From an uncultured Spirochaetota bacterium (GTDB lineage: Bacteria; Spirochaetota; Spirochaetia; SZUA-6; Fen-1364): a DNA stretch of 64,000 bases. Each line of letters begins with the position of its first letter. The stretch's first letter is position 1. A program made the translations under genes and the position numbers. The notes under the pieces were generated by a model. The model saw nothing but the letters and a program-made list of their open reading frames with translations, was not told the DNA's origin and did not search any database. Shown piece after piece: positions 1 through 64,000 of the stretch. The DNA is taken from the NCBI GenBank assembly GCA_963820525.1, contig CAWGAA010000001.1, forward strand, positions 1,056,001 through 1,120,000. The letters are read 5' to 3'.

Positions 1-562
1 GGTTGGCCGCCACCTCCTCGCCCTGGGAGACCTCGACCGTGTTGGATCCGCCGTCTCCGAGGTAATCCACGGAGACCACAACGTCCGCGCTCCCGCCGGG
101 AACGCGGCCGGCCGCGGTGCGGAACGGCATCGTGGTGGACTCAAGCCCGGAGAAAAGGAAGTTGCCGCTCTGATCCCGGGCATTGCCGATGGTGAGAAGC
201 TCTCCCAGAAGCTGATCCACCTCCTGACCGATGTAGCGCATCTGGGTGGCGTCGAGGGTCCCATTGGCCCCTTCAACGGCCAGCTCCCGGACCCTCTGCA
301 GCACGTCCATCGCGTTTCGAAGGTGCCCCTCGGCGAAGGCGTAGCCGTCGCGAACGTCCCCGACGTTCACGAGGTACCTTTCGGCCCTCTGGATCTCGGA
401 CTGAAAGCGCACCGAATGGCCGGCGGCCAGGGGATCGTCCCGCAGGTCCTTGATCCGGGTCTGTGCGGCCATCTTGTTCGTCATCTCATTGAGAGACCAC
501 TCGCGAAGCCGCAGCCAGTACTGGCTGTCATTGTTGGGAAGCTGTGTGCTGATCCTCTTCAT
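1..562 (-). CDS. flgL: Flagellar hook-associated protein 3, N-terminal part; runs off the window
   Basis: Manual translation from ATG at 562: MKRISTQLPNNDSQYWLRLREWSLNEMTNKMAAQTRIKDLRDDPLAA...RVRELAVEGANGT; directly downstream of flgK. Confidence 0.92.
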   Translation of the reverse strand, partial: MKRISTQLPNNDSQYWLRLREWSLNEMTNKMAAQTRIKDLRDDPLAAGHSVRFQSEIQRAERYLVNVGDVRDGYAFAEGHLRNAMDVLQRVRELAVEGANGTLDATQMRYIGQEVDQLLGELLTIGNARDQSGNFLFSGLESTTMPFRTAAGRVPGGSADVVVSVDYLGDGGSNTVEVSQGEEVAAN

Positions 563-587
563 ACCTCAATCCTTCGGGCACGGGCCC

Positions 588-2468
588 TTATACCGCCATC
601 CTGTTGATGAGGATGTCGAGCATGTCGTCGAACGTGGTGATGAACCGGGCAACGGCGGCATAGCCGTGCTGATAGGTGATCATCTTGGAGATCTCTTCGT
701 CCATGTTCACACCCGAGATGGACTCCCGGGTGTCGGTGAGGTTCTTCATCACGAGCTTCACCGTGTCCATGGTCTTCTCGGCCTCTTCACCGCGAAGCCC
801 GATGTCGGTGACGCGGTCCGCGAACCAGCCGTCGAAGGTGGAGCTTGCGCCGATGGTTACCGGCTTGGTGCGAAGCTGGGCGATGGCGAGCGCCGTCGAC
901 CCGTCTCCGGGCCCCTGGGTCTTCCCGCCCACTCCCGAGGCCGCGGCGATGAGCCCCGGGTCCTGGGCGAGCCTCCGGTTCACCTCGATCCACCCCGCCG
1001 GGTGCGCGAGAGGCGCCACCGCATACGCGGCGCCCTGTGCGGCGGCCAGAGAGTTCACGGCGTCCGCCTGCGCCCAGGTGTAGGCCCCCGCGGGTCCCGG
1101 CGCCCTGAGGATGCCCGCGTACCCCACCAGGAACTGGCCGGAGTCCTCGAGGCCGCGGATGACAAAGTCGGGGTTCCTCGGATCGGCCGACGGCGCTCCC
1201 TTCAGGGTGAGCTTGCCCTCGAAATTGAGCCTCGCCACCACCTCCGAGCCGGAAAGGTTGATCCGGTTGACGAGGTCCGAAACCGTGTCGGTGGGGAAGT
1301 ATTGTATCGCGACGGATCCCTCCCGCGCGGGAAGGGTGAGCGTGCCGGAAAGGCCTATCTGCGTCTCGGGCTGGAGCGTGTTGGCTCCCGTGACCCGGAA
1401 GACGTAGGTGGTATCGAAGGTGCCGGTGCCTTTGGAATCGTAGTTGCCCTGGGCGTTCAGCACAAAGGGATACTCCGTGAAAAACTCGTTTCCGGTCTCC
1501 CCGTTCAGGGCATAGCCGGAGCGGTGGACCTCGTTCACCAGGTCTATGAAGTTCACCGTCATGAGGTCGAGCTTCTGGATCTCGCCGCGGGCATCGCCGT
1601 CCCTGAGCTGGAGAAGCGAAGCGAGCTTCCCTCCGCGGAAGACGGCGTCTTCCCTGGTGTCGGGCCAGATCACGCGGGAGTACCCCTCGTTGGCCCTGTC
1701 CGGCGTAACGTCGAGCTCCTCGTGGTGCTTTCCCTGCACCAGGTGGACGCCGCCGGAGGAGATGACGTACTCGTCGGGATCGCGGTCGCTCACGGTAATG
1801 TCCACGAGGGAGGAAAGGTTTCCCACCAGGAGGTCCCTCCTGTCCAGGAGGTCGTTGGGGTTGTCACCCATGGCCTGGACCTTGGAGATCTCATTGTCGA
1901 GGTCCGCGATCTGCCGGGCGAGCTCGTTCACCTGTTTCACGGTGCCCTGGACGTCGCCCTCGATCATGTCGCGGACTTCCTTCAGGCGTCTGAAGTTGGC
2001 GTGGATCCCGTCGATGAGCGCCTTGCCGCGCTCCAGCACCGCCCTGCGCGCCCCCGTTTCCGTGGGGTGCACGGAGAGCTCCTGCCACGACTCCCAGAAC
2101 TTGTCCATGAGGGTCCGCACCGACGTGTCGGCGGGCTCATTGTAGATCTGCTCCAGCATGAGGATGTACTTGTCCCGGGTGTCCCAATAGCCCTGGACAT
2201 TGCCCTCGCCCACGATCCTGCCTTCCAGCAGCGTATCGCGAATCCGTTCGATGCGGGCCACCTCCACTCCCTGGCCGATCTGTCCGGGGGTGTTCTCCCT
2301 GTTGAGCTCGGGGGCGTACAGGGGCGGGCTCGCGTTCAGCTCGACGCGCTGCCTGCTGTAGCCCTCAACGGCGGCATTGCTCATGTTGTGGCCCACGGTC
2401 TGGAGGGCCACCGTATGGGCGATGATTCCTCTCTTGCCCAGCTCTATGGGGGCGAAAGTCGACTGCAC
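588..2468 (-). CDS. flgK: Flagellar hook-associated protein 1
   Basis: GHNMSNAAVEGYSRQRV N-terminus, NDLLDRRDLL, C-terminal SGVNMDEE motif. Confidence 0.96.
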   Translation of the reverse strand: MQSTFAPIELGKRGIIAHTVALQTVGHNMSNAAVEGYSRQRVELNASPPLYAPELNRENTPGQIGQGVEVARIERIRDTLLEGRIVGEGNVQGYWDTRDKYILMLEQIYNEPADTSVRTLMDKFWESWQELSVHPTETGARRAVLERGKALIDGIHANFRRLKEVRDMIEGDVQGTVKQVNELARQIADLDNEISKVQAMGDNPNDLLDRRDLLVGNLSSLVDITVSDRDPDEYVISSGGVHLVQGKHHEELDVTPDRANEGYSRVIWPDTREDAVFRGGKLASLLQLRDGDARGEIQKLDLMTVNFIDLVNEVHRSGYALNGETGNEFFTEYPFVLNAQGNYDSKGTGTFDTTYVFRVTGANTLQPETQIGLSGTLTLPAREGSVAIQYFPTDTVSDLVNRINLSGSEVVARLNFEGKLTLKGAPSADPRNPDFVIRGLEDSGQFLVGYAGILRAPGPAGAYTWAQADAVNSLAAAQGAAYAVAPLAHPAGWIEVNRRLAQDPGLIAAASGVGGKTQGPGDGSTALAIAQLRTKPVTIGASSTFDGWFADRVTDIGLRGEEAEKTMDTVKLVMKNLTDTRESISGVNMDEEISKMITYQHGYAAVARFITTFDDMLDILINRMAV

Positions 2469-2480
2469 CGAAAACCTCCT

Positions 2481-3011
2481 TTATAGCTCCCGGTCTATCA
2501 GAAGGGAGCCGACGGCCTGCGTGGGAGTGCCATGGCGGGTATAGATCTTGCCCCGTCGATGGGGGAAGATTCCTTCGAGGACGCGGTTCAAGGTATCGCC
2601 CATAGTCTCCGTAGAATAGCGAAGCCGTCCGGTAGCGCTTCTGAGGCGGAAGATGGAGGACCGAAGCCCGCGCCAGCTCTCGTCCAGGGCGCTCCTCTCC
2701 TCGGCTCCAATGCGGGAAAGCACGGCCGCGAAGGGCTCTTCCGAGGGCGCGCCGACGGCGCTCTTCAGTGAAGCGAAGGCGGCGTCGCGCACATGGTCCG
2801 CGGCCTCGATCTCGCGGGCCGAGCTCTCGAACCCCTGGGCGATTGTGAGGCTTTCGGTCCACTTCTTGGCCTGGAAAGACTCCCCGAGCCTGTCCATCTG
2901 CGTGCACAGGCGGGTAAACAGCTCCGCCTCCCGGTCCATTCCCTTGCGCAGCTCGAGGACGGGAGCGCGGCCGCCATCCGGCGATTCCAGAGCGGTATTC
3001 TGCTCATCCAT
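2481..3011 (-). CDS. FlgN-like flagellar export chaperone (about 176 aa)
   Basis: Helical ORF MDEQNTALES...RGKIYTRHG...SLLIDREL immediately upstream of flgK; the longer track ORF is a shadow of trxB. Confidence 0.65.
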   Translation of the reverse strand: MDEQNTALESPDGGRAPVLELRKGMDREAELFTRLCTQMDRLGESFQAKKWTESLTIAQGFESSAREIEAADHVRDAAFASLKSAVGAPSEEPFAAVLSRIGAEERSALDESWRGLRSSIFRLRSATGRLRYSTETMGDTLNRVLEGIFPHRRGKIYTRHGTPTQAVGSLLIDREL

Positions 3012-3098
3012 TGGTTTTTCCTCTCTCCCTTCAATGTCGGAAGAACTTTCCTTCCCATGAGCGCGGGATTTTGCTATGTTAGCTGACTGGAGGAGAGG

Positions 3099-4034
3099 AT
3101 GAAGACGGATCGCGACCTCATTATCGTGGGCGCGGGTGCCGCGGGCCTGAGCGCCGCGCAGTACGGCGCGCGGGGGAACCTCACAACGCTGCTTTTGGAG
3201 GAGCTCGCCTCGGGCGGCCAGGCCCTCATCATCGACACCCTGGAAAACTACCCCGGCTTCCCGGACCCGGTGAACGGCTTCGACTTCAGCCAGAAGATGG
3301 AGAGCCAGGCCGTCAAGTTCGGCGCCGAGATCATGAACGCCACCGCCTCTTTCGTGCGAAAGGAGGGGGGGATCTTCGTCGTGGAGACCGACCGCGGGCC
3401 GATGACGAGCCTCGCCGTCATCCTTGCCACGGGAGCCAGGCACAGGCACCTCGGCGTGCCCGGAGAGGACGCATTCGCGGGAAAGGGCGTCTCGTACTGC
3501 GCCACCTGCGACGGCCCCTTCTTCCGCGGCAAGAGGATGCTCGTGGTGGGCGGAGGGGATGCGGCCTGCGACGAGTCGATGTACCTGTCCAACCTGGCAA
3601 GCTCCGTCATCATGATCCACAGGCGGGACCGGTTCCGCGCACAGAGGTCCCTTGCCGAGAGGGTGCTCAAGAACCCGAAAATCGAGGTGCGCTTCAACTC
3701 GGAGCTCAAGGAGATAACGGGCGACGGCGCGGTCCGATCCGTCAACATCCTCGACAACAAGGAGGGCAGGCGCTACACGGAGAACGTCTCCGCGGTCTTC
3801 GTCTTCATCGGCTCCATCCCCCAGACTGGGGTGGTGACCGGCGTCGAGTTGGACGAAGGGGGCTACATCCAGACCGACCAGAGGATGCAGACGTCGATCC
3901 CCGGGCTCTTCGCCGTGGGCGACGTCCGATCCACCCCTTTCCGCCAGCTCGTCGTTGCAGCCGGAGAGGGCGCCATCGCGGCCCACTGCGCCGGGCAGTA
4001 CATCGACGAGATCAGGGGAGAGGCGTACACGTGA
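3099..4034 (+). CDS. trxB: Thioredoxin-disulfide reductase
   Basis: GAGAAG FAD motif, ENYPGF, CATCDG active site, GGGD NADPH motif. Confidence 0.96.
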   Translation: MKTDRDLIIVGAGAAGLSAAQYGARGNLTTLLLEELASGGQALIIDTLENYPGFPDPVNGFDFSQKMESQAVKFGAEIMNATASFVRKEGGIFVVETDRGPMTSLAVILATGARHRHLGVPGEDAFAGKGVSYCATCDGPFFRGKRMLVVGGGDAACDESMYLSNLASSVIMIHRRDRFRAQRSLAERVLKNPKIEVRFNSELKEITGDGAVRSVNILDNKEGRRYTENVSAVFVFIGSIPQTGVVTGVELDEGGYIQTDQRMQTSIPGLFAVGDVRSTPFRQLVVAAGEGAIAAHCAGQYIDEIRGEAYT

Positions 4035-4855
4035 GCTTCCGCCTCCTCATCCATCCCAAAATGGAGGGCAGGCTCGCCATGGCGGTCGACGAGGCGCTGA
4101 TCGAAGCCGTGGGAGCCGCCCGGAGCGGCCCCGTGGCCCGCCTCTACGGATTCTCTCCTGCCACCCTCTCGCTCGGGAGGTTCCAGCCGGTTTCAGGGCG
4201 CATCGATCGCGACCTTTTGGAGAGGGAAGGCGTTGTTCTGGTGCGAAGGCCTACGGGGGGCCACGCGGTGCTTCACGACGATGAGCTCACCTACTCCATC
4301 ATCCTTTCCAAGGAAGAGGCGGAGCGCAGGCTGGGCTCCTTCCGCAAACGGGCGGTTTACGAGTTCGTGGCAGGGCTTTTGTTGAAGGGCCTGGAGAACC
4401 TCGGGATCAAGGCGACGATGAATGAAACCAGGAGAGGGGACATCAGAAACCCCGACTGCTTCGCCACCGCCGGAGAGTACGAGATATCCACAATGGAGGG
4501 AAAAAAGCTCATCGGGAGCGCCCAGATGACGACCCGCCATGCGATACTCCAGCAAGGGTCGATCCCAATCGCCAACCCCCTGGGACAGGTGACCCGCTAC
4601 ATCTCAGGCGATGCCCCGGGCAGCGGGCAGAGCTCCGGGCAAGGCTCGGGGCCGAGCGATCCCCGCCCCGCTTCCTCGCTCAGCGAGGAGGCAGGCCGAG
4701 CGGTCGGCTTCGAGGAAGCGCGTGACGCCTTTGCCAAAGCCTTCCGGGAAAGCCTCGGGGCCGTCGACTCGACGCTGGCCCCGGAGGAGAAGGAAGCAGC
4801 CTGGAAAATCCTCGGCGAAAAGTACGCAAACGACTCATGGACACTAAAGCATTGA
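4031..4855 (+). CDS. Lipoate-protein ligase A / octanoyltransferase family
   Basis: MAVDEAL, RRPTGGHAVLHDDELTYS, KLIGSAQ motifs; 4-nt overlap with trxB stop. Confidence 0.88.
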   Translation: MSFRLLIHPKMEGRLAMAVDEALIEAVGAARSGPVARLYGFSPATLSLGRFQPVSGRIDRDLLEREGVVLVRRPTGGHAVLHDDELTYSIILSKEEAERRLGSFRKRAVYEFVAGLLLKGLENLGIKATMNETRRGDIRNPDCFATAGEYEISTMEGKKLIGSAQMTTRHAILQQGSIPIANPLGQVTRYISGDAPGSGQSSGQGSGPSDPRPASSLSEEAGRAVGFEEARDAFAKAFRESLGAVDSTLAPEEKEAAWKILGEKYANDSWTLKH

Positions 4856-6669
4856 GCCTCGTGCTGTGCGTCCTGCTCCTTCTCATGGGAGGGCCTTCGC
4901 TTGGAGCCGAGGGAGGCGGGCCCGAGGACGCTGGGAGAGCCAGGGGAACGGCCCACGGCGCCGGCTTCTGGGACGCCGTAGGTGGAGCTACCGCGGACAA
5001 GGCTGCCGCGAACCAAAGCGGCGCAGCGGCGCAGGCCGACAGGATCGTCTCCTCGATGTCCGATGCCGACCTCCTCGGCCAGACGCTCATGTTCGGCTAC
5101 ATCGGAACCGATCCTTCACCCGCCATCATCGACTGGATCCGCGACCGGCATATCGGAGGGGTGAAGATCTTCACCCGCAACGTGGCGGACCTTCCGGGCC
5201 TGGCGCGGGGGGTGGCCCGAATGCAGAGCTTTTCCCAGGCAGGGGGCGCGCGCATACCGCTCTTCATCGCCACGGACCAGGAAGGCGGGTGGGTCCGCCA
5301 CATAAAGCTCCAGACATCAGTGTCTCCCGGAAACCTCGCCCTGGGCGCTTCGCGGCTTCCCCGCGACGCGTACCTCACCGGCGAATATTTGGGCAAGGAG
5401 CTTTTCGCCCTGGGCATCAACATGGACTTCGCTCCCACGGTGGATGTCTATGCGAATCCCCAGGCGAGCGTGATCGGGCCGCGCTCCTTCGGCTCTGACC
5501 CCGAGGAGACGGCCCTCCTGGCGGCCGCGTACGTGCGCGGGATGCGCAGCGCCGGCGTTCTCTGTACGGCCAAGCACTTCCCCGGCCACGGTTCGGCGGA
5601 CAAGGACTCCCACGGGCACGTTTCAGTTGTGAATGCCGACATGGACACGCTGCGCTCCCGCGACCTGGTGCCCTACCGCATCCTGGCCAAGGAAGAGGTG
5701 CCCGCGATCATGAGCGCCCACATCGCATTCCCCTCGATCCTGGGGGACCTCACGCCATCCTCCCTTTCTCCGTATTTCCTGCGCACCATTCTCAGGGACG
5801 AGATCGGATTCCGCGGAATCGTCATCACGGATGATATGGAAATGGAGGGGGTGCTGAACGGCGGGTTGGATGCCCCCACGGCATGCCGCCTGGCCCTGGA
5901 AGCCGGCAATGACATGGTGCTGATCTCGCATTCCCCGCCCACGCAGACGCGGGCCTGGGATTACCTTTTGTCGGCCATGCGCGCAAGGCCCGGTTTCCGC
6001 TCCACGGTGAAAGCCTCTGCTCGGCGGATAATTGAAACGAAGCTGAGATACTTCAGGCCGGGCGGGGGTGCGTCTGCGCTCATGGGGGCGCCCGCTGCGG
6101 CGGCCCCGGCCCCCGGAAAGGCCGAAGCCCACTCCTCCATGCTTGATGGCCTCGCCGCCGCAATTCCAGCCCCCGGCGCATCCGAGTTCTTCTTCCAGAG
6201 CTCCTGCCGAAGCGTCAGCCTGGTAGCGGGCCGGCTGGTCCCCCTTCGCCCCACTTCCCGCGAGAAGGTCCTCCTCTGCGGACAATTCGAGGAGTTCATC
6301 GCGGAAGGAAAGGCGCGCTATCCGAAAGCGGATACTCTGCTCTACCCATTCAATCCATTCTACGCTCCCCGAGCCGATGACCTGACGCGGATACCGGGCC
6401 GCTGCGGCGAATACGACACCGTGATATTCTGCCTGGCGAACTTCAACAGCCTCGAGATATTGAAAAAGATGAGGGGCATGGCAAGGAAGCTCGTCGTGAT
6501 CTCGGCGCTCACTCCGGTCTATCTCTCCGAGGTCCCGTGGGTGCAGACGGCGGTCGCGGTGTACGGAAGCGGCAGGGACTCCTTCCGGGCCGGGTTCGCG
6601 GTGCTGGCCGGGGACTACGCTCCCACCACGGCGGTGCCCGTGAAGTTCGAGGCAGCCGCAAAGAAATGA
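4837..6669 (+). CDS. GH3 beta-N-acetylhexosaminidase family, exported
   Basis: Signal-like N-terminus, DQEGG, KHFPGHGSADKDSH (NagZ-type), ITDDMEM. Confidence 0.88.
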   Translation: MDTKALSLVLCVLLLLMGGPSLGAEGGGPEDAGRARGTAHGAGFWDAVGGATADKAAANQSGAAAQADRIVSSMSDADLLGQTLMFGYIGTDPSPAIIDWIRDRHIGGVKIFTRNVADLPGLARGVARMQSFSQAGGARIPLFIATDQEGGWVRHIKLQTSVSPGNLALGASRLPRDAYLTGEYLGKELFALGINMDFAPTVDVYANPQASVIGPRSFGSDPEETALLAAAYVRGMRSAGVLCTAKHFPGHGSADKDSHGHVSVVNADMDTLRSRDLVPYRILAKEEVPAIMSAHIAFPSILGDLTPSSLSPYFLRTILRDEIGFRGIVITDDMEMEGVLNGGLDAPTACRLALEAGNDMVLISHSPPTQTRAWDYLLSAMRARPGFRSTVKASARRIIETKLRYFRPGGGASALMGAPAAAAPAPGKAEAHSSMLDGLAAAIPAPGASEFFFQSSCRSVSLVAGRLVPLRPTSREKVLLCGQFEEFIAEGKARYPKADTLLYPFNPFYAPRADDLTRIPGRCGEYDTVIFCLANFNSLEILKKMRGMARKLVVISALTPVYLSEVPWVQTAVAVYGSGRDSFRAGFAVLAGDYAPTTAVPVKFEAAAKK

Positions 6670-7493
6670 GCTGGAGGCCCGCGCTTCGAAGGGACATCAC
6701 CGGCGTGCTCGCGCTGGTGCTCCACGAGGAGCCGCTGTGCGTCTCCTTCACGGCGCGCCTCAAGGAACAGGCCAAGGGGTGCACGCTCTTCGTGAACGCC
6801 GAAGAAGATGGAGAGGTTCGCGAATGCGTTCTGTTCTCCTCCTATGGCCTTCTCCTTCCCGTTCTTCCCGGCTCCCATGAGGGGGAAGGCCTTGCAAAGA
6901 TACTTCGCGGGCTTCGGCCCGCGGTCCACTCGATCATGGGAATCGGCTCATGGGTGCAGAAGGCCGAGGCGCTCATCCCCGTGGATCCGACGACAAAGGT
7001 CGATTACCATCTCATGACGCTCTCCCGGAGGGATTACACCCCCCGCCGCTTCCCGATGCAGGGTTTGCGGGCCGTCAAGGCAACCGTTACCGACGCCGAA
7101 GCCCTCTTCCCGCTGCAGCGAAGCTACGAGCAGGAGGAGGTCGTTATAAACCCCTTCCTCTTCAACGATGCGCAGTGCATGCGTCTTTTAAAAAAGAGCC
7201 TGCGCGAAGAGCTCATCTACTTTGTCGAAAAGGGGGGCAAGCCCGTGGCAAAAGCGGGCACAAATGCCCGCGGCTTCGCCGTGGATCAGATCGGCGGTGT
7301 CTTCACCGTTGTCGAGGAGAGGGGAAAGGGATACGCCACGACCGTCATGGAGACGCTCCTGGACGCGATCTTCATGGAGAAGGAGGGCGCCTGCCTGTTC
7401 GTGAAGAAGCACAACAATACAGCCATATCCCTCTATGAGCGCCTCGGCTTCCAGACCGTCAGCGACTACGTGATAAGTTACTACGGGTTGTAG
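6666..7493 (+). CDS. GNAT family N-acetyltransferase
   Basis: ATG at 6666 overlaps the GH3 stop; IGGVFT..ERGKGYA and AISLYERLGF motifs. Confidence 0.85.
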   Translation: MSWRPALRRDITGVLALVLHEEPLCVSFTARLKEQAKGCTLFVNAEEDGEVRECVLFSSYGLLLPVLPGSHEGEGLAKILRGLRPAVHSIMGIGSWVQKAEALIPVDPTTKVDYHLMTLSRRDYTPRRFPMQGLRAVKATVTDAEALFPLQRSYEQEEVVINPFLFNDAQCMRLLKKSLREELIYFVEKGGKPVAKAGTNARGFAVDQIGGVFTVVEERGKGYATTVMETLLDAIFMEKEGACLFVKKHNNTAISLYERLGFQTVSDYVISYYGL

Positions 7494-7627
7494 CGCCGCC
7501 AGGCGTCCTGACCCGTAGCACCGGAGGCGAAGCCGGAGGTTCGCAGGGTTGTAGCGCCGCCAGGCGTCCTGACCCGTAGCACCGGAGGCGAAGCCGGAGG
7601 TTCGCAGGGCTCCAGCGCCGCCAGGCG
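7485..7627. repeat. 61-bp tandem repeat, two full copies plus a partial third, REP-like
   Basis: gggttgtagcgccgccaggcgtcctgacccgtagcaccggaggcgaagccggaggttcgca at 7485 and 7546, degenerate third at 7607; between convergent genes. Confidence 0.9.
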
Positions 7628-7676
7628 CGCCGACCTATAGCGCTGGAGGTATTATGGGTTGTACAGCGGCCTCGGC

Positions 7677-8789
7677 TCATCGGGGCCGCATCATCTTCTT
7701 CTCGAGCCGCTCTCTGCGCCTGCGGATCTCGCTCCTGGCGCGCCCGTCCAGCGGCAGCCCCCAGGACAGAAGCACCTCGACAACCTCGAGAGCCCGACCC
7801 GGATCCCGCGCCCTGTGCTCGTGGTACTTGGCCAGCTCCAGCGCGGCGAAGAGGCTGCGTCCCGAATCCACCATGGCAGCCCACACTTCGACGGCCTTCT
7901 CCCACTGGCCGCGGCGCTTGTACGCAAGGCTCAGGGGAACGCCCGTGTCGAGCTTTCCCTGGAGGAAGGCTTCAGCGAGTATGGTCAGCCCTGTCTCGCT
8001 CTCCCTGTCTATGAGGAGGGTGCCCAGGGCGCGCTCGTCCACGGGCGAGCTTTCCAGGTCTCCGGCAAGCAGACCGCCGAAGGAATCCCAGATGCGGGCG
8101 AGTGAGGTCACGTCGGTGAGATTATGCTCGAAGACCAGGGGGAGGAGGCCGGGAGCGCCCGAGCGGAGGAACTCGATGTAGGTCATGGGGATCTCTTCGC
8201 TTGCGATATCCACCTCGCGCGTGATCCCCAGGATGCGGCTCTCCACCGTTCGCAGGGTGCAGTCCCCCGTCAGGGGCCTCCACAGCCTGCGGGCGAGGTG
8301 CAGGAGATCGATCTGGTGGCCGAGAGCAAACTCCATCCTGTTCATGATGAATCGGCTGGCGAGCATCCGGCTGTCGAATGCCTTGCCGTTGTACGAGACG
8401 AACGCGCTGTATCGCGAGAACCTCTCCCGCACCGCCTCGAGGAACTCGGGCTCCCCGGGGAAATCGCTCAAGAAGAGCTGCTCGACGACGAGGTCGCCGC
8501 CCTCGCACCAGGCCGAGCCCATCAGGAATATCACGCTTCCCGCACCGCCTGAAAGGCCCGTTGTCTCGGTGTCGAAGAAGAGAAGCTCCTCGGGATCGCG
8601 GGCTTCAGGCGCGACCTGGCGCGGCCAGGGATGGACGGCGGCGCCGCGGAAACGGATCCGCCGGGAAAGCAGGAAGTCGCCCACCCTCTCCCATCCGGGA
8701 AAGGGATGATCCTGCCGCTCTATCTCCTGCTTCGGCCCCCGGGACTTCAGGTAGGAGATCCGCTTGGAGATGCGGGAATCTTCAGGCAT
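7677..8789 (-). CDS. RNase H-like DEDD exonuclease with TPR-like C-terminus (YprB/MrfB-like)
   Basis: FFDTETTGL, YNGKAFD, HNLTDV, LELAKYHEH; ATG at 8789 overlaps the helicase stop. Confidence 0.85.
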   Translation of the reverse strand: MPEDSRISKRISYLKSRGPKQEIERQDHPFPGWERVGDFLLSRRIRFRGAAVHPWPRQVAPEARDPEELLFFDTETTGLSGGAGSVIFLMGSAWCEGGDLVVEQLFLSDFPGEPEFLEAVRERFSRYSAFVSYNGKAFDSRMLASRFIMNRMEFALGHQIDLLHLARRLWRPLTGDCTLRTVESRILGITREVDIASEEIPMTYIEFLRSGAPGLLPLVFEHNLTDVTSLARIWDSFGGLLAGDLESSPVDERALGTLLIDRESETGLTILAEAFLQGKLDTGVPLSLAYKRRGQWEKAVEVWAAMVDSGRSLFAALELAKYHEHRARDPGRALEVVEVLLSWGLPLDGRARSEIRRRRERLEKKMMRPR

Positions 8790-11172
8790 CGTCGCGCACG
8801 GCGGAAAGCCAGGCCGCGAGGAACGAGCGGACCGCCTCCTTGCGGTTGAAAGCACTGGGGGCGAGGGGCGCAGCGGGCATGGGACCCGGCCGTACAGCGG
8901 GCGCAGGCTGAACGGGCACTGGGCCGGCCCCAGGCTCAGGTCGGGGCGCATCCTCCTCGGGAGGCCCGATGCAGGAGGGGCAGCCGCCCGCGCAGGCGCA
9001 CTGTTCCACAACCTCAAGGGCGCCGTGCAGGATCCGGACCATCGCCCTGAGGAATCCCTCGGAGAGGCCGATTCCTCCCGGGTACTGGTCGTAAACATAG
9101 AGGCAGGGGCAATCGAAGTGCGGGTCCCTGACCCTCTCGGATACTCCCAGATCTGCCGAGTCGCAGAGCAGAAACACGGGGGCCACCGTCTTTGCGAGGT
9201 TTCCCAGCCTTCGCATCACGCTTCCCTTGCTCTCCTCGGGCAGTGAAGCGAAGAGGCGCCCCGCCACGCTCGACTGGTCGAACAACAGGACCGCGGAGCG
9301 GGTGTGCATTTCATCGGCGGGGAGCGTGATATCCCCGTAGCCGATGTTCTCGTGGGTGTGGTATTTCAGCTTCTTGAACTTCGTGGCCTGGGTGCGGACC
9401 AGGATGTCGCCCAGAACGGTGCGCGCACCGGCTATAGTCTTGTCCTCGTCCTGATGGAGCACCTTTATGTCGGTCTTCACGATGGAGTCGGTGTAGTAGT
9501 CCGTGTCCGCTGACTCGACGAAGCACCTCCTGTTCTCCAGGTCCAGCTTTCTCACCACGAACTGGTCTCCCAGGTGGATGTAGATTGCGTTGTCGAAGAT
9601 GAGAAGCTTGGCCGACGGCATGTCCATCTCCCCGATCACCTCGTTCCTGCCCTTGGTAGTGTCCACGATGACCACGTTCTCCGGCGTCGAGGTGCGAAGG
9701 CTCACGTTCTCCGCCGGGTAGGATCTGTCCGCCCAGTACCACTTGCTTCCCGCGTGCCGGATCACCCCCTGCTCCGCGAGGAATTGGAGGAGATCCGCCG
9801 AGCCCTCTCCGAACTGCTCTCCATCCTCGAAGGGCAGCTCGAACACGGCGCATTTGAGCTGATCCGTCTGGATGAAGAGGTTTCCCGGGTCGATGTGGCC
9901 GGACTCGGGAGAGCGGGAAAAGAAGTACTCGGGATGCCGGATGATGAACTGGTCCGTGGGCGAGGATGAGGCGACAAGGATGGAAAGCGACACGGTGTTG
10001 CGCCTGCCCGCCCGTCCGGCCTGCTGCCAGGAGGAAGCGATGCTGCCGGGGAAGCCGGCGAGCACGGAGGCATCGAGGCCTCCGATGTCGATCCCCAGCT
10101 CCAGGGCATTCGTGGAGACCACTCCCTGGATCGTGCCGTCCCGCAGGCCCTTTTCTATCGCCCGGCGCTCGTTGGGAAGGTAGCCGCCCCGATAGGACTC
10201 GACGCGGATTCCATTGTTGTCCGTGTAGAAGTTCTTCAAGGAGTCCCGGATGTATTGGGCGATAAGCTCGGTTCGCACGCGGGAGCGGGCGAACACGATG
10301 GTCTTCACCCCCGCCTTGAGGAGCCGAGATGCTATGAGCTGGCTTTCAAGCACCACTCCGCGCCGGATGCCCTGCACCGCGTCCACGAGGGGCGGATTGT
10401 ACAGGACGAAGTGCCTCTCCCCGGAAGGAGACCCGTTGTCGTCGACGAGCTCGACCTCCTGCTCCAGTATCTTTGCCGCAAGCTCATGGGGGTTTCCGAT
10501 GGTCGCCGAGCAGCAGATGAACACGGGCCGGGTGCCGTAGAAGGCGGCGATCCGCTTCAGCCGCCGGATCACGTTGGTCATGTGCGAGCCGAAAACCCCG
10601 CGGTAGGAGTGCATCTCGTCGATGACCACGAACCGGAGGTTGGAGAGGACCTTGATCCACTTGGGGTGGTTGGGAAGGATCCCCGTGTGGAGCATGTCGG
10701 GGTTGGTGATGATGATCCTCCCTTCCTCCCGCGCCGAGATGCGGATGGAGCTGGGGGTGTCCCCGTCATAGGTGAAAACCTTTACAGGGATCTCCCCGCC
10801 CAGCACCACCTCGTTCAGCTCGGCCTGCTGGTCCTGCGAGAGGGCTTTGGTGGGGAAGAGATAGAGGGCTTTCGCCTCGGGGCTTTCCAGGAGGGTCTGA
10901 AGCACGGGAAGGTTGTAGGCGAGGGTCTTGCCGGAGGCCGTGGGGCTGACCAGCACCACGCTTTTTCCCGAGCGCACCGCCTGGAAGGTGACGGCCTGGT
11001 GGCTGTAGATCCTGTCGATCCCCCGGGCGTGGAGCGCTTCTCGGATCCTGCCGTCCACTTCCGCGGGGATGTCTACGTATTTCCCTTCCCGCGGCGGCAA
11101 GACCTCCCAATGGGTAACCCTCCGCGAGAAAGCCGGGTCCGATCTCAAGGACTCAAGAATCTTTCCAAGCAT
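8782..11172 (-). CDS. DEAD/DEAH helicase with DUF1998 Cys cluster (YprA/MrfA-like)
   Basis: PTASGKT, DEMH, SAT, QAGRAGR, C-terminal CACAGGCPSC. Confidence 0.9.
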   Translation of the reverse strand: MLGKILESLRSDPAFSRRVTHWEVLPPREGKYVDIPAEVDGRIREALHARGIDRIYSHQAVTFQAVRSGKSVVLVSPTASGKTLAYNLPVLQTLLESPEAKALYLFPTKALSQDQQAELNEVVLGGEIPVKVFTYDGDTPSSIRISAREEGRIIITNPDMLHTGILPNHPKWIKVLSNLRFVVIDEMHSYRGVFGSHMTNVIRRLKRIAAFYGTRPVFICCSATIGNPHELAAKILEQEVELVDDNGSPSGERHFVLYNPPLVDAVQGIRRGVVLESQLIASRLLKAGVKTIVFARSRVRTELIAQYIRDSLKNFYTDNNGIRVESYRGGYLPNERRAIEKGLRDGTIQGVVSTNALELGIDIGGLDASVLAGFPGSIASSWQQAGRAGRRNTVSLSILVASSSPTDQFIIRHPEYFFSRSPESGHIDPGNLFIQTDQLKCAVFELPFEDGEQFGEGSADLLQFLAEQGVIRHAGSKWYWADRSYPAENVSLRTSTPENVVIVDTTKGRNEVIGEMDMPSAKLLIFDNAIYIHLGDQFVVRKLDLENRRCFVESADTDYYTDSIVKTDIKVLHQDEDKTIAGARTVLGDILVRTQATKFKKLKYHTHENIGYGDITLPADEMHTRSAVLLFDQSSVAGRLFASLPEESKGSVMRRLGNLAKTVAPVFLLCDSADLGVSERVRDPHFDCPCLYVYDQYPGGIGLSEGFLRAMVRILHGALEVVEQCACAGGCPSCIGPPEEDAPRPEPGAGPVPVQPAPAVRPGPMPAAPLAPSAFNRKEAVRSFLAAWLSAVRDDA

Positions 11173-11310
11173 CCCCTCCCCCCGTCGGCAATTCTATCAT
11201 GGCCGGCATGGAAGAAAAAGAGACGCAGAGGGGGGAAAGGTGAGACGGAGGCGGGGCCTGGCCGGGAAGTCGTTCGCCGCCCGATACCGCCAAAAGTTCT
11301 GATATGGTCC

Positions 11311-11340
11311 TTGACCGGGGGCTCGTCTGGCTATTAGAAT
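11311..11340 (+). promoter_or_regulatory. Candidate sigma70 promoter for glgC
   Basis: TTGACC-18 nt-TAGAAT ending 16 nt before the start codon. Confidence 0.45.
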
Positions 11341-11356
11341 TCGATGTGAGACGGCC

Positions 11357-12637
11357 GTGGAAAAAATCACTTCCATTATCCTGGGCGGAGGGAGAGGATC
11401 GCGCCTGTACCCCTTGACGGCCAAGCGCGCAAAGCCCGCCGTTCCGTTCGGAGGCAAGTACAGGCTCGTCGACATTCCCATCTCCAACTGCCTGAACGCG
11501 GGACTCCGCCAGATCTACATCCTGACCCAGTTCAACTCCGCCTCGCTGCACACCCACATTTCCAGCACCTACAGGTTCGATACCTTCAGCAAGGGGTTTG
11601 TCGAGATCCTGGCCGCCGAGCAGACCTTCGAATCCAGCGACTGGTACCTGGGAACGGCCGATGCGGTGCGCAAGAACTTCTACCATTTCGAGGACCAGGC
11701 TCCCACCCACTACCTTATTCTCTCGGGAGACCAGCTCTACCGCATGGATCTCATCGAGATGCTCAATCGCCACGTGGCCGGCGGCTCGGACGTCACCATC
11801 GCGGCCGTCGCCATTCCACGGTCAAAGGCGAGCGGCCTGGGAATCCTGGCCGTAGATTCCGCCTATAAGATCCTCAAGTTCGTCGAGAAGCCGGATGAGA
11901 GCGACGACATCTCGGACATGAAGGTCCCCCAAAAGATCATCGAGCAGGAGGAGCTTGAAATCGGGGGGGACGTCTACCTCGCCTCCATGGGCATCTACGT
12001 TTTTTCAACCGCGGCCCTCAAAAAGGCCCTGGACAACACCTACACGGATTTCGGCGCCGAGATCATCCCCGCCTCCATAGAGCAGCTCAAGGTATCGGCA
12101 TACGTTTTCGACGGATACTGGGAGGACGTGGGAACAATCAAGAGCTTCTACCAGGCGAACCTCAACCTGGCATCGATCAATCCCGACTTCAGCCTCTACG
12201 AGGAGAACACCCCGATCTTCACCAACCGCAGGGACCTCCCGCCGTCCAAGATCAACTACAGCACGATCTCGCAGTCCCTCGCGGCCGAGGGATCGATCAT
12301 CACCAACGCCAACATCTCGAACTCCATCGTCGGCATCCGCACCCTCATCGAAAGCGGGGCGAACCTCGACGGCGTGGTATGCATGGGCGCCGACTACTAC
12401 GAGACCCCTGAGGAGAAGGAAATAAACAAATCCTCGGGCATCCCCAACCTGGGGATCGGCAGGTCCTCCATCATCAAGCATGCCATCATCGACAAGAACG
12501 CGCGCATCGGTGACAACTGCAGAATCGGAATCGACCCGGTCCCCCGCCCCGACGGCGACTACGAGCACTACTCGATCAGGGATGGGATCATCGTGATCCC
12601 CAAGGGGGAGGTGCTGTATCCCGGGACGGTGATCTGA
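11357..12637 (+). CDS. glgC: Glucose-1-phosphate adenylyltransferase
   Basis: ILGGGRGSRLYPLT..RAKPAVPFGGKYRL, GTADAVR, FVEKP, ASMGIY. Confidence 0.96.
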   Translation: MEKITSIILGGGRGSRLYPLTAKRAKPAVPFGGKYRLVDIPISNCLNAGLRQIYILTQFNSASLHTHISSTYRFDTFSKGFVEILAAEQTFESSDWYLGTADAVRKNFYHFEDQAPTHYLILSGDQLYRMDLIEMLNRHVAGGSDVTIAAVAIPRSKASGLGILAVDSAYKILKFVEKPDESDDISDMKVPQKIIEQEELEIGGDVYLASMGIYVFSTAALKKALDNTYTDFGAEIIPASIEQLKVSAYVFDGYWEDVGTIKSFYQANLNLASINPDFSLYEENTPIFTNRRDLPPSKINYSTISQSLAAEGSIITNANISNSIVGIRTLIESGANLDGVVCMGADYYETPEEKEINKSSGIPNLGIGRSSIIKHAIIDKNARIGDNCRIGIDPVPRPDGDYEHYSIRDGIIVIPKGEVLYPGTVI

Positions 12638-12708
12638 CCCGCCGGGGCATGCTTCGGGACCTGGCCCGGCTGCCGCAAGACTTCATCGAGCACCGAAGGA
12701 GAAAGACC

Positions 12709-13623
12709 ATGAAAGACGGCCAGATGGCCAGGTTCGTACTGTGCTTCTTTCTTTTCAGCGCATGCTCTGCTTTCCCCCAGAGCGGAGCCCGGCTTTTCGA
12801 CTACAACGCTGTCGTTCCTTTCAACATCAAGGAAATCTCCGTCATTGACAAGGATGGAATCGCCATTCATGACATCCGCTACGACGCCCAGGACCGGAAC
12901 TATCCCGCGGGCGCCAACGGATTGATTTCGGCCTACCGCCTTGTCCCGCCCGGCGGGGGACCATTCGCCGGCATCGTATTCGTCCATTGGCTGGGGAGCA
13001 CCAACGCCAACAGGGACGAGTTCTTGAAGGAAGCCTCGGCGCTGGCAAAAAAGGGGGCCGAGTGTCTTCTGGTGCAGGGCTACTTTCCCTGGTCGGCTTC
13101 GCCCAAGGACTCTGAGTACGACCGGCGCCAGGTCATTCACCAGACCATCGAGTTTCGAAGGGCTTTGGACCTTCTTCTCTCCCAACCGGAGGTGGATCAA
13201 AAGCGAATAGCCTATGTCGGCCACGACTACGGCGCGCTCTATGGGGGAGTGCTCTCCGGGGTCGAAAAACGGGTGAAGGCCTTCGTTCTCACGGCGGGCA
13301 TGGGGGATTTCAGCACGTGGTTCCTCAAGTTCTGGCTTGGCGGGATGCAGGAAAAAGACCGGGAAACATACACGCTGGCCATGTCATCCGTGGACCCCAT
13401 AGGATACGTGAGCAATGCAAGCCCGGCGGCTCTCTTCTTTCAGTTCGCGACAATAGACCGATTCATCCTCAAGGACACGGCTCTGAAGTTTTACCAGGCG
13501 GCGAGCGAGCCCAAGTCTGTTGCATGGTACGATACCACGCACTCGTTCGATTACGCGCAGGCAACGGTGGATCGCGACCGATGGCTGGAAAATCAGCTCG
13601 AGCTGAAGGGGGGCGGCGGCTGA
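12709..13623 (+). CDS. Exported alpha/beta hydrolase-fold protein
   Basis: Signal-like N-terminus, RIAYVGHDYGA elbow with Asp in place of Ser, C-terminal His. Confidence 0.7.
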   Translation: MKDGQMARFVLCFFLFSACSAFPQSGARLFDYNAVVPFNIKEISVIDKDGIAIHDIRYDAQDRNYPAGANGLISAYRLVPPGGGPFAGIVFVHWLGSTNANRDEFLKEASALAKKGAECLLVQGYFPWSASPKDSEYDRRQVIHQTIEFRRALDLLLSQPEVDQKRIAYVGHDYGALYGGVLSGVEKRVKAFVLTAGMGDFSTWFLKFWLGGMQEKDRETYTLAMSSVDPIGYVSNASPAALFFQFATIDRFILKDTALKFYQAASEPKSVAWYDTTHSFDYAQATVDRDRWLENQLELKGGGG

Positions 13624-13668
13624 AGAACGCCGCGGCCCACTGCGGCCTCCCGCCGCGCTTGGCTGGCC

Positions 13669-16600
13669 TCAATTCACCAGCATCGACAGCCTCTCCTTGA
13701 GGAACTCGGCCTTCTCCGAAAGCCCTATCGAGCCGGTCTTCAGCATGAGGCAGGCGGGATGGTCGGGATCGAGGTACGCGCGGCCGGCGCTCTCGCCCAC
13801 CAGCCGCACCACGCGATCTGTCGACACCCTGGACAGGCGGGAGAACTCCACGGCGATGGAGCCGTTCTTCTCCTTGAGAGAGGTGATGAAGAGCTTCCTG
13901 CAGATCACGCGCATCTCTGCCAGGGAGAGCACGCTGTGCACCTCCGGCGGGATGGGGCCGAAGCGGTCCTCGATCTCGCGGTAGACGCGGTCGAACTCCT
14001 CCTCCGTGGTGACCGCGGCGATCTTCTTGTAAACCTCCATCTTTTCCATCGGCTCCGGGATGTAGGAGTCCGGGATGAAGCCGGAGTACTCCAGCTCCAT
14101 ATACACCTCGGGGGCCTCCTCCCTCTCCTTTCCGGAAAGCTCCGCGATGGCTTCGTCGAGGAGCTTCAGGTACAGGTCGAATCCCACGGAAAGGATCTGG
14201 CCGTGCTGCTCGCGGCCCAGGATGTTTCCGGCGCCGCGGATCTCCAGGTCCTTCAAGGCGATCTTGAACCCGGAGCCCAGCTCCGTGTGGTCGGAGATTA
14301 TCCTGAGGCGCTTCATGGCGATCTCCGAGAGCGCCCGCCGATTCGGGTAGAACAGGTACGCGTTAGCCGGAACCCCGGCCCGGCCCACCCTGCCCCTGAG
14401 CTGGTAGAGCTGGGCGATTCCCAGCATGTCGGCCCGGTCTATGATGATCGTGTTGACGTTGGGGATGTCGAGGCCGTTTTCGATGATGGTCGTGGACAGA
14501 AGAACCTGGGCCTCGTTGTGGATGAAGCGGTGCATCGATTCCTCCAGCTCCTCCTCATCCAGCTGCCCATGACCCACAACGACCGAGACCTCCGGCACGA
14601 GCCTTCGAAGAAAGAGCTGGATCTCCTCAATGGTCTCGATCCTGTTGTGGAGGTAGAACACCTGCCCTCCCCGCGTGACCTCCTCCCGGATGGCGCGTGC
14701 CACGAGCTCCTCGCTGAACTCCATGACGTAGGTCTCTATGGGGAGCCTGTTCTGCGGCGGGGTGTTGAGCACCGACATGTCGCGGATCTTCATCAGCGAC
14801 ATGTTGAGCGTCCGCGGGATGGGAGTGGCGGTGAGGGTGAGGCAGTCAACCGAGGTCTTCATCTGCTTCAGCCTCTCCTTGTGCTTCACCCCGAAGCGCT
14901 GCTCCTCGTCCACGATGAGAAGCCCCATGTTCTTGAAGCGCACGTCCTTCTGGATGAGACGGTGGGTGCCGATGGCGATATCGATCTCCCCCTCGGCCAG
15001 GCCCTTGAGCGCGGAGGCGATCTCGCGCTGCGAGCGGAAGCGGGAGAGCATGGAGATCTTCACGGGGAAGCGGCTGAATCGATCCATGAAGGTGTCGAAG
15101 TGCTGCTCAACGAGGATGGTGGTGGGCGCAAGAAGCGCAACCTGCTTTCCGCCCATCACGGCCTTGAAGGCGGCGCGAAGGGCTATCTCGGTCTTGCCGT
15201 AGCCCACGTCTCCGCAGATCAGGCGGTCCATGACCGTGGGGGACTCCATGTCGCGCTTCACGTCGTCTATGCAGGTGAGCTGATCCTCGGTCTCCTGGAA
15301 GGGGAAGGCGGCCTCGAACTCGCTCTGCCAGTCCGTGTCCGGGGGGAAGGCGAAGCCCTGATCCGTCTTGCGCTTGGAGTACAGCTCCAGAAGGCCCTGG
15401 GCCAGGTCTTCGACGGCATGCCGCGCCCGCTCCTTGCGCTTCTGCCAGGCCTTCCCCCCGATAATGTCCAGCTTGGGTTTCCTGCCCTCCTGGCCGATGT
15501 AGCGCTGGATCAGGTTCACCTGCTCGAGGGGGATGAAAAGCTTTTCCGTCTCGGCGTACTCGAGGCGGATGTAGTCCCGCTCGTTTCCCGCGGCGGAGAT
15601 CCTCTCTATGCCGAGGAAGATCCCGATGCCGTAGTTGACGTGCACAACGTAGTCCCCGGGCTCGAGCTCGACAAAGCTTTCGATCGCGGTGCTCTTGGCC
15701 GTTGCTACGGATCGGGGGATGTGGCGCTTCCTGCCGAAGATCTCCGTTTCCTGGATGACCATGATCTTCTTGTCAGGAAGGGTGAAGCCGGCGGAAATGC
15801 TCTGGGGAAGGATTTCGACGTCGAGATCCTTGAGGATGTGGCGGAGCCTGTCCGCCTGAACGTCATAGACGGCGAAGACGAAGATCTTGTAGCCGCTCTC
15901 CAGCGCCGCGGTCACCTCTTCGCGGAGAAAGGTGAAGTTGCCGAAAAAAGAGCGCGGGCCGTCACAGGGGAGCGTGATGAAAAGCTCGGCGGGGGCGACG
16001 CCGCGCTCCGCGGGGCCGCTGCCTGCCTTGCCGCCCGCCGGCGGGGTTTCCGCCGGACGCGCAAGGGAGGGAAAGTCGACGCGACGCGCCGGCTTGGCGG
16101 CCAATGCGCCGAAGTCGAGGAGGATTTTCTGGGGCCCCGGCACCACGAGCTTCCGGGCCCTGGCGCGGCGGAAAAGCTCCAGGTACTCCTTTCGAAGCGC
16201 GTCGCCGCCCTGCTCCAGCCTCTCCTCATCCGCGAAAAACGCCGTGGAGCCGGGGCCCATGTAGTCGAGAAGCGAATACGAGCGCTGGGAGCACAACGGA
16301 TAGAAGATCTCCACCCCGTCCATCTCCGGGTCTTCCCTGATCCGCGAGAGAAGCTCTTCCGTCTCCCTTGGCTCGAAGCCCTGGGAGAGCAGGCCTGCGG
16401 AGAGCGTGCGCAGGGTCTCCTCCGCGAAGATGAGCTCGCGGCACGGGGTGACGTCGATCCTGGGCAGGCTCCCCGTGGAAGACTGGTCCAGGGTGTTGAA
16501 GCTTCTGATATCCATGACCTTTTCGAAATCAAGAGTCACGCGCACCGCCTGCTCGCTTCCCGGGATGAAAACGTCCACAACCTCGCCCCGCACGGCGAAC

Positions 16601-17133
16601 TCACCGCCCATGCTCACCACGGGAACCCGCAGGTACCCCAGGCCGGCCAGGCGTGCCGCCGTCTCCTGCGTGTCCAGACGCTGGCCCCGGGAGATGGAGC
16701 AGGTCTGGGCAGAGAGGAGTGCAGGGTCGGGAAGCGGGGTGAGAAAAGCCCTCAGGGAGGCTATCACCAGCAGGGGCTCGCCCGCCATGAGCCGCGAGAG
16801 GACCCGCACGCGGTCCCCAAAAATGGAGGCGCGGGGATTTGCACCCTCGTAGGGAGCGGTCCCCCACCAGGGAAACACAACGGGGGATGAGCCTTCGGCG
16901 AGCGTGGAGAAGTCCTGGAAAAGGCCTTCGGCCTCGCGCTCCGTGGAGACCACGGCCAGTGAGGCAGCCGCCTTCCGTCGGGCAAGGTCGCTCAGTACTA
17001 TAGAAAGATATCCGCCTTTGGGCCCCAGGATCCGCAGGGACAGCTCCTCGCCCTTGAAAGCGGCGAGCGCCTGGCGGTAGGGGGGTGAGTATTCCAGGGC
17101 GCGCTCTATTTCTTTTCGGAACAAGTTTCGCAT
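13669..17133 (-). CDS. mfd: Transcription-repair coupling factor
   Basis: GDVGYGKTE, DEEQRFGV, QLRGRVGR, DLEIRGAGN; 1154 aa. Confidence 0.97.
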   Translation of the reverse strand: MRNLFRKEIERALEYSPPYRQALAAFKGEELSLRILGPKGGYLSIVLSDLARRKAAASLAVVSTEREAEGLFQDFSTLAEGSSPVVFPWWGTAPYEGANPRASIFGDRVRVLSRLMAGEPLLVIASLRAFLTPLPDPALLSAQTCSISRGQRLDTQETAARLAGLGYLRVPVVSMGGEFAVRGEVVDVFIPGSEQAVRVTLDFEKVMDIRSFNTLDQSSTGSLPRIDVTPCRELIFAEETLRTLSAGLLSQGFEPRETEELLSRIREDPEMDGVEIFYPLCSQRSYSLLDYMGPGSTAFFADEERLEQGGDALRKEYLELFRRARARKLVVPGPQKILLDFGALAAKPARRVDFPSLARPAETPPAGGKAGSGPAERGVAPAELFITLPCDGPRSFFGNFTFLREEVTAALESGYKIFVFAVYDVQADRLRHILKDLDVEILPQSISAGFTLPDKKIMVIQETEIFGRKRHIPRSVATAKSTAIESFVELEPGDYVVHVNYGIGIFLGIERISAAGNERDYIRLEYAETEKLFIPLEQVNLIQRYIGQEGRKPKLDIIGGKAWQKRKERARHAVEDLAQGLLELYSKRKTDQGFAFPPDTDWQSEFEAAFPFQETEDQLTCIDDVKRDMESPTVMDRLICGDVGYGKTEIALRAAFKAVMGGKQVALLAPTTILVEQHFDTFMDRFSRFPVKISMLSRFRSQREIASALKGLAEGEIDIAIGTHRLIQKDVRFKNMGLLIVDEEQRFGVKHKERLKQMKTSVDCLTLTATPIPRTLNMSLMKIRDMSVLNTPPQNRLPIETYVMEFSEELVARAIREEVTRGGQVFYLHNRIETIEEIQLFLRRLVPEVSVVVGHGQLDEEELEESMHRFIHNEAQVLLSTTIIENGLDIPNVNTIIIDRADMLGIAQLYQLRGRVGRAGVPANAYLFYPNRRALSEIAMKRLRIISDHTELGSGFKIALKDLEIRGAGNILGREQHGQILSVGFDLYLKLLDEAIAELSGKEREEAPEVYMELEYSGFIPDSYIPEPMEKMEVYKKIAAVTTEEEFDRVYREIEDRFGPIPPEVHSVLSLAEMRVICRKLFITSLKEKNGSIAVEFSRLSRVSTDRVVRLVGESAGRAYLDPDHPACLMLKTGSIGLSEKAEFLKERLSMLVN

Positions 17134-17169
17134 GGAATCTACCGAATATAGTAAGCGGGAGAGTACGTC

Positions 17170-18114
17170 GTGAGAAAAGCTATCGCCATCCTCGCGCTCT
17201 GCGTGTGCCTATTTCCCATCTCCGCCGCGAGCGCTCAGGACCAAGCCGAGTTCACCATCCGCTTCTTTGACAAGAAGGTCTACTTCGTGGGAGACCAGAT
17301 CATGGCGGAGGCGGTAATCACAAACACCACCGCCCAGACCCTCACCTTCGAAGTCGCGGACAACCGGGTCTTCAGCCTCGACTTCGACGTTCGCACCGCG
17401 ACGAACCTGGCCCTGGATCACGCGGCAGACTTTATCACGGCGCGAAACTCGGATCAACCCGTATTCTTCCGCGAGGTGAGCCTGCAGCCGGGAGAGAAGT
17501 ACTCCATCGTCGTGGACATGACCAAGTACGCAGCCGTGGCCGACGCGGGGCTCTACGTGGTGCAGGGGCGGTTCTACCCCCAGCTGTGGCGCGGGAAGGA
17601 CTCCCATTCCTTCACCTCCAACAGGCTCACCCTCGACGTGAAGCCTCCCGTCGTCACCCAGGAGGAGCGGGCGGTTGTCGAAGCCCAGACCGGGGCGCTC
17701 ATCACCCGCCAGGCGCTCCCCCCGGACCAGGTGGTTTCCTATACCATCCAGGCGCGGCAGAAGAGCCAATGGGACAAGTTCTTCCTCTATCTGGACTTGG
17801 AGAGCCTTTTGCGCAAGAACCCGGACAAGGACAGGATCTGGCGGCGCTCCAGCCAGCAGGCGCAGGCCGCCATGCTGGGCCAGTTCCGGCAGCAGCTCAT
17901 GTCGTCCAGGATCGAGCAGGACATCATCATCATCCCTACCTCCTTCTCCATCCAGAAGACCACATATTCGGCCACGGACGGCACCGTCCAGGTTATGGAG
18001 CGCTTCCAATATGCCGACTACGCCGAGATCAAGCAGTATACCTACTACTTGAAAAAGCAGGACCAGTACTGGATAATCACTGATTACGAGATCAAAAACC
18101 TCGGAACGCAATAG
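17170..18114 (+). CDS. Exported hypothetical protein
   Basis: Signal peptide, typical codon bias, abuts the next gene. Confidence 0.75.
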   Translation: MRKAIAILALCVCLFPISAASAQDQAEFTIRFFDKKVYFVGDQIMAEAVITNTTAQTLTFEVADNRVFSLDFDVRTATNLALDHAADFITARNSDQPVFFREVSLQPGEKYSIVVDMTKYAAVADAGLYVVQGRFYPQLWRGKDSHSFTSNRLTLDVKPPVVTQEERAVVEAQTGALITRQALPPDQVVSYTIQARQKSQWDKFFLYLDLESLLRKNPDKDRIWRRSSQQAQAAMLGQFRQQLMSSRIEQDIIIIPTSFSIQKTTYSATDGTVQVMERFQYADYAEIKQYTYYLKKQDQYWIITDYEIKNLGTQ

Positions 18115-18867
18115 ATGAAGATGCTCCTCGTCGCGGCCCGGGACCAGTTCGTCGGAGTCCTGAGCTACCATCTCAAACCTCTCGGTTTCGAGCTCGAACG
18201 CATGGGAGACCCCGTGCGCGCAATGGAAGCGATCGAGGAGATCGATCCCCAGGCCATCCTCTTCCACGCCGGCGACTTCCCCCGCCACTGGAAGGCCCTT
18301 CTGAAGCTGGTCCGGGAAAGGAAGAACAAGGAGGAGCTGATTTTCCTGCTCATCGCTCCGCACGACTTCGACCTGGACGAGGCGGCGAAGGCCGCGCACC
18401 TGGGAATCAACGGGATCATTGGGGAAGATCTTTCAGACAAGCAGGAGCTGTATCGCCTGGAGGAGCTGGTCAGGCGGTACCGATCGGTACGCGAGAAACG
18501 AAACTTCGCCCGCCTGATACCCACACAGGACGACTCGCTGGGCTTCGCCTTCACCCATCCCCGCCGCCTCTCCCTGGTGCTGGGAAAAATCAGGGAGATT
18601 TCCATCCAGGGCGCCAGCTTCTACCCCTCGGAAGCTTCCGTGGTATCCGATCTTACGGTCGGCCATGAGATCAGAAACTGCTCCCTGAAGGTGGGCGACG
18701 AGATCATCTCCGTCACCTGCCGCCTGACAAGAAACCGCGAAGAGCTGGGCTTCCAGTTCCTCTCCTTCGAGGAAGGCGGGCATCACAAACTTTTGCGGTA
18801 CATCCAGCAGCGCCCCGATCGGGCCCTGAAGAGCGCCCTGGCGGCGCAAGGCGGCTCGGAGATCTGA
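18115..18867 (+). CDS. PilZ domain protein with receiver-like N-terminus
   Basis: EKRNFAR (RxxxR) and EISIQG motifs. Confidence 0.75.
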   Translation: MKMLLVAARDQFVGVLSYHLKPLGFELERMGDPVRAMEAIEEIDPQAILFHAGDFPRHWKALLKLVRERKNKEELIFLLIAPHDFDLDEAAKAAHLGINGIIGEDLSDKQELYRLEELVRRYRSVREKRNFARLIPTQDDSLGFAFTHPRRLSLVLGKIREISIQGASFYPSEASVVSDLTVGHEIRNCSLKVGDEIISVTCRLTRNREELGFQFLSFEEGGHHKLLRYIQQRPDRALKSALAAQGGSEI

Positions 18868-18928
18868 TTGGGTTCAGCCCGCCGCGGGCCGGGACCCCAG
18901 TCGCACGGGCGCCGGGGACTGAACCGCC

Positions 18929-20773
18929 CTAGGACACCAAGGGCAGCGCGGGCTTCGATCCTTTTCCGTCCACCAGCTTCAGGAACTCTTCCCGCTCCAC
19001 AACTTCTTTTTCCAACAGCAGGGTCGCAAGGGCCTCCACCACCTGCCGTTTCTCCTGGATGATGCCGCGCGCCTTGTCGTGGGCCTCCCCCAGGATCCGG
19101 CGCACTTCATCGTCTATTTCGGAGGCGATGCGCTCCGAGTACTCCTTCTCCGTGGGGAACCACGAGTCGCCCTTGAGGAAGGGGTTGTGGGGCCGCTCGT
19201 AGGAAGAGAGCCCCATCTTGCTGCTCATTCCATATTCTTTCACCATGGCCCGGGCGATGTCCGTGGCCTTGAAAAGGTCGTTCTGCGCGCCGGTTGAGAC
19301 GTCGTTGAAGAAGATCTCCTCCGCGGCCCTCCCTCCCAGGAGGGATGCAAGCTTTGCTTCCAGCTCGTTCTTGGTGACGAGATAGCGGTCCTCGGTGGGA
19401 AGCTGGATGGTGTAGCCCAGGGCTGCGATCCCGCGCGGTACGATGGAGATCTTCTGCACCATGTCGTAGCTGCCCGTGTACTGGGTCACGATGGCATGCC
19501 CCGCTTCGTGGAACGCGACGATCTTCTTCTCCGCCGGGCTTATCAGCCTCTTCTTCTTCTCGAGGCCCGCGATCATCCGATCGATGGCCTCGCTGAACTC
19601 GGCCATGGTGACTTCCGTCTTGGAGTGGCGGGCCGCAAGCAGCGCCGCCTCGTTGACGATATTGGCAAGGTCTGCCCCCACCATTCCCGGGGTGCGCTGC
19701 GCGATCACCCTCAGGTTCACGTTGGGACTGAGCTTCACCCCTTTCGCGTGGATCATCAGGATGGCTTCCCTGCCGTTCAAGTCCGGCCTGTCCACCAGCA
19801 CCTGGCGGTCGAACCTTCCGGGCCGAAGGAGCGCCGGGTCGAGGATCTCGGGCCTGTTGGTGGCGCCCATGATGATGACGCCCTTTCTGGTGTCGAACCC
19901 GTCCATCTCGGTGAGAAGCTGGTTCAAGGTCTGTTCCCTCTCGTCGTAGCCGCCCATGGGGTTGTAGCCGCGGGCCTTGCCCAGCGCGTCAAGCTCGTCG
20001 ATGAAGATGATGCAGGGCGCCTTTCCCGACGCCTGGCCGAAGAGGTCGCGCACCCGCGCGGCGCCCACTCCGACGAACATCTCCACGAACTCGGAGCCCG
20101 AGATGCTGAAGAAGGGCACGCCCGCTTCTCCCGCCACGGCCTTGGCGAGGAGAGTCTTCCCCGTTCCTGGAGCGCCCACCAGGAGAATGCCGCGGGGGAT
20201 CCTCCCTCCCAGGAGCTCGAAGCGCCGGGGGGTCTTGAGGAAGTCCACCACCTCCTGAAGCTCCTCCTTGGCCTCCTCGATGCCGGCCACGTCCGCGAAG
20301 GTGATCCGCTTGGCCCCCTGGTCCGCCACCAGCTTGGCCTTGCTCTGACCGAAGGAAAGCACGCCCTGGCCCCCCGATCCCATTCTGTACATGAAGAAAT
20401 TCCACAGGGCGAACATGAGAACGATGGGCAGGACCCAGGACAGAATGTTGGCAAGCCAGTTGTTCTGCGTCTTGCCCGTGAACTTCACGTCATGAGATTG
20501 AAGGAAGGTGGTGAGGTTGGGATCGTCGACGCGCACGGCGTGAAAATCCATGGGCTGGCCGTTGGGGCCTTTCATCACCCCCTGGATGTCGGTGGGCGAG
20601 ATCACCACGGACTGCACCTTCCCATCGGTGGCCGCCTTGATGAAATCGCTGTAGGCGATATCCGTGACGGCGAAGCCCCCCTGCATGAAGTACTGGAGGG
20701 CGAGGATCATCAGCAGCCCGATCACCACGTACCCGATGGAAAACTGCGTCTTTTTGTGCTGTTCCGGGTTCAT
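18929..20773 (-). CDS. ftsH: ATP-dependent zinc metalloprotease FtsH
   Basis: Two TM segments, [29 protein letters not shown] at 20773 after GAGG. Confidence 0.95.
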
Positions 20774-21069
20774 TTCCTTTTCACCTCTTTGATGGCTTTC
20801 CGCAGTCGCTCCCAGGGGTCCGCCGGAATATGACTGAAGCGACACCCCGGTGCGTGGATCGAGCGGGCGCGGTATACACCTTCCGCCAGGTCCTCCCTGT
20901 GCACCGGCACAAGCCCCATGCGGGAGAGCTGCGCGAGAAGCGTGAGCCGGCGGCTGGGCAGGTTCCAGCAGGCGGGGCAGACCCCGATCGTCGCCAGGTC
21001 TCCCGTGCGCTTGCCGCGCACGCGGACAAAGGCGCGCCCTTCCAGCACCGCCTTCTTCCTCACGTTCAC
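20770..21069 (-). CDS. Small basic hypothetical protein with CxxC, coupled to ftsH
   Basis: GTG start after GGGAG; stop overlaps the ftsH ATG (ATGA); CPAC motif. Confidence 0.5.
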   Translation of the reverse strand: MNVRKKAVLEGRAFVRVRGKRTGDLATIGVCPACWNLPSRRLTLLAQLSRMGLVPVHREDLAEGVYRARSIHAPGCRFSHIPADPWERLRKAIKEVKRK

Positions 21070-21223
21070 GTAAGTCGATTCTCCCGACTTCAATTTAATG
21101 TCTGTGCAGGTCGAAAACAAGCGACGGAAACGCGTGCTGTCGGAGGCCCCCGGCGTGCCCGACGCTTTCTTGACACTCCCACTCGCGCTCGCCTATACAA
21201 TGGGGACTCTCGAGGAGGCATGA

Positions 21224-22216
21224 GTGAAGGTTCTTTTCACGGGTATTCAACCCACCGGCGATATCCACATCGGAAACTTCTTCGGCGCAATCAGGAACTG
21301 GGTGGACATCCAGGCGCGGTACCGATCCTACATCTCCATCGTGGACCTTCACGCCGTCACGATTCCCTATGAGGCGGCCGAGATGCCCGCCCGGGTCTCC
21401 GAGCTGGCCATGACGCTTTACGCATGCGGCATCGACATGGAAAAGACCACCCTCTTCGTGCAGTCCGAGGTGCCGGGCCACGCGGACCTCACGTGGCTGT
21501 TCAACTCGATCACCCCGCTGGGAGAGCTGGAGAGGATGACCCAGTTCAAGGACAAGGCCGCCCAGTTCAGGAAGACCGTGAACGTGGGGCTCCTCGACTA
21601 CCCCGTGCTCCAGGCCGCCGACATCCTCATCTACAAGGGCGAGGTGGTCCCCGTGGGCGAGGACCAGGTCCAGCACGTGGAGTTCACCCGGGAGGTGGCG
21701 CGGCACTTCAACTCGCGCTACGGCGACACGTTCCCCGAGTGCGAGGCGCTCCTCGCCTCCTCCCCCCGGATCGTGGGGCTGGACGGCGAGTCCAAGATGA
21801 GCAAGAGCAAGGGAAACACGATCGGCATCCTGGAGACCCCCGAGGAGATCTGGGCAAAAATCGCACCGGCAAAAACCGACCCGGCGCGGATGCGCAGGAG
21901 CGATCCCGGGCATCCCGACCGGTGCAACATATTCTCCTATCATGGGCTTGTCACCCCGAGCGCCCAGCGGGAGGAGATCTCCGCCGGGTGCACGTCCGCG
22001 GGGATCGGCTGCATCGACTGCAAGAAGATGCTGCATGCGAACCTCATGAAGGTCCTGGACCCCATCCGCGAGCGTCACAGCGAGCTTGCCGGCGGCCGAA
22101 GGGCCGAGGTGAGCGATCGGCTGGAGGCAAACGCGGAGGCGTGCAGAAAGGTGGCGGCCCAGACCATCCTCGAGGTGAAAGGGAAAATGGGGTTGAAGAA
22201 AGTATGGAAAATCTAG
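21224..22216 (+). CDS. trpS: Tryptophan--tRNA ligase
   Basis: GIQPTG, HIGN, VPVGEDQ, KMSKS. Confidence 0.96.
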   Translation: MKVLFTGIQPTGDIHIGNFFGAIRNWVDIQARYRSYISIVDLHAVTIPYEAAEMPARVSELAMTLYACGIDMEKTTLFVQSEVPGHADLTWLFNSITPLGELERMTQFKDKAAQFRKTVNVGLLDYPVLQAADILIYKGEVVPVGEDQVQHVEFTREVARHFNSRYGDTFPECEALLASSPRIVGLDGESKMSKSKGNTIGILETPEEIWAKIAPAKTDPARMRRSDPGHPDRCNIFSYHGLVTPSAQREEISAGCTSAGIGCIDCKKMLHANLMKVLDPIRERHSELAGGRRAEVSDRLEANAEACRKVAAQTILEVKGKMGLKKVWKI

Positions 22217-23541
22217 AGCCCGATCTGAAGGACCTGCGCGTCGAAAGCCTGGGAGAGCCCTCTCTCCCCTCCCCCCTTGGACTGAGCACCGTCTATGGGG
22301 ACGACACGGCGAACTACGTTGATGACAGCCAATCCGTCCTGATGCTTCAGGACAGGGACGAGGTGGTGGCCCGGGTCAAGCAGGGGAAGCCTCTCCCCGC
22401 CTTCGAGCGGGCCGGACCGAGGCAGAAGATCTACTTCGATTCGGCGAAAACCCGCGCCGCGATCGTCACCTGCGGGGGGTTGTGCCCGGGAATCAACAAC
22501 GTCATCCGCACGCTGGTGATGGAGCTGTTCTACCGCTACGGCGTGAAAACAGTTTTCGGCATCAGGTACGGATTCCGCGGGTTCATCCCCCGCTATGGGT
22601 ATGAGCCGATGGAGCTCACCCCGGAGACGGTCCGCGACATCCACGAAAAGGGGGGGAGCATTCTCGCCTCCTCGCGCGGGGCGCAGGACGCCGGGGAGAT
22701 CGTCAATGCCCTGACGCGGATGAAGGTTTCTCTCCTTTTCGTGATCGGCGGGGATGGAACCCTTCGGGGAGCCAATGCCGTTGTCAAAACGATACGGGAG
22801 CGGAACCTCTCCATCGCCGTCATTGGCGTCCCCAAGACGGTTGACAATGACATCTCGTTCGTGGAGAAGACCTTCGGACTGGAAACCGCCTTCTCGGTGG
22901 CGGGTGAGGCGATCCGAAGCGCCCACACGGAGGCCATCGGGGCTCCGAACGGAATCGGGATCGTCAAGGTGATGGGCAGGGGATCGGGGTTCATCGCGGC
23001 CAACGCCGCGCTCGCGCTGAACGAAGTGAACTTCGTGCTCATCCCGGAAGTTCCCTTCGCCCTGGAGGGACCCCGCGGGCTCTTTTCCTGCCTGGAGGAG
23101 CGCCTGCGCAGGAGAGGTCACGCCGTGATAATCGTGGCCGAGGGAGCCGGACAGGAATATGTGACCGACCCTTCGGGAAAGAAGGACGAATCGGGAAACC
23201 TCGTCCTGGGAGACATCGGCATTTTCCTCAAGGACGCGATCAAGCGTTACTTCAGGGAGCACACCGACATCTACGTGAACATCAAGTACATCGACCCCAG
23301 CTACCTGGTGCGCTCCGTGCCCGCCAACTCCAACGATTCGATCTTCTGCATGCAGCTTGCGCAGAACGCCGTGCATGCCGGGATGGCGGGAAAGACCGCC
23401 ACGATCATCGGCCTGTGGCACGGCCAGTTCACCCACGTGCCCATCCAGCTTGCAGCCTCACGAAGGAAGTATCTCTCTCCCGAGGATCCCCTCTGGCTGT
23501 CGGTCATTGAGAGCACGGGCCAACCCGCCCGCATAGGGTAG
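22204..23541 (+). CDS. pfkA: ATP-dependent 6-phosphofructokinase, long spirochaete-like clade
   Basis: TCGGLCPG, GGDGT, PKTVDND, MGR; true start ATG at 22204 (MENLEP). Confidence 0.92.
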   Translation: MENLEPDLKDLRVESLGEPSLPSPLGLSTVYGDDTANYVDDSQSVLMLQDRDEVVARVKQGKPLPAFERAGPRQKIYFDSAKTRAAIVTCGGLCPGINNVIRTLVMELFYRYGVKTVFGIRYGFRGFIPRYGYEPMELTPETVRDIHEKGGSILASSRGAQDAGEIVNALTRMKVSLLFVIGGDGTLRGANAVVKTIRERNLSIAVIGVPKTVDNDISFVEKTFGLETAFSVAGEAIRSAHTEAIGAPNGIGIVKVMGRGSGFIAANAALALNEVNFVLIPEVPFALEGPRGLFSCLEERLRRRGHAVIIVAEGAGQEYVTDPSGKKDESGNLVLGDIGIFLKDAIKRYFREHTDIYVNIKYIDPSYLVRSVPANSNDSIFCMQLAQNAVHAGMAGKTATIIGLWHGQFTHVPIQLAASRRKYLSPEDPLWLSVIESTGQPARIG

Positions 23542-23558
23542 CAGGCCCTGGGGCTCTT

Positions 23559-24635
23559 CTACCTCACCGAGAACTTGTGCACCGTGGTCGAGGAGTACCT
23601 GTGGCCGGGGGCCAGAACCACCGATGGGAAGGCCGGCTTGTTCGGCGAATCGGGGAAGTGCTGGGTCTCCAGGCACAGCGCGCTTCTCCTGCCGTAGGAC
23701 CTGCCGCTCTTGCCCTCGATGGTCCCATCCAGGAAGTTTCCGGTGTAGAACTGGACTCCCGGCTCCGTGGTGAGAACCTCCATGAACCTCCCGGACACAG
23801 GCTCGTGAACGGTGGCGGCCGTGGCGAGCCCTTCCGGCTTCTGACGGTTGATCACCCAGTTATGATCGTATCCGCCGCCGAGCTTGAGCTGTTCGAAGTC
23901 GGCTCCGATCCGCTCACCCACGGCGTGCGGCTTGGTGAAGTCCATGGGGGTGCCGGCAACCGGCGCAAGCTCTCCCGTCGGGATCAATCCCGCGGCAACG
24001 GGCGTGTAGCGGTTTGCATTGATCGTGACCACGTGGCCCAGGATGTCTCCGTTCCCCTCCCCGGCGAGGTTCCAATAGGCGTGATTGGTGAGATTCACGA
24101 TGGTGGTCCTGTCCGTGACCGCCGCGTATTCCATGGAAAGCTGGTTTCCCGTGTCCAGCCAGTACGTGACGGTCACATCCAGGGTTCCCGGAAAGCCTTC
24201 CTCTCCGTCTCCGCTCCTGTAGGCAAGCTCGACGCCGGCCGCTCCGGGCTTCCGCACTTCGCGAGCAAGCCAGACCGCCTTGTCGAAGCCCTTTTTGCCT
24301 CCGTGGAGACAGTTGGCCCCATCATTGGCCGCCAGGCGGTATTCCTTTCCCTCCAGCGTGAAGCGGGCCCCGCCGATACGGTTCGCGTAGCGTCCCACGA
24401 TGCAGCCGAAGAATGGGCTCGCCGTGAGATAGCCCCCCAGCGTCTCATGCCCCAGCACGACATCCGCGAACCGGCCCGACTTGTCGGGCACCAGAAGGGA
24501 AACGATGATTCCCCCGTAGGTGGCGATGGAGAGCGCCATTCCCTTGGGATTGGAAAGGCTGTACAACTCCACGCTCTTGCCGCCCACCGTGCCGAACGGC
24601 TTCTTCGAGATAGTGACTTCCGCTTTTGCCTTCAT
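23559..24635 (-). CDS. galM: Aldose 1-epimerase
   Basis: GRYANRI, LHGG, NLTNHAYWNL, GYDHN, CLETQHFPD. Confidence 0.93.
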   Translation of the reverse strand: MKAKAEVTISKKPFGTVGGKSVELYSLSNPKGMALSIATYGGIIVSLLVPDKSGRFADVVLGHETLGGYLTASPFFGCIVGRYANRIGGARFTLEGKEYRLAANDGANCLHGGKKGFDKAVWLAREVRKPGAAGVELAYRSGDGEEGFPGTLDVTVTYWLDTGNQLSMEYAAVTDRTTIVNLTNHAYWNLAGEGNGDILGHVVTINANRYTPVAAGLIPTGELAPVAGTPMDFTKPHAVGERIGADFEQLKLGGGYDHNWVINRQKPEGLATAATVHEPVSGRFMEVLTTEPGVQFYTGNFLDGTIEGKSGRSYGRRSALCLETQHFPDSPNKPAFPSVVLAPGHRYSSTTVHKFSVR

Positions 24636-24684
24636 AGCTTGAGAGTATGATTGCCCGCCAGCGGAGTTGTCAACGTGGCTCCGG

Positions 24685-25512
24685 CTATCGTATGAACCCT
24701 GCGATGTTAATCCGGAAAATCTTTCCAAACCTGTTGCTGGGGCCATAGAGAAAATCACTGTTCTGAGCAGTCTTTCCGAACCGAAGCATATCGATATAGG
24801 GATTCTTCTTTTCTCCAGTTTCCATCAGAATTTTCTCTTTTGCGTGTTTCGATAATAAATAGAATGATTCGTATTCAGGACCCTTTATGACAATGGTATC
24901 GCCTCGAATCTCGACGTATTCAGGGCAGTATTCAGCATCGCGGAAAACTGCTGTTAACTCTCCCCTGGTACCGTCTTTCTTCAGCGTGCACCGGATCAAC
25001 TGGCCGTTATTATTCTCACAAAAATAGAGGTTTTGATAACCCGCATCAAATCTCATACCGATGATATTTTCAATTCCTTTGCCTGTTTCTTTTTCGCCAT
25101 CGATAAAAACCGATTTCTTCAAATCCGGCGTATATCTGAATATTTGACTGCCGCTTGATACGAACATGTTCCCTTTATCGTCGAAGACAATACCGCAGGC
25201 CCCATAGTTGCCAGGAAATGCTTCCGGTCCGAAGATCAAATCGAAAATATAGAGGTTGGCCGTTTCCGGTGTTCCGAGCTCTTCAACCACTGCGAATTGG
25301 CTTGCCTTGCCGTCCTGCGTTATTTTAAGCACGGAAAAACCGGATTTGATGACATACATGTTGCCTTGCTCATCCATCACGATCCCATGAAGGGAACCCT
25401 CTAATTCGGCAAAAACTTCTGCTTTGACAGTAGTTTCAGCGTACGCCGCGAGAGATACTACAAACATCAAGAGAAGCTCTAAAACAAAGCTTTTTTTAAA
25501 CAACCTGTTCAT
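24685..25512 (-). CDS. AT-rich exported beta-propeller-like protein (SMP-30/NHL-like)
   Basis: Signal peptide after GGAGG; repeated GIVxDxxGNMYV blades; visibly lower GC than the flanks. Confidence 0.6.
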   Translation of the reverse strand: MNRLFKKSFVLELLLMFVVSLAAYAETTVKAEVFAELEGSLHGIVMDEQGNMYVIKSGFSVLKITQDGKASQFAVVEELGTPETANLYIFDLIFGPEAFPGNYGACGIVFDDKGNMFVSSGSQIFRYTPDLKKSVFIDGEKETGKGIENIIGMRFDAGYQNLYFCENNNGQLIRCTLKKDGTRGELTAVFRDAEYCPEYVEIRGDTIVIKGPEYESFYLLSKHAKEKILMETGEKKNPYIDMLRFGKTAQNSDFLYGPSNRFGKIFRINIAGFIR

Positions 25513-25615
25513 AACAACCTCCACAATAAAAAGTTTCTCTCTGAAAACTTCTGCCAGGTGCAGCCTGTCGCACGGCAGTCGTTGCATTATTCGAAACTGC
25601 CGGCTTGTTTTCACC

Positions 25616-25644
25616 TTGACGCGCGCGCGGAGGCGTGCTAAACT
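25616..25644 (+). promoter_or_regulatory. sigma70 promoter of metK
   Basis: TTGACG-17 nt-TAAACT with extended -10 TG. Confidence 0.7.
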
Positions 25645-25663
25645 CTTTTTTGGACCGGTGGTC

Positions 25664-25716
25664 CCGTGGATCGATTTGCGGTGTATTGCAACCACGAAAA
25701 AAAAAGCTAAAAAACC
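25664..25716 (+). ncRNA. SAM-II (SAM_alpha)-like riboswitch aptamer in the metK leader
   Basis: P1 CGTGG(25665-69)/CCACG(25692-96); GATTT..TATTGCAA loop; A-rich linker; GCTAAA (25706-11); GGT/ACC pseudoknot pairing; upstream of SAM synthetase. Confidence 0.8.
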
Positions 25717-25785
25717 AGGAACAAATCCCTTTCGGATTCCCACCTGAGTTTTTTAAGCCCTGCACCTCTAAAGGAGGTTTCACCC

Positions 25786-26947
25786 TTGACTTCAAGAGAC
25801 GAGTTTGTATTCACGTCAGAAAGCGTCGGTGAGGGGCACCCGGATAAAATCTGCGACCAGATATCCGATGCCGTGCTGGACGAGGCGCTGCGCCAGGACA
25901 AGAACTCTCGCGTTGCCTGCGAGGCTTTCACCACGACGGGGCTGGTCCTCGTGGGCGGAGAGATCACGACTTCCGGCTACATAGACCTGCAGCAGGTTGT
26001 GCGCGGAGTCTTGAAATCCATCGGCTACGACGATCCGTCCTACGGCATCGACTACCAATCCTGCTCCGTGATATCCACAATCCAGAAGCAGTCTCCCGAC
26101 ATCGCCCAGGGGGTGAACGGAACCGGCCTGCACCACGAGATGGGCGCGGGAGACCAGGGCATGATGTTCGGCTACGCCTGCGACGAGACGCCCAGCCTGA
26201 TGCCGGCGCCCATCACCCTGGCGCACCAGATCATGCTCACGGCATCCCGGGTGAGGAAGAGCGGCGAGCTTACCTTCCTCAGGCCTGACGGCAAATGCCA
26301 GGTTTCCGTGAAGTACGTGAAGGGAAAGCCCCAGCGGGTGACAACCGTGGTGCTCTCCCACCAGCACTCGGAGGAAGTGAGCTACAAGGAGCTGCAGCAG
26401 GCGCTGATAGAAGAGGTCATAAAGAAGGCCATCCCCGCCGAGCTTCTGGACTCGCAGACCATCTACCACATCAATCCCACGGGAAGGTTCGTGATCGGCG
26501 GGCCCCACGGGGACACGGGGCTCACCGGGCGGAAGATCATCGTGGACACCTACGGCGGAATGGCGCGCCACGGCGGCGGCGCCTTCTCCGGCAAGGACCC
26601 GACAAAGGTGGACCGCTCCGCCTCCTACATGGCGCGCTACATTGCCAAGAACATCGTGGCGGCGGGCCTCTGCTCCAAGTGCGAGGTGCAGATCGCCTAC
26701 GCCATCGGCATCGCCAAACCGGTTTCTTTCTACGTCTCCACGTTCCAGACGGGAAAGGTCGCCCGACGAGAAGATCGAGAAGGCCGTGGAAGAGGTGTTC
26801 GACCTGACTCCCCGGGGAATCATCGACACCCTTGACCTTCTGAGGCCGATCTTCCGCGAGACCGCCTCATACGGCCATTTCGGCCGGGACGGGTTCAGCT
26901 GGGAGAAGACGGATAAGGTGGAAGCCATCAAGGCGAAGCTCCGCTGA
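25786..26947 (+). CDS. metK: S-adenosylmethionine synthetase; single +1 frameshift near 26760, probably a sequence error
   Basis: [32 protein letters not shown]; the C-terminus [20 protein letters not shown] continues in the next frame to 26947. Confidence 0.93.
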
Positions 26948-27100
26948 TGAGGTCGCGGCGGGCGCAGGCTGCCTCATCGGCAGCCTTTTATTAAACGGCG
27001 AAACGTCGGCTGCATAATAAAATAAAGTCTCCCTGAATATGCCCTCCTGACGATGTATAGTTTAATGGTGCGTCTCGTGCCTCGCACCAAGGAGGTACAT

Positions 27101-29050
27101 ATGAACATGCAAAAGAGTTTCCTCTTAATCATAACGGCTGCACTGGTCCTGGTTCTTGGAAGCTGCATTGTCGGAAGCACGAGCGGTACCGTCACGTCAA
27201 ACGACATTGCGAACTTTCAGAAGATCTTCATGTCTTCCTACTTTGCCGAGCGCGGGGGGCAGCCCGGCGGCGCAAAAGCCCTGACGCCGTTCCTTCAGGT
27301 CTCTTGGAGAAGCGGCGCGCGCGCAACGATCCCCGTCAACCAGCTCACCGACAACTCCTTCACAAACCTGACCCCGAAGAGCCTGCCCAACTACCCCGAG
27401 CCTGGGCAGACCACGAGCTTCACCATCGTCATGCGCGACACCACAAACTACGTGTACGACATCACCGCGACGACCACCTACCCCGCCGGAGACGCCAGGT
27501 CCAGCTACGTGGAGGAGTACTACATCAAGGACATAACGCCGGGGAACTGGTCCACACCTGACGGCCTATGGACGGTGGACGATCCGGTGGTCAAGCTGGA
27601 TGCCGGCACGTGGGTGCAGGATCAGAAGTCTCGGGTAGCGCAGGTGCTAACCTTTGCCGACGGAACAGTGCGAAACGAAACCATCGTTTCATCGACAAAC
27701 AACTGGGGATCGGCCCCGACGAATCTGCCCAAGTTCGCTTCCTTTGACGTCAGCGGATCCCTCGACTTCGGGCAATTCTTCTACCCGACAACGGACACGG
27801 GCGCCCAGTTCTCGTCGGTCGTCGTTTACAGCGTCACGCCGTCAACCAATCCCGACTTCTGGTTCTGGCAGGGGGCCCAGGGGCAGAACGTCCTGGGGAT
27901 TCGCTACTACACCGAGTTCAAGGATACCGGAGCGGGCAAGTTCTACGCATACACCATCCTGTTCGAAAAGACCATTTCCACCCTGAGCACCCAGGCCGTA
28001 GCAACTCCACAGACGTGGCAGACCGTCTTTGTGGGCTCCCAGTTCGACACCCTGGCGGAGTCGGTGCTGCGGCAGCAGGTCACTTACAATCTTAGCGGGG
28101 ACAACCCGGATCTGAACACGGGCGTGAGGGTAACCAACATGCAGTCCAGGGTGGTGAACATCACGGGACAAAAGGATTTCTTCCTCCAGGAGCTGAACTC
28201 GGATTACGCCACGTTGAGCGGGTGGGACACGACCACAGTCTACACCCCCAGCGGCGATGCGGCTGAAATCCTGGCGGGAGATCCGAGCAAGTTCCTCTAT
28301 AGCCGGACCGCCACCGAGCCTTCAGGAGGACAGCCGCTCGCGGTGGCAAGCACATCCGGCCTCGGAGACCTGGCAAGCCTCTACACCGCCATCCAGGAAG
28401 GCGCCCTGGCTCAAAACACCGGCACGACCATCCCGGGTGCAATTCCCTCCACAACGCAGGATCTCTCGTTCAACGGCAACCAGGGGAGCACCCAGCCTTA
28501 CCAGGCAAGCTTTGACCTCTCCACCAAGGGAACGGTTGAGGCGTGGGTCTACATCAAGCAGCATACCGACACGGGGGGAATCGTGCACAAGGGCGTCGCG
28601 GCCGACTTCTCCGATGAGTGCTACTCGCTTCAGTTCTGGGGGAACCAGGGGCAGCTGGCGCTGGTGCTGGATCCCACAACGGCAACGGGGAGCGGCGGCT
28701 ACGACCTTTTGACAAGCACGATAAACCTGAACAAGAACAAGTGGTATTACCTTGTTGGCACATGGGACACCACGGCGGCAACTCCCTACATGCGCCTCTA
28801 CATCAATGGGGCATTGAACGCCAGCAAAAATCCCGCAGAGTGCGTTGCCCATGGCGGCGTGCGCACAAACAGCTCCGATCTTTTAATCGGCTCCCAGCTT
28901 CCGGTATTGTACAACGTTACCTACGGATATTTCGGCCTCAACGGCGCCATCAACGGGGTGCGCATTTCCAGCACTGCGACCGCCGCAGCCGACATTCTTA
29001 CCTTCTACAACACATACAAAGGCGATACCAAAGACTGGCCGCATCCCTGA
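27101..29050 (+). CDS. Lipoprotein with C-terminal LamG-like jellyroll domain
   Basis: AAGGAGG RBS, lipobox LGSC, TVEAWV..WYYLVGTWD..LYING. Confidence 0.78.
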   Translation: MNMQKSFLLIITAALVLVLGSCIVGSTSGTVTSNDIANFQKIFMSSYFAERGGQPGGAKALTPFLQVSWRSGARATIPVNQLTDNSFTNLTPKSLPNYPEPGQTTSFTIVMRDTTNYVYDITATTTYPAGDARSSYVEEYYIKDITPGNWSTPDGLWTVDDPVVKLDAGTWVQDQKSRVAQVLTFADGTVRNETIVSSTNNWGSAPTNLPKFASFDVSGSLDFGQFFYPTTDTGAQFSSVVVYSVTPSTNPDFWFWQGAQGQNVLGIRYYTEFKDTGAGKFYAYTILFEKTISTLSTQAVATPQTWQTVFVGSQFDTLAESVLRQQVTYNLSGDNPDLNTGVRVTNMQSRVVNITGQKDFFLQELNSDYATLSGWDTTTVYTPSGDAAEILAGDPSKFLYSRTATEPSGGQPLAVASTSGLGDLASLYTAIQEGALAQNTGTTIPGAIPSTTQDLSFNGNQGSTQPYQASFDLSTKGTVEAWVYIKQHTDTGGIVHKGVAADFSDECYSLQFWGNQGQLALVLDPTTATGSGGYDLLTSTINLNKNKWYYLVGTWDTTAATPYMRLYINGALNASKNPAECVAHGGVRTNSSDLLIGSQLPVLYNVTYGYFGLNGAINGVRISSTATAAADILTFYNTYKGDTKDWPHP

Positions 29051-29072
29051 GAAGCGGAGCAGAAAGAGAATC

Positions 29073-29102
29073 AAGCCGCGGCCCTGTGCCGCGGCTTTTT
29101 TT
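29073..29102 (+). terminator. Intrinsic terminator
   Basis: aagccgcggc-cctgt-gccgcggctt followed by a T run. Confidence 0.85.
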
Positions 29103-29188
29103 CGGCAGGGTATACGCCCGTTTGCGGCCGCTTCATGCTGAGAAGCTCGTTGCGCCCCGGCCCGGCCGCGGATACAATAATCACCGCC

Positions 29189-30181
29189 ATGGCCGGCAAA
29201 GCCCTTCACTTCCAAACGCGTCCTGACGGACGGGTGGCCTGCACCCTCTGTCCGAACGCCTGCATCATCGCCGAGGGAAAGCACGGAGTCTGCAGGGTCA
29301 GGTTCAACCGGGGCGGCAGCCTGGAGATTCCCTTTTATGGAAAGATCTCCTCCATCTCGGTGGACCCGATCGAAAAGAAGCCGCTCTACCACTTCCACCC
29401 CGGTGCCGGCATCCTCTCCGTAGGGTTCGTCGGCTGCTCGTTTCACTGCAAGTTCTGCCAGAATCACCGCATCTCCCAGACAACGGACGTGGAGACTCGA
29501 TCCATCTCCCCCCAGGAGCTGGTGCAGATAGCCAGGCGGGAAGGCTCTTTCGGCATCGCCTACACGTACTCGGAGCCGCTCATCCACTTCGAGTACATCA
29601 TGGACTGCTCGCGCCTGGCCAGGGAGAGCGGGATCAAGAACGTCCTCGTCTCAAACGGATACCTGCAAGAGGAGCCTGCCAGGGAGCTGATCCCCCTCAT
29701 CGATGCGGCAAACATCGACCTCAAGGCCAACGATCCCGCGTTCTACACCTCCGAGGTGGGAGGCGAGCTGGACGAGGTGAAGAGGTTCATCTCGCAGGCC
29801 GCAGGCCGCACGTGGCTGGAGGTCACCACCCTCGTGATTCCCACCAAGAACGACGATCCGGCGCAGATCGAGGAGATTGCCCGCTTCCTGGCATCCCTGG
29901 ACAAGGACATCCCCCTGCACCTCTCCTGCTACTACCCCACGTACAAGTACACGCTGCCGCCGACGCCTCCTGAAACGGTCCGCGCGCTGGCCGAGGTTGC
30001 CAGGCGCCACCTCTCCTTTGTGTACATCGGAAACGTCGGCTACGAGGAGACCAACACCTCCTGCCCCAAGTGCCAAAGCCTCCTGGTGCGCAGGCGCGGG
30101 TACGACGTCACGGTAGAAGGTATTTCAGACGGAGCCTGCTCGAGCTGCGGAGAGCCGGTGAGGATAGTCGGCCTCGCCTGA
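29189..30181 (+). CDS. amrS: AmmeMemoRadiSam-type radical SAM enzyme
   Basis: CTLCPNAC, DPIEKKPLYHF, CSFHCKFCQN (CxxxCxxC), YTYSEP. Confidence 0.9.
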   Translation: MAGKALHFQTRPDGRVACTLCPNACIIAEGKHGVCRVRFNRGGSLEIPFYGKISSISVDPIEKKPLYHFHPGAGILSVGFVGCSFHCKFCQNHRISQTTDVETRSISPQELVQIARREGSFGIAYTYSEPLIHFEYIMDCSRLARESGIKNVLVSNGYLQEEPARELIPLIDAANIDLKANDPAFYTSEVGGELDEVKRFISQAAGRTWLEVTTLVIPTKNDDPAQIEEIARFLASLDKDIPLHLSCYYPTYKYTLPPTPPETVRALAEVARRHLSFVYIGNVGYEETNTSCPKCQSLLVRRRGYDVTVEGISDGACSSCGEPVRIVGLA

Positions 30182-30262
30182 CATTATTGACTATACTCGT
30201 ACTTGAAAGGCTTGACGTCCCGGCTTGCCCCGGACATCTCTGTTTTCAGAGGAGGGACTCGT

Positions 30263-30443
30263 TTGACAGTCATCACGGATGAGCAAATCCGATGGGACGA
30301 ACGTGACCGGTATCGGTATCTTCAACGCCTCCCCCGATGCCACGAAGGAGATCATGGACGGGGACCCCGGAGTGCAGGCGGGGATCTTCACCTACGAGAT
30401 TCACCCCTGCCGAGGCTTCCCCGGGAGCAGCCTTCCCAAGTGA
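30263..30443 (+). pseudogene. Internally deleted small YCII-like gene
   Basis: RBS plus TTG gives MTVITDEQIR, joined out of frame to the C-terminus GIGIFNAS..IMDGDPGVQAGIFTYEIHPCRGFPG*. Confidence 0.55.
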
Positions 30444-30497
30444 GCGCGGGCGCCCCGCAGCAGGGCGTCTATTAGCCGGCGCCCAGCCGCCGGCCCC

Positions 30498-30606
30498 AAG
30501 AGAAAAATCCGGGCGTGCCCCGCCCGCGGGGGGGCCCGTTTCAAGCTCCAAGCCCCATTACAAACCGCCCGCGGGCGGGTCGCGTGCTCCGCTTCAAGTC
30601 CTCGGC
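30498..30606. repeat. REP/MITE-like GC-rich repeat, copy 1
   Basis: aagagaaaaatccgggcgtgccccg...ccgccc..gcgggtc aligns with 34318-34419. Confidence 0.75.
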
Positions 30607-30807
30607 GCAGATCACAAACGCAAACAGAGGCACCCTGCCCCAGCCGGCTGATAGCCAGCCTTATTCGGGCGCCTGCGGGCTTTCCGCTTCGCCCGCTCAC
30701 GCTGAGGAGCCCTCCTTTCGGCGGGCTTGTCTCGAGGCGTTGCGGGCGGGCCTTCGGGGACGAGCTTGGAATTTGCCTTTTCAACAGTTTATTACTAAAC
30801 TATTCCT

Positions 30808-31254
30808 ATGAAAAGCGCTGGACGCGAATTACGGGACACGGCACGGCGTCCTGCCATCATGGCCTGGCTGCGCATGGCGCGGATTTATCAGAAGGTCAAC
30901 GCGGCCTCGGCCGCTCACTTCCGTTCCGCGGACCTGAGCGTCGGACAATTCGACGTCCTGGCTCATCTAGGGACCCATGAGGGAATTACCCAACAGGAAC
31001 TGGCGAAATCCCTGCTTGTGACAAAGGGAAATGTTTCCCAGCTTCTGGAACGGATGGAGAGTCGAAACCTTGTCACCCGGTGCCAGGAAGGCAGGACCAA
31101 GTGTCTGCGGCTTTCACCCACGGGACAGCGGCTCTACCGTTCCACGGTGCCGGCGCAAGAGTCATTGATTGACAGGCTGTTTTCTTCCCTGTCCCGGAGA
31201 GACCAGGAGACGCTGCATGTGCTCCTCCGGAGACTTGACAGGGGGATACGATAG
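30808..31254 (+). CDS. MarR family regulator
   Basis: LSVGQFDVLAHL..GITQQELAKSLLVTKGNVSQLLERME winged HTH. Confidence 0.9.
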   Translation: MKSAGRELRDTARRPAIMAWLRMARIYQKVNAASAAHFRSADLSVGQFDVLAHLGTHEGITQQELAKSLLVTKGNVSQLLERMESRNLVTRCQEGRTKCLRLSPTGQRLYRSTVPAQESLIDRLFSSLSRRDQETLHVLLRRLDRGIR

Positions 31255-31298
31255 GCCCGCCTCAGGCGAGACTGCCTAAACACTGAAGGAGACGTGAG

Positions 31299-31958
31299 AT
31301 GATTCAGCAAAGATCCGCGAAGGATCTTGATTTCAAATATCGTTTCATCCCGGCGGATGCCGAAGGGCTGCCGACCCTGCTCCTCCTCCACGGGACGGGG
31401 GGAAACGAGAATGATCTGATAGATTTGGGGAGATTTCTTGCGCCAGGAGCGGCACTGCTCAGTCCGCGCGGCAAGGTGCTGGAAAACGGCATGCCGAGGT
31501 TCTTTCGCAGGTTCGAGCAAGGAGTCTTCGATCTGGAAGACCTGCGTCACAGAACCGAGGAGTTGGCGGGGTTCGTGGCTGCGGCCGCACAAGCATTCGG
31601 TCTCGATCCGTCGAAGGTGGCGGCGGTGGGATACTCCAACGGCGCCAACATCGCCGCCAGTCTTCTCCTGCTCAGGCCCCGCGTGTTGGCCGCGGCGATT
31701 CTTTTTCACGCCATGGTCCCGCTGGTGCCGGAGCCTCTCCCCGATCTCCGAGTGAAACCTGTGTTCCTGACCGCCGGCAGGCAGGATAGCATGATTCCCC
31801 CGTCGGAGACCGAGAGGCTGGCGAGCCTTTTGGAATCAGCGGGGGCTTCCCTCACCGTGGCCTGGCAGCCGGGAGGACACTCTCTCTCCCGTGGGGAGAT
31901 GGAGGCTGCGCGGGAGTGGCTTCGGAAGCTTGAAATAAAAGCGGGAAAAGTAAGTTGA
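31299..31958 (+). CDS. Phospholipase/carboxylesterase (MhqD-like)
   Basis: LLLHGTGGNE, GYSNGANIA, GGH. Confidence 0.88.
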   Translation: MIQQRSAKDLDFKYRFIPADAEGLPTLLLLHGTGGNENDLIDLGRFLAPGAALLSPRGKVLENGMPRFFRRFEQGVFDLEDLRHRTEELAGFVAAAAQAFGLDPSKVAAVGYSNGANIAASLLLLRPRVLAAAILFHAMVPLVPEPLPDLRVKPVFLTAGRQDSMIPPSETERLASLLESAGASLTVAWQPGGHSLSRGEMEAAREWLRKLEIKAGKVS

Positions 31959-31997
31959 GATTCACATGGGATGGGATTCCCATTTTGGAGGTTTTCA

Positions 31998-32993
31998 ATG
32001 GAACTTGAGGGTTTGCATCATCTGACGGCCGTAACCGGAAATCCGTCGATCAACGTCGGTTTCTACACCGAGGTGCTGGGCCTGCGCATGGTGAAAAAGA
32101 CCGTGAACCAGGACGATGTCGGCGCCTATCACCTTTTTTATGGAGACGATGCCGGTCATCCCGGCACCGAAGTGACATTTTTCGACTGGCCTCACGCCGG
32201 ACTGACCGTGCGGGGCGCGGGCACCATCACACTGACCGCCCTGAGGGTCCCCGGCCTCGCCGCCGTGGAGAACTGGGCGCAGCGTCTGACACGGTTCGGA
32301 GTCCCGCATGAGGGAATTTCCGATTACAGCGGCAGGGCTTCGATCGCCTTTCGCGATCCCGAGGGGCAGCGCCTGGAGCTGGTGGATGACGGCGGCAAAC
32401 CAGGCGGAGTCCCATGTGGGAAAAGCCCGGTGCCTGAGGAGATGTACATCCGAGGGCTTCATGCCGTACACATCCCCGTGAGGCGGCCCGATCCTACAGC
32501 GCGGCTCCTCACCGAGGTCCTGGGCTTCAGGCTGGCCGCTGAATACCATCGGCCGGATGGATCCGTCGTGCTCGTCTTTGATGTGGGATCGGGGGGGCCG
32601 GGGGCCGAGATCCACCTGGAGGAACAGCGGAATCTTCTCCCGGGCCGCGTCGGCATCGGCGGCGTGCATCACGTGGCATTCAGGACTCCGGACGATGAGC
32701 AACATCGTGCATGGCAGCATCGGCTGGCGGAGGCGGGAGTCGGAGTCACGCCGATCATCGACCGGTTCTACTTCCACTCCATCTATTTCCGTGAGCCCGG
32801 CGGCGTGCTCTTCGAGATCGCCACGGACGGGCCGGGATTCGCCACTGATGAAGAGTCGACCCATCTCGGCGAGAGGCTTGCCCTTCCGCCGTTCCTGGAA
32901 CCCCGCCGCGCACAGATCGAGGCGGGCCTGAGACCCATCAATCCCGTACAGATGGCGGCGGCGAACGGGCAGCTTTCGGACAGATCAACTTAA
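31998..32993 (+). CDS. Ring-cleaving dioxygenase, VOC family (MhqO/E-like)
   Basis: GLHHLTA, KKTVNQDD, VHHVAFR, DRFYFHSIYFREPGGVLFEIATDGPGF. Confidence 0.9.
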   Translation: MELEGLHHLTAVTGNPSINVGFYTEVLGLRMVKKTVNQDDVGAYHLFYGDDAGHPGTEVTFFDWPHAGLTVRGAGTITLTALRVPGLAAVENWAQRLTRFGVPHEGISDYSGRASIAFRDPEGQRLELVDDGGKPGGVPCGKSPVPEEMYIRGLHAVHIPVRRPDPTARLLTEVLGFRLAAEYHRPDGSVVLVFDVGSGGPGAEIHLEEQRNLLPGRVGIGGVHHVAFRTPDDEQHRAWQHRLAEAGVGVTPIIDRFYFHSIYFREPGGVLFEIATDGPGFATDEESTHLGERLALPPFLEPRRAQIEAGLRPINPVQMAAANGQLSDRST

Positions 32994-33003
32994 GGAGGTT
33001 TTT

Positions 33004-33627
33004 ATGGAGTTCAATTCTCTTCCCACAAAGGAGCGGATCAAAAAAGTGCTGGAAGCGGTCAATTCGCGCGGCATCAAGGCTCAATTGGTGGAGACGAAGG
33101 AAGAAGCGCTGGAAAAAGTGAGAAGCATGATTCCTGGCGGAGCCGACGTCATGACGGGCGCCTCGATCACGCTCCAGCAGATCGGCTTCGAGGATCTTCT
33201 CGTCTCGGGCAAGCATCCCTGGCATAATTTGAAGGACGGTATTCTAGCCGAAAAAGACATGGCGAAGCAGGCGACGCTTCGAAAGCAGGGCACGATGTCG
33301 GAGTACTTCTTGGGCAGCGTGCACGCAATCGCTGAAACGGGAGAGATTGTCTTCGCCAGCGCCACGGGAAGCCAGCTTCCGGCCTACGCTTTTTCCAGCA
33401 GCAATGTGATCTGGGTGGCCGGAGCCCAAAAAATCACGTCATCCCTGGAAATGGCGATCAAGAGGATACGTGAATATATCGTGCCCCTCGAGGATCAGCA
33501 CATGAAACAGCTTTACGGACCGCAAGCCGCCACCATGATCGGAAAAATGCTGGTATTCGAGCGCGAATCACCCATGCTTCATCGCAACGTGAACCTCATT
33601 ATGGTCAATGAGGTATTGGGTTTTTAA
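33004..33627 (+). CDS. LUD domain protein
   Basis: GASITL, LGSVHAIAETG, VAGAQKI; AAGGAGG RBS. Confidence 0.8.
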   Translation: MEFNSLPTKERIKKVLEAVNSRGIKAQLVETKEEALEKVRSMIPGGADVMTGASITLQQIGFEDLLVSGKHPWHNLKDGILAEKDMAKQATLRKQGTMSEYFLGSVHAIAETGEIVFASATGSQLPAYAFSSSNVIWVAGAQKITSSLEMAIKRIREYIVPLEDQHMKQLYGPQAATMIGKMLVFERESPMLHRNVNLIMVNEVLGF

Positions 33628-33645
33628 AGGGAGAGGAATCAGAAC

Positions 33646-34287
33646 ATGAAAATCGCTCTAGTCGGGGCATCGGGATTCGTCGGAGGATTCATATTGAAAG
33701 AGGCCCTCAGCCGCGGTCACGCGGTAACGGCAATATGCCGTCATCCGGAAAAATTGACCGGGCAGCCGAACCTCACCATTATAATGGGCGATGTTCTGGA
33801 TGAGGGCGGATTCGCCAAAAGCATTTCAGGGCATGACATTGTCATCAGCGCTTTCAATCCCGGATGGAGCAATCCGGAGATTTACAGCGACTACGTGAAG
33901 GGAATGCACGCGATCATCAAAGGGGTCAAGAAGTCCCGCGTAAAACGGCTCCTGGTAGTGGGCGGCGCAGGGAGCCTCGAAATCAAGCCGGGTCTTCAGC
34001 TGGTTGATACCCCTGAGTTTCCCGCCCAATTCAAAGATGGCGCTCTGGGTGCCAGGGAAGCGCTGAACATTCTCAAAAAAGAAACGGAGCTGGATTGGAC
34101 TTTGGTATCCCCATCGATCACGCTGCAGCCGGGGGAACGTACCGGCAAATTCAGATTGGGGACCGATCAATTGCTGTTTGACGGCAAAGGGGAAAGCAAG
34201 ATTTCAACACAGGACCTGGCAATGGCGATCCTGAATGAAGCCGAAAAGCCCCAATTCATCAGGAAGCGGTTTACAGTCGGCTATTGA
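33646..34287 (+). CDS. NAD(P)H-binding oxidoreductase (YwnB-like)
   Basis: GASGFVG, VGGAGSL, RKRFTVGY. Confidence 0.88.
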   Translation: MKIALVGASGFVGGFILKEALSRGHAVTAICRHPEKLTGQPNLTIIMGDVLDEGGFAKSISGHDIVISAFNPGWSNPEIYSDYVKGMHAIIKGVKKSRVKRLLVVGGAGSLEIKPGLQLVDTPEFPAQFKDGALGAREALNILKKETELDWTLVSPSITLQPGERTGKFRLGTDQLLFDGKGESKISTQDLAMAILNEAEKPQFIRKRFTVGY

Positions 34288-34317
34288 AATTGCTGCCTCC
34301 GCACGGACCCGATCCCG

Positions 34318-34419
34318 AAGAGAAAAATCCGGGTGTGCCCCGTACGCGGGGCGCCCGGTTTCGATCAAAGCACCACTCATGTCCGCCCTCGTGCGGGTCC
34401 CTCCAGCTTGAACCCTGGC
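34318..34419. repeat. REP/MITE-like GC-rich repeat, copy 2
   Basis: Direct degenerate copy of 30498-30606. Confidence 0.75.
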
Positions 34420-34424
34420 AGCGG

Positions 34425-35266
34425 ATGAAACATAATCGGCCGCATAGAAGACGTTGACCGGCCCATCATCTCGGGAAGCGACTCGCCCATACCTGCCGGA
34501 TACTTCCGGATAATCCTTGTCCGGCAGGGCGCCGTGAGACTTGCGCAGGGAGGGGAGCGGAGGATCGTTCTGCCCCGAAGCGCCATCTTCATTCCTGCCG
34601 GCGTGTCGCGATGCATCGAGGCCGGAGGCGGCGCGGAGCTCGCGCAGGTGGCCTTCTGCAAAAGCGTCCTGGACCCGGAGATGCTGGGAGAGGCCGCGGA
34701 CGAGCTTTTTGCCATGCTTGGCTTGGGGCGGAACCCGGCGGCCCCTGAACCTTTAATCCGCGTCGCCCGCCTCCCACCTACCGCCTTCGACGAGGCGTGC
34801 GCTCTGCTGAAGCGTATCGAGGCAGAGCGCGGACAGAAACGGCCGGGAAGAGAGATCATGCAGAGGCTCGCCCTGGTGGAGCTCCTCGTTGTCGTTTATC
34901 GCTGCTTCCAATCAGGGCAGGAGGCACAAAACACCGGTCCCGCACGCTTCAGGATCGCGGAGGCGGTTGGCTACATCAGGGACCGCTACGCGGAGGAGCT
35001 TTCTCTACCTGAGCTCGCTTCCCGCTTCGGGCTCAACCCCAGCTACTTCTCGCGCCTCTTCACCAGACATACCGGCCTGCACGTCTTCGAGTATCTGAAC
35101 AGGATCCGCATCCAGAAAAGCTGCCTGCTGCTGAAGCGCTCTTCCATGAGCATTTTACAGATCGCGTTCTCCGTGGGCTATAACAACCTCTCCCATTTCA
35201 ACAGGTACTTTCCGGCGGATCATGGGAATGAGCCCGCGCGAGTACAGAAATCGAAGCGTAAAGTAA
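34425..35266 (+). CDS. AraC family regulator with two apparent +1 homopolymer frameshifts (about 34428 and 35210)
   Basis: LSLPELASRFGLNPSYFSRLF and IAFSVGYNNLSHFNRYF HTHs; removing one T restores RRIMGMSPREYR; removing one A restores an ATG start at 34425. Confidence 0.8.
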
Positions 35267-35343
35267 AAAAAGTATCAGTTTAATCCCGAATGGTGCCGGA
35301 ATCCGCATCCCGAAAAGCCCATACTTTCAATCAAGGAGGCGCC

Positions 35344-35577
35344 ATGGAAAAGCTTGAACAATTCCTGGAGGAATCCCCGATCGCAATACGGGTTACGCTC
35401 CCGACCAAAATCATCGTGCATGAGCTGAAGCTCAGTTACGCGGCCTTCGCGCCTTCCAACGGAAAAGTGTGCGAGCTGGAGGTGGGCGGCCGGCGCATCG
35501 CCAGGGGCAGAATCGTGCGCAGACGGGGTGAGTACTTTTTCAAGGTAGGAGAGATGGCGAAAGGAGGCGCGCAATGA
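35344..35577 (+). CDS. Divergent SpoA (FliM/FliN C-terminal)-like small protein
   Basis: [25 protein letters not shown]...FFKVGEM resembles the SpoA C-terminal strands. Confidence 0.65.
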
Positions 35578-35825
35578 AGCTGGGTCACCTGAAAGAAATC
35601 GGGGTTGAATTGAGAGTCGAGCTGGGCAGGGCGACGCGCAGCCTCGCCGACGTGGCGGGGATCAGCGAAGGAACAATCATTGAGCTGCACAAGCTTGCAG
35701 GCGAGCCGGTGGATCTCCTTGTCGCGGGTGAGCTCATCGCAAAAGGTGAAGTGGTGGTGATAGACGAGAGCTTCGGGATCCGCGTCACCGAGATGGTGGA
35801 AAAGGAGAAGGAGGCCGGAGAATGA
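35574..35825 (+). CDS. fliN: Minimal FliN-like protein
   Basis: [48 protein letters not shown]. Confidence 0.88.
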
Positions 35826-37642
35826 CCGACGCCCTGCACCAGATCAAGATCTACGATTTCAAAAGGCCGGACAAGTTTTCCAAAGACCAGATACGCACCG
35901 TCTCCATCATGCACGAGACCTTTGCGCGCCTGACAACCACCGCCCTATCGGGGCAACTGAGAAGCCTTTCATCCGTTCATGTGGCTTCGGTGGACCAGCT
36001 CACCTATGAGGAGTTCATCCGCTCCATTCCCAACCCGGCCACGATCGCTATTCTCTCCCTGTATCCGCTGAAGGGCTCAGCGCTGCTGGAGATCGACCCG
36101 GCAATCACCTTCTCCATCATCGACAGGCTGTTCGGCGGACAGGGGGACGGATGGAAGCTTTCGCGGGAGATCACCGGCATCGAAAGCTCTGTGATCGAGG
36201 GCAGCGTCGTCCAGATGCTCGGCGCCCTCCCCGAGTCCTGGAAAAACGTGATCGACCTGAAACCCGGGCTGACGCGCATAGAGACCAATCCCCAGTTCGC
36301 TCAGGTCGTGCCGCCGCATGAGATGATCGTGCTCGTGTCCCTTTCCGTGGAAATGGGAGAGGCGCGGGGAATGATGAACCTCGCCCTTCCCTACCTCACC
36401 ATCGAGCCGATCATCCATAAGCTTTCAGCGCAATACATGTACTCAGTGTTCAGGAGGAAGGGCAGTCCCCAGATGGCCAGGGCTTCCTTCAAGCTGGATC
36501 TTCCCGTCGAAGTTTATCTTGAAGGGGCAAGGCTTTCTCTGCGCGATCTGGGTGGGTTGAAGAGAGGCAGCCTCGTGAAGATTTCCGGTTACCGGCAGGG
36601 CAAGGCGTTCCTCCGCATGGGCGGGCGCACCCTCTTCGGCCTGAAGGCCCGGCCCGGCGGGAGGGGAAAGCCTGCAACCTACGAGGTCGTGAGCGGGGTT
36701 TCAAAAGAAAGCATACCCTTCCTCGAGCCCATAGAGAAAATAGGCGAACCCTCGGAGCTGGAAACCATAGAGGCGGGGATGCGCGAGGCTTTGCTGGAGC
36801 TGGGCTCCAAGATAAGCGAGTCCCTTGCCGGCATGAAAAACTCCATCGGGGCGCTGCAGAAGAAGCAGGACGAGATGGCAGACCAGCTGGCTTTCGGAGC
36901 GCAGGAACAGGAAGCCCCCGATATGAAGAGAGGCGCGGAGCATGCAAGACCGTTCGACTTCCTTGGCCGGGCGGACCCTGAGCACTTCCTGAGCGTCATC
37001 CAGCACGAGCACCCGCAACTGATAGCGCTGATCCTCTCCTATCTCGAGCCGCAGAGGGCTTCCGCCATCCTCGGAAGTCTCCCTGCGGAGCTTCAGCCCG
37101 ACGTGGCAAAGAGGATTGCCGGCATGGGCCGTACCCATCCCGAGGTCCTCCGCGAGGTGGAGCGGGCATTGGAGAAGCAGCTCTCCGTGCTTTCCTCGGA
37201 GGACTACGCCGAGGCGGGCGGCGTGGAGGGCCTGGTCGAGATCCTCAACATGGCGAATCGCTCCACGGAGAGATTCGTGGTCGACTCGCTGGAGAAGAAG
37301 GACGCGAAGCTGGCCGAAGAGATCAAGCGGAGGATGTTCGTCTTCGAGGACATCGTGCTTCTGGAAAAAAAGGACGTGGAGAAAGTGGTGAAGAAGGCGG
37401 AGACGGACGTCCTGCTCCGCGCCATGAAAGCCGCTCCCGATGAAGTAAAGACCTTCATCTGGGGATGTCTGCCGCCTGAGGACGTGGAGAGGCTCACGCT
37501 GCGATTGAAAGAGCTGGGTCCGGTCCGGCTGCACGAGGTGGAGCGTGCCCAGCAGAGGGTTGTCGGCGTGATTCGGGAGATGGAAGAGGCTGGAGAGATC
37601 GTCGTGGCCCGAGCGGGTGAGCAGACGAAGATCGTGGAATAG
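35822..37642 (+). CDS. FliM(middle+SpoA)-FliG(middle+C) fusion protein
   Basis: [23 protein letters not shown] and IETNPQFAQ (FliM), then EHPQ, GG, MFVFED and GPVR (FliG) in one uninterrupted 606-aa ORF. Confidence 0.88.
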
Positions 37643-37653
37643 AGACGCAGGGA

Positions 37654-37845
37654 ATGGACCATCCCCTATTGACTGGGGTGGTGCCCGTGGCGCACGGCGA
37701 GCACACGCATGCCATGATCGCCGGATCGAAGCTCGTCACCTATCCCACGGGGGGACACCTCATGGCCGGCCGGCTAGAAGGCTTTCTCTCCACTGCGAGG
37801 CAAGCCGCAGGGCTGCGCCCCCGGCTCATCCGCCGGAGTAGCTGA
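37654..37845 (+). pseudogene. C-terminal fragment of an alpha/beta hydrolase
   Basis: VVPVAHGEHTHAMIAGSKLVTYPTGGH resembles the catalytic-His region only. Confidence 0.4.
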
Positions 37846-38965
37846 TCCGATAGATGGCTCCGGCCGCATCATCTGAAACCAGCAGGGCGCCGTCCGGCAT
37901 GACCTGTACGTCAACCGGCCTGCCCCATGCGGTTCGGTTGACAAGCCAGCCCTCGGCAAAGGGCTGGTAGGAAATCGCCTTTCCGCCACTCAACTTCACC
38001 AGGCTGACACGATATCCAATGGGCGTGGTCCTGTTCCATGAGCCGTGCTCGGCGATGAAGATCTGGTTCCTGTACTCCGCGGGGAACATCCCGCCGGTAT
38101 AGAATCTCATCCCGAGCGCGGCCACGTGGGGCCCCAAGAGGATAGCGGGCGGAGTGAAAAGGGATAAATCCTTGTTCTGGCCCAGCTCGGGGTCATGGAT
38201 ATAGCCGGCATGGACATAGGGATAGCCGAAATGGAGCCCCGGCTGCGGGGCCTTGTTCAGCTCGTCAGGAGGCTGGTTGTCCCCCAGCCAGTCCCTGCCG
38301 TTGTCCGTAAACCACAACTCCCCGGTGGCTGGATCCCAGTCGAATCCGACGGTGTTTCGTATTCCCCGCGCAAAGATCTCCATGTCCGAGCCGTCGGGCT
38401 TCATCCGCGTGATGGAGGCGTATGGGTCGGGGCGCTCGCAGATGTTGCACGGCGCGCCGATTGGCACGTAGAGAAGCCCGTCGGGCCCGAAGCGGATGAA
38501 CTTCCAGCCGTGCGTTTCGTTGGTGGGCAGACGGTCCGTAACCACCACGGGCGCGGGAGGAGATCCGAGTGAGCTTTCTATCCTGTCGTAGCGGAGGATG
38601 CGGCTAACCTCTGCCACGTACAGAGACCCGTCCCGGAATGCGACTCCATTGGGCATGTGGAGGCCGCTGGCGATGGTGAGCACCTTTCGGGGTCCCGATG
38701 CCGGGCGCACGGCATTCGGGATGGCATAGACCTTCCCTATGTCACGGGTGCCGATAAAAAGGGTCCCGCTCTCGCCAAGAGCCAGGGAGCGCGCGCCGGG
38801 AACATTCGGCGCGAATACCTCGATCTTGAAGCCAGGCGGGAGGCGGATTTGGTCCAGGCGAGGATCTCCCGGGCGGAAGGCCGCCCCGCAGCCAAAGAGG
38901 AAAAGAGACAACAAGAGCATCGAAAAGATTCGCGGTTCTGCTCGCTCGAAGGACTTTCTCTTCAT
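37826..38965 (-). CDS. Glucose/sorbosone dehydrogenase family (PQQ-type propeller), probable lipoprotein
   Basis: LPPGFKIEVFA, GAPCNIC, GIRNTVG, HGSWNR, GRPVDV; LFGC lipobox-like. Confidence 0.88.
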   Translation of the reverse strand: MKRKSFERAEPRIFSMLLLSLFLFGCGAAFRPGDPRLDQIRLPPGFKIEVFAPNVPGARSLALGESGTLFIGTRDIGKVYAIPNAVRPASGPRKVLTIASGLHMPNGVAFRDGSLYVAEVSRILRYDRIESSLGSPPAPVVVTDRLPTNETHGWKFIRFGPDGLLYVPIGAPCNICERPDPYASITRMKPDGSDMEIFARGIRNTVGFDWDPATGELWFTDNGRDWLGDNQPPDELNKAPQPGLHFGYPYVHAGYIHDPELGQNKDLSLFTPPAILLGPHVAALGMRFYTGGMFPAEYRNQIFIAEHGSWNRTTPIGYRVSLVKLSGGKAISYQPFAEGWLVNRTAWGRPVDVQVMPDGALLVSDDAAGAIYRISYSGG

Positions 38966-39124
38966 AAAGGAAATATACGTGTTGATCTGTGGGAGAGGAT
39001 ACAGAGGTGGGGCTCGCCGCCGCCGGCGCTGCAAAATGCGAGCACTCTCGACCCCGCGCGCGCATCCTGGCGCGCTGGACCCCTTGACATATTCGGCCCT
39101 TTTATGGTCTGGTAAATTCGACTT

Positions 39125-39197
39125 TCCCCTGTAGCTCAGCTGGTAGAGCGGGTGGCTGTTAACCACTAGGTCGGCGGTTCGAGTCCGTCCGGGGGAG
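39125..39197 (+). tRNA. tRNA-Asn(GTT)
   Basis: TCCCCTG/CGGGGGA acceptor stem, GCTC/GAGC D arm, GTGG-CTGTTAA-CCAC anticodon arm, GGTTCGAGTCC T loop. Confidence 0.96.
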
Positions 39198-39210
39198 CTG
39201 AGACCGAGTC

Positions 39211-39257
39211 GAACAGGCCCTTTTATGGTTAACACTATAGGAGGGCCTGTTTCGTTT
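39211..39257 (+). terminator. Hairpin after the tRNA; also the downstream arm of the att-like repeat family (copy 1)
   Basis: gaacaggcccttttatgg-ttaaca-ctataggagggcctgtttc. Confidence 0.7.
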
Positions 39258-39640
39258 CGGCGTAAGCCAGTCACCATCAGCTTGTCACGTTCTTTCGGAG
39301 TTCATGCCAGCTATTTGCCTCGGTGATGATGCTCTCACTGAGACATTCTGCGACAAATCCGCCATCCTGCTCTTGAAGTACTTCGAAAACGAGTTTGCCA
39401 TTTAGAGTCGCCATAGGCTATGTTCTTACTAGACTACTGACTCGTTTGTCGACGAATATTCAAAAGGGGTCAGTTTCTCCTTGTTCTTTTGCTCATGGCG
39501 GCTGGCTCGAAGCTCGTCAATCTGGGCGGGCGACTCCTGTGTTCCGCCGCCGGTCTTGAAAACCTCAGCGCTTCGCGATAAAGATAGCGGGGAGATGAGA
39601 AATTCGGGCCAAGAGCCACGACGCACCTGAAAAGCAGAGC

Positions 39641-42118
39641 ATGACAGACAGACAAGAGTTGCAGAACGAGATCTCACGCGAGGATACCCGGCTCACCGTC
39701 CTCAAAGCCGAAGTGGAGAAAAGCAACACCCGCTTAAACGCGCTTCGTGAGCAGCTCGCCGCTGAGCCGCCCCTGCAGATCGCCGTCCCCAGGCTGCCGG
39801 CTCCAGAGACAACACCGACACCGATGACGAATGCGGCCAAGGTCGCCCTTTTCCGGTCGCTTTTCCGAGGCCGCGAAGACGTCTTCCCGCGACGCTGGGA
39901 GAACGCGAAGAATGGCAAATCCGGCTACTCACCGGCCTGCACTAACGAGTGGGAGTACGGATTGTGCGCGAAGAAGAAGGGGCTCAACGCCAGCCGGCGT
40001 GTTCACTGCTGTGAGTGCCCCAGCCAGGCATTCATCCCGGTTTCAGACGAGGAGATCGCCAAGCACCTGCGAGGGGACCAGATCATGGGGGTCTATCCCC
40101 TCCTGCCAGACGATACGTGCTGGTTCCTCGCAGCCGATTTCGACAAGAAAACGTGGCATGATGATGTCATGGCGTTTATCGAGACCTGCGACACACACGG
40201 TATCCCCGTGGCGATCGAGCGATCCCGCTCGGGCAACGGCGCGCACGCCTGGTTTTTCTTCGCATCGCCTGTGCCCGCGGCAACAGCACGCAAGCTCGGC
40301 TGCTTTCTCATCACCGAGACCATGGCACATCGGCACCAGCTCTCGATGGAATCGTACGATCGCCTATTCCCCAACCAGGACACCATGCCGAAGGGCGGAT
40401 TCGGCAATCTGATCGCACTCCCTTTCCAACGTCATTCGCGCGACGCGGGCAACACCGTGTTAGTCGATGCCGTCCGAAAGCCCTGGTCCGATCAGTGGAC
40501 CTTTCTCGCCGGCATCAAGCGCCTCGATGCGACCTTCATCCACGCCCTCGCCGAAGAGGCCGCGAGTCGCGGGCAGGTGATCGGCGTCCGTGTAAGCGAG
40601 ACACTCGACGATGACGATCTGACGCCCTGGACCCGACCGCCTTCCGGACGCCCGAGAAAGGTCGTGATCACCGCGCCCCTACCTCCTAAGGTGAAGGCGG
40701 TCCTGAGCCAACGCTTGTTTATCGAGAAGGCCGGTTTGCCGTCGCCCCTGCTCAACGAGCTCAAACGCCTTGCTGCATTCCAGAATCCAGAGTTCTACAG
40801 GAAGCAGAGCATGCGCCTCTCAACGGTGCTCACGCCCAGGGTGATCGCGTGTGCCGAGGACTCCCCCGAACACATCACTCTTCCGCGCGGCTGTTTGCCC
40901 GATGCCGAGGCTTTGCTTCGCCAGAATGGAGTCGCGATAGATGTCAAGGACAAGCGTGAAGGCGGGACGCGGTCGACTTCGCATTCCAGGGCACCCTCAC
41001 CCCACTCCAGGAGTTTGCCGTGAAGGCGCTCCTCGAACATGATACCGGCGTGTGTGTCGCGCCGCCGGGCGTCGGCAAGACCGTAGTCGGCGCGTACCTA
41101 ATAGCAGCCCGGAAGACTAGCACGCTCATCCTCGTCTATCGCAAGCCGCTCCTCGACCAGTGGATCGGCCAACTGTCAATGTTCCTCGGCATCGGGCCCA
41201 AGGACATCGGCCGGATCGGCGCGGGGAAATCTAAACCCAATGGCCGGCTCGATGTGGCCATGGTCCAGAGCCTCGCGCGAAAAGGGAAGGTCGCAGATCT
41301 CGTCGCAGGCTACGGCCAGGTAATCGGTAATCCAAGACGAGGTCCATCATGCACCGTGTGTGAGCTTCGAGCGTGTTCTGGCCGAGGTGAAGGCCAGGTA
41401 CCTCGTCGGCCTCACCGCGACTCCACAGCGCCGAGACGGGCTCCATCCCATTCTCCACATGCAGCTCGGTCCGATCCGGTTTACGGCAGACGCGAAGAGC
41501 CAGACAGCCCAACGGCCGTTCGACCACAAGCTCGTCGTCAGAGAGACGGGGTTCTCACCCACTGGCCACACGGCCGATGCTGGAATCCAGGAGCTCTACG
41601 CGGCACTCGCCGCCGACAAGAAGCGCAACGACCTCATCTTCGACGACGTGCTGTGTGCTCTCGAGGAGAAGCGCTCGCCCATCCTGCTCACGGAACGGCG
41701 GGAGCATTTGGAACACTTCGCCGACCGGCTTCAACGCTTCACTTGACATCTTATCGTGCTCCACGGCGGCATGAAAGACAAGGAGCGACGTGAGGTTCTC
41801 TTGAAGCTCGCCGGGATCCCCGACGGAGAGGAGAGGCTTATCATCGCGACCGGCAGGTACATCGGCGAAGGCTTCGACGACGCCCGGCTCGACACCCTGT
41901 TTCTCGCGTTGCCTGTCTCATGGAAGGGGACGCTCGTCCAGTACACCGGCCGGCTGCATCGCCTGCATGCGGGCAAGACCGAGGTTCGGATCTACGACTA
42001 CGTTGACAGTGCGGTCCGGATGTTGTTGAAGATGTTCGAGAAGCGGCTTCGCGGCTACAGGGCGATCGGATACGTCCGTGACGAGGAGGTGCTTCGAAAC
42101 CCCGAGGATAGGACATGA
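39641..42118 (+). pseudogene. AEP primase-like domain + SF2 (ResIII-type) helicase, TOTE-like, disrupted
   Basis: LFRGREDVF, CWFLAADFD, ERSRSGNGAHAW, GFGNLIALP, PPGVGKT, DEVHH, GLTATP, EGFD, QYTGRLHR; frameshift near 40965, ggtaatc duplication near 41318-41331, in-frame TGA at 41744. Confidence 0.82.
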
Positions 42119-42355
42119 GGAAAATAATGGCCGCAGATAAGAGAAAGCCGTCAAAGAAGAAGGGGCATAGCAGGACTCCGTCGAACGCGAGGCTCGAGCG
42201 GATCGATATGACGATGACGAGCATATTGTCGCGGTCTGTACGCACGGGAAGTCGCCCCAACGCGTCCCGATCCTTGACCCACCGCTGCCTGACCCACTTC
42301 CCGCTGGCGCGGAGTGGATCGACGCATTTCGCCGCTGGGCACGAGGGAGATAATC

Positions 42356-43051
42356 ATGGCCGGTCGACAGATCGATCGAGACAAGCTTAGGGCGGCCGTC
42401 CGCAGGCTGGGCGATGAGTACGTGTTCTATATGTTGGACGAGGCTATCGACCTCTTGCCCCAGGCGAAGCTCCTGAAGCTGGCAAAGCACTATATCGACC
42501 CGTCGAAGCTTGAACCGGATGGCAAGGCCGAAGGGAGCCTGCTCTCCGACGTGAAGGTTTTCGAGAAGGCGAGCTTGGCCGGCGAGTACTACGAGAGCTT
42601 CAATGTCAACTCGAAGAACTGCGTGGAAAAATCCACCGGCACCAGGGCTTGGATCGCCGATTGTCACCGGCTACTCGACCGCTGCGTGGCCCAGGAAAGG
42701 AAGGGCGATCCCGCCGATGTGCGCCAGGCTTTCGAAATCATCTTCGGGGTATTGGACCGCATCGACGAGTGTCTCGACGACGTCATCTTTTTCGCCGACG
42801 AGGCGGGATCGTGGCAGGTCGGCGTCGACTGGAACAAGGTCCTGCCTTCCTGGTTCAGGGTTCTTTCGGCAACTGCCGAGCCCGCGGAGTACGCCGAAAG
42901 GATCACGGTTTTGCTGGAGCGCCACTACAACTACGGGAGCAGGAAGATGCTCGCCGTCGCACGAAGGACGGCGACACCACAGCAACGTAAGGCCCTTTCT
43001 TGCGTCGTGAATCGGAAACCAAGTCAGCGACTACGCTGCAGGAAATCATGA
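42356..43051 (+). CDS. Hypothetical protein
   Basis: GGGAGA RBS; intact ORF with FFADEAGSWQVGVDW; stop overlaps the next start. Confidence 0.75.
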   Translation: MAGRQIDRDKLRAAVRRLGDEYVFYMLDEAIDLLPQAKLLKLAKHYIDPSKLEPDGKAEGSLLSDVKVFEKASLAGEYYESFNVNSKNCVEKSTGTRAWIADCHRLLDRCVAQERKGDPADVRQAFEIIFGVLDRIDECLDDVIFFADEAGSWQVGVDWNKVLPSWFRVLSATAEPAEYAERITVLLERHYNYGSRKMLAVARRTATPQQRKALSCVVNRKPSQRLRCRKS

Positions 43052-44187
43052 GCGAATACCAGTACTACGAGTTCCAGGCGATCGACCGGCCGCTCAGCGC
43101 GAAGGAGATGAGCGTGCTGCGGTCATACTCGACGCGGGCCCGCATCACGCCGACGAGCTTCGTCAATCACTACGAGTGGGGCAGCTTCAAGGGCGACGAG
43201 GACGCGTGGATGGAAAAGTACTTCGACGCGTTCGTGTACCTCGCCAATTGGGGCACGCACGTGCTTAAGCTGCGATTGTCGTCGAGGCTGCTCGATCCGG
43301 CAATGGCCGGGAAGTACTGCGGCGGCAATAGCGCCTTCATCCACGAGAAAGCCGGCAAGGTCATCCTGACCTTCGTGTCCGAAGACGAGGAAGGCGGCGA
43401 GTGGGAAGAGGGTGAAGGCCAGCTCTCCTCGATGATCTCCGTGCGGACCGAGCTGGCGCGCGGTGACTTGCGGGCCCTGTACCTGGGCTGGCTGCTTCGG
43501 GCGCAAGCCCGGGAACTCGACGACGAAGATGTAGAGCCGCCCGTTCCGCCGGGCCTCGGTCAGCTCAGTGCATCGCTGGAAAGCCTGGCCTCGTTCCTGC
43601 GCATTGACGACGACCTGCTGCACGTGGCCGCCGAGACCAGCAGGCCGCTTGGAGACACGGATATAGATCGGAACGAGGTCCGAGCGTGGGTCGAGAAGCT
43701 GGCGACCAAGGAGAAGGACGCGCTAATCGCGAACCTCATAATGGATGCCGACCACACCCTGGTTACGGAGCTGCTACAGCGGTTCATCAAGGAGCGATCG
43801 ACTGAAACCACGACGGACACGGTCCGAAGACGGACCGTGAGGCAACTCTGCCGGGCAGCCGAGGCCTTCGCAACGAAGCGTAGTCGCATCGAGGCTCACA
43901 AGCGTGCCGAGGCGAAAGCCCGCCTCGAACGCAAAGCCGCCATCGCCAGGGAAAAACATCTCGACAGCCTCGTCGGCCGCGAGCAGAAGCTGTGGGCCAA
44001 GGTAGAAACGCTAATCGCCGCCACGCAGCCGAAAAGTTACGACCTGGCCTTGAAGATCCTTGTCGACCTGCGCGATCTGGACGTCCGCGGCAAGGGCGGC
44101 GACTTCGCTCTGCGCATGGAAACGCTCCGGCAGGCTCACGCTCGAAAGCCCAGCTTCATCGAGCGGCTCGGGAAGGCAGGGCTGTAA
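43048..44187 (+). CDS. Conserved hypothetical protein (MSEYQYYEF..DRPL family)
   Basis: ATGA coupling; YFDAFVYLANWG, GDLRALYLGWL, EPPVPPGL. Confidence 0.8.
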   Translation: MSEYQYYEFQAIDRPLSAKEMSVLRSYSTRARITPTSFVNHYEWGSFKGDEDAWMEKYFDAFVYLANWGTHVLKLRLSSRLLDPAMAGKYCGGNSAFIHEKAGKVILTFVSEDEEGGEWEEGEGQLSSMISVRTELARGDLRALYLGWLLRAQARELDDEDVEPPVPPGLGQLSASLESLASFLRIDDDLLHVAAETSRPLGDTDIDRNEVRAWVEKLATKEKDALIANLIMDADHTLVTELLQRFIKERSTETTTDTVRRRTVRQLCRAAEAFATKRSRIEAHKRAEAKARLERKAAIAREKHLDSLVGREQKLWAKVETLIAATQPKSYDLALKILVDLRDLDVRGKGGDFALRMETLRQAHARKPSFIERLGKAGL

Positions 44188-44846
44188 TGGCGGCGAACAG
44201 GCACACCAGAAAACCTCTGGATCGGCGTAAGAAAACGACACCGAAATCGACAAAAGGTAGCCGGAAGAGCGTCTTGGGCAAAATGGCCCCATATGAGCTG
44301 GCCACCGTCCTGCAAGCCCTGCTGAAGAGACATCCGGAGCTCAAAGCCGAGGCGGAGGCGGCCGCCATCGGGATGGTGTCCGCCTTATCCGTCGAAGACA
44401 TCGCCGCGAAAGTGTTCGATGCAGTGACATCGCTCGGCCTCGAATCCCTTCACGGCCGCGCGGGCAATCAGCCGTGGGGCTACGTGGAGCCGGCAGACGC
44501 CGCCTGGGAATTGCTCGAAGAACCGGTCGAGGACATCATCGCCGACATGAAACGGTACATGGACCTCGGGCTGAAGACGGCGGCTGAAACGATCTGCTGT
44601 GGAATCGTGGCGGGTCTCCACAAGGCCGAGAGCGTCGGCTCAAACGGTCTGCTCGGTTGGGCGCCGGACTTTGCCGAAGAGGAAGCGTGTAATGCCGTCT
44701 TCGAGTTGATCCGCGCGTGCCCTGGCAAGGACCGCCGTGCCGTCCACGACAGGCTCGTCGAGGCTCTCGACGACCTCGTCCTGAACTGGCACAAAACGCT
44801 CTCTCAAACGGCAGTTCGCGCGTTACACAGCAGCTCGGTGTCGTGA
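44187..44846 (+). CDS. Hypothetical helical protein
   Basis: TAATG coupling; RAG..PWGYVEP.DAAWELLEE motif. Confidence 0.72.
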   Translation: MAANRHTRKPLDRRKKTTPKSTKGSRKSVLGKMAPYELATVLQALLKRHPELKAEAEAAAIGMVSALSVEDIAAKVFDAVTSLGLESLHGRAGNQPWGYVEPADAAWELLEEPVEDIIADMKRYMDLGLKTAAETICCGIVAGLHKAESVGSNGLLGWAPDFAEEEACNAVFELIRACPGKDRRAVHDRLVEALDDLVLNWHKTLSQTAVRALHSSSVS

Positions 44847-44879
44847 AAAACATACACACCCATGGTTAGAGTGCGGCCG

Positions 44880-44984
44880 GAATACAGCTTCTTTTACTGT
44901 TTCCGCTTCCGTGATGAGTTGGGGATCAAGGGGGGAAGTCACGACGTATCCACATTCTTCGGCTTCTTCCAGCGTAAGTTTGAA
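44880..44984 (-). pseudogene. HicB-like antitoxin fragment
   Basis: Manual translation FKLTLEEAEECGYVVTSPLDPQLITEAETVKEA. Confidence 0.55.
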
Positions 44985-45195
44985 TTACTTCTTGCTCGAC
45001 CTTGCTCCAGCGACCCGGTATTCGCGGTAGTCGAGACCGAGGGGGAAACGGCCGGCTTGGTTGTACCAGTTACCGGCAGAGCGTTTCAAGTCAGTAATCC
45101 CGGCGATGTTCATCTCTGGCAGGTGCGGGCCGTGGTAGAACTGCTCTCTTCGGGCGTTCCGCCGAATGAGGACAAATCGCGGCAGCGGCAAAGCG

Positions 45196-45315
45196 TCCTC
45201 GATCAGGCTTATGAATGAGGGCATTGATCGTTTGGTCGCTGGTTCGAGTCCGTCCGGGGGAGCAAAGGAAAGGTCGAGCTGGCTCTCTCTGGCGTTCGCC
45301 ATGGAGAGCCGGCTC
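45196..45315 (+). repeat. att-like site copy 2: tRNA-Asn 3' end plus arms
   Basis: ggtcgctggttcgagtccgtccgggggagc (45234-63, 2 mismatches to the tRNA), upstream tcctcgatca, downstream gagctggctctc/gagagccggctc hairpin. Confidence 0.9.
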
Positions 45316-45403
45316 TGACAATAGTCATTCCGCTTGGCGATTTCGGAAGTGCGGCGGGAGGAGCGGAAGTTTCAATAGGAGCGGCAGACCAATCTGGCAT
45401 GAG

Positions 45404-45682
45404 TCACTGGCGGCGCCATTCCATTCTTTCATACACATCCTTCCTGTGACAGACGCCAAGAATGAGAATGTCTTCACCTTCGATTTTCAGAACAATCCGA
45501 TAGTCCCCAACCCGCAGCTTTCTGTAGCCTTTCAGAGTTCTTCTCAATGGCTCCGAGTACTTGTCTGGAGATTCAAGTAGCCGCTGCTCAATGGCGACCT
45601 TGACTCTTTTCTGGATTGTCCGGCTGAGTTTTGGCAAGTCCTTTGCCTTGACGTCCGGGTGGTAGCTGAGGTGATAGGGCAC
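45404..45682 (-). CDS. RelE/ParE family toxin
   Basis: YHPDVKAKDLPKL..PLRRTLKGYRKLRVGDYRIV..HRKDVY. Confidence 0.9.
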   Translation of the reverse strand: MPYHLSYHPDVKAKDLPKLSRTIQKRVKVAIEQRLLESPDKYSEPLRRTLKGYRKLRVGDYRIVLKIEGEDILILGVCHRKDVYERMEWRRQ

Positions 45683-45684
45683 CT

Positions 45685-45912
45685 CTATCCCCAGACCTCA
45701 GCGTGCGTTAGGGTTTTCCGACGGGCTAGTGAATCAACACGCTCATCCGCAAAGCTCACGAGGGCAGAGTCCTCGAGGATTTCCAGAGCCTCCCGGACCA
45801 AGTCCCTGGTCACCATGGACAAGGACAATCCTCTCTCCTTCGCCATCCTCTCGATCAACGAATAGACCGGCCTTTCGAGGGCAACATTGATTCGGGGATT
45901 CTTGGTAGGCAT
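45685..45912 (-). CDS. RHH-type antitoxin
   Basis: 75 aa, RINVALE..AKERGLSLS..LED..THAEVW, directly upstream of relE. Confidence 0.85.
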   Translation of the reverse strand: MPTKNPRINVALERPVYSLIERMAKERGLSLSMVTRDLVREALEILEDSALVSFADERVDSLARRKTLTHAEVWG

Positions 45913-45930
45913 TGCTTTCCTCCAAGGAAT

Positions 45931-45952
45931 AGTGTATCACTTATGAGACACT
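45931..45952. promoter_or_regulatory. Inverted repeat, candidate TA operator
   Basis: agtgtatca-ctta-tgagacact just upstream of the antitoxin RBS. Confidence 0.5.
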
Positions 45953-46216
45953 GTGGCAACTGCCCATGAGGGCGCTTGACCGCCGAGTAGGGCAATCGCG
46001 GCTGCCAAGGGGATCTGCAACGCCGAAAACGCCACTCCGAGAACATGGTCGCTGCGAGGTTGATCCACGGCCGCTTTTACTTTGAGCCCGTCGTTATCAG
46101 GAATGCCTTCACACGGCGCACAAGCCGCAAGCGCAAGGTTGTAGAGGAGCGACCTTGAGCGACATGAATCCGTCCTTTGCCGATTTCGGTGCTTGCCGTA
46201 TGAGAAATGGACGGTA

Positions 46217-46320
46217 TCCTCGATCATTTGCAGCAAATGACCGCGTTACCAACCCGTTCGGCGGTTTGAGTCCGTCCGGGGGAGCGAAGATTGAGTCGAA
46301 CTGGTTTCCCCTGGCTAACA
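46217..46320 (+). repeat. att-like site copy 3
   Basis: tcggcggtttgagtccgtccgggggagc (46258-85), upstream tcctcgatca, downstream gagtcgaactgg..tggctaacac. Confidence 0.9.
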
Positions 46321-46385
46321 CGTCGCAGCTTGCAGGGGGCGTCCCCAAGGCGCCCAGGAGGATCCGGCTGAAGAACTGAGAGAGG

Positions 46386-46637
46386 CTACCCCGTGCTCTT
46401 CAGCTCCTCTCTGAGGATGCGGCGAAGGGTTTCCACGTCCAGCGGACGCGCTGACCTTCCCAGATACTCACGGAGGGCATCGTTTATCATGGTCTGGTAT
46501 CCCCGGCCGGCGGCATCCGCACGGTTGCGGAATTCCTCCAGAATCTCATCATCAAGGTAGATGCTGATCCTGCTCTTCCCTTTCTGAGGGATGACCGCCC
46601 CCCGCTTGGCCTTGCTGAAGTCATATTCCTTCCTCAT
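46386..46637 (-). CDS. BrnA family antitoxin
   Basis: MRKEYDFSKAKRG..ISIYLD..GYQTMINDALR. Confidence 0.9.
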   Translation of the reverse strand: MRKEYDFSKAKRGAVIPQKGKSRISIYLDDEILEEFRNRADAAGRGYQTMINDALREYLGRSARPLDVETLRRILREELKSTG

Positions 46638-46893
46638 AGTTTTTCCTCTCACTCCTCGTCGCGGTCCTGGCCGAAATCAGCCGGATTGTCTGACCGCGAT
46701 AGGAGTAGACAATGACAACAATCCGGCCTGATGAATCCGTCCCCATGGACACGAACCGTTGCTCGCCGCGAGCCTGGGAATCCTCCCTTGTGAGGGCAAA
46801 GGGATCAAAGAGCACCGCCTCGGCGTCGGAGAAGCGAATCCCATGCTTCCTTTGATTCGACGCAGCTTTCCGGGGATCCCACACAACTTGCAT
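46621..46893 (-). CDS. BrnT family toxin
   Basis: WDPRKAASNQRKHGIRF..EQR..IRLISARTATRSERKNYE; TTGATA-17-TATGCT promoter at 46928-46900. Confidence 0.9.
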   Translation of the reverse strand: MQVVWDPRKAASNQRKHGIRFSDAEAVLFDPFALTREDSQARGEQRFVSMGTDSSGRIVVIVYSYRGQTIRLISARTATRSERKNYEEGI

Positions 46894-47142
46894 ACTCAGA
46901 GCATATACATACATTATACATATATCAAGTGCCTGACGGCAATCGGAATACGGAGGGACGCAGGCAAAGTCGTATGGGGCCGCGAAAGCGAAATCATCGC
47001 TGAGCGGGTAGACGCTGGAGCTTAGACTCAAGGATTTCCGAATGCGATGGCTGCGAGTGAAAGGCTGTACAGATGCGGCCTTGGAAAGCACAAGCTTTGT
47101 ATTTGCATGCTCCGGCTCCCTTTGTGCATGAAGCATAGCAAG

Positions 47143-47250
47143 TCCTCGATCAGCGGGATGGCCGACCGTGTTAACGTCCAGGTCGCTGGTTCGAGTCCGT
47201 CCGGGGGAGCAGAGTTGGACAGGCAGTCGGCACAGAGTCGACTGCCTTTT
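47143..47250 (+). repeat. att-like site copy 4
   Basis: tgttaac..aggtcgctggttcgagtccgtccgggggagc (47169-47210), upstream tcctcgatca, hairpin aggcagtcggc/gtcgactgcct plus T run. Confidence 0.9.
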
Positions 47251-47284
47251 CTGTTTCTTGGGCGCAGCGGCAGGTCAGAGGGTC

Positions 47285-47740
47285 CGGCGCCAATAGAAGA
47301 TCGCCAGCTGGGTCCTACCACGCAGGTTCAGCTTCTCCAGCACCGTGGAGATGATGTTGCGGGCGCTGCCCTCGCTGATGAGGAGAGCGTCGGAGATCTC
47401 GCGGTTGGAGCAACCCCTGCGCCACCAACTCCGCCACCTCGTTCTCACGCGGCGTGAGGCCGGGTAGGGGCTGGGGATACGCGTCCGTGAGACGGTCCAG
47501 CATGCGCGCGTCCAGCACGGCGGTCTCCGTCATGAGGGCGCGAAGCCGCTACGCCATGCCGGCGGTGGGGGTGGATTTCAGCAGGTAGCCGGCCGCGCCG
47601 GCCTGGAGGGCCTCGCGGATACTCTGATCGTCCTCAAAGGTGGTGAGGATCATCACCCGGACCGTCGGCCAACGGCTTCGGATTTTTCGCGTCGCCTCGA
47701 TGCCGTCCATGCCCGGCATGCGCAGGTCCATGAGCACGGC
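47285..47740 (-). pseudogene. NarL/LuxR response regulator remnant
   Basis: LMDLRMPGMDGIEATR..ILTTFEDD..GYLLK and LTPRENEVAELVAQG in broken frames; N-terminus absent. Confidence 0.8.
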
Positions 47741-47897
47741 GGGCGCCCACTTCCATACTGACCGCGTTTTTTTTGTCTAAAAAAATCCTTAAAAAGCTCT
47801 TGACAAGGATGATATTTAGTAGCATTATACACTTAATTGCTTTTTGCACTTATAGAATTATTACTTATAGATGTGTAGTGAAGGATGGAGAGAGACG

Positions 47898-48299
47898 ATG
47901 TACCAGTCAGGTGATTGCGGAAGCATGAAAGGGCATGGTGAAGGGTCTTGTAGCTGCGAATCCAGGCATGAGAAGTTCATCGATCCCTGCCTGCTTCTCC
48001 TCATTGCGCAAGATCCATCCCATGGCTACGACCTCATCGAGCGGCTTAAAAAATACGGCTTCGATGGGGTGGATCCCACCAGAGTGTATCGGCGCCTGCG
48101 CCATCTGGAGGATTGCGGATTCCTCGAATCCGCGTGGTCGACGGACACTCCCGGGCCCGCGCGTAGAGCGTACAGGATCACAAAGGAGGGCCTGGATTTC
48201 CTTCAGACATGGCCTCCCGCGGTCCAGAGATCGATCGAGTCGTACAAGTCTTTTATCGACGATTTGACCGCTCTGAAGAATAAGGGGCAAAAAGGGTGA
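47898..48299 (+). CDS. PadR family regulator with Cys/His-rich N-terminus
   Basis: SHGYDL..VYRRLRHLE..GPARRAYRITKEG. Confidence 0.88.
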   Translation: MYQSGDCGSMKGHGEGSCSCESRHEKFIDPCLLLLIAQDPSHGYDLIERLKKYGFDGVDPTRVYRRLRHLEDCGFLESAWSTDTPGPARRAYRITKEGLDFLQTWPPAVQRSIESYKSFIDDLTALKNKGQKG

Positions 48300-49246
48300 A
48301 AGCCATGCAAGACAACGACGCTGCCGTTGTTGCCGTTGAAGCGGATGGGCTGGTGAAACGCTTTGAGAAGAACATCGCCGTGGACCGCGTCAGCTTCCAG
48401 GTGAGAAGAGGGGAGATTTTCGGCTTTCTGGGGCCGAACGGTGCGGGCAAAACCACGACGGTGAGGATACTCACGGGTGTTCTCAAGGCAGACGGGGGGA
48501 GCGCGTTGATTTTCGGCGCCAGGGCCGGCAGTCTTGAAGCCAAACGATTCGCGGGCGTGGTGCCCGAAATGGCGAACGCTTATGGAGACCTGTCAGGGTG
48601 GAGCAATCTGATGTTGATGGCGGAACTCTCGGATGTTCCCACAAAAACGGCGAGAGAGAGGGCGACGAAGCTCCTTCGAGAACTTGGGCTTTTCGAGAGA
48701 AAAGGCGACCTCGTGAAGGGATACTCCAAGGGAATGAAACAGCGCCTGATCCTGGGCATGGCGCTCATCGGCGATCCGAAGATCCTGTTCCTGGACGAGC
48801 CGACCTCGGGATTGGACGTGCAGAGCGCTCGTCTCATCAATGACCTCCTGCGCGGCTTGAACGCGGACGGTACGACCATTTTTCTCACAACCCATGACAT
48901 GGACGAGGCAAACCGCCTCTGCAATCGTGTGGCCATCATAGATCGCGGGAGGATTGTCGCTACGGACGCGCCGGAGAAGCTCAAGAAAGCGACGAGCGGC
49001 ATGCACTCGATAGAGATCAGCTTCGATGGCGCAGCGAGCCTAGAATCGTTTGAGGGTATATCAGGAGTGAGGGAAGTGAAGAGAATCGGAGACAAGCTCA
49101 AGCTTTATACTACGGACCCGGGGGAGCTTGTGGTCGAGATGGTCTCCTACTCCCGCGCGAACGGGCTTAAAATCGTATCGCTCAATACGCCGATTCCCTC
49201 GCTCGAAGACGCCTTTCTGGCGCTCACACACAAAGGAGCATCGTGA
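48296..49246 (+). CDS. ABC transporter ATP-binding protein (DrrA-like)
   Basis: GPNGAGKTT, YSKGMKQR, LFLDEPT, TTH. Confidence 0.92.
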   Translation: MKAMQDNDAAVVAVEADGLVKRFEKNIAVDRVSFQVRRGEIFGFLGPNGAGKTTTVRILTGVLKADGGSALIFGARAGSLEAKRFAGVVPEMANAYGDLSGWSNLMLMAELSDVPTKTARERATKLLRELGLFERKGDLVKGYSKGMKQRLILGMALIGDPKILFLDEPTSGLDVQSARLINDLLRGLNADGTTIFLTTHDMDEANRLCNRVAIIDRGRIVATDAPEKLKKATSGMHSIEISFDGAASLESFEGISGVREVKRIGDKLKLYTTDPGELVVEMVSYSRANGLKIVSLNTPIPSLEDAFLALTHKGAS

Positions 49247-49470
49247 TGCCGGCAATTTCAACAGCTCTGGGGCAGTCCAGGCGCGTATGGACCATCGCCA
49301 AGAAAGACATCCGCATCTACTATTCCAAGGGCCCGGTGGTGATATTCGGCATCATCTTCCCCGTTTTCCTTTTTCTTTCGTTCATGATCGGCAGGAGGCT
49401 GACCCTCGATTCCACGATGCCCGGGCTTATGGGAATGATCCTTTTCTTTTCCGCCACTGCAATATCCAGT
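49243..49470 (+). pseudogene. Truncated ABC-2 permease
   Basis: IAKKDIRIYY..GIIFPVFLFLSF..PGLMGMILFF, then unrelated sequence. Confidence 0.65.
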
Positions 49471-49795
49471 TCCGCTCGTCATCGGATTGGTCCTACCTTA
49501 CTTTCTGTTCTCCCTGACGGTTCGGGAGTGGCTGGTTTTCATCTCGATCGGGACCCCGATCGGATTCCTTTCCCATATCCTCTTTTTTTTCCTGTTAGTA
49601 TACGGGATGTACATGCCGTTCATCCGCATACCGTCGATCTGGTTATGAAACCACGCAACGGCCTTCCTCGCCGCGTACGCGAATCCCCTGCTCGACTTTT
49701 AATCGAACGGTATCGTGAAAACGACGTGAGTCCTTATTCGGATGACTACTCAACGCAGATCTGCGTGCCGGTGGATAGAGTACGCTGGTTCCGCC

Positions 49796-52700
49796 TCAGC
49801 GTCTCCGCAGCACGATCCCGTCAAAGGGCTCCAAGACCACCTCGCGAGCGGGACTCCCATCATTGTAGCGCGCTGCCGACTCGACGTAGACCGCGTCCGC
49901 GTACAGAAGCCCTTGACCTTGGGAGTTCCTTATCCGCAGTATGGGTCTGTCCCGCGTTTTGAGGGCGACCTGCGCAACATCCCGCCACGCGTCAGGGTTC
50001 CGCGTTTGATCTATTTTCGCGCTGGCGATGATCTTCCCCAGCGCCACGATCTCGTAGACGGCGGCCTTTGTCCTGGACGACCGGTTTGGCGCGTCGGGGA
50101 GCCATACGCGGATGGTATAGGTCCCATCCTCCGGAATCATCAGGTCGTATTCCGCCGCCGCGTCCCTTTGGACCGCTTCCCTGCAAGTCGATCCCCAGTC
50201 ATGGTAGAAAGGCGGCTCCACTTTCCATTCGTGCGTATCACGATGGACTGTCGACCAGCCGCCGGAAAACTTGACGCCCGGTCCGTCGTCGTCTATCACG
50301 TATTGCCGCTTCGGCGCCTGGGCGCCTACTATGCGCGAGAAGCCATCGCCCAGCGGGATAGTCTTCGGCTCGGAGGTCCCGTTGAGAAGGACGATGCCTT
50401 TCTCGAAATCCCTTCGGTAGACGTCCGGCGGCAGTTCGTCCATGAACACGTCGTCTATATGGACAACGCCCGTAGCATCCGCGAGAAAGAACTGCAGCCC
50501 CGCGTCCGAACGGCCGCCCGTCGCGGTGAATCCTACCGTATATTCCTTCCACTCGCGGCCCATCTCGAACCTCTTCCACAATCCCAGCCCCTCCCAGTCG
50601 CCCGCCCGCCGCTGCAGGGAGACGACTAGCGGCCGCGGGGTGTCCGCCTTGGCGGAGAATCGCACGACGTAAGAGACGCCCTTGCGTACCTTCACTCCAT
50701 CCCTGTAGAAATTGACGAAGTGGGGCTGGGCGGAAGGGGGCAGCGCGCGGACTTCGATACGGGCCGATCGCTGGCCGGAGGCGGCATCCGCGTCGTAGGA
50801 AAAATACGCCAACACGCCCTGATTCGGCTGAACGAAAAAGGACCACGAGGAATTTCCGGGGTTCTCGAAATCCCCGTCGGAGAAGAGGGGACGGGGGATG
50901 GGCTCCGGAGCGCCCGCCGTCCGAGCATACTCCGCGGGTCCGAGTGGAGCGCCGAGCCGGTAATCGAATTCGTCGTACGTCCATTCCTCGCAATAAAGCA
51001 CGTCGCTGAAATGGCGTTCGAAGAGCCCGTTCCCCATGAGGGCAAAGGCAAGGCCGAAACGCATGGACGGATACCAAGTCCGCGCGAAGTCAAGGACGCC
51101 GGGAGGAATGCGGCGTTCCGCCTCCTCGAAGGAGGAGTATACGCCGTACCCGTACCCCAGCTCGTTCGGCGCGCCCACGTCGATCACGCTGACGTTCGGT
51201 CCCATGCCGCCTTTCTCCCAGCCATGGTAGCGGTCCCAGATATCGCTGAACCTGATCCGGCCTTCAATGGCGTCGATGCAGATAAAAGCCAGGTTGTCGC
51301 CGTCGAAGTATTCACCGAGCTCATCGGCTCCTTTCGAAAGATGTCCCGTAGCGATCGCCCCGGGCATGGTTTCCCGCCAGAGGCGCACCATCTCCAGCAT
51401 CCCCTTCCTCCATGCTGCGTCCAAAACCACGGGGTCGTCCTCATTCCCGTCGCCGTCCGCGTCGATACGGATAGGATTGCCGTATGCGTCCTTCTTGTTA
51501 TAGGAAACATCCAGTATGAAGCTGTCAAAGAAGACGCCGTCGAAGAGCAGATCGGCGGCGGATATGGTCTCACGGATGCGCCGCGCATTGAACTCCACCA
51601 CTTCGGGTTTCGTGAGGTTCAGGCGGTGTGATCCGGGCCACAGTGTGATCCGCTCGCCGGAAACATCCCGGAGGTAATACTCATCCGGGATGGAAGGCTC
51701 GCCGTCGAAGTACTCCAAGGGCTGGAGCGTCGCCAGCAGGATGACGCCAGGGTTGACGCTTCTGATTCTACGCAGGCTTTGCGGATCGGCCCACCCAAGA
51801 ACGGCCAACTGGAGCCTGGCCGTATAGTCCCGGTATTCCGGATCCGCGAGCCGCCAGCTCCATAGATTCGCGATGCGGGGATAGTCCGCTTTCATGGCGG
51901 GCACGCTCCGATAGCTGAGCATGAGCGTGAAATCGGGGGCCGCCGAGGAACGCAGGTAGACCCGATTCATCTCCATGGGATCGGGAGAGAGGTTCCTGAT
52001 CTCGGTCTCGTGGACCGTCCTGCCGGAGCCCGAATCGAAGGGGTGCATCGAGCCAAAGGGCAGCTCCTCGTTCAAGGACCAGCGGACCTCGGCCGGCACG
52101 GGGCTCGAGACCCTCAGCCGCAACGACGTTGAGCCCGCGGGAAGGAGGGTCGAATCGGGGCGCGCATCCGAGAGGGGCGGGCCCAGGTAGATGAAGGATC
52201 CGCGGGCGGCGCCCGCGGTGATCGCGACCTCGTCCCCGGCCGAAAGGCCCGTCAGGGGGAAGATTACCTCGGCGGAAAAGGGCGGGTCGCGCCGAGCAGC
52301 TTCCGCAGCGACGCGGCTGGGGTCCAAAGTCTCGCGCGTGATGCGCACCGAGTCCATGGCGTACATGGGATTCCCGAGCGCAAAGCGCGTCGAACCCGCA
52401 GGCGCGACGTAGCGGCCTTCATTCGTGTCGCCCGCCGCCCGCCCGTCGACGTACATGCGCATATAGTTCTGCGACTCCGAGAAGACGAAGACGACGTGGT
52501 GCCAGCTGCCGGCCTTCCAGGAACGCATCGAACCTTCATTGGAATATGCGCTGAGATAAGCTCCTCCGATGGTCGCTTGAGCGCAGACGATTCCCGTAGA
52601 CGCTTGACGCACATAAAGCGAGTCGCCGTTCGACGCCGCATAAGCGAAGAACGGGAGGTCGGCGGCGTACCCCGCGGACGATCCGTCTCTTAAAGGGGAG

Positions 52701-53134
52701 ATCCAGAATTCGACGGTCCCCTGGTGGGGGTCATACAAGCCTTGTGTCGCGAAAGGGACGCCCCCGGACGGCGCAATAAAGCCCTGGCCGAAGCGGCCGG
52801 GGACGAATACGGCCCCGGCGGCAGAAATGGGCTTCTCACCCCGCGCCGTCACGAGGTCGCCGTCGGCCGCAAGATGGAAGGTCTCCGCGAGGGAGCCTTC
52901 CCTAGAGGGCACGTTATTCACTGTCCAGCGGTATGAGCTTCCCGGTCGAGCGGCAATGAGGTCAGCGGCTAAAAAACGATAGTCCGAGCTCGGCCGAAGC
53001 CGAATCGATGGCTCTTGGGGAAATGCCCTAATGGAGGCGGCGGCGAGGCAAACGATTAGGAGGGCACAGCGATGATACTCGCTTGGCGGGAACCTGATCC
53101 AGATTCGGGGAGTCATTAATCCAATCATTTTCAA
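49796..53134 (-). CDS. Large exported multidomain glycan-active protein (LamG, putative TIM-barrel hydrolase, CBM4/9-like, C-terminal CBM-like)
   Basis: GTVEFW..WHHVVF..YVDG; FDGVFFD; DGDFE..YVVRFSAKAD..IDDV; YRRDFEKGIVLLN; YADAV. Confidence 0.7.
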   Translation of the reverse strand: MKMIGLMTPRIWIRFPPSEYHRCALLIVCLAAASIRAFPQEPSIRLRPSSDYRFLAADLIAARPGSSYRWTVNNVPSREGSLAETFHLAADGDLVTARGEKPISAAGAVFVPGRFGQGFIAPSGGVPFATQGLYDPHQGTVEFWISPLRDGSSAGYAADLPFFAYAASNGDSLYVRQASTGIVCAQATIGGAYLSAYSNEGSMRSWKAGSWHHVVFVFSESQNYMRMYVDGRAAGDTNEGRYVAPAGSTRFALGNPMYAMDSVRITRETLDPSRVAAEAARRDPPFSAEVIFPLTGLSAGDEVAITAGAARGSFIYLGPPLSDARPDSTLLPAGSTSLRLRVSSPVPAEVRWSLNEELPFGSMHPFDSGSGRTVHETEIRNLSPDPMEMNRVYLRSSAAPDFTLMLSYRSVPAMKADYPRIANLWSWRLADPEYRDYTARLQLAVLGWADPQSLRRIRSVNPGVILLATLQPLEYFDGEPSIPDEYYLRDVSGERITLWPGSHRLNLTKPEVVEFNARRIRETISAADLLFDGVFFDSFILDVSYNKKDAYGNPIRIDADGDGNEDDPVVLDAAWRKGMLEMVRLWRETMPGAIATGHLSKGADELGEYFDGDNLAFICIDAIEGRIRFSDIWDRYHGWEKGGMGPNVSVIDVGAPNELGYGYGVYSSFEEAERRIPPGVLDFARTWYPSMRFGLAFALMGNGLFERHFSDVLYCEEWTYDEFDYRLGAPLGPAEYARTAGAPEPIPRPLFSDGDFENPGNSSWSFFVQPNQGVLAYFSYDADAASGQRSARIEVRALPPSAQPHFVNFYRDGVKVRKGVSYVVRFSAKADTPRPLVVSLQRRAGDWEGLGLWKRFEMGREWKEYTVGFTATGGRSDAGLQFFLADATGVVHIDDVFMDELPPDVYRRDFEKGIVLLNGTSEPKTIPLGDGFSRIVGAQAPKRQYVIDDDGPGVKFSGGWSTVHRDTHEWKVEPPFYHDWGSTCREAVQRDAAAEYDLMIPEDGTYTIRVWLPDAPNRSSRTKAAVYEIVALGKIIASAKIDQTRNPDAWRDVAQVALKTRDRPILRIRNSQGQGLLYADAVYVESAARYNDGSPAREVVLEPFDGIVLRRR

Positions 53135-53499
53135 TGCTCCTATTGATACGATTCGATTTCCCCATGCACAGCCTAATCCGCCCTTACTTCCAGTGCAAGG
53201 GCGGGATGGACGCTAATGGGGGTGAGATTCCCAGGCACGAAACGAGATGTCTATAATCAGCCCGATTTTCAGCGTGCCGCTGGAATAGAGTGATAGGCAA
53301 AACGATAATTCCCCCCTTTTTCTAATATCGCCAGAGAATACATTCCACAGCCTCATCCTACACTGAAACGGCGGAGTGCGTAAGAGACAGAAGTCATTGC
53401 GTCCCTTTCAGTTCACTCCCCCCGCCCTCGGGAAGCGATGAAAGCCCGCATTTCACTCAGGTGACGGCCTTCCGCATGAGACACAAGACAGTTCTCTCC

Positions 53500-53773
53500 C
53501 TCTGCCCGTTTCATGTTTAGGTTGAGTCTAAAGGAAGTGCATGAATTGAATGAACAAAACGTCCCTCTTAAACAAGGGCGAAACATTAAACACTTGCCGA
53601 GAGCTTTTACGATCTTTGGCATCCTCATGCTCACGGGCACGTTGCGAAGCGAGAAAGTTGCGGACATGAACCGGCGAATCTTGAAAGTGTTCTGGGACAT
53701 CATGTTCAATTCAATCCCTTCGCCTCAATTTGTGACCTTGAATAAGGTCTTTCGAGAGCTGTTTCCAGTGTAG
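53500..53773 (+). pseudogene. ORF6N-like DNA-binding domain remnant
   Basis: RFMFRLS..KHLPRAFT.FGILML...LRSEK...MN..ILKVF. Confidence 0.55.
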
Positions 53774-53966
53774 ATTAGCCGTAACTGTTTGTCATATCTA
53801 CAGTTAGGCGCTTAGACTCGCCTCTCTATCTCTTGATACTTCCCCCATAAACGATCTGTCGCAAAGGTGTTTCTATTGAAGCTTTCCATTTGATACACTG
53901 CTGTCGTACCGCGTCCGGATGCATGCCTTGAAAAATCTATCCTGAGAAATCACAGATCGAGGAGGA

Positions 53967-55139
53967 TTGAATATGTCGGAAATCGAACAGCTGGCCGTTC
54001 ACACCGGCACTGTCGATGTGCCCCCCGCGGAAGTCGGTTACGACGAAGAAGCGATCAGGAGACTGGATGCCCACCTGCAAGGGCTTGTCCGGGAGAACAA
54101 GCTGCAGGGCGCCAGCTACCTTCTTGCCCGATACGGAAAGGTTTTCGCCTGCAAGTCGATGGGCAGGCTGACTCACCACCAGGGCAGCTCCGACCTTCTG
54201 ACGGATTCACTGTGGTGCATTGCATCGATCACCAAGCTCTTCACCGCCATGGCGATCATGACGCTGGTCGAATCCGGCAGGCTGTATCTCGGCAAGCCGA
54301 TCGCCGAAATCATCCCGGAGTTTGGCACTGATACGCACAGGAAAATCACCATCTTTCATCTGTTGACCCATACCGCGGGCCTCATGCCGGATCCGGGCTA
54401 TTTCTTGGAACCCTATCCCCGTGGCTGGTGGGTGGCGCTCATGGCTCAGGAGGCGCCAGGATATCCGGAAGACCAGAAGATCGGCTGGATAAAGGCAGCC
54501 CTTTCGGGCGCCATGCACTGCAAGCCAGGCGAGAAATGGGGCTACTGCTCGGCTGGATTCTTGATCCTGGGCGAGATCATAAGCCGAGTTACAGATATGC
54601 CGTGCGAACAGTACATCGACGATCGTATCATAAAGCCTCTTGGTCTGAAGAATACTTTTTTCGATGTTCCACATGATTTGCAGGAGAATGTCTGCTTCAC
54701 CAACGACTGGGCCGAGAGAGAGTTGAAGAAGAGGGAAAAGGGAGCGGGACGGCCTCCGGGAACGGCAGGGGGTCTTTACTCCTCGCTCGCCGACTTGAAC
54801 ACGTTCGCACAAATGACCCTGAAGAACGGTCTCTCCAACGGTACCCGCATCGTGAGCCGGAAAACCATTGAATACATGACCAAGAATCACCTGCGGGGTG
54901 TCCCTGCCTTCCATTGGGGGGCGGAGATCAAGGATCACAGACACGGCCTCGGATTCGCGATTTACCAGACGGATCTCGTATCGCCTAATACCTATATCCA
55001 TGAAGGGGCGGGTCGCAGCGCACTTCAAATCGATCCCGATGAGGAGCTGGTCTCAGTGATCAATGTTCCTTCGACGGTGGACTGGCTGCCCGAGTCGATC
55101 ATCGGGACGCATTCGGTGATTTGGTCCGGCCTCCTTTGA
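53967..55139 (+). CDS. Serine hydrolase, beta-lactamase class C-like family
   Basis: ASITK (SxxK), HLLTHTAGL, PGEKWGYCS, HEG. Confidence 0.88.
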   Translation: MNMSEIEQLAVHTGTVDVPPAEVGYDEEAIRRLDAHLQGLVRENKLQGASYLLARYGKVFACKSMGRLTHHQGSSDLLTDSLWCIASITKLFTAMAIMTLVESGRLYLGKPIAEIIPEFGTDTHRKITIFHLLTHTAGLMPDPGYFLEPYPRGWWVALMAQEAPGYPEDQKIGWIKAALSGAMHCKPGEKWGYCSAGFLILGEIISRVTDMPCEQYIDDRIIKPLGLKNTFFDVPHDLQENVCFTNDWAERELKKREKGAGRPPGTAGGLYSSLADLNTFAQMTLKNGLSNGTRIVSRKTIEYMTKNHLRGVPAFHWGAEIKDHRHGLGFAIYQTDLVSPNTYIHEGAGRSALQIDPDEELVSVINVPSTVDWLPESIIGTHSVIWSGLL

Positions 55140-55164
55140 CAGGGACCTCGCGAGGAGCTGGCCC

Positions 55165-55580
55165 ATGGAGGCTCATGACCGCACGAATGGTCTTGGGAGC
55201 CAGGGTCCTCAGGGCAGTCGCCTTCGTCACGTACAAGGAGTGAGCGGCATACAGGAGCTTCAACTTCTCCAATATCTGTTGCAAGAACCGATGGCTTTTA
55301 GGTGGCAGACAGACGTATGGACTACCAAACGGATTGCAGATTCGATTGAAAGGAAGTTCGCCATAAGCTATCACTACGCGCATGTCAGCCGCATCATGCA
55401 TGCCTTGGAATGGAGTCCACAAAAGCCTGAACAGCGCGCTCTACAACGCAACGAGGCAGTCATCCAAGAGTGGAAGACTACCAACTGGAAGAGGATAAAA
55501 AAAACGCCACGCGGCTGGGCGCCCACCTTATTTTTATCGATGAATTGGGTTTCATGCAGCCCTACGATGAAAAGAGGTGC
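55165..55580 (+). mobile_element. IS630-family transposase fragment
   Basis: WTTKRIA..ISYHYAHVSRIMHALEWSPQKP..ALQRNE winged HTH; A-run at the orfA/orfB junction near 55497-55504. Confidence 0.7.
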
Positions 55581-55584
55581 AATG

Positions 55585-56188
55585 CCGAAATCTCAATGAA
55601 CGTTGCTTGACATAGTGGGCGTGTTCCCAGAAGCGCACTCTCCTTTTCGGTGAGTACATGAACGAGCACCTCCTGCTCCTGCTGCCCCACCGCCAGTTCG
55701 TTTGGACCATACCTAAGATCTTACGATGCTATCTCAGGCACGACCGTAGCTTATATGCCGACATCGGCAGGCTCATATTCGAAATTCTGTCCTCCTATTT
55801 CAGTCAGGCTTCGGGCAGGCCGATCCAGGGAGCCATGGTCAGTAGCCATCAGACATTCGGACAATTCGCCGTTTGGAACCCTCACTGGCACACCATCGGG
55901 TTGGAAGGCGGATTCGACCGCTGCGATCGGTTCTTTTTCATTCCCCTGGGCGCCAACGAAGCTCTTGTGGAAATCTGGCGATGCAAGGTGGTTGCGTTGT
56001 TCCTCGATAAAGGCCTGCTGAATCCGAGTTTCGCCCAAACTCTGCTGAAGTGGCGCCACTCGGGCTTCTCAATCGAGAGCAGCACACGCATCTACGACGA
56101 GGATGCGCGCAGGGCATTGAGCCAGTACATCGTGCGCGCCCCGTTGTCGCTGACAATGCTCGAATGGGATCAGGAGCAGGACACCGTT
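55585..56188 (+). mobile_element. IS91-like (Y2) transposase fragment, cut at att-like copy 5
   Basis: LPHRQFVWTIPK.LR, HQTFG..WNPHWH..EGG, WRHSGFS, QYIVRAP. Confidence 0.75.
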
Positions 56189-56238
56189 CGGGGGAGCAGG
56201 ATCGGACAGGCAGTTGGGTTACCATCTGCCTGTTTTTT
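56189..56238 (+). repeat. att-like site copy 5
   Basis: cgggggagcag..ggacaggcagt matches the copy 4 arm; hairpin acaggcag/ctgcctgt plus T run. Confidence 0.8.
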
Positions 56239-56513
56239 ATATCCTGAGCGTAGTTGCGCGCCGCCTGTGCCATTCGGTGAATGATGTAGAACGGAGGCTT
56301 GAAGGCAAGGGCCACTTGGTCGTCCTTGAGCGCCGAGCCTGGCATGATGAAGTGCAGGAGAGCCGCCCGTTAGGCTTGGCCCCGCCTTCGGTAGAACACT
56401 TAGGCGTTCCAGGCGATCTCCAGGAGCCGGATCCCCTGCTCGATGTAGTTCTGGTCCGCCTTCTCGTGCCGCTCGATCTGAGCGCGGATTTAGGCCTGTT
56501 CCTCGCGCCACTG
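56190..56513 (-). pseudogene. Large serine recombinase C-terminal remnant reading into the att core
   Basis: Manual translation QWREEQA*IRAQIERHEKADQNYIEQGIRLLEIA..LLHFIM..LAFKPPF, then (frameshift) KKQADGNPTACPILLPR; three internal stops. Confidence 0.7.
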
Positions 56514-56714
56514 AAAGAGGTTTCGGCGGTTGGCGGCCGCGCGGGAAGCGGGGATCAAGTACCTCATCCGCTTCGACCGGCTTCGGGCGACGCCGCTTCC
56601 GTTGCCGTAAAACCGTCTCCGAAAAAGCGGGACAGTCCGTCCCGGGCCGTCCTCGAGCCGTTTCCCTTGACGCGCTTCTCGGATGTTGTACCATTGAAGT
56701 ACGAGGTAGAACAA

Positions 56715-58636
56715 ATGAAAAGACGCGCGTTTTCCCTGGTATTGCTGGTAGCGTTAGGCTGGTTCGGGTGGTCGGAAAAACTGGTCATCCGGCCGGCCCA
56801 GGATCTCGGCAAGGGGTTCATAATGGGCGCCGACGTTTCGATGCTCGATCAGATCGAATCCCTCGGCGGCGCCTATTACGACGAGAATGGAAAGCGGGGC
56901 GATTGCCTCGCCATCCTGAAGGCCGGCGGCGTCAACTGGATCCGCTTGAGGATATGGAACGATCCCGTGAACAAGGAGGACGTTATCGAGGGCGACCGCG
57001 TCCTCTCGAAGGCGGGCGACCCGGCGGGCGGGGGGAACGACGACCTCGCCGCGTTTATACGCGTCGCCAAACGCGCGAAGAAACTCGGCCTCAAGGTATT
57101 GGCCGATTTCCACTACAGCGATTTCTGGGCCGATCCGGGCAAGCAATATACCCCCTACGCGTGGAAGGGCCTGGGCCTCGAGGAGCTCAAGAAGGAACTC
57201 TATCGCTATACCGACGCGAGCCTGAAAGCCATGCGCGCCGCGGGCGCGATGCCGGACATGGTTCAAGTCGGGAACGAGGTGGACGGCGGCTTCCTCTGGC
57301 CGGTCGGCAAGATATGGCAATCGGGAACCGACGAGCTGGTAGGCGGTGAGAGCGCTTTCATCGCCCTTCTAAAAGAGGCGGTCCGCGCCGTTCGCAACAA
57401 TGATCCGGCCAAGGGCAATCCCTCGAAACGGATCAAGGTAATGATCCACGTATCGAACGGCGGGGACAACGCGCTGTTCCGGAAAGTATTCGATCCCATA
57501 ATCGAAGGAGGCGTCGACTTCGACGTCATCGGCCTTTCCTTCTATCCGTATTGGCATGGCAAGCTCTCCGATCTTGCGGCGAACATGGCTAACCTCGCGA
57601 CCCGTTACGGGAAGGAGATGATCGTCGCGGAGACGGGGTACGCCTGGACCCTCGAACCTGGAGATTCCCTGGAAAACAGCTTCGGGCCGGGATCCGACAA
57701 GCTCGGCGGCTATAGGGCGACGGTCCAAGGCCAGGCGATTGCTTTATGCGATATCATCAGAACCGTCGCGGGCGCGCCCGCCTCCAAGGGCATCGGCATC
57801 TTCTACTGGGAACCGGATTGGATACCGGTCGCTGGGGCCGGCTGGAGGACGGGCGACGGTAGCTCATGGGAAAACCAGGCGCTGTTCGACTATACGGGGA
57901 AGGCCTTGCCCTCGATCAAGACGTTTAAGCTCGTCGCGGCGAAGGGGGAAATTCCCGATTTGAGGGTCATCGAAGTCGAGGGCGTCAAAACGAAGATCCC
58001 GGCCGGCGGAGTCCTCGCGCTGCCTCCCAAGGTACTGGCTACCTATTCGGATGATTCCTACCGAACCACGCAGGTGAATTGGAGCAAGCCCGATCCCGCC
58101 GCATTGAAAAACTCGGGACCCTCGAGGTAAAAGGCTCGGTGTGGGGATACAAGGGAGACGTGATCGCGACAGTCGAAATAGTCGCCGATGTCAACTTGAT
58201 ACCAGACTCGAGCTTCGAGTCTGGAGTTCTCGATCCCGGATGGGAGCTCTCCGGGGAGGGGGTCAAAGCCGCGCTGGTCGAGAGGAATCCGGGCAACGCG
58301 CACAGCGGCGAATACTCGTTCAAGTACTGGCTCGACAAGCCCTTTACGTTCACCCTCGTCCGGCGTTTCTCCGGGCTGAAGGACGGGACCTATACGCTTC
58401 GGGTCTGGGCCGCGGGAGGCGGAGGGGAGAAGGATTATTACCTATTCGCGCGGGACTACGGCGGTCCCGAACTGACTGCTAAAATCGTCAACACCGGTTG
58501 GCAGAAATGGAAGCTCTACGAGATCAAGGGCATACCCGTCAGCGGAGGCGTTTGCGTTATCGGGCTGTCGATGGACGGCAATCCGGGCAACTGGGGCAAC
58601 GCGGACGATATCGAGTTCACGCGCGACTCCGATTGA
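56715..58636 (+). CDS. GH53 endo-beta-1,4-galactanase with Ig-like and CBM-like C-terminus; one frameshift near 58115
   Basis: GADVS, DFHYSDFWADPGKQ, QVGNE, SFYPYWHG, VAETGY, FYWEP. Confidence 0.88.
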
Positions 58637-58769
58637 GGCGGACGCCGACGCGCTAGGCGTCTCGCCGGAGGCCGCGTTCCGCGGATCGACGCTCTTTCGA
58701 GTCGGCCCCGCCCTAAATGATAGCAGTTTTATACTCGGAGCAGGGCCGGCGGCGCTATTGGGCGACCGA

Positions 58770-59130
58770 GCCGTCTACGCCGTGCGAGAACTCGTTGTCG
58801 GAGGTGAAGCAGATTACGGTGCCAACTCCGTTCTCATCGATGCTTATCTTTTTCAGCGACAGCGGGGGTCGAGCGATGCATTGGACAGGGCCTCGCGGCC
58901 TCTGATCGAAAAAGCCGAAATGCGGATGGAATGGTCCACGGAAAAACCAGAGTGCATCCAGTTGATGAGGCTGGTGGCCAGATGCGCGTTGATCAGCTCT
59001 TTCTTCAGGAACCCGCACTTTCATTGCCTCGTTGTGGAAGTTTGTCCATATCCCCCTTCGACGATATCCAGCGGATGTCGGAGTACTTCCGTCGAGTGGT
59101 CATCAAGTTTTCCATAGCAAAAATTCGCTA
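58770..59130 (-). mobile_element. Second, decayed IS91-like transposase fragment
   Basis: LINWMHSGFSVD..R and IARPPLSLKKI in broken frames. Confidence 0.6.
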
Positions 59131-59359
59131 AGGTATCAAAGGACCGGCTCCTTCTTCCAGCTCTGCCCGCCCGTTCATCCTCGTCATGCGCTCCCTGACG
59201 CACGGCGTCCCTGCTGCGCGTCCCCGCCTGCTCGGCGCCGTGCTTCGCAAGCGGAGCACGGCCGGCAGAGGAATGAGCCCTCATATAATGTGGGGAAGGA
59301 GGGGGTCGCAGGTACGGGTCCGTTTGCCTTGGACCGCAAATGGCAATATACTGTGAAGA

Positions 59360-59952
59360 ATGTCACGACGGGCAGGAGCCACCAGCGCGTGATGATACTG
59401 GAGGTGATGGGACGCACCGCTGGATGGATCGCGCTCGAGGCCGGGATTTCGGGCGGCGCACATATCATTCTCATCCCGGAGATCCCCTATTCCATAGATC
59501 GAATAGTCGAGAAAATCCAGCTCAGAGAAAAGGGAGGCAGCCCCTTTACCATAATGATGGTGGCTGAGGGCGCCCACGAGGAGGGCGGTGACGTCATCAC
59601 ACAGGCATCCGCCTCAACGCGGCTTCAGGGCGTTGTCCAACTCGGAGGGGTCGGATTCCATATCGCCGACGCGATAAAAAAGCGCATAGATCTTGAGGTT
59701 CGCTGCACGGTTCTTGGTCACATTCAGCGCGGGGGATCGCCCTGCGCCTTCGACTGCGTTCTGGGGACAAGGTTGGGCAGCTACGCCGTATAGGCCGCAG
59801 CGGAAGCGAAATTCGGCACCATGGTAGCCCTGAAAACCCCGGATATTGCCTTGGTTCCACTTTCGGAACTTGCGGGGAAAGTACGCAGGGTCCCGCCTGA
59901 TTCACAGCTCATCCAAAGCGCGGAGCTCATTGGAATCAGCATGGGGAGGTGA
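59360..59952 (+). pseudogene. 6-phosphofructokinase C-terminal fragment
   Basis: SHQRVMILEVMGRTAGWIAL, LGHIQRGGSP; N-terminus missing; in-frame TAG at 59791. Confidence 0.85.
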
Positions 59953-59969
59953 GGCGGAGACTACGGCAG

Positions 59970-60085
59970 CGGTAGAAAGCGTTCCATTCTAATGTATTTG
60001 CCTTAGCTCCCCCTATTGGACGAGCTTCGAACCTACTGCTACGAGCATCAGATCGAGAGATCCCCGCGCTACTGGCGGTTGTGAA
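59970..60085 (-). repeat. att-like site copy 6, inverted
   Basis: Reverse complement reads gtagcagtaggttcgaagctcgtccaatagggggagct, closely matching reconstituted copy 9; core at 60006-60013. Confidence 0.85.
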
Positions 60086-60143
60086 GGGGTGTTCGAGGGA
60101 GTCCTTGGTTCTCAAGCGGAGAAAGGGCGGCAACGAGATGATG

Positions 60144-60260
60144 CCCTCGATTTGCGCGGGGGTTGCTCGGCGCGCGTTCGCTACCTATTGCCCCGGGGGA
60201 GCAAAGACCAACACACTCGAACGGAGCGCTTTCTGGCTCACACTGGAAAGCGCTATTTTT
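60144..60260 (+). repeat. att-like site copy 7
   Basis: ccgggggagc core at 60195-60202, upstream ccctcgat, hairpin agcgctttc/gaaagcgct plus T run; downstream arm resembles that of copy 6. Confidence 0.75.
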
Positions 60261-60456
60261 ATGCCTCCCTCCAACAGCTGAAAGGAGGAGATCAGGCCCG
60301 TCAAAGCTGTCTTTTGTTCGTCCTCGCGCTGCCTAAGCGCCTTCTGGATTCGGCTCCTGTATGCTGCGAATAAATTCTTGTCATCGGAGACGAGGCTTTC
60401 AAGTTCATCGATGGATTGGCCAACGAGAGCCACGGCGGCCGGCCCAATAGGGTCAT

Positions 60457-61056
60457 TCACTTCTTTGTGTACAGGATGAAACAGCCCTTCACTTTTCGAC
60501 ACTCCAAATCCTGTAGACCAGCCGCGCGAAAAAGCCGTTCCATCTCCCTTCGCGAGTAAAAGTGATAAACACCGAATTTTAAAAAGGGCACAATGCCATT
60601 TGCCAAAACGCGAATGGGATTGGGAAAATCTAATTCCGCAATGAGAAGAAGGCCGTCCGGCTTGAGCACACGCAACATCTCCTTGAGCACCGCCATGGGC
60701 CGCGGGTAATGGTGGAAAGAAGAGGTGCATATCACGACGTCGAATTCGCGGTCGGGCCACGGCAGGAATTCGGAATCGCCGACCACGAGCCGGGCCTTAC
60801 CCGCAAGTCTTTGTCCCGCCTGTTTTATCATCTCGGGAGAGATGTCGATTCCGCTTATTTTTTTTCCTTCTTTCCACAGCATCTCCATGATTCTGCCGTC
60901 ACCGCAGCCCACGTCGAGAAGGGATTCACAGGCGAAACCGTTTATCAGCCGCGCGATTTCCTCATCCGCGTTCGAGCCCATGTGCGCCGTACCGTAATTC
61001 CCCGCCCACCTATCAAATTGCTTTTTTGATTTTTCCTTGTAAACCGCCGCTTGCAT
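60457..61056 (-). CDS. Class I SAM-dependent methyltransferase
   Basis: LLDVGCGDG, GIDISPEM, FDVV..SFHH, RVLKPDG; AGGAGG RBS. Confidence 0.9.
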   Translation of the reverse strand: MQAAVYKEKSKKQFDRWAGNYGTAHMGSNADEEIARLINGFACESLLDVGCGDGRIMEMLWKEGKKISGIDISPEMIKQAGQRLAGKARLVVGDSEFLPWPDREFDVVICTSSFHHYPRPMAVLKEMLRVLKPDGLLLIAELDFPNPIRVLANGIVPFLKFGVYHFYSRREMERLFRAAGLQDLECRKVKGCFILYTKK

Positions 61057-61554
61057 AAATTCCTCCTATACAATAATGGTCATATTATTGATAAAGGCAG
61101 CTGCGAGGGCTGCCCTTTCGTTAGTTAAAGTCCATACATTTTGAGTGCGCCCCGGGCAGAAGAATGATTAAGGCGGCAATAAAAATTAAGTGAAGTGATA
61201 AGTGTATTTATAGCCCTCCATACCGCGGGAGCTTCCGATTCCGCTCACATCCACTCCCCCCACCGGTTTGTTACTCCCTTTCCCGCACCGCCGAACTGAC
61301 GATCAAAGTAGAACCATCGATCGCCAGCGTCAAGATGGGATTTTATCGTGATCGCCCATGCACCAGCGGATCTGTGAGTATAATCGTCCCGCCACAGAGG
61401 GTAAAATCACTACTACGTCGCCCGGCAGGGGAGTAGATCCTACAACCCGATCATCCCTCCACGGGCGGCCCCCGGCCGGCCATTCGTAGGGATGCCAGCA
61501 CCATAAAGGCATATCTTCGCGCGCTCAACCAGGGTCCTTGATTAGCCGGACTCT

Positions 61555-61755
61555 GAATTCCATCCGCAGGAAGGCATGATGACCGTCGCGCAGCAGGTTG
61601 CGCACACAGCACAGGCTCTCGATTGGGTCATGGGTGGTCAGCCTATTCGCAACATCGTATGGTCTTTGGTCGATCACTGCGCGCATCACCGCGGCGCCCT
61701 GACCGTGTACTCCCTGTCGCTCGGAAAAGTGCCCCCGATACCGTACGGCGTCTGA
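61555..61755 (+). pseudogene. DinB-family fragment with apparent internal deletion
   Basis: Manual translation EFHPQEGMMTVAQQVAHTAQALDWVMGGQPI..DHCAHHRGALTVY..LGKVPPIPY. Confidence 0.65.
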
Positions 61756-61918
61756 ACGGATCGCTGTAACCATACGGCGCACCATCTCGTCATGTCGTCG
61801 CTTTTCTGTAAATCCGGAATCCGAAGCCCAGATGGACCCAGGGGTGTTTGGTGCCTGCTCGTACCCTCACCTTGCCGCCGCGCACAGCGTTTCGTGCGTT
61901 GCGGCAGTCATGAGGCGG

Positions 61919-61986
61919 TCTTCGATGAGGGCGGGAGGCCCGACGTTAGCCTTCGGTCTGCTGGCGGGAGCAGAGACTGAGTCGAA
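61919..61986 (+). repeat. att-like site copy 8, degenerate
   Basis: ggcgggagcagagactgagtcgaa compared with the tRNA flank gggggagctgagaccgagtcgaa; upstream arm reads LIED antisense. Confidence 0.7.
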
Positions 61987-62074
61987 TGAAACGATCAGAT
62001 GGCCAGGAGCGTGGGTATCTCATCGATTTTATTCTCATAGCAGTAAGTTCTGATATGAAGTGACCTGTCAAGCC

Positions 62075-62360
62075 TGCCCTCTTTTTTCCTCTTATCTGTT
62101 CCTCCTTGGGCGGGGCATTTCGAGCAAAGGTCGAAGCGGCGTTCGACGACGGCTGATCACTCTGATATTCGCGGATCGAGCGTCACTGCCCGCCTGCATA
62201 ATCGTGATCCGTCGGGAGCTGCCTCTGACTAAGAACGCGAGTCCGGTCGATATCGACCTGTCGCATAGAACCTATCGAGGATTCTCCTTTCCGTGTGCCG
62301 TGCGACCTTTGCCCGCAATACCCCACCATCATAGCTTGCTTACCTCGGCGCGGCGCACCC
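62075..62360 (-). ncRNA. Predicted bridge/seek RNA region of the IS
   Basis: Four short segments match both strands of the target (AGGTTCTA, CTTAG) and of the circle junction (ATTATG, ATATCAG). Confidence 0.65.
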
Positions 62361-62362
62361 TT

Positions 62363-63511
62363 CTACGCCGCGCCTTTTGCCTTCTGCGCCTGAGCGCTTT
62401 CCACGCTCACCCCGATGGCCCAGATGAATCCCAGCATCTCGCGTGCCACCGCAGTAACCACTTCCTGTCTTGATTTGCCTTTGCCCAGCAGGTGCATATA
62501 GCGGCTATGAAGGCGGTGACGTGCCTTCGATGCAACCTCCTGCACTTCCGCACTCAGGCCTTCCTGGCGCTTGCGCATGGCGAGGCTGAGCACTGGTTTG
62601 TAGCGTTGGGACCACGCCGCTTCCACTATGACGCGTCGCAAATGGGCGTTGCCGGTCTTGGTAATCCCTCCGCGGCGAGTCTTGCCGCCGCTGGAATGCT
62701 CGCTGGATACCACCCCGCTGTATCCCATGAGCTGACGCGGGTGCTCAAAGCGCGACAGCGTGCCCAATTCGGCCACGATCGTCACCGCCCCCACCTTCGC
62801 CACTCCCCGAAGCGCCTGCAGCGCTTGGATGAGTTCACGCATGCTCTCCGGCGCCTGCTCGACTGCCTCGTCGATCGCCTTCTCAAGCCGGACAATTCGT
62901 ACGCTAGTATGCTCCACTTCGTTGAGGTAGTCCTCCAAGGTCACCTGCTGGGGCCGCTGATCGAAGCTCACCTCCCGTTTGATCCAGTCGAGGTACTGTT
63001 GCGTCCACGACCGCATTGTCTGCGGCGGGCGTTTGCCATGCCGCAGAAGGTATTTCCCAAGTCGATGGCGAGCTCGGAGTTGGTCTTGCTTTGACGCCTC
63101 CCGCGCACGCACCAGGTCTCGCAGTGCCTCGTGTGCCGCATCGGGCACCCACACCGGCGTTAGCTCCCCAGCCCGAAAGCTGCAAGCCAACCGCTCGGCA
63201 TCCCGCCTGTCGGTCTTCACCCGATCCCCTGCCTTCGTTGGCACCAGTGTCGGCGCTATCACCACACAGGGGATCCCCAGCTTCGTCAGTTGCCAGTACA
63301 GCGTGTAGCCCGTCGGTCCGGCCTCGTAGCAAGCCGCCCACGCGCCCCCCTCATTGAGTTTCTTCACGAGCTTTCGAACGCTCTCCTCCCGATTGGGGAT
63401 GCTCCCGAGCCTGCGGACTGCCTCATCCTTTTCCGCCATCGCCGCCACGATGGTCTCCGCATGGGCATCGAGCCCTACAAAACGCCGCACTGCTGTGATA
63501 GCCTTCTTCAT
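62363..63511 (-). CDS. IS110 family transposase/recombinase
   Basis: VGLDAH, CYEAGPTG, KTDRRDA (DEDD), SEHSSG, ITKTGNAHLRR. Confidence 0.95.
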   Translation of the reverse strand: MKKAITAVRRFVGLDAHAETIVAAMAEKDEAVRRLGSIPNREESVRKLVKKLNEGGAWAACYEAGPTGYTLYWQLTKLGIPCVVIAPTLVPTKAGDRVKTDRRDAERLACSFRAGELTPVWVPDAAHEALRDLVRAREASKQDQLRARHRLGKYLLRHGKRPPQTMRSWTQQYLDWIKREVSFDQRPQQVTLEDYLNEVEHTSVRIVRLEKAIDEAVEQAPESMRELIQALQALRGVAKVGAVTIVAELGTLSRFEHPRQLMGYSGVVSSEHSSGGKTRRGGITKTGNAHLRRVIVEAAWSQRYKPVLSLAMRKRQEGLSAEVQEVASKARHRLHSRYMHLLGKGKSRQEVVTAVAREMLGFIWAIGVSVESAQAQKAKGAA

Positions 63512-63604
63512 GACCGCCTCCTTCGTATGTAGCTCTGCGCTACTTTCACCCGATCGCAGCGCAATCTACGATGCTACGATCGGGGCGGTCACTTCATTAT
63601 GACT

Positions 63605-63678
63605 AAGCTCGTCCAATAGGGGGAGCTGAGACAGAGTCGAACTGGCTCTCTTTGGCTAAGACCATGGGGAGCCGGTTC
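63605..63678 (+). repeat. att-like site copy 9; its upstream arm (61995-62051) is displaced by the IS
   Basis: gggggagctgagacagagtcgaactggctctc..ggggagccggttc is close to the tRNA downstream flank. Confidence 0.9.
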
Positions 63679-63872
63679 TTCTTCGGCCTCTTCCACGCCG
63701 GCTCCTTTCAAATAGTGCTAGAATACTTTGTTGTTTCTGCGAGGTGCAAATACTACCAGTGTCAACGCTCGGTGAGCTGCGCAGACTAGGTCATCAGGAA
63801 TCTGCCGGATGGCTATGGAAGCTTGTCGCAGACCAGGGAAAGATGTAGACTTCACATGAGAGGCCACTTGTC

Positions 63873-64000
63873 ATGATGATAGATACAGAGAGAGAAGAGG
63901 ATGGCCGCTGGATCGCCGAGGTTCCCGATTTACCTGGTGTGTTGGTCTATTCAACAACACGGACCGCGGCGATTGCGAAAGCAAAGGCTATGGCTCTTCG
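63873..64000 (+). CDS. HicB family antitoxin, partial; runs off the window
   Basis: Manual translation MMIDTEREEDGRWIAEVPDLPGVLVYSTTRTAAIAKAKAMAL. Confidence 0.82.
   Translation, partial: MMIDTEREEDGRWIAEVPDLPGVLVYSTTRTAAIAKAKAMAL

Follow-up and report, generated by a model that had tools for sequence, protein, structure and literature searches.

A four-gene accessory cassette of spirochaetes is described here, consisting of an AraC-type regulator, two small proteins (termed A and B) and a single-chain FliM-FliG fusion. This composition is well supported, as is the finding that the three structural genes (A, B and fusion) jointly encode a complete 'wall and base' protomer of the C-ring. No switch in bacterial motility has been studied better than the C-ring, whose components are as a rule distinct proteins, highly conserved and coupled to FliF, MotA and CheY. 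The cassette is predicted to supply, under certain conditions, an anchorless and torque-inert form of C-ring protomer as a modulator of the motor; this reading is given a probability of roughly 0.4.

Within the canonical C-ring, the FliG N-terminal domain (FliG_N) binds the FliF C-terminus; the EHPQ motif of FliG binds the FliM middle domain; the GGXG motif of FliM contacts the FliG middle domain; and the FliM N-terminal peptide (LSQxEIDxLL) binds CheY-P.

Cassette layout and neighborhood

The window (i.e., the whole stretch of DNA analyzed, 64,000 nucleotides from an uncultured wetland Spirochaetota bacterium) contains the following features, where residue numbers refer to the fusion:

34534-37642, + strand: four co-directional genes, namely AraC regulator, A, B and fusion (ORF list)
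34408..34436, + strand: weak sigma-70-like site upstream of the AraC gene, the sole one in the region (1 versus a mean of 0.9 in shuffles)
34534..35283, + strand: AraC/XylS-family regulator, 249 aa, C-terminal HTH_18 (PF12833 1.4e-20, PF00165 5.1e-11)
35344..35577, + strand: protein A, 77 aa, divergent SpoA/FliN-fold (PF01052 E 0.0067, below cut-off)
35574..35825, + strand: protein B, 83 aa, FliN-type SpoA (PF01052 3.9e-21, TIGR02480 88.0 bits)
35822..37642, + strand: fusion, 606 aa, FliM_M-FliM_C-long helix-FliG_M-FliG_C (Pfam/NCBIfam, AF2, Foldseek)
35852..36424, + strand: FliM middle domain (FliM_M), residues 11-201 (PF02154 1e-71)
36503..36700, + strand: strongly diverged FliM_C-like SpoA region, about residues 228-293 (TIGR01397, AF2)
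36755..36892, + strand: predicted single helix of 46 residues (312-357) from FliM_C to FliG_M (AF2)
36977..37198, + strand: FliG middle domain (FliG_M), residues 386-459 (PF14841 2.2e-27)
37283..37603, + strand: FliG C-terminal domain (FliG_C), residues 488-594 (PF01706 1.5e-32)
37466..37519, + strand: remodeled torque helix, residues 549-566, replacing the canonical NMSKRASTLLKEDMDYMG (column counts)

The reading frames are those that the first-pass annotation of this DNA had described: an AraC gene followed by overlapping genes for 77, 83 and 606 aa. All four frames are intact, with a 4-nt overlap at both the A/B and the B/fusion junctions. The same annotation had set the cassette apart from other flagellar genes in the window and regarded it as a paralogue; a Pfam scan of the 48 window ORFs found no other flagellar gene, and canonical fliG, fliM and fliY lie about 440 kb off on the same contig.

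The C-terminal matches of the regulator correspond to a double helix-turn-helix, and no Pfam family is found at E ≤ 0.01 in its first ~130 aa. Judged by eye only, its homologues have a short half-cupin-like N-terminus, that of the L100 copy being longer. The suggested synteny of AraC with the cassette is strict: a same-strand AraC gene adjoins it in the window and at 15 of 15 related loci with the flank present. More generally, wherever the flank is present the fusion is accompanied by A, B and the AraC gene, and these are the only shared neighbors. The NAD(P)H-binding gene upstream of the cassette has no close orthologue in the relatives (≤48% identity). Promoter and terminator scans of the cassette region gave results at chance level, and no RNA run was listed as containing the stretch. 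A TOTE system 2 kb downstream of the cassette prompted the idea of a role in defense, which was rejected, given that PADLOC models returned 0 families for all four cassette proteins and that the neighbors are not conserved.

The FliM half of the fusion

The fusion scores 259.3 bits on the FliM model TIGR01397 (cut-off 219.6), with model positions 31-309 of 320 aligned to residues 6-283. Its middle domain has the CheC-like FliM_M fold (Foldseek: 4fhr_A, TMt 0.93, rmsd 1.6 Å; 4fq0_A, TMt 0.96), and at 137 canonical-invariant columns the canonical residue is kept in 80% of fusions on average. The GGXG motif is retained as LFGGQGDG (G105, G106 and G108); among 71 family sequences G105 is invariant and the other two glycines are conserved in at least 90%.

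The region that follows probably corresponds to FliM_C: full-length Salmonella FliM chains align with the fusion over ~297 columns, and AF2 predicts strands at 229-292 with pLDDT about 86. It is strongly diverged: PF01052 is not reported there at E ≤ 0.01, just one of its 11 canonical-invariant columns being unchanged. The first-pass annotation had overlooked this region.

The fusion had been said to start just before IYDFKRP, which does begin at residue 9, and to lack the CheY-docking peptide of FliM. The TIGR01397 alignment begins at model position 31 and, therefore, the peptide (the first 30 positions) is absent: positions 1-30 are unmatched, and 10 residues precede YDF. A CheY-type peptide is present in the genome's own FliM and FliY. 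The term 'chemotaxis-blind', which had been applied to the cassette, may suit the window gene but does not describe a family trait, as 20 of 118 members keep an LSQ-D/E-x-I-D-x-LL-like peptide. Among these are 10 of the 11 nearest relatives and, therefore, the window gene lost it recently. In other words, loss of the docking peptide is specific to the window gene and some others. Elsewhere in the family the N-terminal peptide varies, being loosely 'KGSEIIG'-like in about 36 of 118 members and short in others.

The linker and the FliG half

The helix that joins the two halves (AF2, H312-357; block pLDDT 60-82) has Q349 and D354 conserved in at least 90% of the family; the first-pass annotation had passed over it. 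Its derivation from a FliG_N remnant was rejected: hhalign of the linker columns against canonical FliG gave a probability of 0.8%.

FliG_N had been reported missing, and this was confirmed: the FliG model TIGR00207 (245.4, cut-off 226.7) is matched at positions 106-335 of 338, corresponding to residues 372-602; because the match starts at model position 106, FliG_N is absent. (A PF14842 match at 398-478 falls on the FliG_M repeat.) Most other landmarks of FliG are retained. These include EHPQ at 396-399 (E113/H115/P115/Q118 of 118 members), the GG linker (G466 and G467; 106/118 and 113/118) and the MFVFED hinge (M505-F508; M109/F117/V116/F116/E116/D118 of 118). The ARM_C region has a mean canonical share of 0.70 at canonical-invariant columns, and FliG_C is recognized (1lkv match 2.8e-58; Foldseek 1qc7, TMt 0.86-0.94).

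The exception is the torque helix, where 1 of 20 canonical-invariant columns is kept. Canonical spirochaete FliG has R (21/21), E (20/21) and D (19/21) at three columns, which we take to correspond to E. coli R281, D288 and D289 facing MotA. The same columns in 118 fusions contain A35/E30/S11, A43/K15/S13 and R61/D10/A9, respectively, and the window fusion has E553, L560 and R561 there. From these column counts, the canonical charges are gone family-wide, a point that the first-pass annotation had missed. In their place the family shares a new pattern, C-x-P ... K-A-R-L-E (R in 61/118), a hint that the helix serves a new partner rather than being inert. At two further charged columns of FliG_C, presumably equivalent to E. 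coli K264 and R297, K and R are kept in 112 and 105 of 118 members, respectively.

A shared new pattern, as opposed to random sequence, together with those two kept charges, is what would be expected if the fusion were an alternative rotor unit that receives torque through a helix remodeled to match a paralogous MotAB stator, and the genome does have a second MotA/MotB pair (C3:571.6-573.2 kb). This is nonetheless very unlikely: that pair adjoins its own FliG_C-like protein of 710 aa; a stator gene linked to the cassette is absent from all 18 loci; and torque could not be passed to FliF without FliG_N. A specific link between the cassette and the second MotAB was rejected, in that the 710-aa neighbor occurs in 3 of 40 relatives (G013, G014 and G018), none of which is among the 10 cassette carriers.

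The small SpoA proteins A and B

Protein A is homologous to SpoA domains over the whole domain, although its Pfam score is below cut-off. Aligned with the B family by hhalign, the A family gives a probability of 96% (E 4.1e-9, 76 columns), and its profile matches T. maritima FliN in the PDB (1yab/1o6a, E 0.013-0.015). The AF2 model of A is weak (pLDDT 64.8); in a Foldseek search with it the top rows are SpoA proteins, none of them significant (best E 0.09). The sequence AGGAGG lies 6 nt before the ATG at 35344, and all 15 homologues begin at the same Met. (An alternative 95-aa reading of A, from 35290, is possible.) The window's A has a 9-residue in-frame deletion absent from all 15 homologues; it departs at 2 of 17 highly conserved family columns, which is the median.

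Protein B is a member of the FliN-type equivalog domain TIGR02480 (88.0 bits, cut-off 84.05). Its 15 orthologues have a mean column identity of 65%, and it departs at none of 28 highly conserved family columns. By blastp it is 62% identical to the FliN domain at the C-terminus of the genome's own FliY (residues 287-362) and, from this similarity, B probably arose from that domain of fliY.

Distribution, origin and integrity of the family

A search for the domain architecture, as had been proposed, found FliM, FliG_M and FliG_C in all 120 matches listed (41-94% identity). An M part followed by a G part occurs in 91 of the best 150 representatives (clustered at 50% identity), and the Atlas cluster of the fusion has 130 members, the commonest phylum being Spirochaetota. 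Of 40 relatives, 10 carry the fusion, as do at least 4 among 300 further genomes of this phylum; that the cassette has spread patchily is well supported. Carriers were found in flagellated lineages only, which is trivial in this phylum; a separate fliG is present in all 10 relatives with the cassette, and a separate fliM in 8 of them. A metagenome scan with the family alignment kept 80 loci, of which 77 are canonical fliM or fliG and three are fusions (L098-L100), none close enough for a proper dN/dS; a genome-contig scan with the single fusion protein returned Bryobacterales fliM only. The single-chain design is apparently widespread in uncultured spirochaetes.

Within spirochaete FliM the fusions group as a single clade (SH-aLRT 95); in the tree of the FliG part a branch (88) sets them apart, with the order's FliG2 as sister. 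Both halves thus derive, on phylogenetic grounds, from spirochaetal fliM and fliG2, apparently with one origin, and both evolve much faster than the canonical genes.

That the fusion is an artefact of assembly or gene calling that joins separate fliM and fliG genes is vanishingly improbable. The same single frame is found in all 120 matches listed, in 91 representatives and in 14 other genomes, and further contigs agree: identical short-read contigs of run X1 span 35665-36300 and 36639-36923, and an X3 contig from another study (782 nt, 14 differences) covers 36764-37545, i.e., from the linker helix via FliG_M into FliG_C. The chimera that the first-pass annotation had raised against its own reading can therefore be set aside. 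A lack of constraint, which it had also raised, is contradicted by conservation of the fusion at functional motifs.

More must be said about whether the cassette is, in this genome, a functionless, slowly eroding duplicate. The in-frame deletions specific to the window (9 residues of A and, in the fusion, the region of the N-terminal peptide) favor this, as do the patchy distribution and the broken copies elsewhere: in the nearest genomic copy (G024:C4) the AraC gene is frameshifted and there is a B-to-fusion deletion, while the G029 copy is also broken. (Two of 18 related loci, L027 and L033, are decaying.) Relative to a ~97% identical strain, the differences listed (25 of 43) comprise 11 synonymous and 14 non-synonymous changes, corresponding to a rough dN/dS of 0.45, though the contigs may mix strains. 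Against this stand the four intact frames with their 4-nt coupling overlaps; the few departures at highly conserved columns, with the fusion departing at 1 of 110 (the fewest of 71 sequences), B at none and A at two; and the AraC gene, with 10 synonymous versus 5 non-synonymous differences. On balance erosion is quite improbable.

Comparison with known systems

The canonical protomer is represented by FliG-FliM-FliN/FliY in Salmonella cryo-EM structures (8umd, 8umx, 8wiw, 9n49) and by T. maritima FliM_M-FliG_MC (4fhr). The cassette has in common with it FliM_M, a probable FliM_C-type SpoA domain, FliN-type SpoA partners, FliG_M with EHPQ, ARM_C, the GG and MFVF hinge, and the FliG_C bundle; the fusion is 60% identical to the genome's own FliM and 52-60% to its own FliG. 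It differs in that one polypeptide replaces two, FliG_N is lacking, the torque-helix R/E/D are replaced, a new 46-residue helix joins FliM_C to FliG_M, and (in the window fusion) the FliM_N peptide is lacking. The cassette also has its own A and B partners and its AraC regulator, and lies outside flagellar gene clusters.

A parallel within spirochaetes is the FliG1/FliG2 pair (T. pallidum TP0026/TP0400), an extra rotor copy that the available text of PMC1943423 discusses as making motors differ. Like this paralogy, the cassette is a lineage-specific extra rotor-protein copy; unlike FliG1, which is a full-length, stand-alone, ~30% identical FliG present in nearly all relatives (here at C3:111606-112772), the fusion is FliG2-derived, truncated, joined to FliM and limited to 10 of 40 relatives.

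Laboratory switch-protein fusions include the Salmonella FliF-FliG fusion and deletion-fusion strains (PMC7355467, in the part available) and the FliM(SpoA)::FliN constructs (PDB 4yxb, 4yxc); in both cases covalently joined neighbors still assemble rings. Such fusions join FliF to FliG or FliM_C to FliN and are engineered or spontaneous mutants that are torque-competent, unlike what is predicted for the cassette fusion. In the portions available of PMC5990795, PMC1943423, PMC8789113 and PMC7355467, the fusions are engineered or laboratory ones only, alongside FliG1/FliG2. Within the non-subscription literature searched, no paper was found on a natural FliM-FliG fusion, nor any mention of a FliM-to-FliG_M join; hence the design is apparently undescribed, and the prior characterization as an ordinary switch component that the first-pass annotation had raised against its own reading did not turn up.

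Long natural single chains do occur (P0155, P0179, P0199, P0224), some with FliM, two SpoA and FliG domains. They differ from the window family in join order and content, and A and B are separate genes in the latter; P0179 and P0199, moreover, retain a true FliG_N (PF14842 3.7e-35 and 3.2e-26), unlike the window family. Finally, the sorting platform of type III secretion (SctQ/SctQ_C) consists of SpoA-domain pairs (1o9y, 3uep, 4yx1, 4tt9). Like it, the cassette has a base of several SpoA domains of unequal sequence, and the weak model of A matches, not significantly, both SctQ and FliN; other injectisome parts are absent, however, and the descent of B and the fusion is clearly flagellar.

A predicted motor modifier

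In the available part of PMC7355467, rotor-stator interaction is described as governed mainly by the torque-helix charges, FliG_N as folding together with the tail of FliF, and FliM and FliN as subject to dynamic exchange. The first-pass annotation had proposed a conditionally expressed motor modifier or decoy, or a repurposed scaffold. The mechanism proposed here is as follows. The AraC regulator would switch the operon on. The fusion would then form C-ring-type arrays at the periplasmic-flagellar motor, or enter existing ones, through the contacts it has kept: GGXG in FliM_M, EHPQ in FliG_M, ARM_C with its GG and MFVF hinge, and pairing of SpoA domains with those of A and B. With its flexible flanks, the helix of 46 residues (about 69 Å at 1.5 Å per residue) could reach from the SpoA base to FliG_M atop FliM_M. 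Lacking FliG_N, the fusion would have no anchor to FliF and the MS-ring; lacking the canonical torque-helix charges, it would not couple normally to MotA; and in this genome it would not dock CheY-P, so that the protomer would be mechanically and sensorially inert. (Sensory inertness fails family-wide, because 20 of 118 members keep the CheY-type peptide.) By diluting or displacing working FliG-FliM units, an inert protomer might lower torque or fix rotational bias under a particular condition. The 62% identity of B with the FliN domain of FliY makes cross-assembly with the motor plausible; the diverged FliM_C and dedicated A and B partners could, on the other hand, insulate the cassette from the canonical ring.

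The latter features also fit a free-standing, C-ring-like assembly, independent of MS-ring and stator, with a non-motor role. In the cytoplasm it could act on soluble partners as a scaffold or sink (CheY-P where members bear the peptide, FliH/FliI, FlhG), or it could be a protein co-regulator of its own AraC-type regulator. Such an assembly is in keeping with the lack of FliG_N in every member seen, the remodeled FliG_C surface common to the family, the N-terminal peptides, which vary as expected of a diversifying input port, and the strict linkage to an AraC-type regulator whose N-terminal region has no Pfam match. It is nevertheless somewhat unlikely: FliM_M and ARM_C are near canonical (mean shares of 0.80 and 0.70), B could plausibly enter the motor, and carriers were found only in flagellated lineages, trivial as this is in the phylum. 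A fuller form of the idea, in which a ring or scaffold apart from the rotor has been repurposed, with a new partner surface on FliG_C, a peptide input port and assembly feeding back on the AraC-type regulator, is unlikely.

Biological implications

In the predicted motor modifier, three coupling points of the C-ring (to FliF, MotA and CheY) are selectively removed while the ring-building core is kept, although the loss of CheY coupling is not family-wide. The covalent join of FliM_C to FliG_M by a helix of ~69 Å constitutes a natural distance constraint on C-ring topology, and the family's roughly 90 diverse sequence clusters can be used for co-variation and structural work. If the fusion acts outside the motor, then motor parts have been reused for another job. 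If it enters motors, then the cassette would be a genetically encoded means to disable or bias rotor units, and would bear on how the motors at the two poles of a spirochaete behave differently.

Genes and setting of the cassette

The cassette consists of four genes that run in the same direction: a gene for an AraC-family regulator, genes for two small proteins (A and B) and the gene for the fusion, with 4-nt overlaps both between A and B and between B and the fusion.

Genes of the cassette (from the ORF list)
34534-35283, same direction as A, B and the fusion: AraC-family gene
35344-35577, same direction as the AraC gene: A (a 95-residue reading from 35290 is possible)
35574-35825, same direction as A: B
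35822-37642, same direction as B: fusion, 606 codons

The 77-residue reading of A is considered right because AGGAGG lies 6 nt upstream of the ATG at 35344 and because the Met encoded there aligns with the start of A in 15 of 15 homologues. B is a FliN protein (Pfam PF01052, 3.9e-21; NCBIfam TIGR02480, 88.0 bits, cut-off 84.05) and shares 62% identity with the FliN domain of the FliY encoded in this genome. The match of A to Pfam's FliMN_C is sub-threshold (E 0.0067), and in the PDB A reaches T. maritima FliN at E ~0.01; the profile of the A family matches that of the B family over 76 columns (probability 96%, E 4.1e-9), and the closest Atlas cluster is an unnamed 80-residue family with 158 members, its most frequent phylum being Spirochaetota. 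By these profile comparisons A is a divergent SpoA protein.

Among 18 related loci examined (11 from relatives, four from the wider phylum and three from metagenomes), A and B lie upstream of the fusion wherever upstream DNA is present, and a same-strand AraC gene accompanies the cassette in all 15 loci with the flank present, mostly upstream and in three loci (L036, L095 and L097) downstream. When the neighbouring ORFs of the window's cassette and of the first 11 loci were compared all against all, no further common neighbour emerged.

A Pfam scan of 48 ORFs found no further flagellar genes in the window; canonical fliG (617.8 kb), fliM (607.7 kb) and fliY (606.5 kb) lie on the same contig, C1, about 440 kb from the cassette. 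These results agree with the first-pass annotation, which had described A as 77 residues long and SpoA-like, B as FliN-like and the cassette as lying away from other flagellar genes of the window, and which had proposed synteny with AraC and canonical switch genes elsewhere as checks.

The genome also yields three matches to FlaA, the periplasmic-flagellum sheath protein, as expected of the spirochaete that the organism is taken to be. A full-length FliG1-like paralogue on contig C3 (111606-112772, +), with a counterpart in nearly all 40 relatives, shares ~30% identity with the FliG part of the fusion and fits the FliG1/FliG2 pair of T. pallidum; such a spirochaete pair is described in the available part of PMC1943423. 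Another non-canonical C-ring paralogue (C3:911742-912947, -; 401 residues) has the reversed domain order, two SpoA (FliMN_C) domains preceding a FliM_M-like part with a YDF..PDKFS motif, and an 88-codon open frame (C1:2688088-2688351, +) resembles the torque-helix part of FliG_C (PF01706, 7.1e-7, model 18-92). Within the window, the DNA downstream of the cassette is variable; there are a primase of a TOTE conflict system (PF22548, 4.4e-95) accompanied by a helicase fragment (39641-41790, +), an ORF with a BrnT toxin domain (46624-47136, -) and an IS110-family transposase (62366-63511, -). A 253-residue ORF (59032-59790, +) aligns to model positions 148-274 of the phosphofructokinase family, its C-terminal half alone, and is perhaps a fragment of a gene; 36 kb upstream there is a gene with the full PFK domain (21424-23538, +).

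Architecture and spread of the fusion

A single chain exceeds the equivalog cut-offs of both FliM and FliG, in line with the fusion described in the first-pass annotation: residues 11-201 match PF02154 (1e-71), TIGR01397 aligns over model positions 31-309 of 320, and residues 372-602 match TIGR00207 (model positions 106-335 of 338). Likewise FliG_N is missing as claimed; in an hhalign comparison residues 290-378 resemble nothing in canonical FliG (probability 0.8%). Among solved structures the sequence matches FliG_MC of T. maritima (1lkv, 2.8e-58) and the FliM_M entries 4fq0, 4fhr and 2hp7 (~1e-40 each). The AlphaFold2 model (mean pLDDT 84.1, pTM 0.59) superposes on 4fhr_A (TMt 0.93, rmsd 1.6 A), 4fq0_A (0.96) and 1qc7 (0.86-0.94), aligns to full-length Salmonella FliM over ~297 columns, and has residues 312-357 as one predicted helix, which at 1.5 A per residue would measure ~69 A.

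That the junction might be an assembly chimera, a concern raised in the first-pass annotation, is refuted by the recurrence of the architecture and by contigs of sequencing runs. All 120 best matches in a collection of 5.8 billion proteins (41-94% identity) contain FliM, FliG_M and FliG_C, and 117 of them are 580-660 residues long; among the 150 best representatives from clustering at 50% identity, 91 have FliM followed by FliG (86 of these at 545-658 residues); and the fusion's ESM Atlas cluster of 130 members, most commonly from Spirochaetota, has FliM and FliG_M in 100% and FliG_C in 94%. Short-read contigs of run X1, which may be the source sample, equal the window exactly over 34833-35586, 35665-36300 and 36639-36923, and a contig of 782 nt from another study (X3) crosses the linker into FliG_C (36764-37545) with 14 differences. 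The fusion occurs in 10 of 40 relatives that belong to its family or order (twice in G024) and, among the matches listed at E <= 1e-90, in at least 4 of 300 other genomes sampled evenly from the phylum. Database labels for the family are 'FliM' or 'FliM/FliG'.

Longer natural single-chain C-ring proteins also occur: P0155 and P0224 (FliM, two SpoA, FliG_M and FliG_C), P0179 (1123 residues, the same plus a true FliG_N), P0199, and P0145, P0210 and P0241, with 3-5 DUF4116 repeats between the FliM and FliG halves.

Retained motifs and lost couplings

Within the GGXG motif of the FliM part G105 is invariant and G106 and G108 are kept in at least 90% of 71 sequences. Across 118 fusions EHPQ is kept in 113-118, the GG linker in 106 and 113, and MFVFED in 109-118; a lysine (112/118) and an arginine (105/118) that correspond to E. 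coli K264 and R297 are also kept. Retention varies by region.

Mean share of fusions with the canonical residue at columns invariant in canonical proteins (19 FliG of the order, without G030 and G037, and 28 spirochaete FliM)
FliM_M: 0.80
ARM_C / hinge: 0.70
Last FliG_C helices: 0.66
FliG_M: 0.60
First FliG_C helices: 0.34
Torque-helix region: 0.22
FliM_C: 0.21
FliM_N peptide: 0.20

The canonical torque helix is NMSKRASTLLKEDMDYMG (R 21/21, E 20/21, D 19/21); in the 118 fusions these three columns read A35/E30/S11, A43/K15/S13 and R61/D10/A9, and a few deeper members have an intermediate helix, such as NMSTKAADALKEAMAVMG. An xSQ-D/E-x-I-D/E-x-LL-like peptide is present in 20 of 118 fusions, among them, with the exception of P0007, all of P0002-P0012, the 11 nearest full-length relatives; in only five fusions is YDF preceded by 12 or fewer residues. 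The window fusion has just 10 there, and its N-terminus resembles that of P0003, MNDALSQDAIDQLL...ADQRKIKIYDF, minus the middle. Given these relatives, the loss of the peptide is recent and lineage-specific; the earlier claim that the CheY-P peptide is missing thus stands for this gene and does not extend to every member of the family. At the same site about 36 of 118 fusions (e.g., P0067, P0080, P0087 and P0112) have a second, loose 'KGSEIIG'-type motif, approximately (V/L)KGSEI(I/L)G...EY.VK.

The diverged FliM_C with its dedicated partners, the new common pattern of the torque helix (which is not random decay) and the diversifying N-terminal peptides favour the main rival reading, in which the proteins assemble apart from the motor and serve another purpose; in our estimation it is a rather unlikely one.

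Origin and condition of the window's copy

In a quick IQ-TREE run (LG+G4; outgroup Acidobacteriota) on 78 FliM rows, including every fourth of 117 database fusions and the fusions from genomes (row L050 being that of G281), one clade inside the spirochaete FliM radiation holds all fusions (SH-aLRT 95). In a FliG tree with the FliG1-like paralogue as outgroup, the 37 fusions group together on one side of a branch with support 88, and the FliG2 proteins of the order are their sisters; tree details are unsure because of long branches. In 18 of 20 relatives compared, canonical FliG shares 85-97% identity with the genome's own copy (~50% in G030 and G037), whereas in 10 of these relatives the fusion shares just 37-69% with the window's; by these identities the fusion has plainly changed faster.

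Is the window's cassette itself eroding? The fusion has an N-terminal deletion, and A has an in-frame 9-residue deletion found in none of its homologues. Moreover, L027 and L033 are decaying copies: in L027, the nearest genomic copy (G024:C4, 266000-285999), the AraC gene lies in three frames and a deletion links B to residue ~105 of the fusion (an intact second cassette, L028, exists in G024), and in L033 (G029:C122) a deletion joins B in frame to the fusion, whose FliG_C is frameshifted. Against a ~97% identical strain, the fusion has 11 synonymous and 14 non-synonymous differences, a rough dN/dS of ~0.45 calculated from 25 of 43 differences on contigs that may mix strains; the AraC gene has 10 and 5. 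Against erosion, however, every frame is intact and translationally coupled, and departures at highly conserved columns number 1/110 in the fusion (the fewest of 71 sequences), 0/28 in B and 2/17 in A (the median). The window copy is best read as a probably functional member with a trimmed input end.

Proposed role

Full-text literature searches yielded no natural FliM-FliG fusion and no paper in which the architecture is already characterised, a possibility raised earlier. Laboratory fusions join FliF to FliG (PMC7355467) or FliM_C to FliN (PMC5990795) in the available parts of those papers, rather than FliM to FliG as here, and the FliG and FliM domain diagrams in the accessible part of PMC8789113 are of the ordinary kind.

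Domain comparisons show the cassette to encode all predicted parts of a C-ring wall-and-base protomer minus three couplings: that of FliG_N to FliF, that of the torque helix to MotA and, in the window gene, that of FliM_N to CheY-P. According to the available sections of PMC7355467, rotor-stator interaction is determined mainly by the charges of the torque helix, FliG_N folds together with the tail of FliF and fixes the 1:1 match of the rings, and working motors exchange their FliM and FliN dynamically.

The fusion might instead be a rotor for another stator. A second stator locus (L178, C3:569457-573222) encodes a 710-residue protein, its C-terminus weakly FliG_C-like (PF01706, 4.2e-5), then MotA (265 residues) and a MotB/OmpA-like protein (247 residues). 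Because this second MotAB adjoins its own FliG_C-like partner, which occurs in just 3 of 40 relatives (G013, G014 and G018), all lacking the cassette, such a rotor is unlikely.

We tentatively prefer, at a probability of roughly 0.4, the reading that fusion units form or join C-ring arrays through the retained FliM_M, FliG_M, ARM_C and SpoA surfaces. Expression under the AraC regulator would then add anchorless, torque-inert units, CheY-blind in the case of the window's genome, to the periplasmic-flagellar motor, and these would lower its torque or fix its bias.

Follow-up and report, generated by a model that had tools for sequence, protein, structure and literature searches.

An integrase-less array of att sites and small cassettes at the tRNA-Asn gene of a sediment bacterium

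An array of att-like sites was found downstream of the tRNA-Asn gene of a sediment bacterium, the assembly of which is labelled G000 in the genome comparisons. The sites share a modular anatomy that is conserved across the family, cassettes anchored at their cores recur across genera, and an integrase is missing from the array. It is probably (about 60%) an accretion of non-autonomous, CIME-like cassettes that were added by site-specific recombination at the tRNA-Asn 3' end, with the integrase now gone, and as such it records repeated site-specific gene capture. The initial annotation of the window (the whole 64,000-nucleotide stretch of DNA that was analysed) had offered two readings, a graveyard of tandem serine-recombinase islands and an integron-like platform of small cassettes moved in trans. 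The tRNA-anchored, site-specific array and its small non-autonomous cassettes were upheld and the serine recombinase was not; decay holds for parts of the array (the frameshifted primase-helicase and the fragments of IS elements and of genes).

Array of sites at tRNA-Asn

The tRNA-Asn gene, one among 46 tRNA genes, was the sole one found in the assembly with ARAGORN. In window coordinates the array begins at 39.2 kb and reaches about 66.0 kb, ~2 kb beyond the window end; it is at least 27 kb long. The strongest copy of all stands outside the window (window-equivalent 64731-64868, core end 64809, nhmmer E 5.8e-35) and is followed by two further cassettes, and the arm behind it is 90% identical to the P' arm behind the tRNA gene. 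Coordinates of all features in the window are collated in Table 1.

Table 1. Features of the array within the window (P and P', upstream and downstream arms; z, fold z value).
Feature	Position	Strand	Evidence	Remarks
tRNA-Asn(gtt)	39125-39198	+	ARAGORN; Rfam tRNA 66.2 bits	anchor, attB side of array
P' arm 3' of tRNA	39199..39262	+	GAGTCGAAC motif, strong terminator-like hairpin	z -8.1
Unit 1: AEP-TOTE primase-SF2 helicase fusion, pseudogene	39641..42088	+	Pfam AEP-TOTE 4e-95, ResIII fragment	
Unit 1: function-unassigned module	42194..44195	+	common to G022	includes 395-aa ORF 43000-44187
att site 2, full	45185..45321	+	nhmmer E 5.9e-30	core end 45263; hairpin z -5.9
Unit 2: ParE/RelE-type toxin, RHH antitoxin	45404..45912	-	Pfam ParE_toxin 1.7e-10, RHH_1 3.6e-4; NCBIfam RelE/RelB weak	toxin 45404-45682; antitoxin 45685-45912; promoter-like site 45959-45931
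att site 3, full	46206..46344	+	nhmmer E 5e-30	core end 46285; P' hairpin degraded, z +1.2
Unit 3: BrnA antitoxin, BrnT toxin	46386..47136	-	Pfam BrnA 9e-12, BrnT 4e-27	BrnA 46386-46652; BrnT ORF 46621-47136, domain in last 78 codons
att site 4, full	47136..47257	+	nhmmer E 2.7e-26	core end 47210; P' arm of GGACAGGCAG type, hairpin and T-run; terminator-like site 47221-47247; z -2.4
Unit 4, 9 kb, mixed cargo	47211..56189		Pfam	response-regulator fragment, PadR, ABC ATPase, 1112-aa glycoside-hydrolase-like protein, PF00144 serine hydrolase; IS630-like and IS91-like fragments
att site 5, half	56184..56236	+	core and GGACAGGCAG hairpin arm only	hairpin z -4.3; IS91-like fragment, ending at core, in place of P arm
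Unit 5: GH53 galactanase, 185-aa ORF, phosphofructokinase C-terminal fragment	56214..59793	+	Pfam GH53 7e-119	PFK match limited to profile positions 148-274
Variant ~95-nt 'empty' unit, inverted	59995..60115	-	variant profile E 1.2e-32 (copy included in profile)	P' arm joined to variant P arm ending AAGCTCGTCCAATA-GGGGGAGC; two copies on contig C2 are 79% identical
att site 6, partial	60120..60260	+	nhmmer E 0.006 (60193-60260)	core end 60202; hairpin z -3.2; variant P arm aligning with C2:206741-206808; head to head with inverted unit
Unit 6: class I SAM-dependent methyltransferase	60457..61056	-	Pfam Methyltransf_11 2e-27	
Split variant ~95-nt unit, left part	61966..62051	+	variant profile E 4.5e-9, positions 5-90	degenerate core GCGGGAGC, P' arm, beginning of variant P arm; cut by IS
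IS110-family element	62052..63604	-	Pfam DEDD_Tnp_IS110, Transposase_20	transposase 62363-63511; target GTTCT|AAGCTC, CT at each junction (ends compared with empty site)
Split unit, right part, core and GAGTCGAAC hairpin arm	63592..63683	+	nhmmer E 4.4e-10 (63610-63683, core and downstream arm only); variant profile E 1.4e-5	core end 63626; hairpin z -3.6
Unit 7: HicA cassette, start only	63627..64000			continues beyond window; HicA at window-equivalent 64070-64285 (Pfam HicA_toxin 4e-11, L001:70-285); next full core 64809

The core GGGGGAGC was present at all eight positions for which an exact copy had been claimed; the ninth copy does carry one mismatch, and it lies at 61964-61971, one base from the 61963 given for it. 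By itself the 8-mer is not significant (12 matches in the window versus 6.63 expected; 12 or more in 4 of 100 shuffles). The exact cores at 48495 and 49120, inside the ABC-ATPase gene, were rejected as att sites; they have no flanks in common and are thus chance matches. Sites were judged real from their sequence context and not from the bare 8-mer. The 23-mer of the tRNA 3' end, at up to three mismatches, gave seven matches genome-wide, five of these in or beside the array. An att profile prepared from seven strong copies was used to scan the whole genome with nhmmer; strong matches had E-values of 1e-22 to 1e-35 (2e-27 at tRNA-Asn). Four full sites of ~140 bp were recovered (core ends 45263, 46285, 47210 and, past the window, 64809), together with partial or variant sites with core ends at 56197, 60013 (inverted), 60202 and 61970/63626, the last pair with the IS110 element between them. 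At 56184-56236 and 61966-62004 this profile was not significant (E 0.21 and 5.4, respectively). The site at 56190 was rescued by homology with another genus (G003) that begins 7 nt past the core in both genomes, and the sites at 60006 (inverted) and 61963 by a second profile, made from the variant ~95-nt unit and including the 60006 copy itself, by which 61966-62051 and 63592-63635 are also recognised as one unit split by the IS. The nine att-like sites were confirmed in this way, by context and profiles, and the core-to-core unit sizes (6065, 1022, 925, 8987, 4005 and 1768 nt and about 0.1 kb) match those first given.

A full site consists of three parts: a P arm, the stretch from the tRNA T-arm to its 3' end, and a P' arm with a terminator-like hairpin. 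Within the P arm, TCCTCGATCA lies about 68 nt 5' of the core end, and GTTAAC occupies the anticodon-loop position. The regular spacing of TCCTCGATCA in the three full copies had been noticed before; the offsets are 68, 69 and 68 nt from the core end, in place of 67, 68 and 67. Of 48 aligned copies, taken from G000 and from loci of 23 relatives, 17 extend 75 nt or more upstream; TCCTCGATCA is present without mismatch in 10 of them, with at most one mismatch in 12 and with at most two in 16, and GTTAAC was found in 10 of the 17. Eight of nine P' arms form hairpins (z -2.4 to -8.1), the stems of which differ in sequence. Because the P' arm is a terminator-like hairpin behind a tRNA copy, whatever integrates restores the tRNA end and the terminator. 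Hybrid T-stems (GCTGG...CCGTC) occur in three of the six pseudo-copies of G000, as would be expected if crossover had taken place inside the tRNA part.

The strong hairpins, some with T-runs, might also suggest that the repeats are selected tRNA-like RNA modules, acting as processing or termination signals that insulate operons, rather than recombination sites; TCCTC at -68 could in addition pair with five of seven acceptor-stem positions. This explanation is very improbable: Rfam scores the true tRNA only, with no pseudo-copy at E<=0.1, T-stems are mismatched in several copies, and the sites bound interchangeable gene content across genera, for which termination signals alone are insufficient.

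Recombinases in the array and in relatives

Phage_integrase or Resolvase matches were absent from the window, in agreement with the earlier statement that it holds no intact integrase. Across the whole array, neither an integrase nor a remnant was detected by six-frame Pfam searches or when three integrases were used as tblastn queries with E allowed up to 1 or 10, and no serine-recombinase domain was found in or near it. The peptides LPRTDSN and LPLLDELRT, which do recur at the sites, had been taken for C-terminal coding tails of tandem large-serine-recombinase islands crossing the att site. On the minus strand, however, the tRNA 3' end translates as LPRTDSN and the variant unit as LPLLDELRT, and stop codons occur among the displayed flanking residues at eight of nine places. 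The lone Resolvase-domain gene of the genome is on contig C3, far from every att copy, and the recombinases at tRNA-Asn in relatives carry Phage_integrase; the serine-recombinase explanation is accordingly the least credible of those considered.

A tyrosine integrase (Phage_integrase domain) stands directly after tRNA-Asn, about 100 nt 3' of it, in six relatives (G007, G012, G024, G008, G006 and G034) and is absent there in G000. The gene is intact in G007 (401 aa), where an HTH_17 gene and a further integrase come after it; it is frameshifted in G024 and reduced to a 60-aa remnant in the first unit of G034, from which it follows that decay of integrase-bearing islands occurs in the family. 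More distant homologs are located immediately 3' of tRNA-Val genes. No homolog of the tRNA-Asn integrase at E<=1e-30 was present in seven array-bearing genomes (G000, G003, G004, G010, G014, G018 and G022). A second att copy was not found on the integrase contigs of G007 and G024, the arm behind the tRNA in G024 being of a different type, and none of the integrase-bearing elements was recovered with both of its ends.

Under accretion by site-specific recombination, the small cassettes would be CIME-like units of the form P' arm, cargo, P arm, and we infer that they moved in trans: a tyrosine integrase supplied by another element may have excised and integrated them as units. The candidate enzyme belongs to the clade directly 3' of tRNA-Asn in relatives, followed by a putative Xis-like HTH gene. 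With the integrase absent, the array would currently be frozen in G000.

Cargo of the units and its recurrence

Several units are type II toxin-antitoxin cassettes of 0.7-1.2 kb with promoter-like sites of their own (Table 1). Toxin-antitoxin addiction would account for the persistence of such cassettes. The primase-helicase gene of unit 1 carries two frameshifts and aligns with an intact 838-aa paralog as three tblastn pieces (frames 2/1/2). The module next to it (83% identity over 2009 bp with L037 5953-7957 of G022) gave no match in Pfam, PHROG and NCBIfam searches and nothing informative in Atlas.

Of 92 genomes of the order, 5 have the strict P-arm-plus-core pattern; all five belong to family f1, and there were no control matches. 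Relatives have arrays as well: on contig C92 of G008, for example, seven copies on the same strand are spaced by 700-889 and 3009 nt. In G008, G010 and G022 too, the BrnTA cassette (80-83% identity) adjoins att copies, the ParE/RHH cassette recurs in G010, G013 and G022, and a DUF433/PIN unit is tRNA-proximal in G014 and internal in G008, with homology from att to att. The initial annotation had put forward, as a check, a comparison of unit order and content between strains; relatives have the same core-anchored cassettes with different neighbours. Among 26 inter-genome unit matches of at least 250 bp, 7 begin no more than 10 nt from the core in each of the two genomes, 14 have offsets from the left core that agree to within 20 nt, and only one ends at a core in both. 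Between genera, the cassettes share 78-88% identity, versus 73-76% for the best-conserved flagellar-region pieces, a comparison with one chromosomal region, the 4.6-kb flanking flagellar region, most of which does not align.

Part of this evidence is also accommodated if each unit is an independently decayed remnant of a larger tyrosine-integrase island at tRNA-Asn, an explanation that we regard as possible and rather unlikely. Toxin-antitoxin modules would then survive by resisting deletion, cassettes would not be mobilised as such, and sharing and reshuffling would be due to array segments being inherited or transferred and to RecA-dependent exchange among the ~140-bp att repeats. The broken primase-helicase element, the gene fragments and IS debris in units 4-6 and the damaged integrases of G034 and G024 speak for it, and islands with fragmented integrases and scattered partial tRNAs are described for tycheposons in the available account (bioRxiv 10.1101/2020.12.28.424599). 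G000, G010 and G022 all have ParE/RHH followed by BrnTA, an order that fits array segments rather than single cassettes having been inherited or transferred; 12 of the 26 matches are not co-linear with the core, and identical stretches of 30-34 nt between att copies could support RecA-dependent exchange without any integrase. Against decayed islands stand the lack of any integrase remnant detected in the G000 array and the repeated tidy units of 0.7-0.9 kb that retain both arms (five in G008:C92). Likewise, one cassette is homologous from att to att in a tRNA-adjacent and an internal position, 'empty' units of ~95-180 nt recur in G000, G010 and G024, and the P-arm motif is conserved despite a variable adjoining spacer.

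In wetland contigs from two runs of two studies, the 47210 site is seemingly joined to the unit right of 56197, with unit 4 missing; these joints are weak: one run has a depth of 2 and the other a side of 21 nt. The assembled contigs of the two runs sharing most words gave no joint at a core, and neither an excision circle nor an empty site was seen among assembled contigs. Rearrangements away from cores were also observed: unit 1 is composite, and a joint 45925->42006 occurs in one run.

Relation to known systems

Chromosomal integrons and integrase-less attC clusters hold small, often promoter-bearing toxin-antitoxin cassettes, each with a recombination site, on one platform, and in some integron-type arrays the integrase is missing. 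The array resembles them by analogy only, and 'integron-like' is acceptable in that sense: its sites are double-strand tRNA copies with arms instead of attC hairpins, its anchor is a tRNA instead of attI, and IntI is absent (22.6 bits with the integron-integrase model versus a cut-off of 265).

The kind of system is known in outline from CIMEs, tycheposons and additive islands. As in the tandem accretion of CIMEs at ICE/IME attachment sites described in the ICESt1/ICESt3 model (PMC5704250), att-flanked units that copy the target-gene 3' end stand in tandem at one site, lack integration and transfer genes of their own and would need the integrase of another element. Unlike CIMEs, many units are sub-kb toxin-antitoxin cassettes with a complete ~140-bp P/core/P' site that recur across genera; ICE or conjugation genes were not seen in the array, and origin by decay is shown for unit 1 only. 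Prochlorococcus tycheposons, as far as they are described (bioRxiv 10.1101/2020.12.28.424599), share tRNA integration, partial-tRNA repeats between tandem elements, the pushing of older elements inward by newer ones, primase/helicase replication modules and degenerate remnants. They are defined there as integrase-carrying, whereas the array has no integrase and a (broken) primase-helicase in unit 1 only, and the host phylum differs (probably Spirochaetota). Dehalococcoides ssrA islands, in the account at hand (PMC3146451), likewise stand in tandem as site-specific islands, at a single-copy small-RNA gene the 3' end of which is repeated. Additive flexible genomic islands of Methylophilaceae, in the description at hand (PMC10872708), are marked by direct repeats of a tRNA's final 20 bp that precede variable content, differing greatly in size, at a fixed site. 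Compared with that description by 20-bp repeats, the array has a long three-part site with conserved arms, its cassettes are traceable from genus to genus, and a clade of candidate integrases was identified.

Detection and architecture of the att sites

The tRNA-Asn-anchored array is a real feature of this genome. Its att-like sites had been listed in the initial annotation from copies of the core, the 8-mer GGGGGAGC at the tRNA 3' end; they were confirmed with a genome-wide profile and, for the weakest, by other comparisons, and the evidence is carried by the flanks and not by the 8-mer. The latter occurs 12 times in the window versus 6.6 times expected, a number reached in 4 of 100 shuffles, and was dropped as stand-alone evidence because this enrichment is too low. 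Two further in-range matches (48495 and 49120), absent from the initial list, were ascribed to chance, as they lie inside the ABC-ATPase gene and have no common flanks.

The sole tRNA recognised in the window by ARAGORN is tRNA-Asn(gtt), which is also the one tRNA-Asn gene among the 46 tRNA genes of the assembly (4 contigs, among them C1 and C2, 5.05 Mb, 96.7% complete). When up to three mismatches were allowed, the last 23 bases of this tRNA were found at seven places in the genome (see the table); the copies that separate units 1 to 4 reproduce the tRNA sequence, T-arm to 3' end inclusive, and resemble one another in both flanks. An att profile built from these seven places was run over the whole genome and returned its members at E values of 1e-22 to 1e-35, together with three further matches. 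Two other sites fell below significance with this profile. One of them (core end 56197) is backed by homology: a match to another genus begins 7 nt past the core in both genomes. A second profile, which also backs the inverted core copy at 60006, was made from three copies of a variant unit of about 95 nt, one of them the unit at 59995-60115 that includes this core; its two matches on either side of the IS110-family element are therefore the halves of one unit, split by this element. The spacings and unit sizes of the initial annotation were correct to within one base.

Forty-eight copies, from the genome under study and 23 loci of relatives, were aligned. The full site begins with a P arm, in which GTCCTCGATCA stands about 68 nt upstream of the core end; about 17 variable bases come next, then GTTAAC where the tRNA has its anticodon loop. 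The middle part runs from the tRNA T-arm through GGGGGAGC. Two main types of P' arm were seen, with either GAGTCGAAC or GGACAGGCAG and in each case a hairpin. Upstream sequence of 75 nt or more is available for 17 copies: TCCTCGATCA is exact in 10 of these, has at most one mismatch in 12, and at most two in 16, and 10/17 have GTTAAC. Fold z-scores of the nine P' arms of the genome under study indicated a strong hairpin in eight (z -2.4 to -8.1, with differing stem sequences) and none in the arm at 46286. A simple terminator scan flagged just the hairpin at 47221-47247, the loops of the other arms being longer than the limit of the scan. Since a single tRNA-Asn gene was found, an integrating element would have to bring a working 3' end and a terminator, a need that would account for the conserved downstream arm.

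The T-stem is a hybrid in three of the six pseudo-copies of this genome, with GCTGG on the 5' side and CCGTC on the 3' side and hence a C-T mismatch. Each matched form is found in genuine tRNA-Asn genes within the family, and hybrids of this kind are as expected from a crossover between the T-stem strands. Three-frame translation upstream of ten sites gave no common coding tail and at most a loose xxLD pattern. The idea that the copies are functional pseudo-tRNA RNAs was rejected, as Rfam recognises the true tRNA only.

Positions of the att sites, units and neighbouring features (window coordinates unless a contig or locus is named)
Feature	Position	Strand	Content or remark
FliM-FliG ORF	35822-37642	+	single ORF, 606 aa
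tRNA-Asn(gtt)	39125-39198		23-base match
Unit 1	39199-45263		AEP-TOTE primase fused to helicase, two frameshifts; 2-kb function-unassigned module
att copy	core end 45263		23-base match
Unit 2		-	ParE/RHH pair; promoter-like site upstream
att copy	core end 46285		23-base match
Unit 3		-	BrnT/BrnA; promoter-like site upstream
att copy	core end 47210		23-base match
Unit 4			9 kb; PadR, ABC ATPase, 1112-aa glycoside-hydrolase-like protein, PF00144 hydrolase, IS630-like and IS91-like fragments
Receiver-domain fragment, unit 4	47549-47737	-	response regulator
IS fragments	55165-56284		IS630-like HTH and IS91-like (Y2_Tnp, below cut-off); many partial genomic copies
att profile match	56184-56236		E 0.21
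Unit 5			GH53 galactanase, phosphofructokinase fragment
Phosphofructokinase fragment	59032-59793	+	C-terminal part only
Variant unit	59995-60115		one of three copies in variant profile
Head-to-head att pair	59995-60260		few bases between arms
att profile match	60193-60260		E 0.006
Unit 6			methyltransferase
att profile match	61966-62004		E 5.4
Variant profile match	61966-62051		E 4.5e-9
IS110-family element	62052-63604	-	CT at both junctions
Variant profile match	63592-63635		E 1.4e-5
att profile match	63610-63683		E 4e-10
Unit 7			HicA cassette; continues past window end
Full att site	core end 64809		23-base match, 787 bp past window end
Cassette past 64809			second ParE/RHH
Variant-unit fragment past 64809	65508-65560		E 2e-10
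Cassette past 64809			second HicA-like
att copy	C1:2132859		23-base match
att copy	C2:200692		23-base match
att profile match	C2:206741-206863		E 6e-5
att copy, locus L002	10803-10928		spans C1:2132859
att copy, locus L003	10576-10761	-	then ~95-nt 'empty' unit
att copy, locus L003	16741-16925	+	then ~95-nt 'empty' unit

Units of the array and their recurrence in relatives

Units 1 to 3 are bounded by the tRNA and by full att copies. The cassettes found beyond the window end extend the array, which is cut there, to about 27 kb. The primase-helicase of unit 1 has an intact 838-aa paralog at C1:2.13 Mb, against which its frameshifts were recognised, and the 2-kb module is 83% identical to its counterpart in the relative G022. 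As regards an origin by decay from an ICE or IME, a broken-down primase-helicase element is seen in unit 1; the toxin-antitoxin cassettes show no trace of anything larger. The primase-helicase is not a shared hallmark: among the extracted loci it is present in the genome under study only. Conjugation genes were not seen in the array. For a 395-aa cargo protein, as for other ORFs without annotation, there was no match in Pfam, PHROGs or NCBIfam, and their Atlas clusters are 'hypothetical' only. In a contig of a related strain from the metagenome run X3, 7 bases are missing at 41319, near one of the two frame breaks. The IS91-like frame of unit 4 extends to the att core at 56190, where GTTC precedes the core and the P arm is missing.

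Other genera of the same family were compared. Fragments of the tRNA-Asn 3' end recur across this family, and arrays are evident from profile scans of the extracted loci: the tRNA plus three further att copies in G014, seven same-strand copies in G008:C92 (unit lengths 700, 3009, 695, 889, 797 and 840 nt), four in G024:C8, including a pair spaced by about 180 nt, and two to four each in G010, G013, G022 and G004. A strict P-arm-plus-core pattern was matched in 5 of the 92 genomes of the order, all within the family, and its reversed control had 0 matches. Besides sugar-use operons, the units of the relatives carry DUF433/PIN, BrnTA, ParE, HicB, HepT and AbiEi modules; the frames scanned there gave no match to a recombinase domain.

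Cassettes recur between genomes anchored at the core. The BrnTA unit of the genome under study is 80-83% identical to units adjoining att copies in G008, G010 and G022, the ParE/RHH units are 78-88% identical to units in G010, G013 and G022, and the tRNA-proximal DUF433/PIN unit of G014 matches an internal unit of G008 at 81%, from position 116 to the unit end in both. Twenty-six inter-genome unit matches of at least 250 bp were collected. Judged in both genomes, the start lies no more than 10 nt from the core in 7 cases and no more than 130 nt in 15, the offset from the left core is the same (within 20 nt) in 14 and not in 12, and the match ends at the core in both genomes in 1/26. In the flanking flagellar region, compared with five genomes of genus g3, the best pieces show 73-76% identity, and the greater part of the 4.6 kb is unalignable. 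That the cassettes are more alike than this single chromosomal region fits horizontal exchange.

Recombinases and proposed movement of the cassettes

As the initial annotation had stated, there is no intact integrase in the window, where neither Phage_integrase nor Resolvase domains were matched; a tblastn search of the array with three integrases, at E values up to 1 or 10, also gave nothing. Its overall interpretation held in part: the site-specific, tRNA-anchored array is supported, the serine recombinase is not. The peptides LPRTDSN and LPLLDELRT, proposed as recombinase tails, result from translating the repeats on the reverse strand, and no serine recombinase gene or coding tail was found at the unit ends. 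The whole genome has 12 Phage_integrase matches and 1 Resolvase match. The nearest to the array, a tyrosine recombinase at C1:1155438, was discarded, having no tRNA close by and no similarity to the array.

In the relative G007, a 401-aa tyrosine recombinase begins about 100 nt after tRNA-Asn; behind it come an HTH_17 (Xis-type) gene and a further integrase. Homologs stand right after tRNA-Asn in G012 (90% identity, to the contig end), G024 (72-75%, in two frames) and G008 (50%), as do short pieces in G006 (52 aa, to the contig end) and G034 (a 60-aa remnant). In G015 and G021, homologs of 37-40% identity come directly behind tRNA-Val genes, which places the recombinase in a family of tRNA-3'-end integrases. 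At E<=1e-30 a homolog was found in 14 of 41 genomes and in none of the array-bearing G000 (the genome under study), G003, G004, G010, G014, G018 and G022. Behind its tRNA-Asn, G024 has an additional intact integrase together with a defence island. No integrase-bearing element could be recovered from end to end, so this clade is tied to the P and P' arms solely by the common tRNA-Asn target. A G015 integrase (L038) was set aside as cognate enzyme because it adjoins tRNA-Glu/Gln.

The data establish the sites with their architecture, their spread through the family and the recurrence of cassettes anchored at the cores; beyond this, we infer that an integrase supplied in trans moves the small cassettes as whole units. 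A bolder reading, held tentatively with a probability of roughly 0.45, is that a family of what are probably spirochaetes has a tRNA-anchored gene-capture platform, integron-like but with different parts, that handles minimal cassettes. These would be non-autonomous, mostly toxin-antitoxin and defence modules, each with a complete site of P arm, tRNA end and terminator arm. A tyrosine integrase and an Xis-like partner, their genes lying next to tRNA-Asn or arriving on a new element, would excise the cassettes as circles and insert them singly, and each insertion would rebuild the essential single-copy tRNA and its terminator. The main rival holds that ordinary integrase-bearing islands have decayed and that RecA-dependent exchange took place between att repeats, for which these repeats offer identical stretches of 30-34 nt. 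The order ParE/RHH then BrnTA, common to the genome under study, G010 and G022, counts against free shuffling. Were the array such a decayed stack, it would be a clear but unremarkable case of tRNA-site accretion. If the cassettes truly move as units in trans, tRNA genes can be integron-like platforms on which free-living sediment bacteria swap toxin-antitoxin, defence and sugar-use modules; the three-part site would then be a concrete, testable substrate for the cassette reaction, and the tidy boundaries of integrase-less 'additive islands' would be explained.

Near-identical DNA is present in freshwater-sediment and wetland metagenomes, and contigs of four runs (X1 to X4, three studies), which cannot reveal circles or rare variants, were compared with the window. 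An X4 contig joins 47207 to 56227 via a 36-base variant arm (depth 2), and in X3 there is a joint from 47226 to 56418 (depth 14, one side only 21 bases); read as they stand, both would delete unit 4 at att sites. A second X4 joint, from 45925 to 42006, reproduces the module order of G022. The X1 and X2 contigs have no joint at the core. The stretch 49424-52079, left without cover in X3, carries no weight here.

Related systems and further loci

The closest formal category, as outlined in PMC5704250, is the CIME (a non-autonomous att-flanked element) within tandem accretion. Like a CIME, the array has att flanks in which the target gene's 3' end is repeated (units 1 to 3), and it is likewise without integration or transfer genes of its own (Pfam content; tblastn). 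A CIME is mobilised by the integrase of another element, and here a candidate for this role was seen in relatives only. Tycheposons, according to bioRxiv 10.1101/2020.12.28.424599, combine tRNA-anchored stacking with primase/helicase modules and are integrase-carrying by definition. They share tRNA integration and tandem partial-tRNA repeats with the array, and their hallmark gene pool comprises integration and replication modules, of which kind unit 1 may offer an example in its AEP primase-helicase; they carry their own tyrosine or large serine recombinase, whereas the array has none. Islands of the additive flexible type, with 20-bp tRNA-end repeats as their marks, are already published (PMC10872708), and the array has in common with them tRNA 3'-end repeats that punctuate variable content at a fixed site.

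Judged by sequence comparison, the array is not an integron. An IntI-type integrase is absent from it, and the integrase of the relatives scored 22.6 bits on the integron-integrase model (cut-off 265). Integron attC sites are imperfect palindromes used as folded single strands, whereas the repeat of the array is, by alignment, a copy of tRNA-Asn from T-arm to 3' end plus arms. Outside subscription journals, no published description was found of toxin-antitoxin cassette arrays of such form at tRNAs or of spirochaete tRNA-Asn islands.

The IS110-family element (junctions GTTCT|GATATG...ATGACT|AAGCTC) is 91% identical to a copy in G018. Eight copies from the genome under study and relatives (loci L048, L049, L050, L054-L056, L058) were compared; their flanks have a short common motif, about GTAAGTTCT|AA. 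Att specificity of the element was rejected, as 3/8 copies lie in a variant att P arm and 5/8 elsewhere, the short target motif being followed.

On L003 (contig C2), the two inverted att copies are near-identical and enclose a 6-kb segment with an IS630-type transposase, LpoB-like and other genes. The same head-to-head arrangement occurs in the window, and such pairs may have been left behind by an inversion that used two att sites. Very short core-to-core units consisting of arm sequence only were seen in G024:C8 (L032 6553-6968, about 180 and 179 nt) and G010 (L040 1178-1280, 102 nt); they resemble the unit of about 95 nt of the genome under study and look like cassettes without cargo.

L002 (C1:2122001-2142000) is a second att-bearing locus without a tRNA. 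On it are the 838-aa AEP-TOTE/ResIII/helicase gene, here intact, along with DUF3368 (PIN-like) and a nucleotidyltransferase cassette that G010 and G021 have too; its full att copy adjoins a glutamate-synthase-like gene, and a 1.57-kb stretch is 98.5% identical to window-equivalent 66363-67928, just beyond the array. In G024, the intact tRNA-Asn is followed by integrases and the defence island on one contig (L029 555-628); on another contig (L032 6553-6607), the 3' half of a tRNA-type sequence, starting at the anticodon loop, has IS genes before it and the att array after it.

Upstream of tRNA-Asn lies an ORF in which FliM is fused to the middle and C-terminal domains of FliG. The nearest Atlas cluster is fused likewise and is commonest in Spirochaetota, and in G003 the fusion is found in the opposite orientation just beyond a tRNA-Asn 3' fragment.
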